Below are positions 1 to 64,000 of a DNA stretch of 64,000 nt, in pieces. The stretch is taken from IMG/VR virus record IMGVR_UViG_3300042154_004306; one strand, written 5' to 3'. The position numbers were made by a program, and so were the translations under genes. The notes beneath the pieces were generated by a model that searched no databases, was not told the DNA's origin, and saw nothing but the letters and a program-made list of their open reading frames with translations. This stretch comes from a virus (taxonomy: Duplodnaviria; Heunggongvirae; Uroviricota; Caudoviricetes). The first letter of the stretch is position 1, and every line of letters begins with the position of its first letter.

Positions 1-1
1 G

Positions 2-1558
2 CCGTTAATTCAGAAGTTAGCTACTTCGCTAGACCTATTTTCCAAGCGAAAATTAATCGTATATGGAATAGATTGTGAAGTCCCCAATATGGGACCAAAC
101 GTAATCGGTCGAACCTTGTCAATTCAATATCACTCAGAACATGATAAGTGGTACTGGAAGCAATCTGCATGCCTTGAATCACTAAACGAAGAATTTGAGA
201 ATTTTATTTGGGTCGACGGCGATATTGTTGCGAATTACACGATCGATAATATTGCCGAGTACTTTAATTTAGTTGATAATTATCCAGTACCAGACGTCCA
301 CATACAAGAAGATTTCGTGGGTTGGCATACAAAACCGGACGGAACTCTAGGTGAGCAATTATTCAATCAAAATATTTGCGAAAAAGAGAAAATTCCTAGA
401 CTTGCAACAAAGTCTCACATTTGCCTCTACCTCTATAATAAGAAGTGTGATTGGTGGTTTGCTGAGATTTTAGAAACCTATAAGAACACAAAACCTGAAG
501 AGTATGGCTTCTACTTCCAATGGAATGATGAGGGTATTGATAACTACTTACGCTGCAAGTATAACTTTCAAAAATTTCTACCAATCTCTAACTTCGATGT
601 TTCTGAATGGGATGGAGAGATTCAAGGATCTAATGGCAAAGCAATGGAACATTTCCTGTCTTTTTGGAGAGAAAACGGGCCAAAGAACTTCGGTAAAATA
701 TACGGATGGCAAAGAATTCCAGCAGATAAATCAAAAATTCTCTATTTTCATGGAAACAAAAATCTAGACTTTGCACAAACCATGATAGACTATGTCAAAT
801 TCCAAAGAGACGGCTCATTTTTTGACTCGGAATACTTTTTTGTTGCTGACAATCAAATAAAGAATTTGGGAGAGATTCGTAATGCTCACGGATCAACCAT
901 GGATATTGCCCATCAATACGGCTGGGATTATGCAATCTATCATGAAATTTATAATTTAGGAGATTATGAACATCCTAGAGAGTCTGCTGAAAAATTAGTT
1001 AAGGTGAGACCTGGAGATGTAGTGGTCGATCTTGGAGGAAATATCGGAATATTTACCAGATACGCGTATCACATGGGAGCAAGTAAGATCATTACCTTTG
1101 AACCGGACCGTAGATACTTTAAGATACTAAAACAAAATGCCCCAGCCAATACAATTCTGTTTAATGCAGCAATCGGCAATGAGGTTGGCAAATTAAGATT
1201 AACTGAAAGCACTCATTTGGGAGGATCTAACCTATGGCATCATGCCGATCCGACTACGACACAATACGATGTTAATACCTACACCCTAAATTACCTACTA
1301 GATAACGGATTGATTGATAAAATCGATTTCTTAAAGGTTGATATTGAGGGCTCTGAGATTATTGCATTGGATGGAATAAGCGATGCTCATCTTTCGAATA
1401 TCAGAAATATCGCAGTTGAGTATCATCATGAACACCTAAAATTCGATGATGAACTTAGAAACAATTTCATTACTCGATTGAATCGACTTGGTTTTAATTC
1501 ATACATGCTAATGTGCGGCTATGATAATGCACTACAATTAATTTACTTCTGGAAATAA
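2..1558 (+). CDS. Glycosyltransferase-like N-terminus fused to FkbM-family methyltransferase (5' end truncated by window edge)
   Basis: Frame is open from position 2. C-terminal half has VVVDLGGNIG, TFEPD, LKVDIEGSE (FkbM motifs); N-terminal half has WVDGD (DxD) and ILYFHG. Confidence 0.8.
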   Translation, partial: PLIQKLATSLDLFSKRKLIVYGIDCEVPNMGPNVIGRTLSIQYHSEHDKWYWKQSACLESLNEEFENFIWVDGDIVANYTIDNIAEYFNLVDNYPVPDVHIQEDFVGWHTKPDGTLGEQLFNQNICEKEKIPRLATKSHICLYLYNKKCDWWFAEILETYKNTKPEEYGFYFQWNDEGIDNYLRCKYNFQKFLPISNFDVSEWDGEIQGSNGKAMEHFLSFWRENGPKNFGKIYGWQRIPADKSKILYFHGNKNLDFAQTMIDYVKFQRDGSFFDSEYFFVADNQIKNLGEIRNAHGSTMDIAHQYGWDYAIYHEIYNLGDYEHPRESAEKLVKVRPGDVVVDLGGNIGIFTRYAYHMGASKIITFEPDRRYFKILKQNAPANTILFNAAIGNEVGKLRLTESTHLGGSNLWHHADPTTTQYDVNTYTLNYLLDNGLIDKIDFLKVDIEGSEIIALDGISDAHLSNIRNIAVEYHHEHLKFDDELRNNFITRLNRLGFNSYMLMCGYDNALQLIYFWK

Positions 1559-1569
1559 ACCCATTTAAA

Positions 1570-2238
1570 ATGAGATCATTAGATAAAATAGCAAAAGCAA
1601 AGGGCACAGATAAATCTTCAGAGCTTCATAACTACTGTGAAAAGTACGAAAAATATTTGCCATTCAATAGATTAGAACCTATTACTCTATTGGAAATTGG
1701 AGTGCTTAACGCAGAATCTCTTGCGACTTGGAGAGAATACTATCCCAATGCAACAATCATCGGCATTGATATTAATCCGGATTGCAAGCAGTATGAAGAT
1801 CAACCGAATAATGTATTCGTTGAAATAGGTTCACAGTATGATGAGGCTTTCCTAAAGTCAATAGTTGATAAATGGGGACCTTTTGATATTGTACTAGATG
1901 ACGGTTCTCACATGAATCACCATGTAATCTTTTCATTTGAACAGCTATTTAGTTCAATCAAACCTTCTGGAGTATACGTTGTCGAGGATGCATGCACTTC
2001 ATATTGGCCAGACTACGGAGGCGGCACTAAAAAACCTGGCACAATGATAGAATACTTCAAAGACCGAGTAGATGAAGTTAATTTCGGCGGAGAATGGCAA
2101 GAGTCCATCACACACAGTCACGCACGTCGTGAAGACTTGTTAATTGAACAATTCAAACGAAAGGGCTATAATTTCATAGGAACTCAAGTCGAGTCCTTAA
2201 ATTTCCTAAACAGCATAATCATAATAACAAAAAGATAA
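1570..2238 (+). CDS. Class I SAM-dependent O-methyltransferase (MycE/Methyltransf_24-like)
   Basis: LLEIGV, GIDI, FDIVLDDGSH and GVYVVED motifs. Confidence 0.85.
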   Translation: MRSLDKIAKAKGTDKSSELHNYCEKYEKYLPFNRLEPITLLEIGVLNAESLATWREYYPNATIIGIDINPDCKQYEDQPNNVFVEIGSQYDEAFLKSIVDKWGPFDIVLDDGSHMNHHVIFSFEQLFSSIKPSGVYVVEDACTSYWPDYGGGTKKPGTMIEYFKDRVDEVNFGGEWQESITHSHARREDLLIEQFKRKGYNFIGTQVESLNFLNSIIIITKR

Positions 2239-2246
2239 CAATTATA

Positions 2247-5024
2247 ATGGCACACAAAGAACAGCAGGACTTTTGTAAAAAAATGAAAGCTAATTTTCCA
2301 AAATACTTTCAAAATAAAAAAGTATTAGATATTGGCTCCCTAGACGTTAATGGCAATAATCGATTCTTATTCGATGATTGCAACTATATTGGCCTTGACG
2401 TCGGAGATGGTAAAAACGTTGATGTAGTTTTTCCAGGCCATAAGTACGATGCTCCAGACGAGCAATTTGATGTAATTATCTCAACTGAAGTATTTGAACA
2501 TGATATGTATTATGAATCAACCATTCAAAATATTATCAGAATGCTAAAACCTGGAGGAATGTTTATTTTTACATGTGCTTCAGGTCAACGCCCTGAGCAT
2601 GGAACACTTCGCCGTGGAGAGCATGACGCTCCATTATTAATTCAGCAATCTCCAGAATGGGCAAATTACTATAAAAATTTAGAGAAGGAAGACTTTTTAG
2701 CAATTAATGAGTTTAAGAATGCATTCCCTGATGGAATATTCGAAGTAGGTTCACATGGCATGTATAACCACGAATGGGATGATCAGCTAATGCACAATAT
2801 TCATTCTGACATTTATTTCTTTGGAGTTAAAGGCGGCATTGCAAACGACCTTAAATTTTCACCAGACCACAGGCCGTCTCAAACTCAACCTGGAGAATAT
2901 TCAGACGATATTTTTGTTGTTGACACCTGGCCCAACACTCCAGAAAAGGAGGCTGATCTTATTGAGTGCATTAGGAAACTTAGAGAATTTAGCGGCATTC
3001 CGATCTTGTTAGTGTCTCACTATGCAATAAAACCTGAAATTCAAAAATTAGTAGATTACTATATTTTCGACAAAGATAATCCTCTTTTGCTAAACAAAGA
3101 TTTTGATTCAGTTAGCTCTTTTGCTAGCGGTAGATGGACTGCTACTAATGAATACCGAGTGGATAACTACATGGCCTACCATCATGATTATGCTATTTGG
3201 CAATCAATGACTCATGCCTTTAATTTTTGTAAGTATTTAGGTAAAAAGATGATACACTTTATGGAATACGATTGTCTGCTTGACACATTTCAGTATCGCC
3301 AAACCTTTTTAGAACAGGCTCGCAATCATGACGCCGTGATCTATGAATATCGTAAAGGTTCTGCAGCAGATCAACACCTATCTGCGTACATGGCAACCTA
3401 CATATTTTCAATAAAAACTGATATTGCCGTTGAGATGATGAAGCAGGTAAATTCAATTCAAGAATACTATTCGAATCGACCTGAAAGTTGGCAGCTTGAA
3501 AGACTTTTCTTAAGGTGCTTAACTGAACAAACTTCCAACATTCTAGTAAGTAAATACATTGCAAACTCAAACGAATTAAATACTCAAGCAGTTTGGAATA
3601 GAGATGGAATTCTCAGAAATGATGCAAAATTCCAGGTTTATCCATGTGCTGATGTAAATGGCAACTTTTACGTTCATCTTATTTCAGGATTTCACGAAGC
3701 GTCAGCTGATTCGGATTATCTACTTGAAATCAAATACGCAGGTCTCACTAAATTCGTAACTCTAACCATAGGTCAAATGACTCTAATTCACTTGGGAAAA
3801 TACAGTAAAGGTCAGACGATTAAAGTAAATTATTTAGGAGTTGAGGCATTCTCTGAATTTTTACAAGACGAGCTAGCCGAGTTCTTAAAAATGAATATTG
3901 TAACTTTGCCAAATGGTGCAGAACCTACGGTTGAAGTTTTTTATAATTTCGTGGACGGTGCATACGTTGAGATAAAATCAGATTCACCAAGTCCTTATAA
4001 AGTGTCATTTATCGATGATGATTCTGGTGTTACCCATTTTTCGACAACCCTTACTTCCGGTCATTGGGCTAAAACCGGGATCCAGTACTTCAAGAATTGG
4101 AGAATCGAGATTACGGACTCATTTAATAAGGTAATCGAGTCCGCTAAATATGACGCTGCCGGCCAACGAGTTTACATCGCCCTTGAGTCAAAAGCGCTAG
4201 GTGATACTTTTGCATGGCTGCCGTATGTTGAGGAGTTTAGAAAAAAGCATGATTGCGCAGTAATCTGCTCAACATTTCATAATCAATTATTTAAAGCGAC
4301 TTATCCAAATATCGGGTTCATTGAGCCAGGTAGTCCAATCGGTGGCGTGTACGCGCTTTACAGATTGGGTTGGTTTAACCATGGAGACCGCTTCGATGCG
4401 GACCGAAATCCTAGAGATTTTAAATTAGGTCCTTTGCAACGAACTGCTTCTGATATATTAGGTTTAGAGTATCGAGAGGTTAGACCGGTAATTTACCGCC
4501 CTGCTCGAAAATTGACAAAGAAGGTAGGCCTTGGAATTCACAGCACAGCTCAAGCAAAATATTGGAATAACTCAACTGGCTGGCAAGAGGTTACTGATTG
4601 GCTAATCGAAAATGGATATGAGCCCGTAATCTTGTCTAGGGAAGAAGACGGCTACATGGGAAATCCAAATCCAGTTGGAGCTGTTCAGCTTGTGCCAGGC
4701 CCGTTAAAGAGCGTCATTCACGAACTCTCTGAGTGTCAAGCATTCATAGGTATCAGTAGTGGATTGACCTGGTTAGCATGGGCTACCGATACGCCAACTG
4801 TTCAAATTTCCGGATTCACGGAACCTTTCAATGAGCCTAATGAGGGTATTATTAAGATATCTGCCCCAGCTGGCGCATGCTCAGGTTGTGCTAATCGATC
4901 AAAATTTGATCCAGGAGATTGGAACTGGTGCCCGGACCAAAAGGGCACGGACCGCCAATTTGAGTGCTCAAAATTAATCAGTGCAGACCGGGTAATCGCT
5001 AAACTAAGGGAGATTCTCGTATAG
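2247..5024 (+). CDS. Methyltransferase fused to TibC/Aah-like (autotransporter-type) O-heptosyltransferase
   Basis: N-terminal VLDIGSLD/FDVIISTEVFEH. C-terminal ALGDTFAWLPYVEEFRKKH, FIGISSGLTWLAWA and CSGC...WCP...FEC iron-finger cysteines. Confidence 0.8.
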   Translation: MAHKEQQDFCKKMKANFPKYFQNKKVLDIGSLDVNGNNRFLFDDCNYIGLDVGDGKNVDVVFPGHKYDAPDEQFDVIISTEVFEHDMYYESTIQNIIRMLKPGGMFIFTCASGQRPEHGTLRRGEHDAPLLIQQSPEWANYYKNLEKEDFLAINEFKNAFPDGIFEVGSHGMYNHEWDDQLMHNIHSDIYFFGVKGGIANDLKFSPDHRPSQTQPGEYSDDIFVVDTWPNTPEKEADLIECIRKLREFSGIPILLVSHYAIKPEIQKLVDYYIFDKDNPLLLNKDFDSVSSFASGRWTATNEYRVDNYMAYHHDYAIWQSMTHAFNFCKYLGKKMIHFMEYDCLLDTFQYRQTFLEQARNHDAVIYEYRKGSAADQHLSAYMATYIFSIKTDIAVEMMKQVNSIQEYYSNRPESWQLERLFLRCLTEQTSNILVSKYIANSNELNTQAVWNRDGILRNDAKFQVYPCADVNGNFYVHLISGFHEASADSDYLLEIKYAGLTKFVTLTIGQMTLIHLGKYSKGQTIKVNYLGVEAFSEFLQDELAEFLKMNIVTLPNGAEPTVEVFYNFVDGAYVEIKSDSPSPYKVSFIDDDSGVTHFSTTLTSGHWAKTGIQYFKNWRIEITDSFNKVIESAKYDAAGQRVYIALESKALGDTFAWLPYVEEFRKKHDCAVICSTFHNQLFKATYPNIGFIEPGSPIGGVYALYRLGWFNHGDRFDADRNPRDFKLGPLQRTASDILGLEYREVRPVIYRPARKLTKKVGLGIHSTAQAKYWNNSTGWQEVTDWLIENGYEPVILSREEDGYMGNPNPVGAVQLVPGPLKSVIHELSECQAFIGISSGLTWLAWATDTPTVQISGFTEPFNEPNEGIIKISAPAGACSGCANRSKFDPGDWNWCPDQKGTDRQFECSKLISADRVIAKLREILV

Positions 5025-5034
5025 ATAATTCTAT

Positions 5035-5649
5035 ATGATATTAAACGCCAGACAGAACAGTTTTTTCATAAACTTCCCACCGGATTTCTTTAATCAGACG
5101 GTGCAAGATAAGTACAGTAAGTACTACCGAAGTTTATTATTGCCGTATAAATCGCTACCTGATTTCATGGCATCAACCGTGCAGACAATAAATTTTCCAG
5201 GATTCACATCGAGCCTACAGACCCAAACCAGAACATTGGGCAAGCTACAAGAGGTGCAAAGCTCAAAACCAATAGCAGACCAATTCACACGAGAGCTGAA
5301 AATAACTTTCAAGTTAACTGATGCCTATTTAAACTATTTCATCTTTTTAGATAATGCACTAAACTATCTTGAACCGGCAAACGTCTCACCTGAAAACTCT
5401 CAAAACTCGTTAGGCCAAGCTCTATCGGTACCTGCGACAGCTAACGGTAATCATCCGTTCTTTCATCCGATCAGGTTGACTCTATTAAATAATGAGGGTT
5501 ACGCGGTCTCTTCGATTATTTTCAACAGACCCATGCTAAAATCACTTAGTGAAATGAACTTATCGTATTCTTCGGTAACTCCTCAATTCACGACGTTCAC
5601 CACGACTTTCCAATATTATAATTTTGATTTAGAGCTAGACTTTGATTAA
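5035..5649 (+). CDS. Putative tail tube/tail completion-fold protein
   Basis: Beta-rich pattern with a C-terminal LSEMNLSYSS...FTTTFQY typical of tube-fold proteins; adjacent to tail genes. Confidence 0.45.
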   Translation: MILNARQNSFFINFPPDFFNQTVQDKYSKYYRSLLLPYKSLPDFMASTVQTINFPGFTSSLQTQTRTLGKLQEVQSSKPIADQFTRELKITFKLTDAYLNYFIFLDNALNYLEPANVSPENSQNSLGQALSVPATANGNHPFFHPIRLTLLNNEGYAVSSIIFNRPMLKSLSEMNLSYSSVTPQFTTFTTTFQYYNFDLELDFD

Positions 5650-6386
5650 GGCTGCTCGTTCCAACCGGTTGAGATTGGATCTCCGCCTTCAGTGCGACGA
5701 CTAACATTAATTCTTTCCATAACATTAGAGCTTTTACGTTTAGATGTGGTTTCAAAACTAGGCAAGTAGGTTTCAACATCCATCGATAAGTTAATATTAA
5801 TTTTGTTATTGTCGGTCAGTGTAAATTTATATTGTTTCTCAACCGTTTCTGTTGCTGGAAACTGGAACTGCGCTGGAATTCGGACTCCATTGTACTGAAA
5901 GTAAACCACCCGATTTGCGTAGTTAAGGTGCAGCATGTTCTCAGCGATTTTGAAAGCCTTGTTCAAATTATCACAAATAATCTTTATTTCAAATTTAACC
6001 GACATCGGAAAGGAGAATAGTTGAGCAGAATATCCAGTTAAGACATTTTGGTCATTATCGCCCCTTTCAGTTTCAGTAAAACTACCTCTAACAAACTTAT
6101 TAGTAATGTCTGATGTTTTTACCTGAAAGCTAGATAGTGTAACAATACCTCTAGGAATAATATCATAGGTTCCTTCAGCTACTGGAATTCTGCAGTTATC
6201 AGGCAGTCCAATATAAAAATCTTTTAGGAAACCTTCGTCGGTTCCGTAATTATAAACGAAAGGCACTCTAAATTCTTCTCGATGATCTTCCCTAGCAATG
6301 GTCAATACCATTTCGCCGTTTAGTAGATCAAGTAGAGCAATCGTTAAGTTCCTTAGGAAAATGTCATCTGTGTTAAGAGTCTTCAT
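5646..6386 (-). CDS. Tail sheath stabilizer/terminator (T4 gp15-like)
   Basis: VPFVYNYG, IIPRG and FPMSVKFEIKI...FKIAENML resemble gp15; late promoter at 6391-6398. Confidence 0.65.
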   Translation of the reverse strand: MKTLNTDDIFLRNLTIALLDLLNGEMVLTIAREDHREEFRVPFVYNYGTDEGFLKDFYIGLPDNCRIPVAEGTYDIIPRGIVTLSSFQVKTSDITNKFVRGSFTETERGDNDQNVLTGYSAQLFSFPMSVKFEIKIICDNLNKAFKIAENMLHLNYANRVVYFQYNGVRIPAQFQFPATETVEKQYKFTLTDNNKININLSMDVETYLPSFETTSKRKSSNVMERINVSRRTEGGDPISTGWNEQP

Positions 6387-6390
6387 GAAG

Positions 6391-7044
6391 TTATTTATTT
6401 GAGCTCACTCGACCCAATAGATAACCCTCTTTGGCATAATGATCAAGCTCGGCCAATTTAACCTTGACAGGTTTTTCACCAGGCCGGTGCATCCACCTTG
6501 TGCCGAATTGACTATTTTTTTCGCCACTCTGTTGTATTGAGTTCGCGGTTGCAATCTTTTTCCGGGTCTCATCCGAGTGAGATCTACCTGACCAGTCTGG
6601 AGTTTTTGCAATCTTACCGTTTAGATAGGCCCTTTTATTTGCAATCGACATTTTTAGAGAGTGAGCCTCCGCGTAGTCAAGGTCTTCCTTGATTAGGGCT
6701 GCTGTACGCTGTCCACCAGCTGACGCGCATTTAATCTGATGTGAGTCATTGATGAATCCTCCGTCTCCACCTAGTCTAAGATTCATGCACATTGGATCAG
6801 ACAGCATATCTTCATTGACTAATTCTCTTTCCCTAGTTTTTAATTCAAGTCGGTCTGATAAAAATTCAAGAATCTCAAGTGTGTGATTAGTTCTTCCGTG
6901 TTTATTAATGGAAAGCCATAATCTACGGCCACTCCCAATATAGCAATCCTTCAAATTAGATGTTGAATGCATGCCTATGTAATATTTACTAGTTACAGAG
7001 CAAGTCGTCTTATAAATGTAATGATATTTGTGTTGTTTTGACAT
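6391..7044 (-). CDS. Free-standing GIY-YIG homing endonuclease with NUMOD3-like motif
   Basis: YIYKTT...YYIGMH...YIGSG, MCMNL, HSDETRKKIA, GEKNSQFGT. Confidence 0.85.
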   Translation of the reverse strand: MSKQHKYHYIYKTTCSVTSKYYIGMHSTSNLKDCYIGSGRRLWLSINKHGRTNHTLEILEFLSDRLELKTRERELVNEDMLSDPMCMNLRLGGDGGFINDSHQIKCASAGGQRTAALIKEDLDYAEAHSLKMSIANKRAYLNGKIAKTPDWSGRSHSDETRKKIATANSIQQSGEKNSQFGTRWMHRPGEKPVKVKLAELDHYAKEGYLLGRVSSNK

Positions 7045-7046
7045 AA

Positions 7047-7094
7047 TTTGACACTCAGTCTTTTGTTTTTATTTATATAAGACCGAGTGCCAAA
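7047..7094 (-). promoter_or_regulatory. 16-bp RNA hairpin over the endonuclease start region, with late promoter TATAAATA in its loop
   Basis: Arms at 7047-7062 and 7079-7094; the two DNA mismatches are G-U pairs on the minus-strand RNA. TATAAATA at 7070-7077 (minus). Confidence 0.8.
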
Positions 7095-7104
7095 ATAGTC
7101 ACAG

Positions 7105-7471
7105 TGGAGATGACGGGAATCGAACCCGTGTCCGTTTAACCTTCAACTACACCCTCGTTCACACGCTTGGTCCGATTTTCTAACTGGACAAAATATCTCA
7201 TTCCTTAACGACTTAGAGAGAAAAGTCGGTAGCGGTTCGACTTGGCCGCTACGCCATGCTGGTTTTGCAACTTTGGGTTAGTCAAGCAGTTGCCGCTTGG
7301 TCACTTATGCAGCTAAAAGCTCTTCAGCGACAGGAGTGTTAACGCCTTGGTTAACTAGGCTCCAGAAGTTAGTGTTGCCACTTAAAAATTGCGATACGTT
7401 TTAGCGAGTCTTAGCATCATCCTCGGCGTGCGAGCGTACCTGAACTGTCAACGTCAAAGCCAGGCATCCCC
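7105..7471 (-). ncRNA. ssrA: tmRNA
   Basis: 5' GGGGATG pairs with 3' CATCTCC-A, giving a G3-U70 alanine identity pair. T-arm ACGGGTTCGATTCCCGT. Tag ORF 7379-7305 = GNTNFWSLVNQGVNTPVAEELLAA*. Confidence 0.95.
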
Positions 7472-7481
7472 ATATAAGGTT

Positions 7482-7500
7482 ATTATACTACATTATTTAT
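7482..7500 (-). promoter_or_regulatory. Tandem middle-type (TAGTATAAT) and late-type (ATAAATAA) promoters for tmRNA
   Basis: ATTATACTA at 7482-7490 and TTATTTAT at 7493-7500 on the + strand, just upstream of the tmRNA 5' end. Confidence 0.65.
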
Positions 7501-7566
7501 AAATGGTCAGTTGTCTCACAAGTTTAAACCCGCCTGATAAATAACCTAAAATAAGTCACCCTTTAA

Positions 7567-9261
7567 ATGGCAGACATTAGTAACTCAAATACCAGCTTAC
7601 GGCTGTTCACCAATCTGAAAATAAGAGTCAGAGATATACTTGGCGAAAGCATTCAGTTCCTACAGGAAAAATTCAAACAGAGCCGATCCGTGTTTACGGC
7701 AGCTTCTCCATTCGGTCAGCTCTTGATCGTGGTAGAAAACTTAAGCCAATTGATCTTTTACTACATTGAGGATGCTGTCACCGAATTAAATATCAATGAG
7801 GCAAGTAGAGTCTCTTCGATCTACTCATTAGCGAGCCTTGCCGGCCATAATCCAAGCCGTGCGATCGGAGCGACCGGCCAAATCCGGCTGATTCGCAAGC
7901 CCAATATCAATCAGTCGGCCTCTAAAGTAATCTTGAACAACCTATTTAGAGTTAGATGTGAAAATAATGGACTGCTCTATGCAATCGAACTTGTCCAAGA
8001 AGATGTTCGGCTTGCCTTAACTGGTGCAGAGACTCCAGCAATCTTCAATATTAGACAAGGTCAAATTGAGTCACAGTCATTCACGGCCAAGGGTCAAGCC
8101 TTTGAGAGCTATCAGCTTGGAGCCCCAAACAATTTTTATATCGATAATTTCATGGTCAATGTTTACATCAATGGAGAACAATGGACCAAGTACGAGTCTC
8201 TGCTAGACATTCCTAGAAATGCAAAAGGCTTTATTGCAAAAACCGGCATAACCAACGGGCTGGACCTCTATTTCGGTAATGGTTCATTCGGTAAGATCCC
8301 GACGGTCGGTGCAACGATTGTCGTTGAGTACTTAACCACCGACGGTTCTGCAGGTAATGTTAAAACGGATGATCCAAAACAGGTACTATTTAGTTTTCTG
8401 GATACAGGCTTCTCTCCAATCGGCGAAGAGATTACAATGGCGGACTACTTTACGATCATAACCGTAAGTCCTCCAAATTTTGGTGTTGATCCGGAAGACC
8501 CGGTCCTAACCAGACTAATCGCACCAAGAGCCTCAAAGAGTTTTGCGCTCGTTAACCTAGACAATTACGAGATTCTTTTGCAAAAGTTACAAATGTTCTC
8601 AACCATTAAAGTTTTCTTGGATCAAGATGCCAGCGGTAATATCCTAGACTCAAGAATGATTAACCTGTTCCTGGTACCGGACGTATCACAGATTTTCAAT
8701 AATGGAACCGACTACTTTAACCTAGCCACCTCCAACTTCAAGTTAACCGCTTTCCAAAAGAACGAGCTATTGAAGTACATTGAGAAGTCCGGAACCAAAA
8801 TGATTTCGTCGGACCTAAAGATCGTTGATCCAAAAATCGCTAGATACGTCTTAAACGTCAGTATCATTGCATTCGATGATATTACCGCAGATATCATAAA
8901 ATCAGATATTGCTGATGCGGTCGGCAACTACTTCATTAAGTTAAAGAGACAGGATCGAGTTCCCAAGAGTGATTTGATTAGAGTAATTGAAGAGCTAAAG
9001 GGCGTTGATTCAGTAAACGTTAACATAATTGGAGAGGCGAATGAAAATGCACTAATCACGAATCCATCTTCAACCACGCTAGTTGGACTAGATGAATTTA
9101 ATGATATCGTAATTGGCCTTGATGAATTTCCGGTAATCCGAGGAGGTTGGAAAGACTCACAAGGTAATCAATACTCTGAAGGCATATCTGATACTTCACT
9201 AGGTGCCCTAAATATCCAAATCAAAGCTCAAATACCTCGTAAAAATATTGGTATCCTATGA
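7567..9261 (+). CDS. Baseplate wedge protein (T4 gp6-like)
   Basis: ASRVSSIYSLASLAGHNP, LYFGNGSFGKIP, VEYLTTDGSAGN, VNLDNYE; late promoter at 7537-7544. Confidence 0.8.
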   Translation: MADISNSNTSLRLFTNLKIRVRDILGESIQFLQEKFKQSRSVFTAASPFGQLLIVVENLSQLIFYYIEDAVTELNINEASRVSSIYSLASLAGHNPSRAIGATGQIRLIRKPNINQSASKVILNNLFRVRCENNGLLYAIELVQEDVRLALTGAETPAIFNIRQGQIESQSFTAKGQAFESYQLGAPNNFYIDNFMVNVYINGEQWTKYESLLDIPRNAKGFIAKTGITNGLDLYFGNGSFGKIPTVGATIVVEYLTTDGSAGNVKTDDPKQVLFSFLDTGFSPIGEEITMADYFTIITVSPPNFGVDPEDPVLTRLIAPRASKSFALVNLDNYEILLQKLQMFSTIKVFLDQDASGNILDSRMINLFLVPDVSQIFNNGTDYFNLATSNFKLTAFQKNELLKYIEKSGTKMISSDLKIVDPKIARYVLNVSIIAFDDITADIIKSDIADAVGNYFIKLKRQDRVPKSDLIRVIEELKGVDSVNVNIIGEANENALITNPSSTTLVGLDEFNDIVIGLDEFPVIRGGWKDSQGNQYSEGISDTSLGALNIQIKAQIPRKNIGIL

Positions 9262-9503
9262 TAAGAAACTCTTTATACCAAGTTGTGTACAATAGAAAAG
9301 ACAAGCGCCTTCACCTAGGGTACAGGTACAAGAATGCCCTAATGAAAAGGATCCTGTCTAACCAGATGTTTGGAGCAAATCCGATTTTGGACGCTTTCAT
9401 TGCCTATCTAGAAGCCTATCTGTATGAGCATATCGAAGCAGTTAAGCAAATAAAGATTTTTGCAAATCCTGCACTGGACAAAAACGAAAACAGACTCAAC
9501 TAA
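9258..9503 (+). CDS. Hypothetical protein, probably baseplate-associated
   Basis: Translationally coupled to the gp6-like gene. Confidence 0.5.
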   Translation: MIRNSLYQVVYNRKDKRLHLGYRYKNALMKRILSNQMFGANPILDAFIAYLEAYLYEHIEAVKQIKIFANPALDKNENRLN

Positions 9504-9507
9504 TTCC

Positions 9508-10248
9508 ATGAGTGGAGTATTCACAAAAGAAAAAAAGGCACAAATCAAAAGTGAGCTTGAGGATCTGCTGAAAAATTATTCAGGAGGACCTACTCCAGAA
9601 GAGGACAATATTGATGAACAGCTTGCTGAGATCGCTGCTGCTCCCCCGTTAGACTTCATTGAAATGAATTCCGAATTTGAGAAAAAGGCCAGGGACATAA
9701 CCGGCTCAATGCTCAAATTCTATGTTGATCTTGGCGTCATCGAAAAGCACGACTATATCAAACAAAAACAGATGCTTGATAACTCAAGCATTCAAAATAT
9801 TTTCTTTCAGCTAAAAACAATCCGAATGGCAATTGAAAAAATTGCAGAGGAGATAAACCAAGGCAATACTCATCCCAGACTATTTGAGGTATTTGGGCAA
9901 CTACAAGATAAATTAACAACGGTCGTTAAGACTCAAGCGAATTACATGCTATTCCTAGAGGATACCTATCGTAAGATGAATCAGGAAATCACTCAACGCG
10001 ACACAAATCCAGAATCATCTCAACGAGCCCTACCGACGAGCACAACCGATTATTACATAACAGCCGGCACAAAAAATCTAATGAAAGAGATTGACGCAAT
10101 CGAGGTTGAGGAGGACTTGTCTGACACCAGACACTTAACTCACCCATCCAAAAAAGTAGAAGTTATGGTTGCACGCGGAATTTCAAACGCTGTGATACAA
10201 GATGATGATACAACCGACTTCTTAGATGACGTTAACTCATTAATATGA
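9508..10248 (+). CDS. Terminase small subunit (T4 gp16-like)
   Basis: HPRLFEVFGQL motif; directly upstream of terL. ATG at 9508 preferred as start. Confidence 0.7.
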   Translation: MSGVFTKEKKAQIKSELEDLLKNYSGGPTPEEDNIDEQLAEIAAAPPLDFIEMNSEFEKKARDITGSMLKFYVDLGVIEKHDYIKQKQMLDNSSIQNIFFQLKTIRMAIEKIAEEINQGNTHPRLFEVFGQLQDKLTTVVKTQANYMLFLEDTYRKMNQEITQRDTNPESSQRALPTSTTDYYITAGTKNLMKEIDAIEVEEDLSDTRHLTHPSKKVEVMVARGISNAVIQDDDTTDFLDDVNSLI

Positions 10249-12197
10249 GAGACTTTATAGCAAACAGCGGAGGTCGAACCCAAATGAAACTCTCCAATCT
10301 AGATCAGGAGAACAGTGCAATTTGGACGACAGAGAAGGTTCAAAAACTTCTCGATGACTTTGAGAATGGTATGATTGATATTAAGACCATTAAAAACTCG
10401 CCATTCAAAGATAATGACCCAGTGTGGAAGAAGGCAAATATCGTTTTCGAGTACACACCGGAAGAGCTTGAAGAGATTAAGCGTTGCAAGCACGATCCCG
10501 TTTACTTCGCGTCAAACTACGCTCAAGTAATGACAGAGGATGGAATCCAACAAATCACACTAAGAGATTACCAAGAAGAGATTATCAGGTCTTTCAAGAA
10601 TAGCCGATTCAATTGCCTAATGGCATCACGACAGATTGGTAAGACCGTAATGTCAGGAGTGTTCATTGCATGGTACCTGATATTCCATACTGATAAAAAC
10701 GTATTAGCGGTTGCTAACGTTGCCTCAACCACTAAAGAGGTATTGGACAAGATCAAATCGGTGTTGGAGAACCTACCGTTCTTTCTTAAACCGGGTTGCA
10801 TTTCAAATAACGTAATGTCGCTTAAGTTCGATAACGGCTGTCGTTTAATTGGTCGTACCACCACCAAAAATACCGGTATCGGTTTTACGATTCACGTACT
10901 GTACATTGATGAGTTCGCTCACATTAACCCATCTTACCTAGACTTCTTTTATCGAGCGATCTATCCTACTATTTCAGCCTCGACCAATTCAAAGGTAATC
11001 ATAACCTCAACCCCGAATGGAATGAACCGATTCTATGATATCTACATGGATGCAATCAACAGCCTAAATACATACGTGCCGTTGAGAGTTGACTGGTGGC
11101 AGGTTCCAGGCAGAGATGAGGAATGGAAGAAGATGACGATTGCCAACTTAGGTTCTGAGGAAGACTTTAATCAGGAATATGGACTTCAGTTCTTTTCATC
11201 AGATAAGTTACTGCTGCCTTCAAAAGACTTAAAAAAGGTCTTTTCATTCCGCACTACATACGAGGTCCCAGAATGGGCTCAAACTCCAGAGAATTTAGAC
11301 CTATTAGCCGGCCTAGTAGTTCATCCAAACTTCAACAAATTCACACCTGATGATATTAAAAACGATGGCAACACTTACGTATTCTCAATAGATACCGCAT
11401 CAGGCGTTGGCCGTGACTATTCGGTCATTAATATTTTTAAATTCACAGCTTTACCCCTTAAGATGCTAGAACAAGTGAAAGACTTCATCAAGAATGAGGG
11501 AGACTTTTTTGGACTTGTTCAGGTCGCTTCTTTTAGAAGCAATACAAAGGATATCAACGAGTTCAGCAATGTTCTTGAGTACTTGACGTATAAAGTGTTC
11601 AATCCAGAAAAAGTTAGGCTCTTAATTGAGCTTGACCATAAGGGCGATTATGTAATGGACAAAATTCAACAGAATGAGCTCTTTTGGCCCGGTCAATTAA
11701 TACATTCAAAACACATGACCTCTTCTACTAATTGGAAGCCTGGATTAAAGATGACTGAGTCTAATAAGACTAAGTATTGCGAGCGCTTCAAGTACTTGAC
11801 GGCAGTTAATAAAATTCTGCCTAATGAGTTTAAAACTGTGCATGAGCTTGGATCTTTCGGTAAAGCAGGTAACGGTACATATCGAAGTCAAAACGGCAAT
11901 GATGATTTGGCAATGACATGCGTATCAACCGCGGCCTTTTTTGAATCACCTAATTTTTGGGAGATAGTAAATGACGAATTGGATAGACTTGAATCAGAGT
12001 ACCTTCAAAAAGTCTATGCTCAGTTCCTGGGAGAGGCATACGTTGGCCATGATTTAGGATACAACCATGAAACGCTAAGAGACCTAAATCGTACGCCGGA
12101 AATAAAAAGGCCTGGAGCAACAAAACGATTCGACGAAAATGCGGTTGATGAGTACAAGAGACTACTTGGCCATTTTTACGGAAACAATACTCAATAA
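10245..12197 (+). CDS. terL: Terminase large subunit (T4 gp17-like)
   Basis: LRDYQ, ASRQIGKT (Walker A), LYIDEFAH (Walker B), ITSTPNG, SIDTASGVGRDYS, NDDLAM. Confidence 0.95.
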   Translation: MRDFIANSGGRTQMKLSNLDQENSAIWTTEKVQKLLDDFENGMIDIKTIKNSPFKDNDPVWKKANIVFEYTPEELEEIKRCKHDPVYFASNYAQVMTEDGIQQITLRDYQEEIIRSFKNSRFNCLMASRQIGKTVMSGVFIAWYLIFHTDKNVLAVANVASTTKEVLDKIKSVLENLPFFLKPGCISNNVMSLKFDNGCRLIGRTTTKNTGIGFTIHVLYIDEFAHINPSYLDFFYRAIYPTISASTNSKVIITSTPNGMNRFYDIYMDAINSLNTYVPLRVDWWQVPGRDEEWKKMTIANLGSEEDFNQEYGLQFFSSDKLLLPSKDLKKVFSFRTTYEVPEWAQTPENLDLLAGLVVHPNFNKFTPDDIKNDGNTYVFSIDTASGVGRDYSVINIFKFTALPLKMLEQVKDFIKNEGDFFGLVQVASFRSNTKDINEFSNVLEYLTYKVFNPEKVRLLIELDHKGDYVMDKIQQNELFWPGQLIHSKHMTSSTNWKPGLKMTESNKTKYCERFKYLTAVNKILPNEFKTVHELGSFGKAGNGTYRSQNGNDDLAMTCVSTAAFFESPNFWEIVNDELDRLESEYLQKVYAQFLGEAYVGHDLGYNHETLRDLNRTPEIKRPGATKRFDENAVDEYKRLLGHFYGNNTQ

Positions 12198-12203
12198 AAT
12201 TCT

Positions 12204-12515
12204 ATGAAAACTGACGAATTACTAGATTTCGATTACGAAAAAAATAAAAAGGAGATCTTCGATAAGATTGTAAAATCAATCACTTCAGCCATGAAAAAGA
12301 AGTCTCATCAAATTTACATCAAAAAGTTGATGATAGTCGACGAAGAAATTGATGTAGTTGCGAGCCAAGCGGATTGGCCTATTTGCCTCGACAAAGCAAT
12401 TAATTTCTATAAGCAGATTGAAGACTATGAGTCTTGTGCGAACTGCCGAAATTTACTATCCAAAATCAATGAACCCTCTAAAAAAACAAAATCAAATGCC
12501 AGAAAAACAAGTTAA
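12204..12515 (+). CDS. Hypothetical protein
   Basis: Compact ORF with FYKQIEDYESCA, similar to the YEKC motif of ORF 54052. Confidence 0.6.
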   Translation: MKTDELLDFDYEKNKKEIFDKIVKSITSAMKKKSHQIYIKKLMIVDEEIDVVASQADWPICLDKAINFYKQIEDYESCANCRNLLSKINEPSKKTKSNARKTS

Positions 12516-13212
12516 GAGAAAAGCCCAAACTCCAAAATTGGAGGTCACAGAAAAGGATTTACGCAACGTTAATCTTAAACCTTCACAGGAGAGTTACTGT
12601 CAAAAGATCATGACCAATGACATAACCTTTTGCTACGGCCCAGCCGGTACAAGTAAAACATTCACCGCGTGTCTAGCTGCTCTAAAGTTATACATGTCAG
12701 GAAAAATCAAAAAGATCATTTTATCAAAGCCCATTCAAGAGTCTGGCGAAAAACTTGGATTCTTACCTGGTGAAATTAAGGATAAAATCGATCCTTTTAT
12801 GGAAAGTTATCGTTCAAATTTGGTAAAATTATTACATGATCCAAATAGTGTTGGTTGGCTTGAAGCAATGGGAGTTATTGAGTTTAGACCTCTTGCCTAC
12901 ATGAGAGGAGCAACTTTTGATAATTGCTTGATGATTCTAGATGAAGCTCAAAATGCTGATTTTAAACAGCTAATGTTGTTCATAACTCGTATGGGGAAGG
13001 ACTCTAAGGTGTTAATTTGCGGAGATGTTAGCCAGTATGACATCGCAAAGAGTAAAGTAGCTTTACCGGAATTCATTAAATTGTTGGAAGGAATCAATAA
13101 CTTAGGCATTCATACCTTTAAGGATGAGGACATTGTAAGAAATAAAATCCTTATCCAAATTACTGAGCGCTACGAAAAATGGAAATCTGAAAACCCTAAA
13201 CACTTTAACTAA
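12496..13212 (+). CDS. phoH: PhoH-family ATPase
   Basis: GPAGTSKT, EKLGFLPG, PLAYMRGATF, ILDEAQN, GDVSQYD; ATG at 12496. Confidence 0.95.
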   Translation: MPEKQVKRKAQTPKLEVTEKDLRNVNLKPSQESYCQKIMTNDITFCYGPAGTSKTFTACLAALKLYMSGKIKKIILSKPIQESGEKLGFLPGEIKDKIDPFMESYRSNLVKLLHDPNSVGWLEAMGVIEFRPLAYMRGATFDNCLMILDEAQNADFKQLMLFITRMGKDSKVLICGDVSQYDIAKSKVALPEFIKLLEGINNLGIHTFKDEDIVRNKILIQITERYEKWKSENPKHFN

Positions 13213-13222
13213 CAATATATTA

Positions 13223-13849
13223 ATGAGCGCTTACGACCTAATTAACAAACACTTAAACGACGAAATGCAAAGCCTTGCCGAACTAATAAAGAGCGGCAAC
13301 TACACAGAACGGGATAGAAATAGGATAGCCTCAATCATGTATCCGAAATTAAAGTTCTTCATTTGGAAATTCTTTAATGACCCTGATGAAACTGAAGAAG
13401 TTCTTCATAATACTCTGTTTAAGATATTTAAGGGACTTACTTCATATAGCAATTCCTATCGATTCACAACTTGGATTTACACGATTGCTAAGAACGAAGC
13501 TCTATTACACCAACATAAGCTAAAGGTTCAATTCGCTCAGAGTCTTGATAACTTAACAAAACCTTTGAATATACCGGATGACTCTCTTTACACATTTCAC
13601 AGAGAAATTTACATGGATGATTTGTACGGTATGACTCAAACCGAACTTACTGGCCTACCGGACTGTATTGAAAAGTCGATTTTAATAGACAAAGAGATGC
13701 ATCACATGAGAGGCAATGAAATTGCTAAAAAGTACGATATGAATCTAAATACGGTTAAAACCAAGATTAGAAAGGCTCGTAAAATGCTAAGAGAAGCAGT
13801 GTTGGAAAAGAATCCAGAAATGATTGACCGATTAAAAGAATACTTTTAA
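13223..13849 (+). CDS. ECF-type RNA polymerase sigma factor
   Basis: Region 2 YRFTTWIYTIAKNEAL; region 4 EIAKKYDMNLNTVKTKIRKARKML. Confidence 0.9.
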   Translation: MSAYDLINKHLNDEMQSLAELIKSGNYTERDRNRIASIMYPKLKFFIWKFFNDPDETEEVLHNTLFKIFKGLTSYSNSYRFTTWIYTIAKNEALLHQHKLKVQFAQSLDNLTKPLNIPDDSLYTFHREIYMDDLYGMTQTELTGLPDCIEKSILIDKEMHHMRGNEIAKKYDMNLNTVKTKIRKARKMLREAVLEKNPEMIDRLKEYF

Positions 13850-13851
13850 AT

Positions 13852-14358
13852 ATGGGACTACTAAATTTAATTAATCCAATTGAAGAGATCAATTCAATAA
13901 GAACAATAGTAAAGGACATTACGAATTACCTATTCTATCGCAAACAAATCAAAGCCATCGACTCGGCCGGTATTTTCAAGACTAAACGAATGCGAACCGA
14001 TTGGTTCAGTAGAGTTTATTACGTTGTTAATTTAGAGCCTGAGCTCCAGTTAGCAACTGGCGATCTAATTGACCTTGAGAAGAGCAGAGTGTTTGAATCA
14101 GTTTCTAAAGTCCAAGGAATTTTTGCGGACCGTAATCTAATAGAGATAATTGATGTTTCGTCCAAGCGAATAAAGGACGATAATTACTACGCGTATTTAG
14201 TCACTATTAAATATCGAGCGGAAACCGTCTTTTCTGATATTGTTCGAGCCGTGATATTAGGACTTCTATTATACAGCTTAGTTCACCTGGGATTTTGGGT
14301 AGGTGAAAATTGGGAATTTGTGAAAGCCTCGGCTATTAATAAACTCAACAGTAAGTAA
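13852..14358 (+). CDS. Hypothetical protein with C-terminal TM helix
   Basis: Hydrophobic stretch IVRAVILGLLLYSLVHLGFW. Confidence 0.6.
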   Translation: MGLLNLINPIEEINSIRTIVKDITNYLFYRKQIKAIDSAGIFKTKRMRTDWFSRVYYVVNLEPELQLATGDLIDLEKSRVFESVSKVQGIFADRNLIEIIDVSSKRIKDDNYYAYLVTIKYRAETVFSDIVRAVILGLLLYSLVHLGFWVGENWEFVKASAINKLNSK

Positions 14359-14386
14359 ATAAATAACTAAAAATATTTCACAATTT

Positions 14387-14686
14387 ATGAAATTCATTAA
14401 ACTTCATTTTGAAAAAATTGTTTTGGGTTTACTATTGGTAATCTTTATTCAACAGTGCAGCACATCAAACCGAGTTAACAAGATTGAAAAGCAGGCAAAA
14501 GTAATGAATCAAAGAATCGATTCAGTATACACATCAGATCTACGAAAGATGATTGAGATCGAAGGATTACGTGCATCAAAGCGTACGCTATACGATTGGA
14601 ATGCAGTCGTTAGATCAGCAGTTCGTCCTGACGATCGTATGCATGAGTATGATTCTCAAATTGAAAAAATACAGAAGTCTAAATAA
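14387..14686 (+). CDS. Membrane-anchored/lipoprotein-like coiled-coil protein
   Basis: Signal-like N-terminus ending QQC; late promoter at 14359-14366. Confidence 0.55.
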   Translation: MKFIKLHFEKIVLGLLLVIFIQQCSTSNRVNKIEKQAKVMNQRIDSVYTSDLRKMIEIEGLRASKRTLYDWNAVVRSAVRPDDRMHEYDSQIEKIQKSK

Positions 14687-15387
14687 TGACAAAGAAGGCA
14701 ACTCACGTATTCATAATAAGTACGTTTGTTACTCTATACCTACTGGTTTCGATCATTTCAACGATTCACGTTATTGATTTCTTTTTAATGTCGAATCCGA
14801 AATGGTTAGCAGTTAGTCTAGCTATTGCATTTGAAGTTGGAGCAGCGGCTTCGCTAGCCTCAATCATTACCCTCGATAAAATGAATAAGGGTATTGTTTG
14901 GGGACTCTTTATTTTACTGACCGTGATGCAGGCAATGGGTAACACCTATTACACATACGTTCACTTAATCAATTTTCAGGGTTGGATTGAACTATTTGGA
15001 CTAGTAGATGAGGAACTAATTTATCAAAAACGAGTTCTATCAATCGTTAGTGGAGCGATTCTACCGATTGTTGCATTAGGCTTCATTAAATCATTGGTCG
15101 ACTATATTAAGCCAGCAGATGAACCCGTAAATGATATTGCAATTGAAACGCCTGAACCTGAAAAAGAAGTTCCATACGTTAGCGATGATTTTCAAATAGG
15201 ACCGGACGGCGCGTATGAGCATGTTGATGAACCAGTTGAAGATTTTTCCGAAACTCAGCCTGAGGTTGAGCATTCTGTTGAAATTACAACTGAACCTGAG
15301 GTAGATAATAATAACATACGCCAATCTCGATTGTCAGATGATGCTCTAGCTCGAGGAGCAAGAATATCATTTAGTGATAGGATTTAA
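14686..15387 (+). CDS. Four-TM membrane protein with acidic C-terminal tail
   Basis: Four hydrophobic segments; tail contains PYVSDDFQIGPDGAYEH. Confidence 0.65.
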   Translation: MTKKATHVFIISTFVTLYLLVSIISTIHVIDFFLMSNPKWLAVSLAIAFEVGAAASLASIITLDKMNKGIVWGLFILLTVMQAMGNTYYTYVHLINFQGWIELFGLVDEELIYQKRVLSIVSGAILPIVALGFIKSLVDYIKPADEPVNDIAIETPEPEKEVPYVSDDFQIGPDGAYEHVDEPVEDFSETQPEVEHSVEITTEPEVDNNNIRQSRLSDDALARGARISFSDRI

Positions 15388-15403
15388 AAATAGTCTACTT
15401 TAA

Positions 15404-16111
15404 ATGCCATACATTAATTTCCAAGATGATCCGATTCCACAAAGAGTAAACAACTCATTTGCGAATCTATGTTCGTCTGATCCAAGTAAAAAAGTTCTAA
15501 AGATATTAGACAAGTGTTTCATTATCATAAATAATGGAAAAACTGAGGCTAAATTTTGCGATCTTGAAAAACTTTTATATCCAGTAGACGGACACCTACT
15601 TATCGATTTTGAAGTTTGTGCAGAAGAGAGGCTATCGGTATACGATAACTCATTAGAGGATATTTTATCAAGCAGCCCATCCGGTGCATCCGTATACTAT
15701 CCATTAGGCTTAGGCACTGAGTACATGATCCCAGCCGGATACACAGGACCTTCATCATCTCCTTCATCTAGCCCATCGTCAACCCCATACTATTTCATTC
15801 TACCAGTGGACCGCAATTACGTTAGAGGTTGTATTGTATACATCGACTATCCTGTACTAGATAAGAACGGTTCGGACGTTTTACCTGCAGACCAATCATG
15901 TGAAATTAAGCTGGTTGACCAAGACCTAAACGAGTCAACTCACCCAGTAGGCAATTTCTTTTCTCACTTAGGTAATCCAATGACGCGTAATGCCAATAAG
16001 CTAATAAATAAGATAGAGATATACAACCCAAATCCTAATTTTAGCGTTAAGGTGAGAGGTATGGTAATCTATGTAAAGGGCAATCCGGATCCAAATAACT
16101 GTGCTTGCTAA
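15404..16111 (+). CDS. Hypothetical (virion?) protein
   Basis: ORF in late cluster with a Ser/Pro repeat SSSPSSSPSS. Confidence 0.55.
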   Translation: MPYINFQDDPIPQRVNNSFANLCSSDPSKKVLKILDKCFIIINNGKTEAKFCDLEKLLYPVDGHLLIDFEVCAEERLSVYDNSLEDILSSSPSGASVYYPLGLGTEYMIPAGYTGPSSSPSSSPSSTPYYFILPVDRNYVRGCIVYIDYPVLDKNGSDVLPADQSCEIKLVDQDLNESTHPVGNFFSHLGNPMTRNANKLINKIEIYNPNPNFSVKVRGMVIYVKGNPDPNNCAC

Positions 16112-16126
16112 AAAATTTAAAAAGAA

Positions 16127-16462
16127 ATGAATCATTCATCAGTTGCAAAACTTTTAAAAACTCACACTGACTCAAACAATTCAATGAATTACACACCAAC
16201 TTTCGTGAATGGGTCTTCTCGTGAAATTAATGCCAATGATACCGGTATAGGTTACTACACCGACACTTGGTACGGCATCCATAATCCAAGCGGGTCAGCT
16301 ATTTCAGTAACAGTCAAGACTGCCGACCAGGGTACTGCTGGCACAGGTGCAGTCGTTAGAATTAATGCGGGTGAGACTTTCTATGCAGTTATTTCAACTA
16401 TTACTGTTGGCTCTGGAGTAACAGTCGTTCTATTAGGTATTCCAACAACATTTAGTAGATAA
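16127..16462 (+). CDS. Hypothetical small beta-rich virion protein
   Basis: Gly/Thr/Ser-rich ORF in late cluster. Confidence 0.55.
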   Translation: MNHSSVAKLLKTHTDSNNSMNYTPTFVNGSSREINANDTGIGYYTDTWYGIHNPSGSAISVTVKTADQGTAGTGAVVRINAGETFYAVISTITVGSGVTVVLLGIPTTFSR

Positions 16463-16914
16463 TGGGACCAGTACTTACATTTGGACAAAGACAACAGGCG
16501 CTAAAGGGATTGCCTTTCTACGGAAAGAGCGATTTTAACTTTGTTGCGTCCAGAAGTAATTTCTCAGGAGGTATCGCAATTAAGGTACTTCCACTATCTG
16601 ATCTTTCTAGAGCTCAAACCGTTAATATTGATGATTTTGATAGAGAAATTAAGCACTTAAACCAAGCCTTCAAAACTGGTTCCAGAATAAGCGGAATCAC
16701 GGTTAATTCTCCATTCACAGGTAAAAAGGGAGAAGGTGAATCGGTCATAGGTAAATTTGAAAGTTTTAAAATCGATAAGCCTAACCAGACAATCCGAGCG
16801 TTCATTAGAGATCCAAAATCAATGAAGCTAGTTGAAGTTTACCCTGAAACACTGACTCGTCTTACGGAGTCTACTTCCCATGTAGCGAAAACCTTCCTGG
16901 ATTTCGTGATATAA
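16462..16914 (+). CDS. Hypothetical protein with C-terminal LTE...KTFLDF tag-like motif
   Basis: Coupled ORF; C-terminus resembles the capsid-targeting-like motif found in other genes. Confidence 0.55.
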   Translation: MGPVLTFGQRQQALKGLPFYGKSDFNFVASRSNFSGGIAIKVLPLSDLSRAQTVNIDDFDREIKHLNQAFKTGSRISGITVNSPFTGKKGEGESVIGKFESFKIDKPNQTIRAFIRDPKSMKLVEVYPETLTRLTESTSHVAKTFLDFVI

Positions 16915-16934
16915 TCTTAAAAGAACAAATACTT

Positions 16935-17972
16935 ATGGCAATAGAACAAGAGAAGGATCTTGGCGGAGAAGAAGAAATATCTTCATTTCTCGAGCAAGAG
17001 GACTCAAAGTACGGCAAAAATTCAAACGATACAGCTAAGTCGGTTGAAGCTGAGAAACTGCTACCTAAAACTAATTTAGGAACTGCCCGATCAGTTCAAA
17101 TCGCAGAAGAGTCTTCGATTTCTGGTGCAAACGATGGATACTGGAAGAACGTGCCTCTTGAGAATTTACCATCAGGCGGATTATTTTACGCAGAAGGTTC
17201 AGAATTAACGATTAGAGCAGCAACCGTTTCCGAAATAAGACACTGGTCAACCATTGACGAGGATGATGTTCTTGACATAGACGATAAGTTGAATTTCATA
17301 ATTGAAAAGTGTACTCGATTTAAAGTCAAAGGCGGTCAGTCCTGGTTAACTTGGAGAGATATTTTAGAGATCGATAGGTTATACGTAATCTTTTTGATTC
17401 ATGAAATAAGCTTTCCAGACGGTCAGAACGAACTTTTCGTTAAGTTACAGTGTACTGAAACTTGTTCAGAAGAAGGTAAGTTCAACGACGAGGTCAAGGT
17501 TAAGAGCGGAATGCTTCAATTTTTCGAATTTCCATCTGAACTTGAGCCATGGTATTCGGCTGAGTATCGCTGCTTTGAAGTAGTTTCGCAAAAGTTAAAT
17601 GAAACGTTCTATTTGTACATGCCGACAATCGGCGTAATCGAAAGACTACGTAAACGCATAGCTGAGGCAAAGACTCTAAATCGATCAATCGATAAGTCTT
17701 TTATAAAGATTGCACCGTACATCATTCAAGATTGGACCAAGTTTGGTCAGCAAGAATATGCAGCACTACAATCCGAAACTTTAGGTTGGCATATTAATAA
17801 GTTCACATTCATTACCAAATTCGTTGATCAGGTACAAGCCTCACGAGATAATTCAGTGACGGCTCAATGCCCTAAGTGTGGAGCAAAATTGACGTCATCA
17901 ATTTTTTCGTCAAACAGCTTCACTGTCAAAGATCTTTTCCTTATTTCAGGTAGACTTGACCAACTTATTTGA
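16935..17972 (+). CDS. Baseplate hub assembly protein (T4 gp26-like)
   Basis: LPSGGLFY, LTIRAATVSEI, IDRLYVIFLI, C-terminal CPKCG. Confidence 0.7.
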   Translation: MAIEQEKDLGGEEEISSFLEQEDSKYGKNSNDTAKSVEAEKLLPKTNLGTARSVQIAEESSISGANDGYWKNVPLENLPSGGLFYAEGSELTIRAATVSEIRHWSTIDEDDVLDIDDKLNFIIEKCTRFKVKGGQSWLTWRDILEIDRLYVIFLIHEISFPDGQNELFVKLQCTETCSEEGKFNDEVKVKSGMLQFFEFPSELEPWYSAEYRCFEVVSQKLNETFYLYMPTIGVIERLRKRIAEAKTLNRSIDKSFIKIAPYIIQDWTKFGQQEYAALQSETLGWHINKFTFITKFVDQVQASRDNSVTAQCPKCGAKLTSSIFSSNSFTVKDLFLISGRLDQLI

Positions 17973-18129
17973 GACCAATCGTCTCCTGGCAGTGAAGCTG
18001 CACCAATCGATAACCGAACTTTACGGATTACCTTTCTACGAGTACCTAAGCTATGTCAAATTCTTAATAGATGAGTCTGGCACAAACACTCAAGAAGTAT
18101 TCGAAATTCAAACTGGACTTGATGCATAA
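17956..18129 (+). CDS. Small gp51-like hub assembly protein (absent from ORF track; TTG start or frameshift)
   Basis: LTNLFETNRLLAVKLHQSITELYGLPFYEYLSYVKFL resembles the T4-like gp51 pattern; frame open from 17893. Confidence 0.6.
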   Translation: MTNLFETNRLLAVKLHQSITELYGLPFYEYLSYVKFLIDESGTNTQEVFEIQTGLDA

Positions 18130-18179
18130 TTTGCTCAGGTCCTTTGTTTTTTAATAAATAACCAAAAGAACTTAACCAA

Positions 18180-19607
18180 GTGAAATATAATCAGAACTAC
18201 TTAACGTCAGCGACTCTGTTTACCGAGGCTGGAATAACTAGGCTAGATATTAGAGTTACTGATATCGCTAACGGAGAAATAGTCGCATCTGCTGGCGCGA
18301 ATGAAGGTAGTTTAAAAACAATACACCAAACTGCAATCGATGAAATAAGGGATAAGCTTGATGAATTAAAGATAGTCGGTGTAATTCTACCAAGCGTTAA
18401 ACAGTTGAAGGAAGGCGAAATCAGGTTATTTCCTTCAAAGCCTCAGGCCGGCAGTATCATATCATCCGATCTTAGTTTATTAACCCCGGCGTCTATTTTA
18501 GAAAATGAGATTAACAAACTATCAACCCCCAAGAATATTCCAACCGAAGAAACTGTTTTATCTAGCGAAACGGCTAAATCAACAGTTAGCGAATCTTCAA
18601 CTAGCTTAAAATCTTTACCGATTGAAAATTCAGTCGAGGTCCCTAAAACGACTGAGGCCAAATCTGCTGAGTCTGAAGTTAGATCTACACCAATTCCGAC
18701 AGTTAAGCCTGAGCCGGTCGAATCTGTTAAGATTGTGACTGTACCGGTTGAAGTTGAAAGGGCTGCTCCATTGGCAGCAACCGTTGCAACTTCCGGTAAC
18801 GTTACACAAGCAGCAGTTTCGCCAATCACGACAACTAACATTACCTCGAATACAGTTAATAAAACCGGCGAATCGATTGCTACTGCTACCGAAAAGGAGA
18901 TCACTAAGGCCTTATTGGAAAGTACTAACTCTGTTAGTAAGACAACTGACGTCTCACAAAAGTCAACCAATTCAATCATAAAGGATGGATCAACTCTTTT
19001 AAAAGAACTTAGCTCAACCAAAGAAACTTCTCAAAAGTCAACCATTGAAAAAGTGACTTCTCCAGAAGATTTAATTCTTTCAAGTTTTGGATCAGTTGAC
19101 TTTATGCAAGGTCTTATTAAAGAGGGCGTAAAATTTTCTGGTTCTGATAATATATTAAAGGCAGCAAACGAAAAAAAGGAGTCTCTGGCTAGTGGAGTTG
19201 AATCAGGTAATAGCAAAATCTCTTCCGAGGTAGCTAGTTTAAAAACATCAAAACTAGCTGATTCCAATTCGGTAAAACAATTGCTAACTCCTGATAAAAC
19301 TTTAGAAAGGAGCGTTCGTAAATTAACTAAGGATCTTCCTGAATCAATAAACAATCTAAATTCGTCATTTAGCAACTTCTCTCCGCAAAGTTCAAGTACG
19401 GCAACCGTTACAAATGAAGGAGCTAAAATTGATCAGAGTAGCACAGTTAATTCAATGCAACCAAATAACCGGCAAGTCAGTCAACCGGAGACAGCTTCAC
19501 CGCAAGCTAATTCTCAAACCGGCATGAATCAGAGTGATTTTTACATGCAGGCAATATACGCAGCATTGATGTCGGGTAAAATCAGAGTTAAACTAGAACA
19601 ATTATAA
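18180..19607 (+). CDS. Ser/Thr-rich low-complexity late protein (possible tape-measure/hub-related)
   Basis: Late promoter at 18154-18161; follows the gp26/gp51-like pair. Confidence 0.45.
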   Translation: MKYNQNYLTSATLFTEAGITRLDIRVTDIANGEIVASAGANEGSLKTIHQTAIDEIRDKLDELKIVGVILPSVKQLKEGEIRLFPSKPQAGSIISSDLSLLTPASILENEINKLSTPKNIPTEETVLSSETAKSTVSESSTSLKSLPIENSVEVPKTTEAKSAESEVRSTPIPTVKPEPVESVKIVTVPVEVERAAPLAATVATSGNVTQAAVSPITTTNITSNTVNKTGESIATATEKEITKALLESTNSVSKTTDVSQKSTNSIIKDGSTLLKELSSTKETSQKSTIEKVTSPEDLILSSFGSVDFMQGLIKEGVKFSGSDNILKAANEKKESLASGVESGNSKISSEVASLKTSKLADSNSVKQLLTPDKTLERSVRKLTKDLPESINNLNSSFSNFSPQSSSTATVTNEGAKIDQSSTVNSMQPNNRQVSQPETASPQANSQTGMNQSDFYMQAIYAALMSGKIRVKLEQL

Positions 19608-19608
19608 T

Positions 19609-19836
19609 ATGGAACACATAAATCAAATTCGAGAAATCGTAAACGAGTACAGCAAGATAACTGCTGGAATTAATGAGCTTGAAAGAATGACTCAATTGCT
19701 AAACTTTAGAAAAAATGAGTTAGAGACAGCATTGAACAACAACAAGAACCGTGAGAAAGCCCTAATAGATAAAATAGTAGAGGAGACTGGTCAGGCTCCA
19801 GACTTTTATAAAATTATGTCAGACTTAAATGTTTAA
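19609..19836 (+). CDS. Hypothetical coiled-coil protein
   Basis: ORF in operon context. Confidence 0.55.
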   Translation: MEHINQIREIVNEYSKITAGINELERMTQLLNFRKNELETALNNNKNREKALIDKIVEETGQAPDFYKIMSDLNV

Positions 19837-20458
19837 ACCATTATTGAAATTAGATCTAAAATCGATACTACTTGTCGTATTAGTGCTAATAATTGTATTA
19901 ATGAGATCGTGCGAAGGTGGAGACTCTAAACCTGTAACTACCGTTAAGATCGATGGAAAAAAATACGAAGTCGTAAAGCACGATATCGATACATTTATCC
20001 AAAAGAAAGAAACTGTTGTTTACAAAAAAGGTACCGATATTTACCATGACACGACAATCTACGTACCAACTCCAATTAGCTTTGATACAGTACAGGTGGT
20101 AAACGACTATTATGCTAAACGAGTTTACACAGATACTTTAAAATTAGCAGATTCGCTAGGTTACATTGTAGTTAATGACACAATTTCACAAAATAGCTTA
20201 CTAGGTAGATTATGGAATGCCCAAGTAAATAAGACAACTATAAAAGAAACGCTAATCGTTAAAGAGCTTCCAAAGAATCAAGTTTATATTGGTTTAGTCG
20301 GATGTTTCGATAAGGCAACCGTTGTTAACTTTGCAGGTCCATCGATAATGTTAAAAACGAAAACTGACAAAGTGTACAGTATCGGAGTCGGATACTCTGC
20401 CTCTAAAGTAGTGTCAATTCAAGGTGGATTGTACTGGAAAATTAAATTAAAGAAATAA
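19829..20458 (+). CDS. Membrane-anchored/lipoprotein-like protein (possible spanin)
   Basis: Hydrophobic N-terminus followed by MRSC; beta-rich C-terminus ending YWKIKLKK. Confidence 0.5.
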   Translation: MFKPLLKLDLKSILLVVLVLIIVLMRSCEGGDSKPVTTVKIDGKKYEVVKHDIDTFIQKKETVVYKKGTDIYHDTTIYVPTPISFDTVQVVNDYYAKRVYTDTLKLADSLGYIVVNDTISQNSLLGRLWNAQVNKTTIKETLIVKELPKNQVYIGLVGCFDKATVVNFAGPSIMLKTKTDKVYSIGVGYSASKVVSIQGGLYWKIKLKK

Positions 20459-22518
20459 TGATTTCTAGATTTGTAACACTAACTGATTACTGCGTATTGG
20501 AGTACATGATGACTCCATTAGGAGACCCTGCGCCAAACATTATCAATTCACAATACTACCTTGTTGATAACAAGCACGTTGACGGTTATCAGGTGTATAA
20601 CACTGATTCGTATGATAGCATTACTAAAAATACTAGAGGACTAAGCGTTGTTGCGCTAGGCGGTTCACGATTAGTTAAAGTTGATCTTACTGATATACCG
20701 ATCTACACACAGTACGATCCAAATATTACTGAGACTCAGATTGCTGCAAGCCTAAGCAGTTTCACAATAATGGATACGATGAGGTTTCACTTTGCCTCAG
20801 GTTTTAATTTCACAGAAGTTGAAAATATTATTTTAGGAGCTCGTCAAAAGCTGAATGATCTAAAGCAATTACAGTTAGCGAATGTATTAGTGGATGCACA
20901 AACAGCTCAAACTCTTTTAACTTTCAATCCAAAACCGCTGTACTTAGCGAATACAATCTATGATAAGTATATTGATATTAAGGTCCCTACTTTATCGTAC
21001 TTAGCAGAAGATTTTAATCAATTTGAGTCAGCGTCATTTGAATATGCATTAACTGATGGAATCGGGTTCATTAAGGATGCTCCAATAACAGTTTCATTAA
21101 TTGAAGCGACCTATGAAGATTATTATCCAGAAAATGGAGAGAAATATGAACTGTATCGAGTTGCCAACTATTTTGAAGGATCAGTTCCTCAAATCAATGA
21201 GTTCGATAGTTTAGGCGCGATAATCCAAGAGGCAACTGACGGAGACTACATTGAGTTCTTTGCTACCTGGAATGGAACATTCGCCGAGGACCTAATTTCA
21301 ACGCTAAATGCAAAAGGTCCAGATAACGATTGGATTTTCATTCACCAACTCCAAGTTTACGAACAGGTTGGAACAGCGATCGTACCTTCCGGCAATTTCA
21401 CAGTTTATCAAGAAGATAATTTTGACACTGCTCTAAGTTACAGACCAATCCTAAAGGAGGCTGGTTTTGCGGTGTCAATGTCAATCGACTACACTCTTCG
21501 ACTTGTGAATAAAAAGACAGGAGATCAGATCATTAGAGCTGGGTCAATGTCCCTATTCAACCCAAATAAGTACGGCAAGTATTTAACTAAACTTGAGCTT
21601 GCGGACAAACCTCAATCGATGAAAGTTTACAATAAAATCATTCAAAAGAATCTTGAGATTTCTAACCTGTTTACTGGAGGTAAAACGCCAAAATCTTCAA
21701 CTTCTCAAATGGTAGCTCCGCCTACTGTGATCGAAAAAGAGGTCAAGGTCGGAGTCCCAGTATTTTATAAGCAGGCTAACATTCAAATAAGTCAAAAGAA
21801 TGCTCTACTTAAATACGGAGACGGGTCAATGGAGGTTATTTTTGGACAGGGCGAATTAATTATTCCAATCGATCCTACTGATAACTTTTTTAAGATCAAC
21901 GTATACGAAAAGAATCCAGCTAATCCAAAGGTCCATACTCCTGCTAACTTAAATAACAATTCAACATTTGCATTAACGTTCGGATCTGATTCAAAATTTG
22001 TTTATAATGGACTTACTGATCCAGCTTACGTGGATCCAAGTAAAGGCCAATTGGCTTTTAGAATACCTAAGGATCAGGCAAAGAAAATTCTTGAGTCAAC
22101 CAATACTACTCTATTCATTTCTCTAATTGGCGAGGACGGCACCGAAACTTTACTGTATACTGGTCGATGGTTACCGTCTTCACAGTATGCTACGGTATTA
22201 AGAGCAAATGAGGCTGCTCAAAATACACTGCTAAATGATCCTCAAGCGGTTATTTCTGAGCTAAGAGAGAAGATTACTTCACTTGAGGCATCTAATGCTG
22301 CGCTAATTAGGCGCCTAGGAACCACTAGACCTATATCAGGTAACTTATCGACTAAAACTGAAAATATTAAAAACATAAACCCAATAGCTGGACAGTTAAA
22401 TCCTTATACTGATTTAGTACAGGCGAATCCTAATACAGAGACGACAAATACAACAACAATCATCCAAGATGAACCGGTTCCTACGACTACTCGCAGATCG
22501 CAAAGGTCAAAGAGGTGA
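20458..22518 (+). CDS. Large virion structural protein, unassigned
   Basis: 686 aa, beta-rich, in late operon. Confidence 0.55.
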   Translation: MISRFVTLTDYCVLEYMMTPLGDPAPNIINSQYYLVDNKHVDGYQVYNTDSYDSITKNTRGLSVVALGGSRLVKVDLTDIPIYTQYDPNITETQIAASLSSFTIMDTMRFHFASGFNFTEVENIILGARQKLNDLKQLQLANVLVDAQTAQTLLTFNPKPLYLANTIYDKYIDIKVPTLSYLAEDFNQFESASFEYALTDGIGFIKDAPITVSLIEATYEDYYPENGEKYELYRVANYFEGSVPQINEFDSLGAIIQEATDGDYIEFFATWNGTFAEDLISTLNAKGPDNDWIFIHQLQVYEQVGTAIVPSGNFTVYQEDNFDTALSYRPILKEAGFAVSMSIDYTLRLVNKKTGDQIIRAGSMSLFNPNKYGKYLTKLELADKPQSMKVYNKIIQKNLEISNLFTGGKTPKSSTSQMVAPPTVIEKEVKVGVPVFYKQANIQISQKNALLKYGDGSMEVIFGQGELIIPIDPTDNFFKINVYEKNPANPKVHTPANLNNNSTFALTFGSDSKFVYNGLTDPAYVDPSKGQLAFRIPKDQAKKILESTNTTLFISLIGEDGTETLLYTGRWLPSSQYATVLRANEAAQNTLLNDPQAVISELREKITSLEASNAALIRRLGTTRPISGNLSTKTENIKNINPIAGQLNPYTDLVQANPNTETTNTTTIIQDEPVPTTTRRSQRSKR

Positions 22519-22655
22519 ATACCATGGAGGTAACCGACCGCGTAGATAACAATAATTCATTTAGACCAGTTTGAATGAATAAATAACTCTAGCATATACA
22601 GATAAATAAAATCAGCGATATAAGCTGATAAATAATAAAAAAGACAAGCGTTTCA

Positions 22656-24194
22656 ATGAACGGTCTCATACAAGAACTAACAACTGAGCTCAAATCTAAT
22701 TCGAGCATAAATTCTAGCATCGCCGCGAAGGTTGTGCTTGAATCAATCAACAATTCACTTATGTTGGGTGTTGCGCCTAACCAAATCTTAGAAAATTCTC
22801 TAGAAACTTTGGAGCAATTTGCTACAGAAATGGTAAACGAAAACCTTAAGGAAGTCGTTGCTAAATTTAAGAAACTGGCTGAAAAGCCTACAGCAAGTCT
22901 GCAGAACATGGCTAAGGAAGCTGGTCTAAAGATCAAACTTCAAGCTATCAAAGAATCTGAAACTTATGGAGATCCAGTTTTCAAGCATACTGTTGCTAGA
23001 TTGGAAGAGGCTGTTAATTCTATGCCAGAATACAGAGCTTTAGGTTTTGTGTACGAAGGTCTTTCTAAATTCGCTTATGATAAAACGGTTGCTGGAATTT
23101 TAGAAGAAATTTCAACATACGTTAACAACAATCGCGTAAAGTTAGAAGTATTAAACTCTGTTTTTGAAATGAGATTGGCTGGTCCAGTTCTTTACAAAGA
23201 TGCATGCGCTCTTCTTGAGCAAGCAGTATTAGAAGGAATTGAAACTTCGGACGGTATTAAAATGAAATTGCGTTCTTTTTCTAATTTGCCAGTGGTTAGT
23301 AGACTTATTAACACAGTAAGCATGTTAGAGGCAAAAACTGATGGAACCTTTAATTTAGGAATCGGTAACGGAGACGCTCAAGTAAAGCCAATCGTAGCTC
23401 CTTTTTATAAAGTTACAGAGAGCGATGCATTAATTTTCATCGATAATAAATTCATCAAAGTTTCAGAAAATGATGATCCTACTCAAGTAACCGCAGAAGA
23501 TGCTCAAGAATTTCCTGATTTCTTTGAAATCTGTGAAGCTTTTAGATTCTTGAACTTCAAAGAATCTGGTTCAGATACAGTTGCCAAAGGTAGAAACCTA
23601 TCAGTAGCATTCGGAATCAACGAGAACGGTACCTTAAACCTTAAGTTAAATGGTGCAGTTGTTGAAAATCTAGATTCAGTTAGACTAACTGAACTTTTCG
23701 TAATGGAATCGCTTGAAACACGTAGTGCTCTTACTAAGATCTTTGATAACTTAGATCTTATTGTCAATATTGAATTTGGTAAAACTATCGTTAACGAAAG
23801 ACTTGGAAGAAATTCAATTGTTTTAAATCTTGGAGAAAACATTTTCGTTTTTGAAAAATTAGGAGACACTCGTATTCTTAAGAAGATGAAGGACCTAACT
23901 TTCCACAATTACGTAATGGAAAACTTCAAGTACGACGTTAGTGAACTTTATTCGATTCAATTAGAAGAAAGAGACATTAAAATCAAGGAACTTAATTCAG
24001 AGAAATCGGTAATTGAAGCTAACTTAGAGAAATTAGAAAAAACTATTTCTCAAATTAACGAAGCTTTAGCAGATTCATCAATCTCTGCTGATAATAAAGA
24101 AAAATTAAACGAACTTAGAATGTCAATTGAAAAGAACGTTAATTCTCTAAAGAATCAATACATCTTAGTCGATCAGTCCAAAAAAAAAGCTTAA
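22656..24194 (+). CDS. Putative head core/scaffold-related protein
   Basis: Several late promoters at 22579-22635; many (L/I)xE sites; C-terminal coiled coil ending in an A9 tract. Confidence 0.5.
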   Translation: MNGLIQELTTELKSNSSINSSIAAKVVLESINNSLMLGVAPNQILENSLETLEQFATEMVNENLKEVVAKFKKLAEKPTASLQNMAKEAGLKIKLQAIKESETYGDPVFKHTVARLEEAVNSMPEYRALGFVYEGLSKFAYDKTVAGILEEISTYVNNNRVKLEVLNSVFEMRLAGPVLYKDACALLEQAVLEGIETSDGIKMKLRSFSNLPVVSRLINTVSMLEAKTDGTFNLGIGNGDAQVKPIVAPFYKVTESDALIFIDNKFIKVSENDDPTQVTAEDAQEFPDFFEICEAFRFLNFKESGSDTVAKGRNLSVAFGINENGTLNLKLNGAVVENLDSVRLTELFVMESLETRSALTKIFDNLDLIVNIEFGKTIVNERLGRNSIVLNLGENIFVFEKLGDTRILKKMKDLTFHNYVMENFKYDVSELYSIQLEERDIKIKELNSEKSVIEANLEKLEKTISQINEALADSSISADNKEKLNELRMSIEKNVNSLKNQYILVDQSKKKA

Positions 24195-24484
24195 GTGAGT
24201 CTGAGGACATTACTCTAGTGTCCCCAACCTCTGCGAAGTACGCAACTGGCCAACGTGTCATGTTGAAGTCAGGTCAATCTGCAACAATCGTTGGAATTGA
24301 CCCAGTTGGTAAAACTTACAAGGTAATGGGATCTGATAATAAGTACCAATCCGTTAAGCCTGAAGAGATTGAAAAGATTGACTCGTCTAAATATAAAGAC
24401 TATCAGCAATCTGGTCCAAATCCTGAAAATCCAGACGAACTTTCAATTAAAGAAAAAGACGTTACTCTAGACCAAAGCTCATAA
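24188..24484 (+). CDS. KOW/SH3-like small domain, likely the -1 frameshift extension of the preceding gene
   Basis: -1 frame is open from the A9 tract (24180-24188) through GTG 24218; GQRVMLKSGQSATIVGID. Confidence 0.5.
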   Translation, partial: SLSESEDITLVSPTSAKYATGQRVMLKSGQSATIVGIDPVGKTYKVMGSDNKYQSVKPEEIEKIDSSKYKDYQQSGPNPENPDELSIKEKDVTLDQSS

Positions 24485-24518
24485 TCTTTAGTATAATATT
24501 CTCTAAAGATAATGTAAA

Positions 24519-25334
24519 ATGGCTGACGTACTATGCTCAATCGAAGAGGCTCGAATTAATGGAACTCTTCAAGTCTTCGAAAAGAAGACCAAATACCACG
24601 ACTATCAATTTCTAGTTAGATCTGAGGAAGAGATAAAATTCAATGTGTCTCAAAATATCTCTACTAAACCGACAGGCGGAGAATATTTTAAACCACTATT
24701 CATACCACATTATGCTCAAAACCCAGGAGGTCCATTGACTCTTGAGGATTTAGACGAAGAAGATGTTTGGTTGGATGCAGGCGGTCATATTGGAATATTT
24801 GCAACTCGTTTGCTAACCCAATTTCCAAGAATTCAAAAAGTTTATTCTTACGAACCTTTTCATAATAACGTTGAGTTTGCTCAGCAAAATATTGAAATGA
24901 ATCACGTACAAGACCGTTGCGAGATAATCGAGAAAGCGATAGTAGCCGACGATTCTAAGTCCGTTGAATTCTTCTTATCTCAGGATTCAGGTAAGCACAG
25001 CGTTCATCCAATCCGAGGACGCCAGGTCACAACTGTTCCTGCTGAGAATATTAATACAATCATTAAGGAAAAGGGAATTACCTGTATTAAGATGGACATT
25101 GAGGGTCTTGAATACGATATGATTAAAGCAATCAATAAGGAAAGCTTTGATCAGTTGAAGCTATTCATCGTTGAATACCATTTCCATTATAGTTGGTTAC
25201 TTGAAAACCGTGCAGCTAAGTTCAATGAGATTATGGAAATTTTTGGAAATAATTTTGACAGAATTTTCGTTAATCCAAGAACCGCAAACGGTAAGCACTT
25301 CATTACTCACTTTGCTGGATTTAAAAAGGCATAA
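24519..25334 (+). CDS. FkbM-family methyltransferase
   Basis: WLDAGGHIG, YSYEP, IKMDIEGLE; TAGTATAAT promoter at 24489-24497. Confidence 0.85.
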   Translation: MADVLCSIEEARINGTLQVFEKKTKYHDYQFLVRSEEEIKFNVSQNISTKPTGGEYFKPLFIPHYAQNPGGPLTLEDLDEEDVWLDAGGHIGIFATRLLTQFPRIQKVYSYEPFHNNVEFAQQNIEMNHVQDRCEIIEKAIVADDSKSVEFFLSQDSGKHSVHPIRGRQVTTVPAENINTIIKEKGITCIKMDIEGLEYDMIKAINKESFDQLKLFIVEYHFHYSWLLENRAAKFNEIMEIFGNNFDRIFVNPRTANGKHFITHFAGFKKA

Positions 25335-25759
25335 TGAGTCCATACAAGTTATTGCAGGAGATTTACCATAACGACCCTTGGAAGTCGCAAGTGTGTTGTA
25401 TTCTGCTTAACTGTACTCGAAGAGTTCAGGTCGATAGAGTTCGTGATGAACTCTATCGTCGTTATCCGGATGCGGTTGAAATGTCAATTGCTGAGCCTGG
25501 AGAACTTTCACAACTTCTTAAACCCTTAGGCCTTTATAACAGAAGAGCCAAAACTTTAATTAGATTCAGCATTGACTGGATTGATAAGGATTGGAAACAT
25601 CCCAAGGAACTGTACGGTATCGGTCAATATGCTGCAGATTCTTGGGATATTTTCTATGAAAATCGGTTAGATATTGAACCAAATGATGGAGTTCTAGTAA
25701 AATACTTACAATGGAAAAGAAATCAAGTAAATCACTCTATGCCTATTTTGGCGAATTAG
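25334..25759 (+). CDS. HhH-GPD (MBD4-like) DNA glycosylase
   Basis: DPWK..CILLNCT, LKPLGLYNRRA, ELYGIGQYAADSW, PND. Confidence 0.85.
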   Translation: MSPYKLLQEIYHNDPWKSQVCCILLNCTRRVQVDRVRDELYRRYPDAVEMSIAEPGELSQLLKPLGLYNRRAKTLIRFSIDWIDKDWKHPKELYGIGQYAADSWDIFYENRLDIEPNDGVLVKYLQWKRNQVNHSMPILAN

Positions 25760-26778
25760 GACTATTCGATACGAATATACCAGGTCATACCTTCTATCAA
25801 ATTGGATTAATGGACGCCCTGTCTGAAAAATTCAAAGTTGATCAATTTGATTTCTTAAACTACGTTAGCGATAAGTACACAAGCGGCTCAATCGATCCAG
25901 TTTTTCCAAAGGATAATCTTGGAGAGCTCATGACCGAATACACAAGAAAATTAGTTAATAACTATCAGATTGCCTGGCCTGAAGTTATGGAAAAGATAAC
26001 AAATCGTGAATACGACAAAATATTCTTAAAAGCCAGATTCAGGAATTTGTCAACTTTGGAAAAAAAATTGAAAGATGCTAAGATTTTTGAAGACACTATC
26101 ACAACTGCGTTAGAAGTAGGATACGATCCGGCCGATATCGTCATCATCGATACGGATCTTTCCCTAAGTGAATCGTTCTTATCTACGATCGAGTCTCTTG
26201 GCCTTAGTCGAGAAATTCCATCAATTACCATGCCTGGAATGAGTAAAGCATTTATTCAGGACTGCTTAAGAATTCATGAAAATTCAACAGAGTCACCGTA
26301 TATAAATTTGATGTATTATGGAAACCTGTCATTTGATAATTACAAAGAAGGCCATTCCAAGAATCCAATCATAAATGATATTATCCAGTCAGTAGACCAG
26401 ACCCAAATGTTTGATGGTACGACGTTCACAATGACAGTTGCCGCAAAGAAGGACTTAAGCCTTGATCACTGGATTGGTGCAATGAATAGAGTTTCCCTGA
26501 CGGCCAGAGAGGATAGAGCACGTATTTGGCAGAATTTCTCACATTCAATAGTGTCGGTAAACGTAAGCAAGGATCTCTATATCAAAGAGAAATTTATCCC
26601 GGCTAGAGTTTACGAATCCATCATATTCGGTGTGATTCCAGTTTCATATAAATGGGGCCAGCATCCAGCAATGACGTTTGAAACAGTTGAAGATTTTTGG
26701 GAAATCTGCAAGTTTCTAGCCGAGTGTTCCAGACAGGACTATCTAAAGATTCTTAGACTTTGCGCTGACCGACTTTAA
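25711..26778 (+). CDS. GT-B glycosyltransferase, possibly DNA beta-glucosyltransferase-like
   Basis: MYYGN and VNVSKDLY..KFIPARVYESI resemble the C-terminal motif of T4 BGT (IGDKNYNDNFITLRVWE). Confidence 0.5.
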   Translation: MEKKSSKSLYAYFGELGLFDTNIPGHTFYQIGLMDALSEKFKVDQFDFLNYVSDKYTSGSIDPVFPKDNLGELMTEYTRKLVNNYQIAWPEVMEKITNREYDKIFLKARFRNLSTLEKKLKDAKIFEDTITTALEVGYDPADIVIIDTDLSLSESFLSTIESLGLSREIPSITMPGMSKAFIQDCLRIHENSTESPYINLMYYGNLSFDNYKEGHSKNPIINDIIQSVDQTQMFDGTTFTMTVAAKKDLSLDHWIGAMNRVSLTAREDRARIWQNFSHSIVSVNVSKDLYIKEKFIPARVYESIIFGVIPVSYKWGQHPAMTFETVEDFWEICKFLAECSRQDYLKILRLCADRL

Positions 26779-26821
26779 CCCAGGTTAGAGAATAAATAAT
26801 AAGAAATTACGCAATCAATAA

Positions 26822-29209
26822 ATGCAATATGTAGTTTCAGCAGAAGAGTACTTTGACTCACTAAATGAAAGCCGCCAGAATCTAGACAAGCTCATCAAGT
26901 ATTTTGAAAATATACCAGAGGCCTTCTTTGAGGCAATCGACCGAACTAACTGGTCAAAAATGGACGATTTCTTTAATCTTCCAGTGAATGAGGCCTCTTC
27001 GCAAGCAAAACTTAATCATCAACTTTTTTTACTAGATCACATTGAAGATATTAACAACATCATTCAAAAAGAGGACTTTTTAGTTAGAGCAGGTTACGAT
27101 ACCGTTGCTCTACGCGAAAGCGGCGAGTATTTAGCTACAGTTCAGTCTCTCGATGAGGGTTTACTTGGAACGGTTTGGAGTTTCATTAAAGGCATGGTCG
27201 CCGATCCGGACCCAGTTGAGATGACCTTAAATATCATTCGTCTTGTCCTAGACGTTATTGGTATTGTTCCATTCACTTGGGCAGGTTTTCCAATCGATAT
27301 TGTTGCAAACTTAATGTCTGCAGTAATTTCCATCTACAAGAACGATTTTTTCTCAGCGATTCTTAGCATTCTGTCAGCAATTGATGTAAGTAAAGTGAAT
27401 GCTGTTGCTACTAAGTTTCTTAAGCCTGCAGCGCCAATCATAAATAAAATAGCAAAAATAGCATTCAGATCAGGATCAGAAGCCGTTGCCCTTGAAAAAG
27501 TCGTAATTAACGCAAGAGAAGAATTAATAAAAATAGGCGGAAAAAGCCTATTGGACAATATTATAGGCTTATTTAAGAATATTGCAAGCTTCATAGTCGG
27601 AGCAGGATTAAGCATTGTCAAATTAATCGCAGGATTCGTTGAGTTTGCAATCAACCTTGTAACCGGTGGAGCCGCTAAAAAATACACAGCAAAGATTCCA
27701 CTATTCGTTGATAAACTTGCAGCCAACATGAGCTTATGGGGTAAAAATTTCGATAGCGCTTCTAAGATTTTAGTTGGAGCTGAGGGAGATTCTATTGCTC
27801 GAGCAAGTAAGGACCTTCAAAAAAATGCACTTGTAGCCACAAAGGGAGAAAGAAGCGCACTTATAGCTCAAACTAAAGCCGATGCAATTGCCGCCGGTAA
27901 AACTGGAAAAGCCGGTGATTTAGAGGTTGCCGCAAAGGTCAATGATTTTGATAAAGCAATAGTTGACCGATACTTGGATGCAACCGGCTATCTTGGAAAT
28001 CTTAGAGGAACTGTTAAAGAGACAAAAGTCTTCACGGACAAAATTTCAAAACTTACGAAAGCTGAACAAGATATTTGGATTGCTGCAAAAATGGAGAATG
28101 AAATAATTGGACAAGCTAAATTAAGTGCTGATGCAATACTAAAAGATAAAGATCTAGCAAAGAGACTGGCTGATTTGGGTTGGAGACCCGGTAGTGCTGA
28201 TCTAATGGCAATGGCAAAAAAAGGAGATACTGCCGGCGTTAAGAAGTTCTTTGAGGCTTTCTTAACCGATCCGCAATTATCTAAAAATTTAAGTAAGGCT
28301 GAAATCAGAGCATTCACACCATTTGTAGCCAGGCCGAAAGCATTCGTTGAAGGAGTCAAACACATGGATGATGTACTTAAAGTCGCAAAAACCATGGAAG
28401 GACTTAGCCGTACCGTGGCAAAACGAGCGATTCCATTAGAAAGAGTCTTAAGTTTCTTATCCAGACTCGTATGGCAGCAATTTGGAAATCTTGAGTGTTT
28501 AGTAGAAGTTGGAGCAAATAAGATGAGCGCAGCAATTGCGTCTCAAACGACTAAACTTGCATCAAAAGGCCTAGAGCTAGCTCTAAAACCTGCAGTAAAT
28601 GAGGCAGACGAACCTGCTCAAGATTCAGCTCAATTAGATGAGCTAGTCGCACAAGAGGTCGAAAAGAACAAAAAATTAAAAGAGCAGCTAAAGGCTAAAA
28701 AGGGTAAAGCTGATTGTGGAATGCTTGCGGCCGCGAACTCAGCGATAGTTGCTGCTCACGTTGCTGATTATCCTGGGTCAACTGCTAATTTAGGAGGAAC
28801 TTCTAACATGGGAGACGACAAAAAAGCCAGAGAGAATTTTGAAAAAACGAGCACCGAATACACTCAACAAATTCTTAAATCAATGAAGCTTGACACAAGC
28901 ATTGATGCACAACACGCAATCGATGGACTTGATCCAGTTACTCAACTTTCACTATCTGATGTTTGGGATTCTGAACATGGAGTAGTTAGCGTAAATACAT
29001 CAGAGGTTTCTAACATGAAGGAGATTGCGGATGGATTCGTTAAGCGAGGCCAATGGACTCAAGAAGAAGCTGATCGAGCTATTAAAAAGGCAACAGAGAT
29101 GCTAGATTCCGGAGATATGCCAGAAATTCCACTGCCCAAGTCAATTGAAAAAACGGATGAGGGCCTTTTTAAAACAAAAGGATTCGGATTCTCCTCTATA
29201 AATAACTAA
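26822..29209 (+). CDS. Large putative internal virion protein with pre-toxin-like helical motif
   Basis: Late promoter at 26792-26799; repeated LNE/VNE/LDE sites; LDVIGIVP...NDFFSAILSIL. Confidence 0.55.
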   Translation: MQYVVSAEEYFDSLNESRQNLDKLIKYFENIPEAFFEAIDRTNWSKMDDFFNLPVNEASSQAKLNHQLFLLDHIEDINNIIQKEDFLVRAGYDTVALRESGEYLATVQSLDEGLLGTVWSFIKGMVADPDPVEMTLNIIRLVLDVIGIVPFTWAGFPIDIVANLMSAVISIYKNDFFSAILSILSAIDVSKVNAVATKFLKPAAPIINKIAKIAFRSGSEAVALEKVVINAREELIKIGGKSLLDNIIGLFKNIASFIVGAGLSIVKLIAGFVEFAINLVTGGAAKKYTAKIPLFVDKLAANMSLWGKNFDSASKILVGAEGDSIARASKDLQKNALVATKGERSALIAQTKADAIAAGKTGKAGDLEVAAKVNDFDKAIVDRYLDATGYLGNLRGTVKETKVFTDKISKLTKAEQDIWIAAKMENEIIGQAKLSADAILKDKDLAKRLADLGWRPGSADLMAMAKKGDTAGVKKFFEAFLTDPQLSKNLSKAEIRAFTPFVARPKAFVEGVKHMDDVLKVAKTMEGLSRTVAKRAIPLERVLSFLSRLVWQQFGNLECLVEVGANKMSAAIASQTTKLASKGLELALKPAVNEADEPAQDSAQLDELVAQEVEKNKKLKEQLKAKKGKADCGMLAAANSAIVAAHVADYPGSTANLGGTSNMGDDKKARENFEKTSTEYTQQILKSMKLDTSIDAQHAIDGLDPVTQLSLSDVWDSEHGVVSVNTSEVSNMKEIADGFVKRGQWTQEEADRAIKKATEMLDSGDMPEIPLPKSIEKTDEGLFKTKGFGFSSINN

Positions 29210-29224
29210 AATTACGATAACCGA

Positions 29225-30319
29225 ATGACATTCGTTAAAACATTTGAAGATTTTAAAAATCAGGTCTCACAAGTTTCAGAAAAAGCCATTTCAGGTGGCT
29301 CTGTAACTAAGGAAGCTGAAAACAAAGCTGCTGGCGAACTTGCTAAATTCACAGTAGTTCTTAAAGCGACTAGCGATAATGATACGATAAGTGATGCAAA
29401 TCCAGCACAGAGCGCCCTAGACCATCTTGTAAACAGTCAAGACTTCCAGAACTGGTATTCCGGTGAAACTACCAGCAATGATGCGGCTGCCCAAACTTTT
29501 ACAAGTTCAAATTCAACTTCCATTGCATTCATTGACACTGGCAAGCACAGACAAGCTGGTTTCTTGAAAAGAGAAAAAGCAACTGAAACCTTTATTTTCA
29601 AGAGAATCGGTTCGCCTAACACAACTGATCGAAATAAGTCTGAACTTAATTATGACGTTAAGAAATTTCCAGCACAGGCAAAATCGAAAGTTGCTTCAGG
29701 CGGCACCGTTTATGCATGGAACCTTGAGCAGGAAAAGACAATGACTCTTAATCCAGCTCAACCAATGACAGTTCCATTGGACAGCTTAACCGTTGACCTT
29801 GCAATGAAAACTAATATTACTGCTACACCGGCTAGCCAATCAAGCCCACAAACTCCACCGGCTACACAAATTCCGGCTGGATCTGGAGGAGCGCCCACTA
29901 CTACTCAAGCCTCTACTAATACTAATCAGGCCTCTTCTTATGTTGGACTTAAGCGTACTCAAACCTTTGATAAAAGAATTCAGGATCTACAAAAGACAAT
30001 TATTGCTAAGGGTGGTCCTGCTGCTGATGCGATCGTTGCAAAAGGCGGAGCTATTGGAAAATACGGATCAGGTACAGCTTCGGCAATTGGTATTATAATT
30101 GGAACAAATAAGGCTGAAGATGAAATCACAGCAGACATTGATGCTAAATTAAAAACTGCTCTTGCTGGAGTAACCCCTGATCAAATTGCAAAGGTTCAAG
30201 CGCCTGCTGCAAAAACTGGAGTAACTTCACCGGCTGCTGCTAAGCCTGCAGCTACTTCTGCTAAACCGGCCGCTGCTGCTAAGCCTAAGGCTGTCGCTAA
30301 AGCTGACCCAGGATTCTAA
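29225..30319 (+). CDS. Tag-bearing protein with PG-binding-like domain and Ala/Lys/Pro tail
   Basis: VKTFEDFKN N-terminus; IQDLQK...GKYGSGTASAI. Confidence 0.55.
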   Translation: MTFVKTFEDFKNQVSQVSEKAISGGSVTKEAENKAAGELAKFTVVLKATSDNDTISDANPAQSALDHLVNSQDFQNWYSGETTSNDAAAQTFTSSNSTSIAFIDTGKHRQAGFLKREKATETFIFKRIGSPNTTDRNKSELNYDVKKFPAQAKSKVASGGTVYAWNLEQEKTMTLNPAQPMTVPLDSLTVDLAMKTNITATPASQSSPQTPPATQIPAGSGGAPTTTQASTNTNQASSYVGLKRTQTFDKRIQDLQKTIIAKGGPAADAIVAKGGAIGKYGSGTASAIGIIIGTNKAEDEITADIDAKLKTALAGVTPDQIAKVQAPAAKTGVTSPAAAKPAATSAKPAAAAKPKAVAKADPGF

Positions 30320-30340
30320 TAAAAATTAATAAAGTATACA

Positions 30341-31054
30341 ATGATTAACTTAAACAATTACGCAATATTAGCTGAACAGAAAAAATACGGATACTCTACC
30401 CCAATCACTGAGAGCATTGATGTAGTAAATGAAGCTGCACCGGACATGCAAACCGAAGACGGTGTCAAAAAGGTATTGGGTGGAAAAACTGACCCAAATT
30501 ATGCAGCACAATGGAATCAACTAGTCGATGATGTGGCTACTCATAAAGCTGCCGGTACGTACACTGTGACAATCAATCACGATGACAATAGGCCAATGGT
30601 AACTTTGCAATATCAGATTGGTACTGATCTTAAGCCAGTAAAAGGTAGTGTTAAACTTGCAGCTACGACTGCTCAAGCGGCTCAAGGAGCCCCAGCTCAA
30701 ATGTCTGAAGCAGACGGTTTCGCAAAGGTAAAAGCTGCATCTGACGTAATTCAAAATTTATTTGTTGATAATTCACCGTTTTTTGCACCATTTAAAGGTA
30801 CGTGGAATGATGAAGATTCAAAAGCAGCAGCAGAATTTGACAAATGGTATAATTCTAAATGGAAGGTTGTAATTGATTCGTTAAAGGGTCATACTAATGA
30901 GGATATTAAAACAAGCGCAACTAACGTTTCAAAAGCAGTAACTTCAATACTTTCAAAAATGAGAGGTGGAGCCGATGCGGATGATACGGTTGTTTGGAAT
31001 ATAGTTGCCGCAAATGGCGCTTACTCAACGTATAAAGTGGATACAGATTTTTAA
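30341..31054 (+). CDS. Putative internal virion protein
   Basis: N-terminal LAE/ITE/VNE sites; same operon. Confidence 0.55.
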   Translation: MINLNNYAILAEQKKYGYSTPITESIDVVNEAAPDMQTEDGVKKVLGGKTDPNYAAQWNQLVDDVATHKAAGTYTVTINHDDNRPMVTLQYQIGTDLKPVKGSVKLAATTAQAAQGAPAQMSEADGFAKVKAASDVIQNLFVDNSPFFAPFKGTWNDEDSKAAAEFDKWYNSKWKVVIDSLKGHTNEDIKTSATNVSKAVTSILSKMRGGADADDTVVWNIVAANGAYSTYKVDTDF

Positions 31055-31060
31055 TAGTAT

Positions 31061-31249
31061 ATGTTAATCGTAAATACAAAGGACAATGGATCATTAGACA
31101 GAGCCCTAAAGGTACTAAAAAGAAAATTTGAACAGACTGGAACAGTTATAGAACTTCGCTCACGTAAGGAGTTCACAAAACCTAGCGTCAAACGCAGAGA
31201 AGAGATGATTGATGCAAAGTATCGCCAAACCTTTATCAAGAATGATTAA
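31061..31249 (+). CDS. rpsU: Ribosomal protein bS21
   Basis: SLDRALKVLKRKF..TG...ELRSRKEFTKPSVKRR...AKY (Bacteroidota-type). Confidence 0.93.
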   Translation: MLIVNTKDNGSLDRALKVLKRKFEQTGTVIELRSRKEFTKPSVKRREEMIDAKYRQTFIKND

Positions 31250-31709
31250 AACATTTTCAGATTTTTTGAACGAGAAAAAAAAGAATTGGAGTGGAGCTGG
31301 CGTTGCTATTGTTTACGATGCCAAAATTCTATTGGTCCATCCAGCAAATGGCAGTTGGGTCAAACCGGTTATGGGAATTCCCAAGGGTGGAGTTGAGGAG
31401 GGCGAAGACCTTCTTGATGCAGCGCTTAGAGAACTTCGTGAGGAGACCGGCATTAAACTTTCACCCGATAAATTAGAGCAACAAGTCGAGTCAATCGACA
31501 TTTTTAATAAAGACGGCAAGTACCAACATTCTCTACACTATTTCGTTTGTAGAATATCTGATCTTTCCGAAATTGGGCTAGACTCGCTAGCCGTTCCAAA
31601 ATCCCAACTTCAAAAAGAAGAGGTTGATTGGGCAGGTTTTGTTAATATCAAGGAAGCTTATGGAAAAGTTTCAAGAGCTCAATTAATAATATTAGACCGC
31701 CTTTCCTAA
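31242..31709 (+). CDS. Nudix hydrolase with N-terminal capsid-targeting-like tag
   Basis: MIKTFSDFLNE; Nudix box GGVEEGEDLLDAALRELREETG. Confidence 0.9.
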   Translation: MIKTFSDFLNEKKKNWSGAGVAIVYDAKILLVHPANGSWVKPVMGIPKGGVEEGEDLLDAALRELREETGIKLSPDKLEQQVESIDIFNKDGKYQHSLHYFVCRISDLSEIGLDSLAVPKSQLQKEEVDWAGFVNIKEAYGKVSRAQLIILDRLS

Positions 31710-31763
31710 AACTTATTTGTCCAAGCGAGTAGAATTATCTATTAAAATCAAAATTTTATTCAA

Positions 31764-32378
31764 ATGGAAAACACTCAAGAATTATTAACCGACACATTGG
31801 TTGCCGAAGAAACAACAGTTGATGTTGTAGCAAATGAGGTTGAAGAAACTCAACCTGAAACTGAATTTATCTTGGACGAAGAGCTAATGAAAGCCGCTGG
31901 ATCTCCTAACCAAGAAGGCGAGCAGTCTGCCTTAGACATGTTAATCGCGCGCAGAACTGGATTCTATCCAATCAAGTTGGATGTTGCTGACCTAAAATGG
32001 ATCAAAAATTCATGTAAATCAGGCAAGTTCACATTCACTGGACCAAACGAAGCATTCATGATAATGAACTGTTTCATGGGAGTATCTGCAGCAATCGCTA
32101 GACTTGAACAGGAAAAGGCTGAAAAAATGGAATCTACTGGATCAGTAGAGATGCAGGCAGCAGCAGTTGAAGCCGCAGCGATTCTACTTAACAAGTACGA
32201 AGGTGTTGGCCTTGAATCAGCTCAACGTGTTTTTAGAATTGCAATCGCACTAAACGGTCCAGTAATGGAAATGAAGCAACTTGATCAAATCATTAATCAG
32301 TTGAAAATCGAAGAGGCTAAACAGGATGAGCTTGCTAATCAAGCGGATTTGGAAAACACTCCAGTAAATCCTAGCTAA
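31764..32378 (+). CDS. Hypothetical acidic protein
   Basis: ORF followed by a terminator. Confidence 0.6.
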   Translation: MENTQELLTDTLVAEETTVDVVANEVEETQPETEFILDEELMKAAGSPNQEGEQSALDMLIARRTGFYPIKLDVADLKWIKNSCKSGKFTFTGPNEAFMIMNCFMGVSAAIARLEQEKAEKMESTGSVEMQAAAVEAAAILLNKYEGVGLESAQRVFRIAIALNGPVMEMKQLDQIINQLKIEEAKQDELANQADLENTPVNPS

Positions 32379-32403
32379 TTAAACAAAACGCCAATTATTC
32401 TCC

Positions 32404-32425
32404 AAAAGCCGCGACAGCGGCTTTT
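32404..32425 (+). terminator. Intrinsic terminator
   Basis: AAAAGCCGC-GACA-GCGGCTTTT. Confidence 0.8.
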
Positions 32426-32447
32426 GTTGTTTAGTATAATAACCAAT

Positions 32448-33737
32448 ATGAACAATCAAGATTTTCAAGCAGTTGTAAATTTCATTGAAGAAATGAAAGC
32501 AACTTCATCAACCAACGATAAGAAATCAATACTTAAGAAGTATGACTCTCCAGTACTCCGAAAGTTATTTGAATATGTGTATTCTCCGTTCAAACAGTAT
32601 CACGTCACTTCAGATAACCTAAAGAAGCGTCAGGATCTTAGTTTCGATAACTATGATAATCTATTCTCAATACTTGATGATCTGAATGAACGTCATGTGA
32701 CTGGTCACTCTGCTATTCAAGCCGTGAATGGTTTTATTGCCAAGAATCAAGAATTCTCAGATGTGATCTATGATGTGATTGACCGAAATCTAAAGACCAG
32801 AGCAACCGCTACTCTAATTAACTCGGTAATGCCCGGAACGGTACCAACCTTTGATGTTGCGCTAGCTGAAAAATTTGACGGCAATGAAAAGAAGGTTGAC
32901 TTTGACTCTGGTGAATGGTGGGCAAGTCGTAAGCTTGATGGAGTTCGGTGCATTACCGTAATTGATGAGCATGGCGAACCTAAATTCTATTCCAGAGCAG
33001 GTAATCAATTCTTGACCTTGGGTGTCTTGGCTGAGGACATTAAGAAACTTGGTTTACGTAGTAAAGTTTTGGACGGAGAAGTCTGTGTCATGAAGGAAGG
33101 AGGTCTTGAAGATTTCCAAGGTATAATTAAGGAAATTGGCCGTAAGGATCATACGATCGTTTCGCCTAAATATTACGTTTTTGATTTTCTTGAGCTTGAG
33201 GAATTTAGTGCTCAATCAGGTAACGTTTCACTTGCTGCAAGATTAATTATCCTAAATGCAGTAGTCACCGGGCTAGCCTATGCAGAACCGCTGGTTCAGA
33301 TACAGGTTGAGAACAAGGAGCATTTTGAGGAATTGGTGGCTGATGCAACTCAAATGGGATACGAAGGGGTCATGATGCGTAAATCAGTTGGCTATGAAGG
33401 TAAGAGATCAAAGAACCTTTTGAAAGTCAAGAAAATGCACGATGCTGAATACGTAGTAATTGATCACGAAAGCGGAGTTAACCGAGTTATTGAAAACGGT
33501 CGTGAGATTGAAGAGGTGATGTTAAAGGCCGTAATTGTCGAGCACAAAGGCAATCAAGTTAGAGTCGGTTCAGGTTTCTCTCTTGACCAAAGAAGATTTT
33601 ACCATCAAAACCCAGATGAAATTTTAGGTAAAACAATAACCGTCCAGTATTTTGAAGAAACGACCGATAAGCACGGAGAACACTCATTAAGATTTCCGGT
33701 AATAAAAGTAGTTCACGGACAGAAAAGAGAATTTTAA
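32448..33737 (+). CDS. ATP-dependent DNA ligase
   Basis: SRKLDGVR, LDGE, EGVMMR, LLKVK, VGSGF, LRFP; TAGTATAAT at 32432-32440. Confidence 0.95.
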   Translation: MNNQDFQAVVNFIEEMKATSSTNDKKSILKKYDSPVLRKLFEYVYSPFKQYHVTSDNLKKRQDLSFDNYDNLFSILDDLNERHVTGHSAIQAVNGFIAKNQEFSDVIYDVIDRNLKTRATATLINSVMPGTVPTFDVALAEKFDGNEKKVDFDSGEWWASRKLDGVRCITVIDEHGEPKFYSRAGNQFLTLGVLAEDIKKLGLRSKVLDGEVCVMKEGGLEDFQGIIKEIGRKDHTIVSPKYYVFDFLELEEFSAQSGNVSLAARLIILNAVVTGLAYAEPLVQIQVENKEHFEELVADATQMGYEGVMMRKSVGYEGKRSKNLLKVKKMHDAEYVVIDHESGVNRVIENGREIEEVMLKAVIVEHKGNQVRVGSGFSLDQRRFYHQNPDEILGKTITVQYFEETTDKHGEHSLRFPVIKVVHGQKREF

Positions 33738-33743
33738 TTAGAC

Positions 33744-34223
33744 ATGCATAAAAGAATAATACTAGTCGGCCGTGCCGCAAGTGGTAAAGACCACATCCGC
33801 AAAAAATTTGAAGCTCAAGGCTTTAGATACGCAGTCAGCTATACAACTCGTCCTCCCAGAGAAGGCGAAGTAGCTGGAGTTGATTACATCTTCATTTCTC
33901 CAGCAGAGGCTCAAGCAATGATCAAGAATGATGAGTTCTATGAGTACGTTGAGTTTAATGGTTGGCTCTATGGAACCTCAATTAGACAATTTGATGAGGA
34001 CGATGTATTCATCATGACCCCGACCGGCCTAGCTCATGTCGATGAGGACTCTCGTAAAAGGTCATTCGTCATCTTCGTTGATATTGATGAAGAGGTTAGA
34101 CGTGAGAGAATGGCGAGCCGTACCATGCCAGGAGATTCAGTCGATCGCAGAATTGAGGCAGATCGTAAGGACTTTGAGAATTTTACAAATTATAATATAC
34201 GAATAACTAACCCAGACTTTTAA
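33744..34223 (+). CDS. gmk: Guanylate kinase-like
   Basis: GRAASGKD, SYTTRPPREGE..GVDY, WLYGT. Confidence 0.85.
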   Translation: MHKRIILVGRAASGKDHIRKKFEAQGFRYAVSYTTRPPREGEVAGVDYIFISPAEAQAMIKNDEFYEYVEFNGWLYGTSIRQFDEDDVFIMTPTGLAHVDEDSRKRSFVIFVDIDEEVRRERMASRTMPGDSVDRRIEADRKDFENFTNYNIRITNPDF

Positions 34224-34228
34224 TTACT

Positions 34229-34648
34229 ATGGCATTTGAATTAACAGGAATAATCATTGAAATATTCCCAGCACAGACTTTTAACAAGGGCTTTCGCAAA
34301 AGAGAGTTCATTATTGAAACGGGAGATAAGTACCCACAAAAAATAGCTTTTGGACTTGTTCAAGACAAGTGTGACATGATTGACTCTTATGGAGTTGGCG
34401 ATACTGTTGCAGTTTCGTTTGACGTTAAGGGTCGAGACTGGACAGACAAGTCAGGTCAAACCAAATACTTCAATACTTTGGAAGCCTATCGCATCAGCGG
34501 TCAACAACGCGCAGCAGTCAAGGGCAAGCAGATGGAAGAGGACGACGATGACGAAATTTTCCGTAGCTTAGGTATTGATACTACTAGTCCAAAGAAATCA
34601 ACCGCAAAGGTTGATACGTCTTGGAGCGACGAGGACTTACCTTTTTAA
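34229..34648 (+). CDS. DUF3127-type OB-fold/SSB-like protein
   Basis: FRKREFIIET..KYPQ, FDVKGRDW, YFNTLEAYRI, acidic tail ending DLPF. Confidence 0.85.
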   Translation: MAFELTGIIIEIFPAQTFNKGFRKREFIIETGDKYPQKIAFGLVQDKCDMIDSYGVGDTVAVSFDVKGRDWTDKSGQTKYFNTLEAYRISGQQRAAVKGKQMEEDDDDEIFRSLGIDTTSPKKSTAKVDTSWSDEDLPF

Positions 34649-34680
34649 CTTTTAAAAAATATAAATTAAAAAATAAAAGT

Positions 34681-35295
34681 ATGCGTTATGTTAGTATAGA
34701 TATTGAGACTACTGGGCTTGATCCAGAGGCCTGTCAAATTTTACAGATTGGAGCAGTCATTGAAGACACGGCCGATCCCAAACCTCTAGCTGAGCTTCCT
34801 CAATTCATGTGCATACTTGAGCATGAGACCTATTCGGGCCAGCCGACTGCACTAACCATGAATGCATGGATCCTAAAGATCTTGTCAGGTATGGAAGGAC
34901 TAGGCAAGGACGATCGTATTGAGTATCGTAAAGCCAACCGCATCATTCCAGCAGCGCTTGCTGCCAAACAATTTCAAATGTGGTTGATGGCAAACGGTTT
35001 TAAAATGGAATCTACTGGGCAAGTCAAGCTCAATGTGGCCGGTAAGAACTTTGCAACATTTGACAAGCTCTTTTTACAAAAGTTACCGAGCTGGGGCTCA
35101 TGTATTCAAATGAGACAGCGTATCATTGATCCAGCCATTCTGTGCACGGATTGGGCAGAAGACGACGGTTTACCGAACTTAAATACGTGTTTGAAAAGAT
35201 TCAACTTACCTGGAGAAGTTACTCATGATGCTTGTCAGGACGCACTTGATGTGATTCGAGTAATTCGTGCAGCAACTCATAATTACACTAGCTAG
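34681..35295 (+). CDS. DEDDh 3'-5' exonuclease
   Basis: SIDIETTGL, GKNFATFD, HDACQDA. Confidence 0.9.
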   Translation: MRYVSIDIETTGLDPEACQILQIGAVIEDTADPKPLAELPQFMCILEHETYSGQPTALTMNAWILKILSGMEGLGKDDRIEYRKANRIIPAALAAKQFQMWLMANGFKMESTGQVKLNVAGKNFATFDKLFLQKLPSWGSCIQMRQRIIDPAILCTDWAEDDGLPNLNTCLKRFNLPGEVTHDACQDALDVIRVIRAATHNYTS

Positions 35296-35333
35296 GCTGA
35301 TATTCTTGGCCAGTTTTTTAGTAAATTAACTAC

Positions 35334-36302
35334 ATGATATCTAACAATGTAAGACTTGGCTATTGCTGTATTAACTTATCGCTAGCTGATCAAAAAATTA
35401 CCGCTAATCGCGGTATGATAAAGCGGACCTTTCAGCAGAAGGGTCCGTTGTACTGTGGCGAGCTTGCTCATCAAAACGTCAAGGACATTCTTAAAATTCT
35501 AGAATGGAACTTAGCTAATGACATTTATGTGTATCGTATGTCAAGCGATATTTTTCCGTGGATGTCAGAGTACGAAATTCAACAGCTTCCTAATTTTTCC
35601 AATATTCTGCCAGACATGCAGGCAATTGGTCGATTTGCACTAGCTAATGGCATACGTATTTCAATGCATCCTGGCCAATTCGATGTTTTGCCGTCTCCGA
35701 CTCAATCGGTGGTTACCAAAACAATCAAGGATTTGGATCAGCACTGCGAAATCATGGATCTTATGGGCTTGCCAACCCATGTTGGGTTTCCAATCAACAT
35801 TCATGTTGGTGGTGCGTACGGCGATAAGGTCTCAGCTGCTCAACGTTTTTGCGAAAACTTTCAGTTGCTAAAGCCCAATACCAGGGCGAGGCTGGTCGTG
35901 GAAAACGATGACAAGGCTGCTCAATATTCAGCAGCCGATCTCTATCAAATGGTTTATCTAAAGATTGGTGTACCAATCACATTCGATTTCCATCATCACC
36001 GCTTCAACACTGGTGATCTTACCGAAGAAGCTGCTCTACGCCTAGCCCATACTACTTGGCACGGTCACAAGCCTCTCACTCATTACTCAAGTTGCAAGAA
36101 AACCTTTGAAGATGCATCAGTCATTGCACGTTCTCATGCTGACCATATTTACGAGAAAATAAATAACTATGGCTTGGCTATCGACATTGAGGTCGAGGCC
36201 AAGGCCAAGGATCTTGCGGTTCTCAAGTATCGTGAGCAATACTCAAGCCTGCTTGAAAACTACTTGGAATTTAATGATACAAGATTCTTAGAAATAGTTT
36301 AA
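35334..36302 (+). CDS. uvsE: UV damage endonuclease
   Basis: LGYCCIN, YRMSS, SMHPGQF, NIHVGG, VENDD, FDFHHH, HADH, EAKAKD. Confidence 0.93.
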   Translation: MISNNVRLGYCCINLSLADQKITANRGMIKRTFQQKGPLYCGELAHQNVKDILKILEWNLANDIYVYRMSSDIFPWMSEYEIQQLPNFSNILPDMQAIGRFALANGIRISMHPGQFDVLPSPTQSVVTKTIKDLDQHCEIMDLMGLPTHVGFPINIHVGGAYGDKVSAAQRFCENFQLLKPNTRARLVVENDDKAAQYSAADLYQMVYLKIGVPITFDFHHHRFNTGDLTEEAALRLAHTTWHGHKPLTHYSSCKKTFEDASVIARSHADHIYEKINNYGLAIDIEVEAKAKDLAVLKYREQYSSLLENYLEFNDTRFLEIV

Positions 36303-36309
36303 AACTCGA

Positions 36310-36570
36310 ATGTCAACTGAGACAACTCAAAACTGCGGGTGCGGCTCAAATAGCCCGGCCCCAAAGGCAACAGTCCTAAGCCGAATCATGGACAAGGTTT
36401 TTGTTAGTGAGGCTGAGAAGAACCGCCGTATGGAAATCTGTAAAGCTTGCGAACACTTTAGTCCAACACTAGCGCAATGCGGAGTATGCGGCTGCTTTCT
36501 TGAAGCCAAGACTCGACTTGTTGGCTTTCATTGTGCTCTACCTGATATTGGTGAGGAAGCGAAGTGGTAA
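36310..36570 (+). CDS. Small Cys-rich protein
   Basis: RMEICKAC...QCGVCGCFL..K....C...KW. Confidence 0.7.
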   Translation: MSTETTQNCGCGSNSPAPKATVLSRIMDKVFVSEAEKNRRMEICKACEHFSPTLAQCGVCGCFLEAKTRLVGFHCALPDIGEEAKW

Positions 36571-36611
36571 TAATAGGTAATCCTTTTTAGTAATTTTAGT
36601 ATAATAACCCT

Positions 36612-36845
36612 ATGAGCTTCAATAAGTATTACATGCCTGCGCCGGAAAACTTGGCTACCCTAATGAAAGAGAACGGTCCAACTCACACTGTCGCTAGAAA
36701 GATAGATGCACTAATTGGTAATTCAGTCAGCATTGAAATTTTCGATTTTGCATACGAAATGGTCAGAAAAAAGGAATCGGATGAATTTGCGCTTGATGCC
36801 CTAACTCAAAAATTTCCAGACTACTTTAATGCCAAGTCCAACTAG
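36612..36845 (+). CDS. Hypothetical protein
   Basis: TAGTATAAT at 36597-36605 directly upstream. Confidence 0.65.
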   Translation: MSFNKYYMPAPENLATLMKENGPTHTVARKIDALIGNSVSIEIFDFAYEMVRKKESDEFALDALTQKFPDYFNAKSN

Positions 36846-37116
36846 AGCCAAATACGTTCATCTGATAACTGCCAGAAATGGGGAAACTGAAACTCCAATC
36901 TGCGTTGCTGCAACCTTTCGTGGAGCATTTAAGATTGCCCTGTTTGAGCAAGCAATTTCATTCCCTAACCTTTCCGAAAGGGCCGCGTTGGGTATAATGA
37001 ATCGGATGGGCCGAGTTTTTATCTGGGATTCAAAGCAATTTGAACACTTCGAAGAGGCACAGTGGTCGCCGGTCGGCAAACTGGCAATAATTCAAAAAAT
37101 ACCAGTAAAAAGATGA
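36829..37116 (+). CDS. Hypothetical protein
   Basis: Overlapping ORF in operon. Confidence 0.55.
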   Translation: MPSPTRAKYVHLITARNGETETPICVAATFRGAFKIALFEQAISFPNLSERAALGIMNRMGRVFIWDSKQFEHFEEAQWSPVGKLAIIQKIPVKR

Positions 37117-37370
37117 GTTTAGAAAAACATGTGGTTCTATGCGACTGTTATATGTCAGAACACCAATTCATTATAATTAAAGACACTGACAACCAAGACG
37201 TTTGGTTAGAAATTCACCTTAGTCCAACTCCAGGATTCCTCAAGAGATTATGGGCAGGTTTAAAATATGCATTTGGATACAGATCCAGATACGGAGACTT
37301 TGACTCCATCTTAATATCGCCGGAAGACCAGGCTTCAATCTGTCAATTATTACAAACATCTGAACAATAA
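37113..37370 (+). CDS. Hypothetical phage protein
   Basis: CDC..EHQ and FLKRLWAGLKYAFGY.SRYG.FD; ATGA coupling at 37113. Confidence 0.65.
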   Translation: MSLEKHVVLCDCYMSEHQFIIIKDTDNQDVWLEIHLSPTPGFLKRLWAGLKYAFGYRSRYGDFDSILISPEDQASICQLLQTSEQ

Positions 37371-37395
37371 AAAAGGGAGCATTTAGCTCCCTTTT
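37371..37395. terminator. Bidirectional intrinsic terminator
   Basis: AAAAGGGAGC-ATTTA-GCTCCCTTTT between convergent genes. Confidence 0.8.
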
Positions 37396-37397
37396 CT

Positions 37398-37595
37398 TTA
37401 TTCTATTAGTCCGAGTATCTTGGATTCTTGAACTGCTTCAAGTTGGCATGGCGAAATTCCTGTGCCGAATCGATTGAGCAATTTTTGTTCAGCCTCACCG
37501 ACTGAACTTGCTTCAACCAAGTACTGTTCTCTAATTTTTTTGGTTTTACCGTTGTCGTCTTCCGACTCAAATCTTAATTTTGCTAAGTAATACAT
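37398..37595 (-). CDS. DUF4494-like protein
   Basis: KLRFE...GKTKKIREQYLVEA.S..EAE (Bacteroidota family). Confidence 0.75.
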   Translation of the reverse strand: MYYLAKLRFESEDDNGKTKKIREQYLVEASSVGEAEQKLLNRFGTGISPCQLEAVQESKILGLIE

Positions 37596-37625
37596 GTTTT
37601 GCGAATTTGACTATTATACTTGAAA

Positions 37626-38066
37626 TTAGCGTTGAGTTCTTGACGGACGTAACGTAATTTTCTTTCCAGGTCTTGAATATTCGACTCTGCGAACTGCCTT
37701 ATCTACCATTTCATTGTCTGGAATCTCATTATCCTTTGCGAACATTTCTTTTTTATTCATTTCCGAAACTTCATAAGATTTCCGTAATGAGTCAGCCTCG
37801 TCCGCGAAGTCCTGCGCAAGGTCCTCGCTAGCAGTATCGTTTATCTCAACCGTTAGGTCGTCCAATAGGTCCCTAACTCTAGTTGAGGTCTCGTATTTTT
37901 CAGAGTATGGATCGATCTCGGTTGGATTTTGCATGTATTGATTAGCAAGTTTAATTAACTCCTTTGCCATGGTGTGATAGAAACGATCTGATGTTAGGTC
38001 AGGTTTTTGATGAAAGTCATCAAACGCTTCTTCAAAGCTTTCAAATAGGGCAATGTAATTTTTCAT
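37626..38066 (-). CDS. Tag-bearing late protein
   Basis: MKNYIALFESF; late promoter at 38093-38100. Confidence 0.6.
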   Translation of the reverse strand: MKNYIALFESFEEAFDDFHQKPDLTSDRFYHTMAKELIKLANQYMQNPTEIDPYSEKYETSTRVRDLLDDLTVEINDTASEDLAQDFADEADSLRKSYEVSEMNKKEMFAKDNEIPDNEMVDKAVRRVEYSRPGKKITLRPSRTQR

Positions 38067-38103
38067 TGATATTTGGTATAATTTTAGTAAAGTTATTTAT
38101 CTT

Positions 38104-39003
38104 ATGAAAAACATACATTTAATAGCAACAGATAAACCAAGTAGGTTATCCATTTTAAATAGCGGTAAATTAAACTTTGGTGCAGAAATAATGAGTTCAT
38201 CTAACTCTAGACCACAAAATTTGTACATCACTAATGATGAAGAAATTAAAGAAGGTGATTATAGTTTTTATCCTCCTTTTGGAGTAAGCAAAAATATAAT
38301 TATTGATGGAGAATTAGTTTTTCACATAGAAGCTAAAAATGGTAAAGGATTTTTTACTCAAAGAACTTATCAAACTTTAGACAGAAATAAAAAAATAATC
38401 CTAACAACAGACCAAGAGTTAATCAAAGATTGTGTACAACCTATTGATGATGAGTTTTTAGAATGGTTTGTAGAGAATCCAAGTTGTGAGGAGGTTGAGA
38501 TAGAAAATTGGTACAACAAATACTTATCTTGTTGTAGGTCAAAAGAAGAGTGTTATTGTAATAAAAAAAGAATCATTATTCCACAAGAAGAACATCCTAA
38601 TCAGATTAAGTGTTATTGTGGTCATACAACAACTTGTGATTGTAGTCCATTAGAAGAACCTAAACAATTTACTCCTGAAATGTTAGTAGATTTAAAACAG
38701 GGTTTAGATAACGCTATACAAAAAAGTAATCCACTGTTTCCAAACTATAACTTTTTAAATAAAAAAGAAGAACCTAAACAAGAAACACTTGAAGAAGTTG
38801 AAAAAGTTGCAAAACTAAAATATGGAGCTACTATATATGGTTTAGAAAGGGTAAATGCTTTTAAAGCAGGTTACAAATTAGCACAAGAAAGAAGTTATAG
38901 TGAGGAAGAAGTCTATCACATACTTGTTGAACATACTGCATTTTTATTTCAAGGTGGTAAATCAACATTATCAGAATGGTTTGAACAATTTAAAAAGAAA
39001 TAA
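38104..39003 (+). CDS. Modular array protein 1 (long type)
   Basis: MKNIH..TDKPSR, YITNDEEIKEGD, KIILTTDQ, IDDEFLEWFV.NPSCE, EPKQETLEE, QERSYSEEEV, EQFKKK. Confidence 0.8.
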   Translation: MKNIHLIATDKPSRLSILNSGKLNFGAEIMSSSNSRPQNLYITNDEEIKEGDYSFYPPFGVSKNIIIDGELVFHIEAKNGKGFFTQRTYQTLDRNKKIILTTDQELIKDCVQPIDDEFLEWFVENPSCEEVEIENWYNKYLSCCRSKEECYCNKKRIIIPQEEHPNQIKCYCGHTTTCDCSPLEEPKQFTPEMLVDLKQGLDNAIQKSNPLFPNYNFLNKKEEPKQETLEEVEKVAKLKYGATIYGLERVNAFKAGYKLAQERSYSEEEVYHILVEHTAFLFQGGKSTLSEWFEQFKKK

Positions 39004-39004
39004 T

Positions 39005-39217
39005 ATGAAACAAGAAACCACTATTGAAGAAGCAGCTAAAGAATTTGTATTATCTCATGATTTTTCACAACTTACTAATCCAAATCATTTAGCAAATAGG
39101 TGTTTTCAATATGGTGCTAAATGGCAACAAGAAGATATTTTAGAGCTATTAAAAGTAAATGGATATGAAGATGAACCTATATTTGATTTAATTATTGAAC
39201 AATTTAAAAAGAAATAA
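39005..39217 (+). CDS. Modular array protein 2 (short type)
   Basis: MKQETTIEEAA...GAKWQQE...EQFKKK; ATG directly after repeat. Confidence 0.75.
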   Translation: MKQETTIEEAAKEFVLSHDFSQLTNPNHLANRCFQYGAKWQQEDILELLKVNGYEDEPIFDLIIEQFKKK

Positions 39218-39218
39218 G

Positions 39219-39497
39219 ATGAAAGAAACACTTGAAGAAGCTAAATTAAGACAATTATTTAAAAACAGAAGTAATTGCTATGCTGATGCAGATGATGTAG
39301 TTCAAACAATGGATGAGGATTGCTTTATTTCAACTATTAATGAATGGCAACAAGAAAGAAGTTATAGTGAAGAAGAAGTTAGACAAATGCTATTTGATTT
39401 AGGAGATGTTTTATTTAATAATTGTCAAAATGGTATTGAAGAAGGAGAACCTGAAAAATACTTTGATGTAATTATTGAACAATTTAAAAAGAAATAA
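39219..39497 (+). CDS. Modular array protein 3 (short type)
   Basis: MKETLEEA...WQQERSYSEEEV...EQFKKK. Confidence 0.75.
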   Translation: MKETLEEAKLRQLFKNRSNCYADADDVVQTMDEDCFISTINEWQQERSYSEEEVRQMLFDLGDVLFNNCQNGIEEGEPEKYFDVIIEQFKKK

Positions 39498-39498
39498 T

Positions 39499-39738
39499 AT
39501 GAAACAAGAAACACTTGAAGAAGCTGCTGAAAAATATGCAAGAAAACAATGTGATGATATGTATGACAATCAAGGTCTTACAGGTGCATCTTGGGGATGG
39601 GAAACATCATTAGATTTTATTAATTGGATTGATGAAAAAGAAATCCCAAGAGAAGATGGATTATGGATTATGTACTTTAATGGTAAAGACAATTATTTAA
39701 CTACCAAAGAACTATTTGAACAATTTAAAAAGAAATAA
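39499..39738 (+). CDS. Modular array protein 4 (short type)
   Basis: MKQETLEEAA...EQFKKK. Confidence 0.75.
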   Translation: MKQETLEEAAEKYARKQCDDMYDNQGLTGASWGWETSLDFINWIDEKEIPREDGLWIMYFNGKDNYLTTKELFEQFKKK

Positions 39739-40622
39739 TGAAAAACATACACGTATTACCAACAGATAAACCAAGTAGGGTTTATAAACATTTAGGTAGA
39801 GAACTTAAACATACTGTAAGATATTTTGAACAAAAGGGACTTTTATGTATAAACCAACACATCTACATCACTAACGATGAAGAAATTAAAGAAGGAGATT
39901 ACTTTTGGAAACCTGATTGTAATATGATTTTCAAAGCAGAGTACACACCACATAAAGGTTGTGAAAAAATCATCTTAACAACAGACCACGACTTAATCAA
40001 AGATGGTGTTCAAGGTATTGATGATGAGTTTCTTGAATGGTTTGTTAAGAATCCAAGTTGTGAGAGTGTAGAGGTTGACAAAAATTGGAATTACCCATTA
40101 GATAAAAGTTGGGAATACAAAATCATCATTCCAAAAGAAGAACCTACAGAAAATTGTGAAAATTGTAAGCAACCTATTAGTAAATATGGGTGTGCTTGTG
40201 GTAAACAAATAGAAGAACCTAAACAAGAAAATTGTTGTACACCTATTGGTCAGATTAAAAGGTATGTTGATTGTATAGGATGTGATAGAAAACCTAAACA
40301 AGAAGAAAATGAAATTATTGATATTTCAGACCATGATGGGATAGGTAATGCGGTAGACAATCTTAATAATGAACCACCACAAGAAACACTTGAAGAAGCT
40401 GCATATAGATTATCAATTGAAAAATTTGAACCTAAACATACAGCTTTTATGTTAGGAGTAATTGAAGGTGCTAAATGGCAAGCTGAGAGAATGTATAGTG
40501 AGGAAGATTTAAGAGAAGCATTTAAACAATCAAGACAAGCAAAAATATTTAAAGAAGGTATGCCACCTGTTTGGGAATCTTTTGAAGATTACATCAACTC
40601 ACTAAACAAACAAGACAAATGA
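39738..40622 (+). CDS. Modular array protein 5 (long type)
   Basis: Same N-terminal blocks, several Cys-rich inserts between EEPKQE linkers, EGAKWQAERMYSEE. Confidence 0.8.
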   Translation: MKNIHVLPTDKPSRVYKHLGRELKHTVRYFEQKGLLCINQHIYITNDEEIKEGDYFWKPDCNMIFKAEYTPHKGCEKIILTTDHDLIKDGVQGIDDEFLEWFVKNPSCESVEVDKNWNYPLDKSWEYKIIIPKEEPTENCENCKQPISKYGCACGKQIEEPKQENCCTPIGQIKRYVDCIGCDRKPKQEENEIIDISDHDGIGNAVDNLNNEPPQETLEEAAYRLSIEKFEPKHTAFMLGVIEGAKWQAERMYSEEDLREAFKQSRQAKIFKEGMPPVWESFEDYINSLNKQDK

Positions 40623-41332
40623 AAAACATACACCAAATAAATGACAATATCTACATCACTAATGATGAAGAAATTAAAGAAGGAGATTACTTTTGGAAAC
40701 CCGATTGTAATATGATTTTCAAAGCAGAGTACACACCACATAAAGGTTGTGAAAAAGTCATATTGACAACAGACCAAGACTTAATCAAAGATGGTGTACA
40801 AAGTATTGACGATGGGTTCTTAGAATGGTTTGTTAAGAATCCAAGTTGTGAGAGTGTTGAGGTTGGGTATGGATGGATTAGACTAACTGAAACTGACAAT
40901 GAAGGATATTGGATTTCTATTCCCGATAATCAATTTGAAATGCAACAAGCAGAACCTAAACAAGAAACACTTGAAGAAGCTGCTAAAAATGCTTACAAAA
41001 AACATTCAGTTAAAGATGATGCACTTTCATTAAATGAACAAATACAAAGAAGTGGAGGATTTATTGTAGGTTTTAAAGAAGGCATGATGGAAGGTGCTAA
41101 ATGGCAATCTGAAAGAATTGGTTTAATGGAAATTGAATTAAACCACACAAAAACACTTTTAGCGAGTTGTGAAAAAGCATTAGAAAATAGAGATAATCAA
41201 GCTAAAAGAATGTATAGTGAGGAAGAAGTTATTGAACTTTTGAACAAAAGAGAAGATTGTATTAATCAAACATCATCTATATTTGATTATACAAGTACAA
41301 AAGAATGGTTTGAACAATTTAAAAAGAAATAA
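40619..41332 (+). CDS. Modular array protein 6 (long type)
   Basis: N-terminus nearly identical to protein 5; EPKQETLEEAA, EGAKWQ, RMYSEEEV, EQFKKK. Confidence 0.8.
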   Translation: MKNIHQINDNIYITNDEEIKEGDYFWKPDCNMIFKAEYTPHKGCEKVILTTDQDLIKDGVQSIDDGFLEWFVKNPSCESVEVGYGWIRLTETDNEGYWISIPDNQFEMQQAEPKQETLEEAAKNAYKKHSVKDDALSLNEQIQRSGGFIVGFKEGMMEGAKWQSERIGLMEIELNHTKTLLASCEKALENRDNQAKRMYSEEEVIELLNKREDCINQTSSIFDYTSTKEWFEQFKKK

Positions 41333-41333
41333 C

Positions 41334-41687
41334 ATGAGTATAGATCTAACAAATCTTTGTTACTATGATAAGAGAAATCCTGATTGTTCAGCAGATGATG
41401 AAGATATAGAATACCACAAAAGGAGTTTACTTAAAAAGAATAAAACTTGTAGTTGTGATAATTGTTTTTATGGTAGAAGTGATTTAACAGAACAACTTAT
41501 TTTGCAACAAGAAATAAGTTATAGTGAGGAAGAAGTAAGACAAGCTATCAAAAAAGCTAGAGATATTTCAGACGGAAAATATTGTTTTGATGCTGAAGAT
41601 ATTAGTGGGTGCACTGAAGTTTGTACTTATGATTGGAAATTTAATTTATCAGAAGATTCAATTATTGAACAATTTAAAAAGAAATAA
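41334..41687 (+). CDS. Modular array protein 7
   Basis: Cys-rich N-terminus (CSCDNC), QQEISYSEEEV, EQFKKK. Confidence 0.75.
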   Translation: MSIDLTNLCYYDKRNPDCSADDEDIEYHKRSLLKKNKTCSCDNCFYGRSDLTEQLILQQEISYSEEEVRQAIKKARDISDGKYCFDAEDISGCTEVCTYDWKFNLSEDSIIEQFKKK

Positions 41688-41690
41688 AAT

Positions 41691-42521
41691 ATGAAACCTA
41701 ATTCAGACAAGCCTCCGCCAGAAGGTCCGGAATGCAGAAGAGTTTACGAAGGAATTTCGGAATTCTATCAAAATCGAACAATTACACAATTTGAAGTATT
41801 GGGAGGCCGTTTCCTAAAAAGAGCTCCTGATCTTGAAGTTCAGCCTGTCGTGCCCACTCGTGTGATTGGTGGTGGAGTTAAGGGCAAATTCATTTGGCTG
41901 GAGCTTAGTGACGAGACCTGTCTCTGGATAACGCTGGGGATGAGCGGCCATTGGTCAACTGATAAACTGCAACACAGTCACTTTCGAATTGGATTTGAGG
42001 ATGACTCTTCGCTTTACTTTGTCGATCAACGTAGATTTGGAACCTTGAAATTCACAAGGCTTGCGGAGTTACCAAAGAAATTATCAAGCTTGGGGCTTGA
42101 CATGCTGAACGACCGGACCGCTAGCATGTACGATTTTATTAGAAGGGTTGAACTACCGAAGGCTCAAAAGAAAACCGTTGCTGAAGCGCTAATGGATCAG
42201 TCTCTCTTTGCTGGAGTCGGTAACTACATCAAATGTGAAATGTTATATCGTAGTAGAATATCGCCGTACCGACTTGTAAAAGACCTAACTCAGGATGAGA
42301 TTTGCCAACTTTGGAATTGGGGAAAACTGATCATGAGAGCCTCATACGAACAGGGTGGAGCCAGTATCCGGAACTATCGCCAAGTAACCGGTGAGTCCGG
42401 CCTTTTTACATTTGAATTTGAAGTTTACGCTCAAAAACACGATCCGCTTGGAAATCAAGTGGTTAGGGAAGAAACGCCAGACGGTCGCACAACTCACTGG
42501 GTTCCGGAACTACAATCATAG
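41691..42521 (+). CDS. Fpg/Nei DNA glycosylase with anomalous N-terminal extension
   Basis: PEGPE, KGKFIW, LGMSG, DQRRFG, LMDQ..FAGVGNY, GRTTHW. Confidence 0.9.
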   Translation: MKPNSDKPPPEGPECRRVYEGISEFYQNRTITQFEVLGGRFLKRAPDLEVQPVVPTRVIGGGVKGKFIWLELSDETCLWITLGMSGHWSTDKLQHSHFRIGFEDDSSLYFVDQRRFGTLKFTRLAELPKKLSSLGLDMLNDRTASMYDFIRRVELPKAQKKTVAEALMDQSLFAGVGNYIKCEMLYRSRISPYRLVKDLTQDEICQLWNWGKLIMRASYEQGGASIRNYRQVTGESGLFTFEFEVYAQKHDPLGNQVVREETPDGRTTHWVPELQS

Positions 42522-42532
42522 TATAATAAGTA

Positions 42533-42886
42533 ATGAAGGACATAATCGACGTTGGCAATTTAGTATTCGATAAGTTAGTCTCTGATCATGGAGAGCTAGC
42601 TGAGTCGCGGACTCTTTTCCTATATGGAATAACGACCGGTACCACTTGGTTCGTGTTGGATTCCGCAAAGTGGATCGCAATCGACCAGACCGGCATAGTT
42701 AAAAACTTTGATGATTCTGTAATAGACGGAATTAACAGCGATTGGAAGAGTCTGCTCTCAGCTAAAGAGCTTGCTAAAGCTGACAAAATACTTCAACAAA
42801 TTAAGCCAAATGATAATGGCCCAAAGGATGGAGACACCTATGAATTTTGGAAGAATGAATGTCCTTGGAGAGAAATATCTCTTTAA
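42533..42886 (+). CDS. Hypothetical protein
   Basis: TAGTATAAT at 42519-42527. Confidence 0.6.
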   Translation: MKDIIDVGNLVFDKLVSDHGELAESRTLFLYGITTGTTWFVLDSAKWIAIDQTGIVKNFDDSVIDGINSDWKSLLSAKELAKADKILQQIKPNDNGPKDGDTYEFWKNECPWREISL

Positions 42887-42922
42887 CCTATGCAAGTATG
42901 GCACTTAAAATTTTAAATCAAA

Positions 42923-43381
42923 ATGAATACAATGGAAAATAGAATACAAATAAACGGGGACTGGTATATTAAGGAACCAGTAGATGCACAGCCAAAAGAA
43001 TTAGATTTAGTATACACAGAAATGTGTTCGTATGAAGTATTGGATTATTGCTTTGAAGCAACAAGACGTTTTAAAGATTATGATAAATCTGAGTTCTATG
43101 AGGACACTATCGATATTAAGGTTACTGATAAACGAACAAAATCTTGGAAAATACACAATTGGGATAATGTTGCGTGGTTTCGTGGAGTTTTTGATAATGA
43201 TAAAAGAGCAATAAATGATGCGTTAGCAGTAATGGGTACGTATGAGGTTATGGAGTTAACTCAATTTATTGGACACTTAATAAAAATTGGTTGGATTAAG
43301 TATTACAATTGCGAAAATATTATTATTAAAAAAACCAAAACCTTTGAAACAAATCATAGAATACCTTTTGAAGGTTGTTAA
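42923..43381 (+). CDS. Hypothetical protein (AT-rich island 2)
   Basis: ORF with A-rich leader. Confidence 0.6.
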   Translation: MNTMENRIQINGDWYIKEPVDAQPKELDLVYTEMCSYEVLDYCFEATRRFKDYDKSEFYEDTIDIKVTDKRTKSWKIHNWDNVAWFRGVFDNDKRAINDALAVMGTYEVMELTQFIGHLIKIGWIKYYNCENIIIKKTKTFETNHRIPFEGC

Positions 43382-43539
43382 AATTTAAAAATAAAACGAA
43401 TATGAAATATCTAATAGTATTAAGTGTAGTAGTGGCTATAACAGTTTACTTACTCATCAGTAAGAATACAAAACAACATAACAAACATTAAATACACCTT
43501 GTTATACACAGTACGGTTTATTAACTAAAAAATATAAAT

Positions 43540-43809
43540 ATGAAACTAATAATTAATAACAAAATCTTCATTGGGAGATACAACGAAAATGGTAGATTAC
43601 AAATACAATTGGATGATGAAAATGATGTTAAATTTTTCAAAAACTGGGAAGATAAATGTAAAACTTCCAATAGTAAGACGGATTATGTAGATAATATAGA
43701 ATTTCACAAAATAACTGAACGTGGATTTTTGAAAAATTGTTTTCCTTTACTAAGTATAAATGAAGATTTTGTTACACTCCACTATGATTTATATGATGTA
43801 GTATCGTAG
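43540..43809 (+). CDS. Hypothetical cassette-borne protein
   Basis: Single ORF bounded by complementary core sites. Confidence 0.6.
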   Translation: MKLIINNKIFIGRYNENGRLQIQLDDENDVKFFKNWEDKCKTSNSKTDYVDNIEFHKITERGFLKNCFPLLSINEDFVTLHYDLYDVVS

Positions 43810-43815
43810 TATTGT

Positions 43816-43947
43816 GTATAACGTTTTGCAGATACCCAAAGGAGGGGATTACGAAGCACAAAATTTAAAATAACCACAAATGTTTAACCGAAGCAAAAAT
43901 GTTCATATAACCACTAAAACCCCTCTTTTGCTTATGTGCTGTTATCG
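43816..43947 (+). mobile_element. attC-like recombination site
   Basis: GTATAAC ... GTTATCG ends; imperfect inverted repeat ATAACgttttGCAgATAcccAAAgGAGGGG versus CCCCTCtTTTgctTATgTGCtGTTAT. Confidence 0.65.
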
Positions 43948-43995
43948 GTAGGGCTTCTCACAAAACTTAAATAAAATGACAAAATTAGAACAACT

Positions 43996-44178
43996 ATGAA
44001 ATTAAAACGATACATAAATCGAACATGGTCCGATGATTTTAAACAAATAAACATCACCCCAACACTTTATTTTACTAAAAGTAAACTTACATCATGTGAA
44101 TATGTGGTAAATTATATTATTAGTATTAATTTCTTAATATGGGATGTGGGGGTGATAATAACTAAACTGGTTAGATAA
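43996..44178 (+). CDS. Small hypothetical protein
   Basis: ORF track; island context. Confidence 0.5.
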   Translation: MKLKRYINRTWSDDFKQINITPTLYFTKSKLTSCEYVVNYIISINFLIWDVGVIITKLVR

Positions 44179-44205
44179 CATACAACAATAAAACAATAGA
44201 AAGTT

Positions 44206-44781
44206 ATGAATAAAGAACAACAAGAATTATTGGGTGAGGCTTATAAGAATTATTATAACTATATGAGGGATGATAGACAATGGGAATTAGATAAAGAAGA
44301 ATTCATCAACAAATGTAAAACTGAACCTAAGTTCTCTGAAAAGTGGGGATTAAAGATTGAAGAACGAGAGTTGAGTTTGGAAGATAGAAAAATACATATG
44401 TCCAAATACTCCAATGATAGAATTTACCCAGATTGGGATGAAAAATTCTTAAGCGAAAAAAGCATCCCAACCAAACTAATCACAATAACATACAAAAAAA
44501 CTACAATAGAAGTTATGAATAAAGTAAATGAAGCCGGATATAATGAAGCACCCAAATTTGGTCCTTCACAAAACAATCCACCGTATATCTCAGACGATTT
44601 CCAAATTGGTCCTAATGGTGCCTATGAACACAATGAAATAGTTCATATACAACAACAGTTAATCGATTTGTTATACTCACAGGTAATAGACTTATCAATG
44701 ATGTCTAAAATTGAATTAGGTGATGATGTCATTGCTGAGGTTAAACGATTAAAATCTATTATAGATGAAAAGACTACTTAG
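44206..44781 (+). CDS. Chimeric protein built from thyA-like segments and the PYISDDFQIGP module
   Basis: EEFINKCKT..KFSEKWG and RELSLEDR..IP shared with the thyA C-terminal part. Confidence 0.65.
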   Translation: MNKEQQELLGEAYKNYYNYMRDDRQWELDKEEFINKCKTEPKFSEKWGLKIEERELSLEDRKIHMSKYSNDRIYPDWDEKFLSEKSIPTKLITITYKKTTIEVMNKVNEAGYNEAPKFGPSQNNPPYISDDFQIGPNGAYEHNEIVHIQQQLIDLLYSQVIDLSMMSKIELGDDVIAEVKRLKSIIDEKTT

Positions 44782-44932
44782 AATTATTATTGGACTTCCG
44801 CTATGTCCAGTTCCGATGTTTTTAGGAACTTGGATATGGCTATTTTCAAACACTAAAGATTCATGGATAGAGAGTATTGGGTATCTTACTTGGAATTTAG
44901 CATCGGGAAATTGGGATAAATTACCAGAATAA
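44765..44932 (+). CDS. Small membrane protein (not in ORF track)
   Basis: MKRLLRIIIGLPLCPVPMFLGTWIWLF..., 55 aa, overlaps the previous stop. Confidence 0.5.
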   Translation: MKRLLRIIIGLPLCPVPMFLGTWIWLFSNTKDSWIESIGYLTWNLASGNWDKLPE

Positions 44933-44956
44933 AAACAATTAAAATAAAAAATAAAC

Positions 44957-45187
44957 ATGGCAGATTTTTCAAAACAATGGTGTGAAATTAATGACCCAGG
45001 TATGTCTGGTGACTTTGACATTTTAGAAGAGGCAAATAATATTAAACCTAATCATTATATTCCTATGATATGTGAAGGATATGGTTTTGTAGCAATAGGC
45101 AAAGATGAGCATGATGATATTATATTAGCATTTAAAGATAATGAAGGTAATATTAAATGGGAAACTTATAACAGCGTTATTAAATAA
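44957..45187 (+). CDS. Hypothetical protein
   Basis: MADFSKQWC...ICEGYG. Confidence 0.65.
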   Translation: MADFSKQWCEINDPGMSGDFDILEEANNIKPNHYIPMICEGYGFVAIGKDEHDDIILAFKDNEGNIKWETYNSVIK

Positions 45188-45204
45188 AACAAAAATAATT
45201 ACAA

Positions 45205-45519
45205 ATGAATAATCTAGATAAGCAATATACAGACCTACTTCAAGACATACTTGATAATGGATTTAAGAAACAAGACAGAACAGGTACAGGAACAATCTCA
45301 GTATTTGGTAGACAAATACGTCATAAAATGAGCGACGGCTTTCCATTACTCACAACTAAAAAGATGGCTTGGAAATCAGTGGTAACTGAACTGTTATGGT
45401 TTTTAAAAGGCCGAAGTGACTTAAAGTACTTACTTGACAATGATTGCAACATCTGGACTGGGGACGGCTATCAAGCATATCTTAAAGAATGTGAAAAATA
45501 TAAGGAAGAAGATAAGTAA
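45205..45519 (+). CDS. thyA: Thymidylate synthase, N-terminal fragment
   Basis: [31 protein letters not shown]; ends with TAA. Confidence 0.9.
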
Positions 45520-45559
45520 TTTTTATTAGCATCGCCAAAGATATATAAAATAAAAATCT

Positions 45560-46258
45560 ATGGAAAAATACATTCTTTATCTTAAAACTTCCCCTCTTGG
45601 TCTTAAATACCTAGGAAAAACTACCAAGGATCCTTACAAATACATAGGTAGCGGAAAAATATGGCTAAGGCACCTAAAAAAACACGAGATTTCAACAGAT
45701 GAGATAAAAACAGAAATTTTGTTTGAAACTGACAATCTGGAAGAATTTAAAATAAAGTCTAAAGAAATTTCAATAAAATTAAACATTGTTGAATCCGAAG
45801 AATTTGCCAATCTTAAAGTAGAGGAAGGAGATGGTGGGGATACTTCAAAGTATATAAATTATGATAACCCAGTGTTTCATAAAAAAGGAAGAGCCGATCA
45901 TTTAAACGGGGTTGGTTTAACTGAGGAGGAAAGAAAGAAAATCTTTATGGAAAGATCTAAACTTATAGATTATTCAAATCCAGAAAGAATAAGAAAAATA
46001 AAAGATAATACAGATTGGAAGAAATTAATTGAAAATAGACATACAGATTATTCTAAATTTTTAAATATAGTACACGAAAAAAATAAAAAACCTGTTTTAC
46101 AGCTTGATTTGGAAGGTAACATTATTATGGAACACAAATCAGCGGCAGACGCAGTTAGATACCTTAACGCTAAAAAATATAGCTCTAGTACAATAACTAA
46201 TTGTTGTAAAGGAAAGGGTGAAACTGCGTTAGGATACAAATGGAAATATAAAAAATAA
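45560..46258 (+). CDS. GIY-YIG homing endonuclease with NUMOD1-like C-terminus
   Basis: LYLK...KYLGKT..DPYKYIGSG, FANL; KPVLQLDLEG..SAADA..ITNCCKG...GYKWKY. Confidence 0.85.
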   Translation: MEKYILYLKTSPLGLKYLGKTTKDPYKYIGSGKIWLRHLKKHEISTDEIKTEILFETDNLEEFKIKSKEISIKLNIVESEEFANLKVEEGDGGDTSKYINYDNPVFHKKGRADHLNGVGLTEEERKKIFMERSKLIDYSNPERIRKIKDNTDWKKLIENRHTDYSKFLNIVHEKNKKPVLQLDLEGNIIMEHKSAADAVRYLNAKKYSSSTITNCCKGKGETALGYKWKYKK

Positions 46259-46262
46259 ACTT

Positions 46263-47216
46263 ATGAATAAAGAACATTTACACCCAGAAGGAAGACCCTA
46301 CACACAAGAAGAATTCATCAACAAAATCAAAACAGATGATGAGTTTGCTAAGAAATGGGGTGATTTAGGTCCGATTTACGGTAAGCAATGGAGAAATTGG
46401 GATATTAAACCTAATATAGAAACTAAATCTTATATTCATAAAGGAGAGACGCACTTTACATTTGATATTAATGAAAGACAGCCAATAGACCAAATCGCAA
46501 ACTCAATCAATCTACTTAAAATAGACCCAGACTCAAGACGTAATAAAGTTAGTGCTTGGAATGTCGGAGAATTGGATGAAATGGTTCTTCCACCTTGCCA
46601 TACAGATTTTCAGTTTTTTACAAGAGAGTTGAGTTTGAAAGAAAGATTGCAAGTCTGGGATAGTAAGTTTGGATTTGCCAATGATGAACAAAAGAATCAA
46701 TTTAACACTGATGTTCATTTAGATACTCACGGAATACCTAAAAGAGCAATCTCATTAATGTGGAATCAAAGATCAGTAGACACAGGATTAGGCTTACCAT
46801 TTAACATTGCTTCTTATGGATTGTTATTAGAGATAATCGCTAAAGAAGTTAACATGGTTCCTGATGAGTTGATTGGTAATTTGGGTGATACACATTTATA
46901 CTCAAACCATATTGAACAAGCAAAGGAGCAGATTGGTAGAGAGTTGAGTTTGGAAGAAAGGTTATCTTTAGTTAAAAATAATGTAATGAGTTTTGATGAA
47001 TTATCCAAAGCAAATTATGATGAATTTTTTAAAAAGAATAATATACCGAACAGAACTAGAGAACCATACCCATTACCAACATTAAAAATTGTGGGTTACC
47101 CTGAAGAATATAAGCATCCCAATGACGAACGATTATTTGAAGAGTTTGACATATCTGACTTTCAACTTGAAAATTATCAATCACACCCAACTATTAAAAT
47201 GCCTTTATCAAACTAA
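46263..47216 (+). CDS. thyA: Thymidylate synthase, C-terminal catalytic fragment
   Basis: GDLGPIYGKQWR, PDSRR, VLPPCH, QRSVDTGLGLPFN, GDTHLYSNH. Confidence 0.92.
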   Translation: MNKEHLHPEGRPYTQEEFINKIKTDDEFAKKWGDLGPIYGKQWRNWDIKPNIETKSYIHKGETHFTFDINERQPIDQIANSINLLKIDPDSRRNKVSAWNVGELDEMVLPPCHTDFQFFTRELSLKERLQVWDSKFGFANDEQKNQFNTDVHLDTHGIPKRAISLMWNQRSVDTGLGLPFNIASYGLLLEIIAKEVNMVPDELIGNLGDTHLYSNHIEQAKEQIGRELSLEERLSLVKNNVMSFDELSKANYDEFFKKNNIPNRTREPYPLPTLKIVGYPEEYKHPNDERLFEEFDISDFQLENYQSHPTIKMPLSN

Positions 47217-47229
47217 AAAAATATAAATT

Positions 47230-47466
47230 ATGGAAAACTACAAATCGGATTACTACAATCCAGAAACATTTGAAAAATCAGAAGTTGAAACTAAAATACC
47301 TGCTAGTTTAGTTAATAAGGTTAAGCAAACACTAGATAAATTGGAAGGCTACATGATAACACCAACAATGGTTAATCCCAAATATGATTCAGTAACATTC
47401 GGGATCATGGATATGACTAATAGAACATTAAAATATAGAGTTTCAATCACACCAAATTACCTTTAA
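47230..47466 (+). CDS. Hypothetical protein
   Basis: ORF track. Confidence 0.55.
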   Translation: MENYKSDYYNPETFEKSEVETKIPASLVNKVKQTLDKLEGYMITPTMVNPKYDSVTFGIMDMTNRTLKYRVSITPNYL

Positions 47467-47477
47467 GTAATTAATAT

Positions 47478-47837
47478 ATGATAGAAATAAGATTTAGAGA
47501 TATCGATCCAGATACTGGAGGAATTTCTCAAGACATGAAAATCGCAACTTGCGAAATCCTAATTTACGCTGAATGGATCAAGCAAGCTCTTGAAACTGGA
47601 GACGCTGATCAACCTAATCGCGAGTATTATCTGGTCGATCGTGAAGATCCTAACCGTGAGCTCACGTATGAGGAAAGAATTGCATGGTTCGTTGCGAATC
47701 ACTATGAAACTGGCATGGAGTACTCAAATCTATTAGAGTCGATGAAGACTACTAATCTTGATAATTTTGAATACATTAACGGTGAAATTGTTAAGATTCC
47801 AAAAACGGTTGGTGAACTTGGCCTAGCACAAGATTAA
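47478..47837 (+). CDS. Hypothetical protein with RELTYEER module
   Basis: Motif related to the thyA insert RELSLEER. Confidence 0.55.
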   Translation: MIEIRFRDIDPDTGGISQDMKIATCEILIYAEWIKQALETGDADQPNREYYLVDREDPNRELTYEERIAWFVANHYETGMEYSNLLESMKTTNLDNFEYINGEIVKIPKTVGELGLAQD

Positions 47838-49075
47838 GCGACTTGTACGTCTAATAACGTGGCAATCTTTTTGCCGCCCTGCGAAATTAAACTATTTCCG
47901 CTATTTGCTCTACTGTTAATTGCAAGTTTAGCAAGTTCCTCAGGGTCAGTTACTCCTCTGCGAACTGCATCGTTTACGGTTTCTGCAAATTTATCGAACC
48001 AACCTGGCCCGTTCCATACTGAATATACAAAATTGAAAAGAAGTTTAGGATTCTCATTAACGATCGCTAGCGCTGGTCCTGATAAGTATTTCGTAGCATA
48101 AGTGTCATAGTAACGCTTAATCATTTTACCAGCGAGCTCTCGTAGTTGAGTCTCAAGTTGGCCTCCGCGATATCCCCATTTCCACTCTGATCTTGCATTA
48201 GCTGAATCAATTAGATTCCAAAACTTGATGCCCTCAGGTGTTGTGTTAATTGCACCGCCTGCTTTACGATCAATTCCCATCATCGTTTCTCCCGAATTGC
48301 CGTATCTATCATCTTTTACTCGACCGTCATTCAGCATGTCAGGATGATAGTAACCGCCTTCGAGATTATCAATAACCTTTGCAACTATTCCGTCAAAGTC
48401 GTTAACGTCAAGTTCAATAGCTTTACCTGAGTCGGTCTTTTTAAGTTCTGCGAATTTGGCTAAATTTTTTTCTGAAAAATTCTTTTCCTTTAACGTGTTA
48501 ATAAGTCGAGTTATTAGGTCAGCGTCAATAATAACGCTAGTAGCAGATTCAGTTGAATCAGCGGCAGCTGCGCCAGTCAATCCAGTAACCGTGATTGGAT
48601 CATCAGTCTTTGCGTTAGCTGTTTTTGAATTTTCTGCATGATTACCATAAGACAAATGGAAGTGTCCGCCGGTCGCCGATTTACTAGGATTAGAGTATTC
48701 ATCAATGTAGCTAAAACCTGGAGTACCGTCGGATACTCTATCTAAGACTGCCGTTAATTGCTGACGAGTCTCAGCAGTATTAGGGTTAACGGTCAAATCA
48801 ATTGCTTGCCCTTTAGTATGGCGGCTAACATACGATAAGTTATGATGAAACACATCATTTCCACTAGTTACCTTAATCTTTACGGTTGGCGCAATTTTCT
48901 TAAATTCATCAAGCACCACTTCCACAATTTTTGCTATGTCAGCTGTAATATCTCCACCGCTACTAAGCTCTTTGGATTTTTCAGAATAGCCAAGAGTCGT
49001 TAATTTATCCCGAAGTTCGTCAGCCTGTGCAGCTTCCAATATTAACTTTTTAAAATCAGTATACGAGCCAATCAT
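47834..49075 (-). CDS. Tag-bearing cell-wall hydrolase: M15-like peptidase plus lysozyme-like (GH108-type) domain
   Basis: SRHTKGQAIDL...GHFHLSY (Zn peptidase); LEGGYY...GETMMGI. Confidence 0.7.
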   Translation of the reverse strand: MIGSYTDFKKLILEAAQADELRDKLTTLGYSEKSKELSSGGDITADIAKIVEVVLDEFKKIAPTVKIKVTSGNDVFHHNLSYVSRHTKGQAIDLTVNPNTAETRQQLTAVLDRVSDGTPGFSYIDEYSNPSKSATGGHFHLSYGNHAENSKTANAKTDDPITVTGLTGAAAADSTESATSVIIDADLITRLINTLKEKNFSEKNLAKFAELKKTDSGKAIELDVNDFDGIVAKVIDNLEGGYYHPDMLNDGRVKDDRYGNSGETMMGIDRKAGGAINTTPEGIKFWNLIDSANARSEWKWGYRGGQLETQLRELAGKMIKRYYDTYATKYLSGPALAIVNENPKLLFNFVYSVWNGPGWFDKFAETVNDAVRRGVTDPEELAKLAINSRANSGNSLISQGGKKIATLLDVQVA

Positions 49076-49452
49076 TAGATTCCCTGGTCTTTTTTAGTGT
49101 CCTCATTGAACTTCTTGATCGCAGCTGCGGTTTCTGGTCCAAAATAACCATCCACGCCCCAGTTAGGCAGAGAGTAGCCTAAAAAGGTTAAAGCAGCCTG
49201 AATGTTCTCTACCATTTTAGAATACTGGAATTCTCCCTGTTTTTGAACAACGATCGATTTGCCAGCTTTTGCAAAATCTTCTAATGTTTTGTAAAAGTCA
49301 GATAGAGTATCGTCAGTTATTCCTTGCTTAGCAGAAGTTTCCTTCTTTTTTGCCTCGCCCTCTTCACTCTTACCAGTCAACCAGTCTTTGAACGTGCCTT
49401 CATTCATTGACCTGAAGTCTCTGAACGGCTTAATCATTTTTAAACTTTCCAT
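49075..49452 (-). CDS. Tag-bearing peptidoglycan-binding protein
   Basis: IKPFRDFRSMNEG; IQAALTFLGY...VDGYFGPETAAAIKKF; late promoter at 49478-49485. Confidence 0.8.
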   Translation of the reverse strand: MESLKMIKPFRDFRSMNEGTFKDWLTGKSEEGEAKKKETSAKQGITDDTLSDFYKTLEDFAKAGKSIVVQKQGEFQYSKMVENIQAALTFLGYSLPNWGVDGYFGPETAAAIKKFNEDTKKDQGI

Positions 49453-49488
49453 ATTTCTTGTGTAATATATTGTAAATTTATTTATCCG

Positions 49489-50244
49489 ATGTCAGAATCA
49501 ATAAAGAGAGTCGTAATGAATGGTTTCCGATACTACCAAGTATCAGATTCAACTGGAATAGTCGGAACATTTCCAAGTGTAACCTCAGTCCTGGGTGAAA
49601 CTTCTGATAAGAGTGGGCTTGATGCTTGGCGAAACAGAGTTGGCCATCAAAAGGCTGATCAAATAGGTAAGGACGCGGCCAACCGTGGAACTGTCATGCA
49701 CAGATTGTGTGAAATTTATCTTAACTTACCTCAGTCAATGTCGGTCAAGGACAGGCTTGAGGATACCCTGTCATTGGCAAGGCTAGACGACGAGATTGAT
49801 CAATTTGACAATCGAGCAAAAATAGTCGGCGGCATGCTCTTCTATAACTTCATAAAGTCAAATTCATTCGATGAAATTAAACGAGTGATTGCTCAGGAGA
49901 AATTCCTATGGACCGCTAGAGATGGTGGATTTGCTGGTGCTGTGGATAATGTGTCAGAATTAATAACGAACGATGTTGCAATAGTTGATTTCAAGACCGC
50001 TCGTAAACCAAAGGACGAGAAATGGATTGAAGATTACAAGCACCAAGTGGCAGCATATTCGGTAGCCGTTTGGGATAGAATGCAGGTAAAGGCAGTTACG
50101 TGTAGAATCTGGATCTCAAATGAGGTCACCATCGCTCCTCAGCACTTCAGAATGGACTCAAGCGAGATGCGTGAGTACTACTTTAAATTTAGAGAAAGGC
50201 TCTCCAAGTTTTACGAAATGCATCCTCCTATTATAGTTCAATAG
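49489..50244 (+). CDS. PD-(D/E)XK exonuclease
   Basis: PSVTSVL, RGTVMH, AGAVD, IVDFKT, QVAAY. Confidence 0.88.
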   Translation: MSESIKRVVMNGFRYYQVSDSTGIVGTFPSVTSVLGETSDKSGLDAWRNRVGHQKADQIGKDAANRGTVMHRLCEIYLNLPQSMSVKDRLEDTLSLARLDDEIDQFDNRAKIVGGMLFYNFIKSNSFDEIKRVIAQEKFLWTARDGGFAGAVDNVSELITNDVAIVDFKTARKPKDEKWIEDYKHQVAAYSVAVWDRMQVKAVTCRIWISNEVTIAPQHFRMDSSEMREYYFKFRERLSKFYEMHPPIIVQ

Positions 50245-52210
50245 GGTCTCCAACCAACTTTCTCAATAGGTCAAGACGAACTGCAGTAGGTCTCTCTCCT
50301 CCACCGAAAGTATTCATGTAGATGAATGGTTGATTTGCAGTATTTCTGGTTGTGTAATCGCATTTGGCTAGGATTCCCCAGTTATTCATGTGATTCGCGA
50401 TGTAGTAATGATCTCCGCCTCGTGCACTAAGTTTATCATCTTCAGTAACCGGCTCAACTCGATAAGCAGTTAGGCCAAGCCCAGTGAATGGAGGTTGAAT
50501 TGATTTACCTGTTACCAAGTTGATTATCACAGAATTTCGTGGATTTGAAATTAATTCTTCAGGCGTCTCAATTGGTCTAACCGATCTACCTTGAGGGCCT
50601 ATTCTTTTAAATGCTGCGAATACTGGAATACCGGTGTATCCTCTAAGTTGATCTCTTTGAGATGGTGCTAATAATATGAACTTAACAAAATCGCCAGTTC
50701 TCGCTTTCTTTAATAGATCGATTGATTGTAATGAAGGTCTATTAATTGTCAACTGCTTTAAATCACGACCGTTTGTCGGTAACCCGCCGAAAGTGTCTTT
50801 TGATCCAGCCCTCTCAGTATTCTCTTGACGTTCTCTTTCAACTCGCTGTCTTTCAGCTTCTCTTTCAGCTTCTCTACGTCTTTCAAGGTCTTCTGGGTCC
50901 AATAGAGACTGGACGTATCTTTTTTCGAGCGAAGTTAAGTTAATTGCATCGAGGTCAGGGATACTTTCTAAATTAATTTTAATCCATGAGGTTTTATCAG
51001 AAGTAGTGCGAAAATCATTCGATTGACCTGGAGAGATTTCACCAGCATCAATTCTAATCGCATCTGCTATTTTAACCGCAACGTAACTACGACCGTCTTG
51101 TGCAACTACTCTACGAATCGGTAGATCTTGGTAACTTGAGTTGTACAAGTATTGTTTAACGACGATGAAGTCTCCGATATTCCACTCAGCGTCAGGATCT
51201 GCACCGAACTGGGTAAGTCTAGTAGCAAGGAGCTGACGTGTCTCAGCCTCTTGTCGTGCTTGAAGTTCACGGCGTTCAGTTTCTTCACGTTCAGCTCTTT
51301 CTCTTTCAAGGCGTTGAGATTCGGTTCGAGCAGCGATGATCTGTTCTTTTCTTTCAGGAGTTAATCTGGTCTGATTTAAAAGCTCATCTATATAACTTGG
51401 GTGAAGTTTAGTTAGGAACGTATCTGGCATTATTGCAAGAAGTTCATCGTCCATGTCAAAACGATCGCTCTTTGTGTTGTTTAATCCGATTGTGCTAGTT
51501 ATAAATATTTGAGCAACATCAACTTTTTCTCTGTCAGGTAAAGTTGTTTTATCGATGGCCATCCAGTTAGAAGGCCCGATTATTGCATGACAATCGTCCT
51601 CAGAAGGAGATCCATCAGGATTTGCTTTGTAATCTAGCATTGATCCCCAAGCTTTATCCTTTTCTCTTGTGCCTGACGTATTTGAGGATATGTAACCCGC
51701 GTATTTTAATAGAGTTCGATAAAGTTTATAACCAAGACCGGTTCCCCTAAGACCAGCTGGAATTCCGCCATTTGGAAAATGACTTCGTTGTGAATCAGAA
51801 GGACCTTCTGTTCTAAAATGAATTGCATTGCTATTATTTGGATAGATGTCTTTCCAATAGCCAAAATTACTAGTGAATCGATTTTCATCGATCCCCTTTA
51901 ATTCATTCATCAAGTCAACTATTTCTTGTGGAAACTTAGGATAATAACTTCTAGTGTTTGAAGGTTTTTCCATCGTTATTTGAGTCCTAGGAATATTCTT
52001 TAAAGCTTGTTCCAACTCTGCTGCAACTTGCGTGAATGATCTAGCAGGTGGGCGATTTGCCATTTGCTCTCTTCGTCTAATGGTTTCTTGACGAATTGTT
52101 CCCATTTGACTACCTGAAAGTCTTTCGGGTCTTTTAACTCCCATTTCGTCAACTAGGCCATCTTTGTTTAGATTGGATTCGTTGACCATGTCAATAAATG
52201 AATTTATCAT
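50231..52210 (-). CDS. Large tag-bearing protein with GNAT-like motif A
   Basis: MINSFIDMVNES; IPAGLRGTGLGYKLY; late promoter at 52232-52239. Confidence 0.55.
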   Translation of the reverse strand: MINSFIDMVNESNLNKDGLVDEMGVKRPERLSGSQMGTIRQETIRRREQMANRPPARSFTQVAAELEQALKNIPRTQITMEKPSNTRSYYPKFPQEIVDLMNELKGIDENRFTSNFGYWKDIYPNNSNAIHFRTEGPSDSQRSHFPNGGIPAGLRGTGLGYKLYRTLLKYAGYISSNTSGTREKDKAWGSMLDYKANPDGSPSEDDCHAIIGPSNWMAIDKTTLPDREKVDVAQIFITSTIGLNNTKSDRFDMDDELLAIMPDTFLTKLHPSYIDELLNQTRLTPERKEQIIAARTESQRLERERAEREETERRELQARQEAETRQLLATRLTQFGADPDAEWNIGDFIVVKQYLYNSSYQDLPIRRVVAQDGRSYVAVKIADAIRIDAGEISPGQSNDFRTTSDKTSWIKINLESIPDLDAINLTSLEKRYVQSLLDPEDLERRREAEREAERQRVERERQENTERAGSKDTFGGLPTNGRDLKQLTINRPSLQSIDLLKKARTGDFVKFILLAPSQRDQLRGYTGIPVFAAFKRIGPQGRSVRPIETPEELISNPRNSVIINLVTGKSIQPPFTGLGLTAYRVEPVTEDDKLSARGGDHYYIANHMNNWGILAKCDYTTRNTANQPFIYMNTFGGGERPTAVRLDLLRKLVGDPIEL

Positions 52211-52278
52211 GAATATAAAAATTACTTTGAGTTATTTATTTTCGGAACCGCTGATCATTCCATAGTAAAAGATGCAGT

Positions 52279-52998
52279 ATGCAAAAGATAACATTCAATA
52301 AGAAATCAATTTTAATCTCATTTTGGGATGAATCTAGTGAAAAGTGGATTGACCGAAGTATCACTGAGTCTGAATTACCTATTTCCTGGTATTTGCCGTA
52401 TGAAGTATTCATTGAACCAAAGGTCACGATTCGAGACGTTATCAAACTTCTTGAACCGTATACTGATCAGCTGAATTTCATATTCATTAACTACATGAGA
52501 GGCCTTCCGTTTGATGAGCTAGTAAAATTATTGAACTCGGCCAAGATTGAAAAATCTAAAGTGAAGGTTGACGCAGTGTGCCTGATCTGGGTTGGCGAAA
52601 TAAAACCAGTAGAAGGAGATGAAGACTCTGTGGATATTTACCCAACCTTAATGGCATTAGCGATTGATGAGCTTGACCCAGAAGGAGAGGATGATACGTT
52701 TCATTCAATATTAGATATTAATATTAAGCAATTACTTGAGTCAGAATTAGTAGTTGATGATCTATTGGAACTTTACCGAGAAGAAGAGCCTGCTGATACT
52801 GAGTTTAGCGGAATCTCTGGCTGGAGCCTCTTCGATTTCATGCGCGGTCTTCTTGGTGAATTGGTGATGTATGCATTCGCTAATCGAATGGTTCAGCTAT
52901 CCGAGCTCTCAAATCTTCCGCCGTTGACCGCTGATGAACTATTTAAGCACATGGAAAATTTGGATAAATTTTTTAAGAACGGCAAGTCGATCGACTAA
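52279..52998 (+). CDS. Hypothetical acidic protein
   Basis: ORF track. Confidence 0.6.
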   Translation: MQKITFNKKSILISFWDESSEKWIDRSITESELPISWYLPYEVFIEPKVTIRDVIKLLEPYTDQLNFIFINYMRGLPFDELVKLLNSAKIEKSKVKVDAVCLIWVGEIKPVEGDEDSVDIYPTLMALAIDELDPEGEDDTFHSILDINIKQLLESELVVDDLLELYREEEPADTEFSGISGWSLFDFMRGLLGELVMYAFANRMVQLSELSNLPPLTADELFKHMENLDKFFKNGKSID

Positions 52999-53050
52999 TT
53001 AAGTATAATATCTTTACGACTAATAACTATTAACCCTATGATTGCCGATT

Positions 53051-53079
53051 GGAGCTAACAACCGTGTTAGCTCCTTTTT
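53051..53079 (+). terminator. Intrinsic terminator
   Basis: GGAGCTAACA-ACCG-TGTTAGCTCC-TTTTT. Confidence 0.8.
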
Positions 53080-53093
53080 GGTATAATAATACT

Positions 53094-54113
53094 ATGAGAA
53101 CCCAAAAAATAAAAACTTTCTATAATGACCGTCAAGTTCTAGCACAGGACTCTTACTCTAACTACAGTAAGTCCCCGCTAAAACCCAAGCTATTATTGGA
53201 ATACTTTAGCCAAAAGGGTCTAATTAATCATTTTTCAGTGACTGATGACTTTGCACCCTATTCTAAACACGATTTTAAATTAGCTCACGAAACTGGCTAC
53301 ATTGACGAATTCTTTAAAGGAACTGGCCGCTGCCGCTCAAATGGGCTTTCCTGGTCAAAACAATTCGCTGAGTCTGTAAGATACACGAATGCATCATTGC
53401 ATGCAGCAATACGAAATTCAATAGTGAATCCAGCCGAGGTTAGCTTTAGCCCAACCAGTGGATTTCACCATGCACGCCCAAGCGGTGGAAGTGGATACTG
53501 CACCTTTAGTGGTCAAGTTATTGCTTCACTAAAGATTTACCAGGAGTTTGGACTAAGCGGCGCCTATCTTGATCTAGACGGCCATTTCGGCAATTCAATT
53601 GAGGACAGCCGAGCCTTTTGTAAGGATCTAAACTCAGCGATTCCTCACGACTTTAATATTAATCCAGCCGGCCATGATTCAGACTACTTGGCAGATTTAG
53701 CTAAATGGTTGGAGAGACTAAAGCATGCAATCATTACTGACAAAATTCAGTATGTGGTTTGGTGCCATGGGGCAGATTCTCACGCTGACGATAATCTAGG
53801 AAGCCAATGTGAAACTGATTACTGGACAGCATGTTCAACTCTTTTTTGGAGTTGGGTGAAAGAGATGGATGAAATATTAGGTCGACCTCTACCCGTTTCG
53901 TGCGCGTTATTCGGTGGATATCGAGATGATGATTATACGTCAGTATTAAGTTTACACACTGCCGATTTCGTTGAGTGCCTTACTAAGTTACTGGACGTGG
54001 ACGTTAAATATACTATAGAGGTAAAGCCTCGCCTAAAAATGGGATACTATAATGACAAACGCATTACCGGAAAGAGAAGATGGTCAAGAAAGAGAATGGA
54101 TCAAGAAATATAA
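53094..54113 (+). CDS. Histone-deacetylase-family (Zn-dependent) amidohydrolase
   Basis: GFHHA..GSGYC, YLDLDGHFGN, GADSHADD, GGY; TGGTATAAT at 53079-53087. Confidence 0.88.
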   Translation: MRTQKIKTFYNDRQVLAQDSYSNYSKSPLKPKLLLEYFSQKGLINHFSVTDDFAPYSKHDFKLAHETGYIDEFFKGTGRCRSNGLSWSKQFAESVRYTNASLHAAIRNSIVNPAEVSFSPTSGFHHARPSGGSGYCTFSGQVIASLKIYQEFGLSGAYLDLDGHFGNSIEDSRAFCKDLNSAIPHDFNINPAGHDSDYLADLAKWLERLKHAIITDKIQYVVWCHGADSHADDNLGSQCETDYWTACSTLFWSWVKEMDEILGRPLPVSCALFGGYRDDDYTSVLSLHTADFVECLTKLLDVDVKYTIEVKPRLKMGYYNDKRITGKRRWSRKRMDQEI

Positions 54114-54249
54114 CGATGTTTATAAAAAGGGAATCACCTCAGTCTACTGGAATGAAATCCTAACCATAATAAAATATCTAGAAAGTAAAGAGGAGTATGA
54201 AAAGTGCCAGGACCTCTGGGAATACTATCAATCAATTACAGGTCATTAA
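54052..54249 (+). CDS. Hypothetical protein
   Basis: YLESKEEYEKC motif. Confidence 0.55.
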   Translation: MTNALPEREDGQEREWIKKYNDVYKKGITSVYWNEILTIIKYLESKEEYEKCQDLWEYYQSITGH

Positions 54250-54263
54250 AAAAGTTACAAATT

Positions 54264-54704
54264 ATGAAAGCAATATTCTTAACAATCATATTATTCATTG
54301 GGTTCATGACTCTAGGTCAGAGCCAAACCAAAATAGCGGATCAGAAAGTCGATTCATTAGTTAAACCTTGGATAGGTAAGCCGTATCGATACGGTGGAAC
54401 TACTAAAGCTGGAATTGACTGCTCAGGGTTCACTCAAAGAATTTTAATGGATTTGGGAATACTTATCCCAAGAACAGCCAAGTCACAATACCGAGAATCA
54501 ACTAAGGTAGATTTTTGCGATTTACAAATAGGCGATCTACTCTTTTTTATGAGTAAACGAAGCCCGTCAGGTTGGCATGTTGCATTTTATCTTGGAAACG
54601 GGCAATTCGTGCATGCAGCAAACAGAAAGATGGGAGTAATAGTTCAAGAACTATCAGCCGACGTTAAGCACCAAATTTATTCAATCGGTCGATTTACCAA
54701 ATAA
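54264..54704 (+). CDS. NlpC/P60 peptidase with signal peptide
   Basis: GKPYRYGG...GIDCSG, PRTA, GDLLFF, HVA...HA. Confidence 0.92.
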   Translation: MKAIFLTIILFIGFMTLGQSQTKIADQKVDSLVKPWIGKPYRYGGTTKAGIDCSGFTQRILMDLGILIPRTAKSQYRESTKVDFCDLQIGDLLFFMSKRSPSGWHVAFYLGNGQFVHAANRKMGVIVQELSADVKHQIYSIGRFTK

Positions 54705-54706
54705 AA

Positions 54707-54729
54707 AAAACCGCCACTTGGGCGGTTTT
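54707..54729. terminator. Bidirectional terminator
   Basis: AAAACCGCC-ACTTG-GGCGGTTTT. Confidence 0.75.
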
Positions 54730-54749
54730 GTCTTTCACAAGAAATTCAG

Positions 54750-55064
54750 TTAAGAATTAAGTTGTTCTGCTTCAGGTTTAACATCCTCAGCTTTTTCAGC
54801 TTTAGGTTGTTTGCCGTTAATCACATTCTTAACTCCAAGTAGTGCAGCACCAATCGTTGTGAACATCACAGATTGATTGATGATGTCAATCGACTTATCT
54901 AGAAACATCTTATCGATGCATCCTAGAAAGAAGCAAAGACCACCGATGAAAATGATATAGGCTCCAGACGTTGAAGTCGCAGAGGTTTTACCATTATCAT
55001 TAGAGGTCATTTCACCAAAGGAGAATTTCTTAATGTCTCCGATTTTAGGAAGTGTCATAGCCAT
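54750..55064 (-). CDS. Two-TM membrane protein (holin-like)
   Basis: GKTSAT followed by two TM helices and a charged C-terminus. Confidence 0.5.
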   Translation of the reverse strand: MAMTLPKIGDIKKFSFGEMTSNDNGKTSATSTSGAYIIFIGGLCFFLGCIDKMFLDKSIDIINQSVMFTTIGAALLGVKNVINGKQPKAEKAEDVKPEAEQLNS

Positions 55065-55073
55065 CTATTTTTT

Positions 55074-55889
55074 TTATTTGACGTACTCTTCGAGTGATAT
55101 CTTAAGGCCGTCTATATTCTCAAGTTCTGACGATGATTCGTCATAGTAATTTTGATATCGTTCTTCTAAAAGAACTGAGGCCTTTCCGAAGCCCAATTGA
55201 TCTAATATTCGGATTGCAAGCCAGTCAGCTTCTCTTTCTTGCCGTTCATCGTATTTCGAAAGACGATTAGATTCATGATGATTGAGTAATGAATGCGAAA
55301 TTTCATGAGCCTCAATTGCAAGAATGTGATCTTGCGTTAGGTTTTGAGACTCAACCTGAACTCCATCTATGAATACTGTTTTTGAATTTAGGTCAGCGAA
55401 TGCTGTTCCCAACCAGTCAAATATCTTTGCAACATGTCCGTAAAGTTCATCCTCTGGCCAGAGAACCAAGATCTTCCAACTTGGATCAATCTCACTTCTC
55501 CAAACGGCACTAGGCTCTCCAGAAGTTTCATCTGAACTCTCAGTCAAATTGTACTTCTTCATTTTTGAAGCACGGCGACCGGTTAGGTCTCTCCAAAGTT
55601 CCCTAACGTCAGGTTGTGCCAGCGTATCCGCTTGTACCATTGAATAGAACTGGTTGTCTGAATTTTGCAACATTGCAAAAAATTCTTCAAGTGTCGGTTT
55701 CTTTGGCAAGGCTTCAATTCTAGGTTTAAGTCTTCTGAACATTGGAAATAGTTCAGTTTCGTACTTGTCTCCAGTGTGCGGATTCCTACCAAATTTACGA
55801 TTAATTCCCAAATCACCAACTTTCTTTAACGGTCTAGGCTGAGCCACGTTTTCAAGTAGCCAATCATTAAATTTAAGTAATGTCTTCAT
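55074..55889 (-). CDS. Tag-bearing HExxH metallopeptidase (ImmA/IrrE-like)
   Basis: MKTLLKFNDWLLE; AHEISH...EREAD; late promoter at 55895-55902. Confidence 0.7.
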   Translation of the reverse strand: MKTLLKFNDWLLENVAQPRPLKKVGDLGINRKFGRNPHTGDKYETELFPMFRRLKPRIEALPKKPTLEEFFAMLQNSDNQFYSMVQADTLAQPDVRELWRDLTGRRASKMKKYNLTESSDETSGEPSAVWRSEIDPSWKILVLWPEDELYGHVAKIFDWLGTAFADLNSKTVFIDGVQVESQNLTQDHILAIEAHEISHSLLNHHESNRLSKYDERQEREADWLAIRILDQLGFGKASVLLEERYQNYYDESSSELENIDGLKISLEEYVK

Positions 55890-55938
55890 TTAGTTTATTT
55901 ATTAGGCAATCAGATAAATAACAAAAAACACAAAGACA

Positions 55939-56352
55939 ATGATCCATACGTATCAACAATGGCTTGATGAATCTGAAAAGGTTGAAGCAGGAGCCGAAAC
56001 TCCAGCTACGGCAATGCCAGAAATGCCAACTGAAGAAACTCCAGCAATGGACGCAACTGGTGAAATGCCTATCGATTCAGCTGAGTCTGAAATAGAACAG
56101 TATCGTACGCTAGACACGGCTCGTAGAGAAGCAATTAAAGCTTTCAAAGCAAAACAAGAAGAATTCTTGGAAATCCCAGATGAAACTCGTAAGAATCCAA
56201 CTGAGGAAGCTGATAAAACTAAGATTGAAACTCTAAAAACCGAATTGATCGAGCTTAACCAGAAAATGAAGGATGAGATTAGAGCATGGGACTCTTTTAA
56301 TTCAATGGCATTGGGACTCAGTGATGACGCTGATTTAGACGATGAGCCTTAA
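55939..56352 (+). CDS. Tag-bearing acidic coiled-coil protein
   Basis: MIHTYQQWLDE; late promoter at 55914-55921. Confidence 0.65.
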   Translation: MIHTYQQWLDESEKVEAGAETPATAMPEMPTEETPAMDATGEMPIDSAESEIEQYRTLDTARREAIKAFKAKQEEFLEIPDETRKNPTEEADKTKIETLKTELIELNQKMKDEIRAWDSFNSMALGLSDDADLDDEP

Positions 56353-56358
56353 TATAAA

Positions 56359-57147
56359 ATGCAGTACTTACTAGAATATAACGACTGGGTCTCACAACGT
56401 GAACGAGAACTCAATGAAGATTGGGACCTTGGCGATTGGGCGCATTTAACAGCAGACGTGGTTAGCGCTGTTGCTGACTCAGTTGTTCCAGGCTCAGGGG
56501 CAATAATCGACCTTATTCATTCAATAAGTTATTGGATTCAGGCTGAGTTAACTCAGATCCCTATTGAAAAACTGTCCCTTGATTTACAAGGAATTGTTAC
56601 GTTAGGGTCGGTCGTTGCAATCTCAGCGTTTCAGGCAGCATCTGTCTCGTTTAAACTAGAGATTAAAGCCGTGCTTGATGCCTTTAAAAAGGGTGCTAAC
56701 CCATCCACAATTAACCTTGCCAAAAAGGCCGCCGCTGGTGCAATGAGCCATGGGCAAAAGATCTTAACCCTAATTACTGATGTTGCAAAGTGGGTAGGAA
56801 GCCAGCTTGCAAAACTCAAGGATTCTACGTTAGGCGTTTGGATAATTGAGCACTTCGGCTCTTTCAAAACCGGCGTTGATAAAGTTCTTAACTTTCTAAC
56901 AGTTAATGTGCCAGACTCAATCAGGAAGTTCTTGGCCCTATTGGCTAAATTAAATCCAACATCGATTGGTGCAAATGCTGCAGGTGGAGAGGTTGGCGAA
57001 CTTGCCGTAAAACAGGTTGCCAAGACTTACGCTGCAAATAAGGGCACAAATGCGGCAGTTAATGCGATTGCACAAACAACTCAGAATACGAATCAGAAAA
57101 TTGTTCAATTACAGCAGAAAAAAGCAACGCCTCCTAAGAATATCTAA
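56359..57147 (+). CDS. Tag-bearing protein with pre-toxin-like helical motif
   Basis: MQYLLEYNDW...LNE; HLTADVVSAVADSVVPGSGAIID. Confidence 0.55.
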   Translation: MQYLLEYNDWVSQRERELNEDWDLGDWAHLTADVVSAVADSVVPGSGAIIDLIHSISYWIQAELTQIPIEKLSLDLQGIVTLGSVVAISAFQAASVSFKLEIKAVLDAFKKGANPSTINLAKKAAAGAMSHGQKILTLITDVAKWVGSQLAKLKDSTLGVWIIEHFGSFKTGVDKVLNFLTVNVPDSIRKFLALLAKLNPTSIGANAAGGEVGELAVKQVAKTYAANKGTNAAVNAIAQTTQNTNQKIVQLQQKKATPPKNI

Positions 57148-57162
57148 TTCTTAATATAATTA

Positions 57163-57900
57163 ATGGACCAATTAAAATCTCTATATTCGTACCTAAAGAA
57201 ACAAAAAAACAAAAAAATCGTTTTTTTAACTACCTCAACCAGATGGGAAGGTGAGCCTGACTTACCAAAGTCATCTATGATAGCTGATGAATTGGCTGAT
57301 AGATTTGATAATTGTCAGGTCATTGACGTTGCCAAATTAAAAATCTTTTCATGTGAGGGAAACGTTTCATCTAAAAAAGGCAATCACTGTGGAGTTAAGG
57401 CTGCTAAGTTAGACAATGATAAGCATAATCCAACTGGCAATATCAGATGTTGGGCCTCAGTTAATAATAAGTCAGACGAAATGTATAAAGTTGCAAATGC
57501 AATTTTTGAATCTGATATAATTATATTTTTTGGGTCAGTTCGTTGGGGCAAATTGAATGCAGTACACACTCGACTAATTGAAAGATTGACTTGGCTAGAA
57601 AATCGACACACTAGCTTAGGTGAATCTAACCTATTAAAAGACAAGGAGGCCGGCGTAATTGCAGTAGGCCATAACTGGAATGGAAAGGGCGCAGTTGATC
57701 TAGAAAAGCAGGTTCTTAAATTCTTTGGATTTAAGACGCCTGACGTATTAACCTTTAACTGGCAGTGGACCTCTAATAAGATGGATGAGAGTTTAGCCGG
57801 TTATAAAAGAGACTTTCCGGATTTTCTAAAAAGCTTTAAATTTAGTGAAGCGCTATATGAATCGGTCATGAAGTTTAAAAACTGGATCAGATTACAGTAG
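57163..57900 (+). CDS. Flavodoxin-fold/NADPH-dependent FMN reductase-like protein
   Basis: FLTTSTR, CEGNVS, DEMY..IFESDIIIFFGSVRWG; C-terminal LYESVMKFKNW tag-like motif. Confidence 0.75.
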   Translation: MDQLKSLYSYLKKQKNKKIVFLTTSTRWEGEPDLPKSSMIADELADRFDNCQVIDVAKLKIFSCEGNVSSKKGNHCGVKAAKLDNDKHNPTGNIRCWASVNNKSDEMYKVANAIFESDIIIFFGSVRWGKLNAVHTRLIERLTWLENRHTSLGESNLLKDKEAGVIAVGHNWNGKGAVDLEKQVLKFFGFKTPDVLTFNWQWTSNKMDESLAGYKRDFPDFLKSFKFSEALYESVMKFKNWIRLQ

Positions 57901-57917
57901 ACTAACTCAATAACAGT

Positions 57918-57942
57918 AAAAGCCGGACGCCCGGCTTTTTTT
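57918..57942 (+). terminator. Intrinsic terminator
   Basis: AAAAGCCGG-ACGC-CCGGCTTTTTTT. Confidence 0.8.
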
Positions 57943-58084
57943 ATGTGATCTGAGACGACCTAATTTTCATGTTAGGTTACTATTGACCGATGAGTTAAGG
58001 TGTGGCTAGTGTGATCTCGTGTGTGGCCTAAACTGGTTAATTGCAGTGCCAATTTAGTATAATATAACTATACCCGCAAAGATC

Positions 58085-58657
58085 ATGAAAAAGTTAATCA
58101 TCATACTCTTTTTATCATTTGGAGAAATCGCCACGGCTCAGGATCTAAATGATCTCTATTTTTTAAAGTTGGTGAATGCTCACAGGGCAAAAAATGGATT
58201 GGCTCTTGTAAAATACGACCTGACTCTTGACTCAGCGTGTAAGTTACAGGCAGATTATCAATTAAGGGTTGATCGATGCACTCACACCCAAGACCCAACG
58301 AACGGTACTGATACCCTGTTTTGGTATATTGCAGGCAATCGACTTGACCGAGTTGATGCGAATTGGACCAGAAGATTTCACAGATATCCAATTGGTGAGA
58401 ACTGTGCAAAATGGAAGTATGCTGGCCCAGTGTTTCAACCTGAAATGAGAGTGGACACGACCATGGTCAAAAGGATATTCGAGATGTGGATACATTCACC
58501 GGGCCATAATGCGGTCCTCCTTATGCCAGGCGCAACGGTTGCAGCAATTGAACTTAGCTTTTTAAGAACTCAAAATTACAATACGATTCTTGATTTGGCC
58601 TCTTATGATTTTAGACTGTTTGCAACCTGCTTGCTAATGATTGAACTTAAAAAATAG
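58085..58657 (+). CDS. CAP/SCP-domain secreted protein
   Basis: LVNAHRAKNGL, GENC, WIHSPGHNAVLL; signal peptide; TAGTATAAT at 58055-58063. Confidence 0.85.
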   Translation: MKKLIIILFLSFGEIATAQDLNDLYFLKLVNAHRAKNGLALVKYDLTLDSACKLQADYQLRVDRCTHTQDPTNGTDTLFWYIAGNRLDRVDANWTRRFHRYPIGENCAKWKYAGPVFQPEMRVDTTMVKRIFEMWIHSPGHNAVLLMPGATVAAIELSFLRTQNYNTILDLASYDFRLFATCLLMIELKK

Positions 58658-58674
58658 TCTGGTCTCCAGGCATA

Positions 58675-58704
58675 AAAAAACCGGACTCATTGGGTCCGGT
58701 TTTT
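58675..58704. terminator. Bidirectional terminator
   Basis: AAAAACCGGACTCA-T-TGGGTCCGGTTTTT. Confidence 0.75.
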
Positions 58705-58722
58705 GGGTATTATCAAAATAGA

Positions 58723-60336
58723 TTAGAATTTTGGACACTTAAGAGGTCCGCCTGGAGCTGGCATGGTAGGCATGCTCGGTAGGCTAAATCTAATTCGAGG
58801 AATTTTGATTGAGATTGATTCGTCCGCCCAGCTTATGTGACCTTTCCATTCTCCGCTAGGAGTTGCAGTTGCCAAAACCTCGGTTTCAGGTTTTTGAGGA
58901 ACCTCATAGGTGAAGCTTAGGAAACACATTGAGTATCGCCAAGGTGAATAGATTGCCTCGTATTCTGGAGTTCTTGCACCTGGCTTGCCGAACTTTGGAT
59001 CAGCCATTTCCTTGGCGGTCCAAACCGGTCCACGTTCTGGGTCCTCTCTGTTTTTGGCAGTATTGACAGTTGGGACGACGGTTATTCCGCTGGCAGCGAT
59101 TGCATCAGCAAGGGCTTTATTAATGGAGGCTAAACGATCCTGAGCGAGTCCAGCATTGCCGGTTTTTCCATTCGCTGACCTGTACTTTGAGGGGACTCTA
59201 CTTGTGCTTGAATAACCCCAAGTGCTAATGGCGGTTATTGTACCGCCAGCAGATTTCACCGCGTCTACTGCCTGCTCGACAGCCGCATTAATCTCGGCAA
59301 TCGCTTCAGGCTTAACGGCCACGCCGTTATCCGGAAACATGCTTAAGCCCTTTTTGAAATTAGGGCTAGTTTCATCGCCCTTTGGATCTTCCGGATAGGA
59401 AAATACCAATGGTGGAGGAGCTGCTTGCGGAACGGTTGTGTCCACCTTAACCGTGATCTTTTCGTTCTGTGGTGCAATATAGAGATCGGTTGCGGCCATG
59501 ATTGCCTTCGGCATGTCGAGCTGAACTCCAGCCTTTTGTTTTCGGGCAACATAGGCCTCAGCCTTTTGTTGAAATAGATCAAGTAGAGCCTTTTTGTTCT
59601 CATCATTAATCTGAGTGCTTGCGGCCCAGTAATTATTGACCTGGTCCGGATTGGTACGCATCTGTTCCAACCAGTCAATTGAGCTCTTTGGATCCTTGCC
59701 CAATTCAGAGGTTGAGTAGTAGGCAACTCTCCAGGCCTTAAGCACCCTAACCAATTGGTCGTTTGGCTTGGGCTTGTCAAGGTCAGCCGCGATATCTGAG
59801 ATTTTAAGAGTATCGAACTTATTATCGACTAGGGCTCCTGGAATAAGGGCTCCCAGGACCTGAACGGTCTTTGGCACAAAACCCTTAGGCTGTAACTCCT
59901 TTAGCTTCCGAACGGCGGTGGCTAACCCCGTAAGTTTGGTCTGGTCAAGGCCAAGCCGTTGGCCGTTACGAACGATTGAGTCAGAGACCTTATAGAAATC
60001 GGTAAGGTTGGCCGTGGCTTGGCCTGAGGAGCCCGTACCCGACCAGTAATAGATTGATTTTAGGGAACGGGTAGTATCTGTCTTGCGAGCCGAGCCCTGC
60101 TTTAGGATTGACCGGATTAGGCCCAGATTACCGGACCCGTTCTTCCACCATTCCATGACTGCGGCATAGGCTGGGTGAGCCTTTATCTGAGCGGAGTCAG
60201 CGGTTTGAGCCAGGGCAACAAGACCCTTACGGTCTCCGGCCTGATACATTGAGGTTGAGTCGGAGCCCTCAGCCTCGTGCAGGCCAAGCGACTCGGTCAA
60301 CCAGTCAGAATAGGACTTTATAATTGAATTTTTCAT
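58723..60336 (-). CDS. Tag-bearing protein with OmpA-like C-terminal domain
   Basis: IKSYSDWLTES; GYSS...NAGLAQDRLASI; late promoter at 60368-60375. Confidence 0.55.
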   Translation of the reverse strand: MKNSIIKSYSDWLTESLGLHEAEGSDSTSMYQAGDRKGLVALAQTADSAQIKAHPAYAAVMEWWKNGSGNLGLIRSILKQGSARKTDTTRSLKSIYYWSGTGSSGQATANLTDFYKVSDSIVRNGQRLGLDQTKLTGLATAVRKLKELQPKGFVPKTVQVLGALIPGALVDNKFDTLKISDIAADLDKPKPNDQLVRVLKAWRVAYYSTSELGKDPKSSIDWLEQMRTNPDQVNNYWAASTQINDENKKALLDLFQQKAEAYVARKQKAGVQLDMPKAIMAATDLYIAPQNEKITVKVDTTVPQAAPPPLVFSYPEDPKGDETSPNFKKGLSMFPDNGVAVKPEAIAEINAAVEQAVDAVKSAGGTITAISTWGYSSTSRVPSKYRSANGKTGNAGLAQDRLASINKALADAIAASGITVVPTVNTAKNREDPERGPVWTAKEMADPKFGKPGARTPEYEAIYSPWRYSMCFLSFTYEVPQKPETEVLATATPSGEWKGHISWADESISIKIPRIRFSLPSMPTMPAPGGPLKCPKF

Positions 60337-60471
60337 GTTTTGAAAACTAGTTAATTTTTATCAAGGTTTATTTATTCTTTGGGCTCCCAAAAAATGTTTT
60401 TTACTCTAATTCGGCTAAAGGTTCAGAGCGAGCGGTACAATAGCCTTATCTTAAACAAAATTCATTATAAC

Positions 60472-60756
60472 ATGAGCAAAACAAGCAAAAACACCGCTAC
60501 AACAGTTGAGGCAACTGTTGCGGTAACCAAGACAGCAAGCCGTAAGGGTATGAGCTACGCAAAATTAAGCCAAGATCAAAAGCGAGAAATCATCGCCGGC
60601 CGTAAAAATCGTGGTGATGGTGCAGTGATCGCAGCTAAAATGGGAGTAACAACAGCCTATGTGTCTAGTGTCATTACGGGTCGTAAGGCGAACCCGAAAG
60701 TGGTTAACCAAATGTACGACATGGTTAGAGGTCGTAAAGCAAAAGCAACAGCTTAA
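60472..60756 (+). CDS. Small basic HTH DNA-binding protein
   Basis: IAAKMGVTTAYVSSVITGRK.N. Confidence 0.7.
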   Translation: MSKTSKNTATTVEATVAVTKTASRKGMSYAKLSQDQKREIIAGRKNRGDGAVIAAKMGVTTAYVSSVITGRKANPKVVNQMYDMVRGRKAKATA

Positions 60757-60780
60757 GCAGAACAACCGGCCTAGACCAAC

Positions 60781-60807
60781 AAGGAGCCCCGTAAGGCTCC
60801 TTTTTTT
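60781..60807 (+). terminator. Intrinsic terminator
   Basis: AAGGAGCC-CCGTAA-GGCTCCTTTTTTT. Confidence 0.8.
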
Positions 60808-60843
60808 GGGTGGTTAGGCCAGGAGTCCATTTCAGCCGGTCTA

Positions 60844-61266
60844 TCATTGACCTAAATTTAGTAGTTTGTGTAGTTTTTCTGGAAGCAGGTCGCCGGTTGT
60901 AGCATCATACCAGTCGCCGGTGTCAAGGTCCCACAAGAGGTCAGCGTCAAACACCCTGGCCATCTTGAGCATAATCGCCAGCTTTTGACCAACCTCAGTT
61001 GCTGAGTATTCCCCAACCAAGGGCAACTTCCAAAACTGCTTAGGCGACTTGGCACTGGGCCAGTCACTATAGTAATTACACATCAGGACGGGCTCTCCAT
61101 TATCCAGCCGCGAGGATTCCAGCTCTCCATTATCCAGCCGCAAGGATTCCATACAGGTCAAGACCTTCCAAGTTAACTCATCACCTAGCCCAAGGCTTAC
61201 CAGGCGAATCTTATCAGCTAGGTCAAGGCTCTCCAAAACGAACCCCTTAAATGTCTGTGTTTTCAT
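60844..61266 (-). CDS. Tag-bearing paralog A
   Basis: TFKGFVLESLD..DKIRL..LGL; ARVFDADLLW; late promoter at 61271-61278. Confidence 0.7.
   Translation of the reverse strand: MKTQTFKGFVLESLDLADKIRLVSLGLGDELTWKVLTCMESLRLDNGELESSRLDNGEPVLMCNYYSDWPSAKSPKQFWKLPLVGEYSATEVGQKLAIMLKMARVFDADLLWDLDTGDWYDATTGDLLPEKLHKLLNLGQ
61092..61151. repeat. 30-nt in-frame tandem duplication
   Basis: GCTCTCCATTATCCAGCCGC(G/A)AGGATTCCA, two copies. Confidence 0.9.
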
Positions 61267-61329
61267 AGAGTTATTTATCGCGAGCCCGGCCCCACCAAGG
61301 GGGTCCTGCCGGCGGTGCAGGCACGCCAG

Positions 61330-61770
61330 TTATTCAAGGCCAAGAGCCCGGTGGAGCTTGCCAATGTGCTCGCCGGTCCGGGCGTCGAGCCAAGTATTAT
61401 CGGGAATTTTCCATACCAGGTCAGCGTCAAACTTGCGAGCGAGCCTCATGATCTCCGAGTCCACAATCCGGGGATCTACCGGGCCTTTCCGTCTTGACCT
61501 GATCATCTTGTCACTATACCATTCAACCCAATCACGATCCCTCTCAGTCGTACCCGGCCAGTTCTCGTAGATCCAACAGTGCATATAGTTGTGTAAATGC
61601 ACGTAGTTTAGCAGCCGGTCCCAGCCGGGTTGACTAAGCCGGTCCCAGTCAACCTGGACCTTTAGGACACGGGCCCCATGGTCAAGACCAAGCTGAGCAA
61701 GCCTAAGCCGGTCTTCCCAGTCCAGACTCTCGGTCAAGAACTCTGCAAATGATTTAATTGAATGGTCCAT
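61330..61770 (-). CDS. Tag-bearing paralog B
   Basis: IKSFAEFLTESLD.EDRLRL..LGL; ARKFDADLVW; TATAAATA at 61779-61786. Confidence 0.7.
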   Translation of the reverse strand: MDHSIKSFAEFLTESLDWEDRLRLAQLGLDHGARVLKVQVDWDRLSQPGWDRLLNYVHLHNYMHCWIYENWPGTTERDRDWVEWYSDKMIRSRRKGPVDPRIVDSEIMRLARKFDADLVWKIPDNTWLDARTGEHIGKLHRALGLE

Positions 61771-61781
61771 ATAGTTAATAT

Positions 61782-62216
61782 TTATAGGGCGTCAGTTGCA
61801 AGCCATTGGAGACGATATTCATCATTAAGGGCCTGGTCAAGAAGAACAAGGATATGCTCCTGAGATACCCCTAATTCCCTAAGTCTTAGGGCAAATGGTG
61901 CAAATACCTGGTCAACCAGATCCGGATCCGTCCCATTTGCCTGGGCAACAACGGCCTTTGCCCTACGGATAAGCTTTGACCTATCAGTAATAAGCTTGGC
62001 CATAGAGACGGCCTTGCTCACCGGATTAGGACTAGCGACAAGCACCTTGGCTCTATCCCGGTCCTTGGGATCCGGAAAATTATGGAGTATGTAAAACAGC
62101 TCCCTACCCGATAAGTGCCAAGGAGGTGGTGGATTTCCCAATCCAATACGGTGTAGTTGAATATGGTCCGAATAGACGCTCTCAAATAGTGAATATGATA
62201 TGATATAGCTCTGCAT
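61782..62216 (-). CDS. Tag-bearing protein C
   Basis: True start probably MQSYIISYSLFES (62216); late promoter at 62221-62228. Confidence 0.6.
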   Translation of the reverse strand: MQSYIISYSLFESVYSDHIQLHRIGLGNPPPPWHLSGRELFYILHNFPDPKDRDRAKVLVASPNPVSKAVSMAKLITDRSKLIRRAKAVVAQANGTDPDLVDQVFAPFALRLRELGVSQEHILVLLDQALNDEYRLQWLATDAL

Positions 62217-62807
62217 GGGGTTATTTATATTGGGCACCAGACCCGGGGGAGAAACCGGAAAAAGTCCAGGGCCGTGACTCCGGGCCCGGGGAGAATTTGC
62301 ACCGGGTAGAGGGCGACCGCGGAAACCCCGGAACCCGGTCGCATTTGGTCGGGACGTAGACCCCAGGCCATGGGGATTTCGGAAAAAAGTAAAGTGCTGA
62401 GGTCGCCCTCCCGGAGTCATTTTATTACCTCGGCAAGGTCACTCCTGGAGCACAGCCAGGCGGCCAGGGGCCACTCCTGGGGTGCGCTGGGGGTCACTAC
62501 CGGAGCAGACCGGGCGGCCGCCAGGGGCTACTACCGGGGTCACTGCCCGGGTCGCAATTCCGGGTTACCGGGGTCGGTTCCGGCAAGGTCCGTCGGGCAG
62601 CGGGTTGCAGGGTCCGGGTCTGTCCAACCTCGCGAGACCAGGCAGGTCTGTGCAGACCTGTCCAGAGACCTGTGGAGACCTGTCCAACGTTGCGATTGTC
62701 TGACAGACATTGCGGTTTGCGGAGTCCGACTCCGCGGTCTGACCCGGTCTCGAGAACCTGGAACCTGGTCCGAGTATAAGAAGTTATTACTTAACCCCAG
62801 AAAAAAG

Positions 62808-63116
62808 ATGTTATCTGAAAATCTAGTTACCGAATTCTTCAGGATTCTCGAGAAGACGGGCCGGGACTGGCACCGGGTCCGTTGGGCAATCCGCGGCCTC
62901 GAATCCGAAATTCGACGTAGTGCTCACGGTCAACCCTGGTCAGATGAGCTTGAAGGTTACCTAGTCTTCCGGATTGGGGAGGCGCTGGCTACCGCCCAGA
63001 GTGTGGCAGTAGAGCGGGAGGAGTTTGAATGGGCGCATGAAATAGGGGTCCGGCTCAGGGAGCTTGGCCACGATCCTGAAAATACGTTAACCGTCAAAGA
63101 TGCAGAAACAGATTGA
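62808..63116 (+). CDS. Hypothetical protein with UVR-like motif
   Basis: ATG at 62808; AVEREEFEWAHEI. Confidence 0.5.
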   Translation: MLSENLVTEFFRILEKTGRDWHRVRWAIRGLESEIRRSAHGQPWSDELEGYLVFRIGEALATAQSVAVEREEFEWAHEIGVRLRELGHDPENTLTVKDAETD

Positions 63117-63285
63117 CATGATTGACCGGATTCTCGAGCGGGCTCTGGACCGCAAGGGTCTAATCGACTGGGCTTGGATAGATTCCGAACTTGCCAGAAA
63201 AGGAGCAACCGTGCAGAGACCGGTCTTACATAAACGGGTCAAGGCCCTGCTCGTGACCAGGGCAAAGAGACATTGGGTAAGATAA
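63100..63285 (+). CDS. Hypothetical protein
   Basis: Overlapping ORF. Confidence 0.5.
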   Translation: MQKQIDMIDRILERALDRKGLIDWAWIDSELARKGATVQRPVLHKRVKALLVTRAKRHWVR

Positions 63286-63327
63286 AACCCTAATCCGTAA
63301 TTTAAAAAAATAAAGAAGAAAAATACC

Positions 63328-63552
63328 ATGCAAAAACTAACAACTCTACTCGCGGCCCTGATTCTTGCGGTCGGACTCGCTTTTCTAGCCTCAGTACTTA
63401 TTGCCTATCCGGTCAAGTGGCTCTGGAACTGGCTCGCTCCGGCGATTTTTACCGGTGTCAAGGAGATTTCTGCTCTACAGGCCTGGGGTCTCGGGTTCCT
63501 ACTTAACCTCATGCTTCCAAACCGCAATCGGACTGAGAAGAAATCCGAGTAA
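63328..63552 (+). CDS. Small membrane protein
   Basis: WLWNWL.P.IF.GVKEIS..QAWG. Confidence 0.7.
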   Translation: MQKLTTLLAALILAVGLAFLASVLIAYPVKWLWNWLAPAIFTGVKEISALQAWGLGFLLNLMLPNRNRTEKKSE

Positions 63553-63608
63553 TCCGAAAGTTTAGGAAAAAAAAAAGCCCGGGATTTTTATTTCTCGGGT
63601 TTTTTGGT

Positions 63609-63616
63609 TATATTTG
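63609..63616 (+). promoter_or_regulatory. Bacteroidota housekeeping-sigma -7 element
   Basis: TATATTTG (TAnnTTTG) 21 nt before ATG 63638. Confidence 0.6.
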
Positions 63617-63637
63617 CTTTCTAAATCCAGAGAAAAT

Positions 63638-63799
63638 ATGTATACACTAGATTGCAACTATTACCAGAAGGAGTTCCGCACGGTCGACGAACTCTTAACC
63701 GACGTTCTCGAGAGCGGTACCGATCCAAACTACGAAATTCTCCGCAACGGCAAACCGACCGGCGAAACCGCATGGGACCTCATCGGCCCCGTGGCCTAG
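63638..63799 (+). CDS. Small early hypothetical protein
   Basis: Flanked by a promoter and a terminator (63818-63847). Confidence 0.6.
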   Translation: MYTLDCNYYQKEFRTVDELLTDVLESGTDPNYEILRNGKPTGETAWDLIGPVA

Positions 63800-63870
63800 C
63801 AAATTTTGCCTTAGCGATCCCAGCCCAGGAGGTTGGGATTTTTTTTTCTAAAAAAGTGAAAATAAATTTT

Positions 63871-63898
63871 TTTGTTTGAGAAATTGGTTGTATATTTG
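63871..63898 (+). promoter_or_regulatory. Bacteroidota housekeeping-sigma promoter
   Basis: TTTG upstream and TATATTTG at 63891-63898, ahead of ATG 63921. Confidence 0.6.
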
Positions 63899-64000
63899 CT
63901 TTATCAAATTCCAACAAACCATGCTTAATCACACCACATTTCCAACCGCTCTCCTTGCCGGTAACTCCCGACTAACGATCACCAACCCCGTAACTGGCCA

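Follow-up and report, generated by a model that had tools for sequence, protein, structure and literature searches.

Late proteins with otherwise unrelated sequences were found to share a short N-terminal leader, which from sequence comparison we consider likely to be a capsid-targeting sequence of the T4 type, cleaved by a protease and here greatly expanded. The leaders are 10-20 residues long and follow one consensus. A tag was graded as strict when [FYW]-x-x-[FWYM]-[LIVM]-x-E occurred inside the first 13 residues, and as relaxed when the aromatic pair was retained with the aliphatic-x-Glu a few residues later, or when one aromatic was missing. The window (the whole stretch of 64,000 nucleotides that was analysed) contains seven strict, five relaxed and two weak tags. 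All 14 N-termini cited in an earlier sequence-only reading of this DNA are present in their places; its count of about 15 tagged late genes was slightly generous, some 10-12 being solid.

The source phage is uncultured, comes from a lake and has a genome of roughly 270 kb; its host lineage is probably Bacteroidota. The relatives used for comparison have TerL identities of 87% and 68%, and G001 is collinear with the window at 70-75% nucleotide identity. Tags were counted in G001 and G003, one of which is complete.

Tagged proteins of the window

Among the strictly tagged genes, the Nudix hydrolase (31242..31709, plus strand; core FSDFLNE) matches PF00293 with an E-value of 7.6e-15, and its start is most likely the ATG at 31242, as in the G001 orthologue. 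The 659-aa protein at 50231..52210 (minus strand; core FIDMVNE; late motif at 52233) has no Pfam match and no PDB sequence match. The 271-aa protein at 55074..55889 (minus strand; core FNDWLLE; late motif at 55896) carries an HExxH motif, HEISH at residue 195, and matches the phrog_87 metalloprotease (E 6.7e-5), with weak M78/M48 matches. A 137-aa acidic protein (55939..56352, plus strand; core YQQWLDE) follows an ATAAATA at 55914. The 537-aa protein at 58723..60336 (minus strand; core YSDWLTE; late motif at 60369) has a predicted C-terminal OmpA-like domain, residues 309-475 of the model resembling OmpA/MotB/Pal domains with Z up to 8.2 and 124/127 residues aligned. The remaining two strict tags belong to paralogues (29% identity, E 5e-8) of 140 aa (60844..61266, minus strand; late motif at 61272) and 146 aa (61330..61770, minus strand; core FAEFLTE; late motif at 61779). 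A 144-aa protein with a weak tag variant (61782..62216, minus strand; late motif at 62222) is probably the third member of this small family, judging by eye from an L-x-R-(L/I)-G-L stretch after the tag. The other weak variant starts a 146-aa acidic protein (37626..38066, minus strand; late motif at 38094) whose G001 orthologue keeps the same N-terminus.

The relaxed tags begin with a 795-aa late protein (26822..29209, plus strand; core YFDSLNE; ATAAATA at 26792), which has two TM-like stretches (residues 134-152 and 247-265), 46% identity to its G001 orthologue and no Pfam or PHROG match. It is followed by a 364-aa late protein (29225..30319, plus strand; ATAAATA at 29198) with an aromatic pair and V-S-E at residue 19, a basic protein (pI 9.3) with a tail rich in Ala, Pro and Lys and no family match. 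A small PG_binding_1 protein (49075..49452, minus strand; PF01471, E 1.4e-7), most likely starting at the second ATG (49437) as in the G001 orthologue, is encoded by the first gene of a late unit of two genes (late motif at 49479), and in many homologues it is fused to the hydrolase encoded downstream (47834..49075, minus strand). The latter appears to be a two-domain cell-wall hydrolase: H86-x6-D93 and H138-x-H140 are invariant, and in the predicted model (pLDDT 83) residues 7-146 adopt a Hedgehog/LAS fold (Z 9.3-9.6), suggesting a LAS/M15-type peptidase, and residues 221-411 a lysozyme/chitosanase fold (Z 8.2-8.7). Finally, a 262-aa protein (56359..57147, plus strand) whose tag has an aromatic pair and L-N-E at residue 20, and which contains a single TM-like segment, starts 6 nt 3' of the gene at 55939..56352 and shares its late unit; it has no homologue in G001 or G003.

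The cargo proposed in the sequence-only reading was recovered in part. Nudix and PG-binding domains pass Pfam, predicted folds favour the M15 peptidase/lysozyme and OmpA-like proteins, and the HExxH peptidase has its motif with weak family matches. The GNAT-like assignment of the 659-aa protein comes down to a weak language-model lead (Atlas score 0.76-0.77), and nothing was found to support a pre-toxin-like protein.

Head genes of related phages and the T4 precedent

The T4 capsid-targeting sequence (CTS) is cleaved by gp21. It is carried by the internal proteins IPI, IPII and IPIII and by Alt (Mullaney & Black, 1996; reviewed in PMC9026906, PMC3012670, PMC5694885), and mutagenesis assigned residues 4 and 7 to targeting and residues 8 and 10 to processing (PMC9026906). 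The published T4 tag satisfies the motif used here, and in T4 gp23 the motif recurs and closes with Glu65, where this protein is known to be cleaved. The T4 functional positions (aromatics 4/7, aliphatic-x-Glu 8-10) are all present in the strict tags of the window, G001 and G003, and only in relaxed form in five tags of the window. Beyond the imposed pattern, K occurs at -2 in 22/39 tags and N at +5 in 17/39, and the residue following the tag Glu is small or polar, though the search pattern did not impose it.

Protease, scaffold and capsid genes were seen in relatives, the head region of the source phage falling outside the window. Peptidase_S77 and Gp23 exceed the Pfam cut-offs in all three related genomes (G001, G002 and G003), the major capsid protein matching PF07068 with E-values of 1.5e-41 to 3e-49, and the S77 prohead protease is also present in thousands of metagenomic relatives. 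In the relatives the same ORF encodes this protease and, fused to it, a scaffold-like domain of 9-11 tandem 14-residue repeats (120 cluster representatives have 5-11 each, at a spacing of 14), whose unit I-x-Y-[ST]-[END]-Y-[LVI]-[AG]-E-[KN] resembles the tag and likewise ends in aliphatic-x-Glu. A profile derived solely from these repeats recovered N-terminal tags in G001 (17 observed vs 5.6 expected). At positions not imposed, its fit to the tags is better than to chance matches inside proteins (Mann-Whitney p=5e-5), although in absolute terms the fit is poor. Tags and repeats differ at -2, where the scaffold has I and the tags K (with I/L at -3), and in the aromatic pair, which is Y/Y in the scaffold and F/Y then F/W in the tags. 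In the head modules of G001 and G003 a small tagged protein is encoded directly 3' of the capsid gene, and within the protease-scaffold ORF of both genomes a late-promoter motif and an ATG in the same frame lie 5' of the repeat region.

Since the tag ends in the aliphatic-x-Glu of gp21-type cleavage sites, and the G001 capsid protein has I-N-E sites at about residues 14-16 and 51-53, N-terminal to the Pfam match starting near 105, the leader could be a protease-recognition propeptide only, for instance one keeping enzymes inactive until cut, with no sorting role and with another route to the prohead or another site of action. Hydrolases are often synthesised as zymogens, which would fit. However, the two aromatic positions are conserved as strongly as the cleavage residues and in T4 serve targeting, not processing (PMC9026906); moreover, since an S77 prohead protease works within proheads, its substrates must first reach them. 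We therefore hold a purely proteolytic role to be improbable.

We give similarly little credence to docking of the tag onto another late assembly (tail, baseplate, membrane site or intracellular compartment) or to its being the site of a different modifying enzyme. Counting against head loading, several cargoes are peptidoglycan-directed (LAS peptidase plus lysozyme fold, PG-binding, OmpA-like, T4-lysozyme family), and peptidoglycan activities of myoviruses are normally baseplate-borne or endolysins, not in the head. Nevertheless the tag agrees with that of the T4 head in each of the four functional positions and is similar to the repeats of the head scaffold, the small tagged proteins lie in the head-gene module, and no linked modifying enzyme was found among the annotated genes.

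Late promoter linkage, modularity and selection on the peptide

A capsid-targeting function is in keeping with the expression predicted for the tagged genes, which from their promoter motif would be expressed late alongside the head genes. The late promoter has the sequence ATAAATA, or R-ATAAATA-A as an extended consensus, and is found 12-45 nt 5' of start codons. Between 26 and 64 kb it occurs 15 times, 11 of them immediately in front of a tagged gene, and the remaining three tagged genes are downstream of a promoter-headed gene in their own unit, in agreement with the sequence-only reading, which had placed nearly all of them in such units. The proposed check of co-occurrence bore this out: late-promoter units contain 7/7 tagged vs 29/78 untagged genes in the window (p=0.0017), 19/23 vs 116/303 in G001 (p=4e-5) and 14/17 vs 72/237 in G003 (p=3e-5). 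The same motif also heads the protease-capsid operon, baseplate genes and large genes that probably encode tail fibres.

Behind the leader the proteins are modular. With the first 20-25 residues cut, BLASTP (E<1e-3) found similarities limited to five window-G001 orthologue pairs and one window paralogue pair, giving 12 unrelated bodies behind the window tags with one small paralogous family as the exception, and at the same threshold the 23 tagged G001 proteins, leader cut, showed no match to one another. The Nudix family occurs with and without the leader: the majority of 1421 homologues begin at query residue 17-19 and hence lack it, while among the top 150 cluster representatives at least 11 have it. 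One syntenic site has retained the tag and a 32-residue linker while its hydrolase domains have been exchanged. Cargo turns over quickly, the median identity to G001 being 57% for tagged proteins vs 71% for the rest of the genome. In 16 homologues of the 537-aa cargo (50-82% identity) the tag is the best-conserved segment: 10 of the initial 15 columns do not vary, vs about 23% of all columns, and Y9, W12, L13 and E15 of the tag are fixed throughout.

As the tags come after a conserved late promoter and an A-rich leader, the conservation might instead reflect a nucleic-acid signal at late mRNA starts, such as a translation enhancer or a recombination site, with the peptide as a by-product. The internal-protein genes of T-even phages are believed to be reshuffled by recombination between sequences that they share. 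Against such a signal, which we regard as very unlikely, the codons of the tags vary synonymously (TTT/TTC, TAT/TAC, four Leu codons, both Ser codon families, GAA/GAG) and their third positions hold 0.1-0.6 bit of information at most codons while the residues are fixed; the tag is thus conserved at the protein level.

Enrichment over chance

At N-termini the strict motif exceeds expectation by a factor of 14 to 27 in the window and of 8 to 26 in the two related genomes. The window has six matches with our own gene calls, or seven with the corrected Nudix start, vs 0.44 expected from internal positions and 0.22 from shuffling of N-terminal residues (maximum 3 among 2000 shuffles); G001 has 19 vs 1.85 (internal) or 0.84 (shuffle), and G003 14-15 vs 1.76 or 0.58. 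At a position-weight score of >=4 among proteins of >=100 aa, with equal-sized internal windows as controls, 10 N-termini of the window were found vs 0-1 in the controls, 29 vs 4-10 in G001 and 22 vs 2-6 in G003. It is hardly credible that the motif is due to chance, N-terminal composition bias or a single paralogous family: AT-rich genomes favour K, N, I and F near starts and three window genes (60844, 61330 and 61782) count as paralogues, but within-protein shuffling of residues 2-20 gives 0.2-0.8 matches vs 6-19 observed and the bodies are unrelated by BLASTP.

Comparison with known systems

The closest likeness is to the T4 CTS, with which the leaders share their short N-terminal form on unrelated proteins, the aromatics at 4/7, the aliphatic at 8 and the Glu at 10, a predicted late expression and, in relatives, a gp21-family S77 protease and a Gp23-family capsid protein. 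The differences are of scale and content. T4 tags a handful of proteins, whereas G001 and G003 each have roughly 20-25 tagged genes; the T4 cargo consists of small basic proteins, whereas here it is mostly enzymes and large proteins (62-795 aa) of mostly acidic to neutral charge, a contrast that counts against the T4 reading. The phage also differs from T4 in its genome of about 270 kb, its probable Bacteroidota host lineage and, as seen in relatives, the fusion of protease and scaffold; no tandem tag-like array was seen in T4 gp22 by eye or with the tag pattern. The polymorphic internal-protein loci of T-even phages likewise encode diverse proteins with only the CTS in common (PMC3012670, PMC9026906), and as in those loci the cargo here changes more rapidly than the remaining genes; the T-even proteins occupy one locus, however, and the tagged genes here are spread genome-wide in many late units. 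Our literature search found no paper on such an expansion of the tag.

In phiKZ, 201phi2-1 and SPN3US many head-internal proteins are also cut after Glu by a gp21-related protease (PMC5694885, PMC7411985, PMC10052503), and in some ejection proteins of these giant phages the propeptide is followed by a TM segment, as is the leader in the proteins starting at 26822 and 56359. Their propeptides are mostly >100 residues with no single short tag, and cleavage follows small-x-Glu rather than aliphatic-x-Glu; a propeptide system of the phiKZ/SPN3US type was rejected, as the leaders here have 10-20 residues and one consensus. Protease and scaffold in one reading frame, as in G001 and G003, recall the nested C/Nu3-type genes of lambda, from which they differ in having a protease of the T4 S77 type, a scaffold made of a 14-residue tandem array and a separate scaffold expression that is putative. 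Encapsulin cargo-loading peptides sit at the C-terminus, attach to the shell protein itself and stay uncleaved, in a system with neither scaffold nor protease. They resemble the present tags in that a short terminal peptide sends unrelated enzymes into an HK97-fold shell, and differ in that the tags here are N-terminal and proposed to dock onto a scaffold and be cleaved.

Proposed mechanism

The claim of the sequence-only reading, that this is a modular capsid-targeting tag of the T4 type, stands in part: it has in its favour the enrichment, the unrelated bodies, the selection at the protein level, the late promoter, the Nudix enzymes with and without leader and, in relatives, the S77 protease, the Gp23 capsid protein and the tag-like scaffold, while packaging, cleavage, head retention and injection of the cargo are steps that we infer. 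The tagged proteins would be made late in infection, together with the head proteins. The leader would probably form an amphipathic helix with the two aromatics and the following aliphatic on one face, and this face may dock the cargo onto the scaffolding core of the prohead, which would consist of the protease fused to its tag-like units. The S77 (gp21-family) protease would then cut after the Glu of aliphatic-x-Glu in scaffold units and leaders alike; the scaffold peptides would exit, the mature cargo would remain in the head with the DNA, and it would presumably be ejected into the next host. As the leaders match the four functional positions of the T4 tag, the head of this phage is probably loaded in advance with an enzyme set of unusual size and variety.

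Results

The sequence-only reading had proposed that about 15 late genes for unrelated proteins share an N-terminal capsid-targeting tag of the T4 internal-protein type. All 14 of the N-termini it cited are real translations of the window, and grading of the tags themselves upheld seven as strict, leaving five relaxed and two weak forms. A strict tag follows the pattern [FYW]-x-x-[FWYM]-[LIVM]-x-E, which must start within the first 13 residues. By this definition the window holds six strict tags with the gene calls of the analysis, and seven when the Nudix gene is taken to start at the ATG at 31242, for which its orthologue in the related genome G001 speaks. Expected numbers are 0.44 from the rate at internal positions and 0.22 after shuffling residues 2-20 of each protein (maximum of three in 2000 shuffles). 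The excess recurs in related genomes, with 19 strict tags against 1.85 (internal) or 0.84 (shuffled) expected in G001, and 14-15 against 1.76 (internal) or 0.58 (shuffled) in G003. When a position-weight matrix was compared with equal-sized internal control windows, the window had about 9-10 tagged proteins in excess, G001 about 23 and G003 about 18, which is 8-10% of the proteins of at least 100 aa. The gene between two of the tagged ones, 30341-31054, encodes a 237-aa late protein whose N-terminus is a possible weak tag (Y-A-I-L-A-E); I-T-E and V-N-E sites come after it, and the protein may be a fifteenth substrate.

The parent phage is uncultured and about 270 kb in size, and the 537-aa tagged protein of the window (58723-60336) was found on a contig of 270,359 bp. 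Two close relatives from IMG/VR were analysed over their full length. G001 (270,962 bp, with terminal repeats, rated 100% complete) is collinear with the window, which corresponds to its 185-245 kb region at 70-75% nucleotide identity; its large terminase (TerL) is 87% identical to that of the window, and that of G003 (216,815 bp) is 68% identical. The window encodes a T4-type large terminase (PF03237), a gp6-like baseplate wedge protein, PhoH, a sigma-factor-like protein and a tmRNA, the last at 7102-7471 on the minus strand (Rfam RF00023, 96 bits) with a 24-residue tag peptide. Megablast of the window against known phages returned a thymidylate synthase fragment only. The thymidylate synthase gene (45205-47216), uninterrupted in G001, is split here by an insert of about 860 nt which holds a GIY-YIG-type ORF (45560-46258, motifs assigned by eye); Rfam gave no group I intron at the gathering threshold. 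The G+C content shifts from 0.28-0.35 (38001-48000) to 0.46-0.52 (58001-64000); four tagged genes (58723-62216) lie inside the G+C-rich stretch, and there are few convincing ORFs beyond 62 kb.

Across 39 strict tags conservation extends beyond the pattern, with K at position -2, S/T/K at +1, Q/D/E at +2, N/T at +5, and S/N/A/G after the Glu. The codons of these tags differ synonymously (Ser comes from both of its codon families, Leu from four codons), so that selection acts on the protein and not on DNA or RNA. After removal of their first 20-25 residues the tagged proteins have no mutual similarity at E<1e-3, except for window-G001 orthologue pairs and the paralogue pair 60844/61330, a small family of which gene 61782-62216 is probably a third member. 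In 16 homologues of the 537-aa protein (50-82% identity) Y9, W12, L13 and E15 are invariant, as are 10 of the first 15 columns. For the Nudix cargo, 1421 relatives were found among 1.84 billion representatives searched; most align residue 17-19 of the query to their own residue 4-6 and thus lack the leader, which is present in at least 11 of the top 150, so that the same domain occurs both tagged and untagged. Tagged cargo also diverges faster, median identity being 57% versus 71% for untagged proteins in comparison with G001, and 35% versus 53% with G003. Presence or absence in the relatives did not differ significantly between tagged and untagged genes.

Two syntenic hydrolases, at 47834-49075 in the window and 11508-12794 of the G001 piece L098, are both tagged, and their common part is a 32-residue central linker only (59% identity). 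The catalytic domains flanking this linker have been replaced, being LAS/M15_3-like and of lysozyme fold in the window, and VanY and another domain in G001. More distant wall-hydrolase homologues (P0198-P0257, on contigs of up to 319 kb) have another common leader beginning M-K-R-I-L-Q-E-D/N-L; one cargo family therefore bears different leaders in different phage clades. In the Lak megaphage Lak-C1, translated with TAG as Gln, three of 32 ORFs around the capsid gene (7606-8814, and 39411-40457 and 40541-41590 on the minus strand) share a different leader, M-N-K-x-I-K/R-x-L-I/L-E-S/N-L-F-D-D, which also includes an aliphatic-x-Glu and may be the equivalent of the tag in that clade.

The tagged genes are linked to the motif ATAAATA (extended consensus R-ATAAATA-A), which is similar to the T4 late promoter TATAAATA. 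In G001 it is rarer than base composition predicts (96 copies versus about 163 expected), clusters 12-45 nt upstream of start codons, and stands before the protease-capsid operon, the baseplate wedge gene and several large probable tail and fibre genes; it thus behaves as a late, structural promoter. Nearly all tags had been proposed to sit in units headed by this motif. Of its 15 copies at 26-64 kb in the window, 11 have a tagged gene immediately behind them, and it is far commoner on tagged than on untagged genes (Fisher p=1.4e-4, in the window and G001 each). Counted by short same-strand units, all seven tagged genes counted in the window are in late units versus 29 of 78 untagged (p=0.0017), with 19/23 versus 116/303 in G001 (p=4e-5) and 14/17 versus 72/237 in G003 (p=3e-5).

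Most of the cargo is without a recognisable family: for most tagged proteins neither Pfam nor PHROGs gave a match even at E up to 10, and PDB sequence searches with three cargoes returned nothing useful. Several of the earlier cargo labels could be confirmed, namely Nudix (PF00293, E 7.6e-15), PG-binding (49075-49452; PG_binding_1, E 1.4e-7) and HExxH, for which the protein has the motif HEISH, a phrog_87 match at E 6.7e-5 and weak matches to M78/M48. The putative M15 peptidase/lysozyme (47834-49075) is a two-domain wall hydrolase with an invariant H-x6-D and H-x-H signature, whose homologues exchange VanY, Amidase_2 and PG_binding_1 domains. Its model (pLDDT 83) matches the hedgehog/LAS fold over residues 7-146 (Z 9.3-9.6) and the lysozyme/chitosanase fold over residues 221-411 (Z 8.2-8.7), and the C-terminal domain of the 537-aa protein, labelled OmpA-like, reaches Z 8.2 with 124 of 127 residues aligned, nearly all top matches being OmpA/MotB/Pal; Z values in this range may reflect a common fold only. 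These fold calls were accepted because the match lists are consistent and sequence signatures agree. The Atlas lead to OmpA was weak (0.80). The GNAT-like label found no backing beyond a weak Atlas lead (0.76-0.77), and the pre-toxin-like label had no match. Two tagged window proteins have TM-like segments, as do ejection proteins of SPN3US. In G001 the tag is also carried by a T4-lysozyme-family protein (PF00959) and a VanY peptidase and, with weak or sub-threshold matches, by a HAD hydrolase and a 2H/Acb1-like phosphoesterase. The latter, a 183-aa protein (14961-15512 of the G001 piece L087), matches 2H phosphoesterase and Acb1 (anti-CBASS) just below the cut-offs (25 vs 27 bits) and could be a pre-packaged counter-defence enzyme.

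Each of the three related genomes G001, G002 and G003 has one Peptidase_S77 match (T4 gp21 family) and one Gp23-family capsid protein, all above the Pfam cut-offs. In G001 and G003 the protease forms the N-terminal portion of a longer protein (about 670 residues), whose middle is a tandem array of 14-residue units (11 in G001, about 11-12 in G003) with the consensus I-[KQN]-Y-[ST]-[END]-Y-[LVI]-[AG]-E-[KN]. Every unit closes with aliphatic-small-Glu, the T4 gp21 cleavage type, and G001 and G003 do not differ in consensus, either of the repeats or of the tags. The capsid gene lies directly 3' of the protease-scaffold gene and encodes two I-N-E sites in its N-terminal region; it is followed, in G001 and G003 alike, by the gene for a small, strictly tagged protein rich in Lys, Gly and Ser. 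The nearest named relatives of the capsid protein (27-38% identity) belong to huge uncultured phages, Lak megaphages and Tenacibaculum, Flavobacterium, Chryseobacterium and Sphingomonas jumbo phages. Metagenomes contain the protease-scaffold family in great numbers: among the candidates scored, 4583 cluster representatives reached E<=0.001. In a set of 120 representatives (57-100% identity) each protein has 5-11 units at a spacing of 14. In the cultured, distantly related Tenacibaculum phage pT24 the fusion is present with two degenerate repeats only, and in LR756500 the 42 kb surrounding the capsid gene contain degenerate repeats and no clear tags. The late-promoter motif also occurs within the protease-scaffold ORF just 5' of the repeats, at nt 697 in G001 (piece L082, 99883-101904) and nt 616 in G003 (156284-158272), with an in-frame ATG about 40 nt further on, so that the scaffold may also be made alone, in which it may resemble lambda C/Nu3.

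Discussion

Leaders which exceed chance, sit on exchangeable cargo and are coupled to a late promoter are a property of these genomes; their function would be that known from T4. According to T4 reviews all internal head proteins enter the core via the capsid-targeting sequence (CTS), and the first 10 residues of IPIII suffice. The published T4 tag, as a string found in a paper, fits our strict pattern. For targeting, residues 4 and 7 matter most, and for processing residues 8 and 10 (PMC9026906), Asp at position 10 blocking cleavage with targeting kept. These four functional residues coincide exactly with the four positions that are fixed in the tag described here. In T4 gp23 (NC_000866) the pattern occurs at residues 59-65, its last residue being Glu65, where the 65-residue propeptide is known to end; it may thus serve gp21 as an element for docking and cleavage in general, and not just as an internal-protein tag.

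The relatives encode a T4-type protease, a capsid protein and a repeat scaffold, and a scaffold that is a tandem array of tag-like units offers a concrete hypothesis for CTS recognition, namely that the tag mimics a unit. To our knowledge, recognition of the CTS by the prohead core has never been explained. T4 reviews state that tagged proteins "have affinity" for the core, and nothing further; T4 gp22 has no comparable tandem repeat, by eye or by a scan with the tag pattern. The apparent resemblance of tag and unit is partial. A BLOSUM profile built from the 11 G001 units alone found 17 N-termini at a score of at least 12 in G001 versus 5.6 expected, and three at a score of at least 16 in the window versus 0.3 expected, and at positions without pattern constraint the repeat profile agrees more closely with N-terminal tags than with chance occurrences inside proteins (Mann-Whitney p=5e-5). 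At position -2, however, the scaffold has I and the tags K (with I/L at -3), and the aromatic pair is Y/Y in the scaffold versus F/Y and F/W in the tags. A complex prediction of the G001 repeat region with the G001 tagged Nudix scored 0.00, which gives no verdict and weighs neither way.

In the proposed sequence of events the leader, which starts a low-confidence N-terminal helix in both structure models (the 537-aa protein and 47834-49075), would dock onto the repeat scaffold, the S77 protease would cut it off after the Glu, and the mature cargo would be kept in the head and then ejected. A more ambitious reading, which we regard as possible though rather doubtful, is that mimicry of one 14-residue unit, with loading by scaffold co-assembly and release by the cut that dismantles the scaffold, is the general T4-type targeting mechanism, and that this lineage uses it as an open address system delivering at least 20 proteins with its DNA, including cell-wall hydrolases, membrane-inserting proteins and Nudix, HAD-like and Acb1-like nucleotide hydrolases that could disarm host signalling defences on arrival. 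The large peptidoglycan-directed share of the cargo is unexpected for myovirus head contents; their site of action may be the periplasm, at the time of entry, or the tag may serve another purpose as well.

The principle is already known from T4 and the T-even phages. What appears to be new is the scale, the enzyme-rich cargo, the distant lineage and the fusion of protease and scaffold with tag-like repeats; our literature search found T4, phiKZ-like and P1 work only, and no paper on such an expansion. About 8-10% of the proteins of at least 100 aa are tagged, and the identifiable cargo is mostly enzymatic. A tag of ten residues with which arbitrary proteins can be packed into a large capsid would also be attractive in practice, as that of T4 is already. 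The lineage is one of widespread, giant freshwater phages, probably with Bacteroidota as hosts, and our findings suggest that these phages carry a large pre-made toolkit into the cell, which bears on entry, early take-over and counter-defence.

Follow-up and report, generated by a model that had tools for sequence, protein, structure and literature searches.

The origin of so many new small phage genes is a standing question, and the usual account invokes illegitimate recombination, wasteful as it is, since conserved sequences at boundaries seldom turn up. Several described systems invite comparison with the array presented here. The PeSLs of T4-like phages are intergenic cassettes of a sigma70-like promoter and a stem-loop terminator which move whole ORFs, and their mini-circles have been demonstrated experimentally (PMC2839356, PMC4122927). 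The boundary- or linker-sequence model of phage mosaicism places junctions at short conserved sequences joined by relaxed homologous recombination (recombinase basis in PMC3945230), and at most mosaic boundaries no such sequence is said to be identifiable (PMC3029335).

The present array resembles the PeSLs in its short dispersed conserved DNA motifs, its variable region, the homologous exchange of accessory genes, the expression signals kept intact, and in that no dedicated recombinase is known. It differs in that the anchors are coding, of about ten kinds, in fixed order and inside genes, where they swap sub-gene modules. Unlike in the PeSLs, no terminator-like sites were found in the array, and promoter-like matches were below the shuffle level. 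The boundary model is distinguished by scale, since the blocks described here explain about 90% of one family's breakpoints and are common to phages of very different genome sizes. Lambdoid exo-xis Ea22/DUF551 proteins (PMC10834534) share small size, an accessory role, mosaic blocks and exchangeable C-terminal parts, whereas the portions of that paper available to us describe few variants around one common N-terminus and no ordered, DNA-homogenised anchors. Phage integron cassettes (PMC9892861) and polymorphic-toxin cassettes (PMC3482391) likewise form arrays in which variable units are exchanged, the sites of exchange being repeated; here the anchors are translated, and no integrase was seen within 2.5 kb of the loci. 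The likeness to T4 PeSL and linker shuffling is known in kind; what differs is the coding, ordered, intragenic anchors. We found no description of this block-and-module gene family in the literature, searched mostly outside subscription papers.

The window is a stretch of 64,000 nt (IMG/VR record IMGVR_UViG_3300042154_004306), from a 270-kb freshwater phage, probably of Bacteroidota. With the bS21-encoding Bacteroidetes myoviruses (PMC9723584) it shares a bS21 gene, a T4-type terminase gene and the large genome. The seven genes, linked by a 23-mer, make up a low-GC insert where the Fpg gene begins (Table 1); its G+C content is 0.26-0.32 against approximately 0.40 genome-wide, an island which the earlier, sequence-only reading had not mentioned. 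That reading's description of the array was accurate in outline: there are seven plus-strand ORFs at 38104-41687, the exact 23-mer occurs six times (0 in 100 shuffles), the ATG of the following gene either overlaps the stop or lies 1-3 nt behind it, and the blocks keep a fixed order while genes carry differing subsets. The modules between blocks had been called unrelated, which fails for ORF5 and ORF6 with their shared 229-nt segment including one module; they had also been called often Cys-rich, and the enrichment is modest (2.3% against 1.2% in flanking proteins). ORF5 contains several short Cys-containing modules separated by EPK linkers, and overlaps ORF6 by 4 nt. The RGTATAAT motif also precedes Fpg in relatives with an empty site. 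Fpg itself has an 8-residue N-terminal extension here, ahead of the catalytic Pro. The same array sequence was recovered in other assemblies, several of them identical, and is therefore not an assembly artefact.

Table 1. Array genes, blocks and flanking features, in positions of the window
Feature	Position	Strand	Description
T4-type terminase gene	10245..12197		
bS21 gene	31061..31249		
Hypothetical gene, left flank	37626..38066	-	146 aa; directly adjoins Fpg in empty-site relatives
RGTATAAT promoter-like motif	38075..38082	+	21 nt 5' of array; putative promoter
ORF1	38104..39003	+	299 aa, full architecture: N-terminal domain (MKN, ITND, KII-PSCE, IIIP blocks), EPK linkers, ETLEE, YSEE, EQF
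MKN block	38104..38148	+	Left exchange point: other first genes follow from here in strains with identical flanks
ITND block	38218..38261	+	Further copies 39858-39901, 40646-40689
KII-DDEF-PSCE core block	38390..38507	+	~120 nt; further copies 39964-40081, 40752-40869
23-mer	38981..39003	+	Gene end and next gene's start region; other copies at 39195, 39475, 39716, 41310, 41665
ORF2	39005..39217	+	70 aa, short form: ETLEE-like, GAKW, EQF
ORF3	39219..39497	+	92 aa: ETLEE, YSEE, EQF
ORF4	39499..39738	+	79 aa, without GAKW and YSE
ORF5	39738..40622	+	294 aa, full architecture, without 23-mer
229-nt segment, ITND to PSCE	39849..40077	+	92% to ORF6 40637-40865; both ends at blocks
ORF6	40619..41332	+	237 aa, full architecture minus first module
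ORF7	41334..41687	+	117 aa: unrelated N-terminus, YSEE, EQF
Last 23-mer	41665..41687	+	Right exchange point: strain 99.8% identical over Fpg joins different last gene
Fpg DNA glycosylase, right flank	41691..42521	+	

Strains which are 99.5-100% identical in the flanks carry different arrays, switching at the first block and the 23-mer, so that whole genes come and go at these two points. Three different first genes occur among strains with 0/700 flank mismatches. In the strain 99.8% identical over Fpg, ORF3 is missing and ORF4 is chimeric, joining Fpg at the 23-mer, a junction present in three assemblies. The site is empty in 16 related loci, also in closer strains, and in other relatives it is occupied by a probable homing endonuclease. 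Alternative array ends are identical across 3-5 assemblies, some of which perhaps share reads. As with the PeSLs, a repeated motif marks the ends of insertions, deletions and replacements between close phages.

Within genes, modules are exchanged as units, both within the array and between unrelated phages, including phages of 60 kb and 270 kb. The ORF2 module recurs in another locus (L101) at 96% identity, and the two modules of ORF3 are found apart in other phages, the first at 98% in L005 and the second at 90.5% in L112, L217, L239, L338 and L343. Two loci (L282 and L314) are near-identical save for one module, and swaps include double crossovers bringing new sequence. Module identity between genes is bimodal, and the first two modules occur in 119 combinations among 131 genes. 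One four-gamete set was found at the protein level and none at the DNA level; the number is small since the majority of alleles occur once. Of 420 breakpoints, 381 (~90%) lie at blocks or gene ends, against 55-72% under the null; with every locus entering a single time the figure is 78 of 86 (median p 4e-5). These tests used DNA weight matrices and stricter filters. A first test with protein-regex masks gave no enrichment (44% vs 42-53%) and was rejected, as degenerate blocks had been missed and many "variable" matches proved on inspection to be unmasked blocks. Homologous arrays, then, are not collinear, as they would be had the sequence-only reading been wrong: modules reassort, with breakpoints concentrated at blocks. 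Block-to-block segments are open and in frame in 1215 of 1229 cases (99%), and the module pN/pS of 0.24 indicates purifying selection. Exchange is not fast everywhere, since 230 of 295 loci hold one family gene within the retrieved stretch, and the single copy in Elemovirus is the same in every one of 68 records, the isolates being without variation.

The blocks are conserved as DNA beyond protein need, as expected of linker-mediated homologous modular exchange. Among 322 dereplicated, distinct genes block codon homozygosity is 0.85 (0.62 expected), and rare codons with a background use of 12-16% are near-fixed, e.g. 56/59, 134/150 and 111/119. Random gene pairs share 0.83 of synonymous codons, compared with 0.51-0.56 between Fpg orthologues of 83-86% amino-acid identity. 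The synonymous sites are thus not saturated, the other finding that would have contradicted the sequence-only reading. All loci were retrieved by exact block patterns, which biases the sample towards the DNA-homogeneous family members; blocks other than the search block were scored, and linkage remains. The 23-mer has a second reason for conservation, being also the translation-start region of the next gene: of the 218 starts that follow it, 179 have A at -3 and at least 203 have A at -11 to -13, and in Flavobacterium initiation is promoted by A at -3 (PMC6847099). The blocks, 23-120 nt long, agree in length with the minimum that phage recombinases need for pairing, 23-27 nt with Red-beta and 31-34 nt with RecA (PMC3945230).

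We put at roughly 80% the probability that homologous recombination at ten or so near-identical short coding blocks is what diversifies this very large accessory gene family of freshwater Bacteroidota phages. Exchange would take place as phages co-infect or replicate, at the hands of general recombination proteins of phage or host (single-strand annealing or RecA/UvsX type), and its repetition may itself keep the blocks homogeneous. By handing the next gene a ready translation-start region, the 23-mer would ensure that insertions do not silence downstream genes. New modules would arise more rarely, via microhomology events. Relative to L022 and L445, ORF4 is what the in-frame loss of 54 nt between 9-nt repeats would leave, deletion being the presumed direction. 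The system had been called recombinase-free, which is better narrowed to the lack of a dedicated enzyme close by: for 348 loci, clustering and a crude motif test of the genes up to 2.5 kb away revealed no recombinase that recurred. General recombination proteins are presumably required. ERF is annotated in Elemovirus. The core of the sequence-only reading, that blocks are in-frame exchange points for whole genes and sub-gene modules, is well supported, its interpretation as a whole partly so.

The family is phage-borne and unannotated, with at least 7,335 clusters at 50% identity; at 90% identity nearly all clusters are singletons. Searches of Pfam, PHROG and PADLOC gave no named family for the array proteins, just a weak match to PHROG 15656, to which no function is assigned; Pfam and PHROG yielded no toxin or immunity family, none of the seven proteins matched Ead/Ea22 or DUF551 in Pfam at E 0.1, and a PDB sequence search gave no match. 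For the N-terminal domain, two AlphaFold models attained pLDDT 56 and 63, and in the latter the blocks coincide with predicted core strands and a helix. Fold searches with these models matched no solved structure clearly (best Z 3.1 and 2.0), which does not imply a new fold, and the viral and Atlas matches are uncharacterised family members; for the short ORF3 the Atlas search gave just leads below 0.9. Nor did a named Pfam or PHROG match point to a characterised anti-defence inhibitor, the model being of too moderate a confidence (pLDDT 63) for fold searches to exclude such a likeness. A scan of GTDB genomes returned no relative, and hence no link to a host through a prophage. Conservation of the N-terminal domain extends to Bacteroides and Tenacibaculum phages. 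Our guess is that the proteins act in the cytoplasm as non-structural host-interaction factors, and that their small N-terminal beta domain and short helical C-terminal unit might present variable surfaces, each adapted to particular host strains or defences; an anti-defence role is likewise a guess.

Breakpoints at blocks would also be expected if selection removed chimeras broken inside a structural module. The blocks might accordingly be no more than the structural core of two small domains, with illegitimate recombination occurring anywhere, boundary-respecting swaps surviving, and the DNA likeness reflecting a young family. The placement of blocks on predicted strands and a helix fits this, as do the diverged members in Bacteroides phage DAC16, which keep core motifs at the protein level only, the resemblance of ORF4 to a microhomology deletion, and the ~10% of breakpoints away from blocks. 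We nevertheless consider it unlikely: third codon positions are nearly as conserved as first (0.86 vs 0.89), the rare codons are near-fixed although carriers' flanks fall in many unrelated groups, and so great a number of clusters is not that of a young, vertically inherited family.

A different view, that the blocks are selfish or nearly neutral landing pads which propagate themselves, the proteins doing little and the frames staying open only through downstream coupling, would suit the patchy presence of the array, with its empty or endonuclease-occupied sites, the nearly universal singletons at 90% identity, and the setting amid other small variable families. The low pN/pS, a frameshift or stop in just 14 of the 1229 segments, and the reach of the conserved N-terminal domain make it very improbable. 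Mis-joins at repeats common to co-occurring phages could mimic module swaps, the swap evidence comes wholly from metagenome assemblies, and some Logan contigs do break at the 23-mer. Recovery of the array and its alternative ends from several assemblies (with the proviso on shared reads), the new sequence brought by double crossovers, and a cultured phage whose family gene has its own modules leave assembly chimerism scarcely credible as the explanation.

Homologous exchange at blocks would offer an ordered, in-frame alternative below the gene level, and at scale, with thousands of distinct proteins and arrays that differ between otherwise identical strains. Lacking a Pfam model, the family represents a large unannotated share of freshwater viromes. 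If modules set host range or counter defences, the route would be comparable in role to diversity-generating retroelements. A more speculative extension, which we rate as doubtful, is that the blocks are an evolved community-wide standard, selection keeping the block DNA so that unrelated Bacteroidota phages share a module pool, and giving an antibody-like repertoire for putative host interaction or counter-defence with neither a dedicated recombinase nor a reverse transcriptase. Elemovirus, a cultured Flavobacterium phage which carries a family gene with its own modules (QLF85206.1), allows the question to be tested directly. Family genes were also seen to neighbour other small variable gene families.

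The seven ORFs, the order of blocks and the six exact copies of the 23-mer claimed by the sequence-only reading were all found in the window, and 100 shuffles of the sequence gave 0 copies of the 23-mer. The array has a G+C content of 0.26–0.32 compared with ~0.40 for the genome, and its sequence is identical in other assemblies. The contig (270,359 bp) encodes a T4-type terminase, DNA ligase, guanylate kinase, UvdE and bS21; the predicted hosts of large freshwater bS21 phages are Bacteroidetes (PMC9723584). Two promoter-like motifs, RGTATAAT and ATAAATA, are repeated ahead of genes across the window.

Location of the array, its flanks and other features; positions are those of the window unless a locus handle is given
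Feature	Location	Strand	Remarks
bS21 ribosomal protein	31061-31249		phage-encoded
146-aa hypothetical gene	37626-38066	-	left flank
Array, ORF1-ORF7	38104-41687	+
Fpg (DNA glycosylase)	41691-42521	+	right flank
Fpg N-terminal extension	41691-41717		8 residues; ends D-[KE]-P-P right before the catalytic Pro
Second variable island	42923-47216		low GC; between 117-aa gene and thyA; gene content varies among relatives
Second block-and-module family, member	44206-44781
thyA	45205-47216		split in two around 232-aa ORF
232-aa ORF	45560-46258		inside thyA
L122, insert at Fpg start	L122:2014-2735		second copy of Fpg start sequence; T4-late-like promoter motif ahead of GIY-YIG-like gene
L137, LGFDEPC-motif protein	L137:752-1651		joined in frame behind YSEE block

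The modules, that is the variable segments between blocks, had been proposed to reassort with breakpoints at the blocks, and shared-segment ends, module pairings and near-identical loci all bear this out. Module identity falls into two classes, near-identical and background, and most of the modules in the window recur in other phages at 86–98% identity beside different neighbours. The phage locus L005 has the first module of ORF3 and the last module of ORF1 joined at the YSEE block; L282 and L314 are near-identical apart from the module between ITND and KII, while L217 and L235 have only the PSCE-to-IIIP module in common. At the protein level the first two modules are paired in 119 ways among 131 genes, with 19 partners for one allele and one four-gamete set. 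An initial breakpoint test with poor block masks gave no effect and was superseded by a re-masked test. A block or gene end coincides with 381 of 420 distinct shared-segment ends (55–72% expected), and with 78 of 86 when each locus is counted once (72% expected; median p 4e-5); 307 ends lie at internal blocks.

The blocks are conserved as DNA, synonymous sites included, a second claim with which codon homozygosity, near-fixed rare codons and pairwise synonymous sharing agree. Codon homozygosity in 322 dereplicated genes, scored only at blocks other than those used to fetch each locus, is 0.85 versus 0.62 expected from the genes' own codon use, in a sample biased to the homogeneous part of the family since every locus was fetched by an exact DNA pattern. 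Rare codons are near-fixed in the blocks (56/59, 134/150, 60/69 and 111/119) at sites where their background use is 12–16%, and conservation at codon positions 1, 2 and 3 is 0.89, 0.93 and 0.86. Synonymous-codon sharing between random gene pairs is 0.83 in the blocks, which resembles that of Fpg at 94–97% amino-acid identity (0.80–0.87) and is far higher than that of Fpg at 83–86% (0.51–0.56).

With a probability of roughly 0.8, general homologous recombination at the shared coding blocks exchanges modules and whole genes in frame, and the exchange itself would keep the blocks alike; we infer that general recombinases take part. The lengths of the blocks are compatible with the shortest stretches that Red-beta and RecA can pair, 23–34 nt (PMC3945230). 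Clustering and a crude motif test of the neighbours within 2.5 kb of 348 loci showed no recombinase that recurs beside family genes. A DNA scan blind to frame found an open, in-frame sequence in 1215 of the 1229 block-to-block segments. Some of the clustering of breakpoints at the blocks, which map to core strands and a helix of the predicted N-terminal domain, probably comes from selection on protein structure; such selection does not explain the fixed rare codons. Shuffling at PeSL, the intergenic promoter/stem-loop cassettes of T4-like phages, and at linker sequences (PMC2839356, PMC4122927, PMC3029335) works alike, but the array is not a PeSL system: its anchors are coding sequence inside genes, and a terminator search found none. 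The mosaics of Ea22, a lambdoid exo-xis protein (PMC10834534), are similar in spirit, although Ea22 domains are absent from the array proteins.

Close relatives differ at the array site. In strains whose flanks are 91–96% identical, and likewise in 16 related loci, the 146-aa gene directly adjoins Fpg; the array lies precisely where Fpg begins, 21 nt past the motif which precedes Fpg in these empty strains. In L137 this site is occupied by another array of the family, and in L122 and L464 by a GIY-YIG-like gene (weak matches). Behind left flanks with 0 mismatches over 700 nt are three different first genes, diverging in or just past the first block. In one strain, 99.8% identical over Fpg, ORF3 is absent between ORF2 and ORF4, the second half of ORF4 differs, and ORF4 is joined to Fpg at the 23-mer, a junction identical in three assemblies (samples possibly not independent). 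Compared with locus L022, ORF4 of the window appears to have lost 54 nt in frame between 9-nt repeats, and such microhomology-type deletion may be one route to new modules.

The catalytic Pro of Fpg is normally required at the N-terminus. The motif of the Fpg extension also occurs in strains with other inserts (L122, L137, L464) and in the distant insert-free phage L446, while the Fpg start is normal in empty-site strains. The extended gene is under purifying selection (pN/pS 0.08–0.11); the extension may be a cleaved propeptide.

An ATG lies within 5 nt after the 23-mer in 210 of 231 cases, and the A at −3 and at −11 to −13 of the next start comes from the 23-mer, so that this gene end is also a portable start region. 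Initiation in Flavobacterium is favoured by A at −3 (PMC6847099). By a strict start-motif test, the gene that comes after the 23-mer lies outside the family in 190/227.

This gene system is real, widespread and apparently undescribed: no paper on the gene family was found in the literature library searched, and the array proteins matched no named protein family. Exact-pattern searches of IMG/VR gave at least 120 stretches for each of three block patterns, and 81 and 59 for two more. Homologs of ORF5 form at least 7,994 clusters at 90% identity, and almost every one of the 120 clusters among the matches listed is a singleton; an N-terminal domain profile matched at least 7,335 clusters at 50% identity. 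Block order is violated once in 350 distinct genes. There are two gene forms, long (N-terminal domain plus C-terminal unit) and short (C-terminal unit only). Carrier flanks are diverse (163 groups at 70% protein identity); Elemovirus, a cultured Flavobacterium phage, has one short-form gene, and diverged N-terminal domains are present in Bacteroides phage DAC16 and Tenacibaculum phage PTm1. In some homologs (P0005, P0008, P0009, P0018, P0019, P0040) two copies of the N-terminal domain stand in tandem, an arrangement that unequal exchange between blocks would be expected to produce. The commonest neighbour of array-type genes is another small phage family, with an LGFDEPC motif (54/348 loci), and its fusion in L137 indicates that the block scaffold can capture whole domains. 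One homolog, P0077, contains PF20274.

Our best guess, at about even odds, is that the array proteins are non-structural host-interaction proteins; anti-defence is one option guessed within that role. Shared modules have a pN/pS of 0.24. The fold of the N-terminal domain is predicted with moderate confidence (pLDDT 63; about 76–82 at residues 41–80).

The second block-and-module family also occurs in L089, L097, L314, L321 and L333, and its motifs EEFINK and ERELSLE are also found within thymidylate synthase of the clade to which the window phage belongs. The ORF inside thyA had no Pfam match and looks, by eye, like a homing endonuclease; the split is possibly an intron. L137 has the same split-thyA arrangement.
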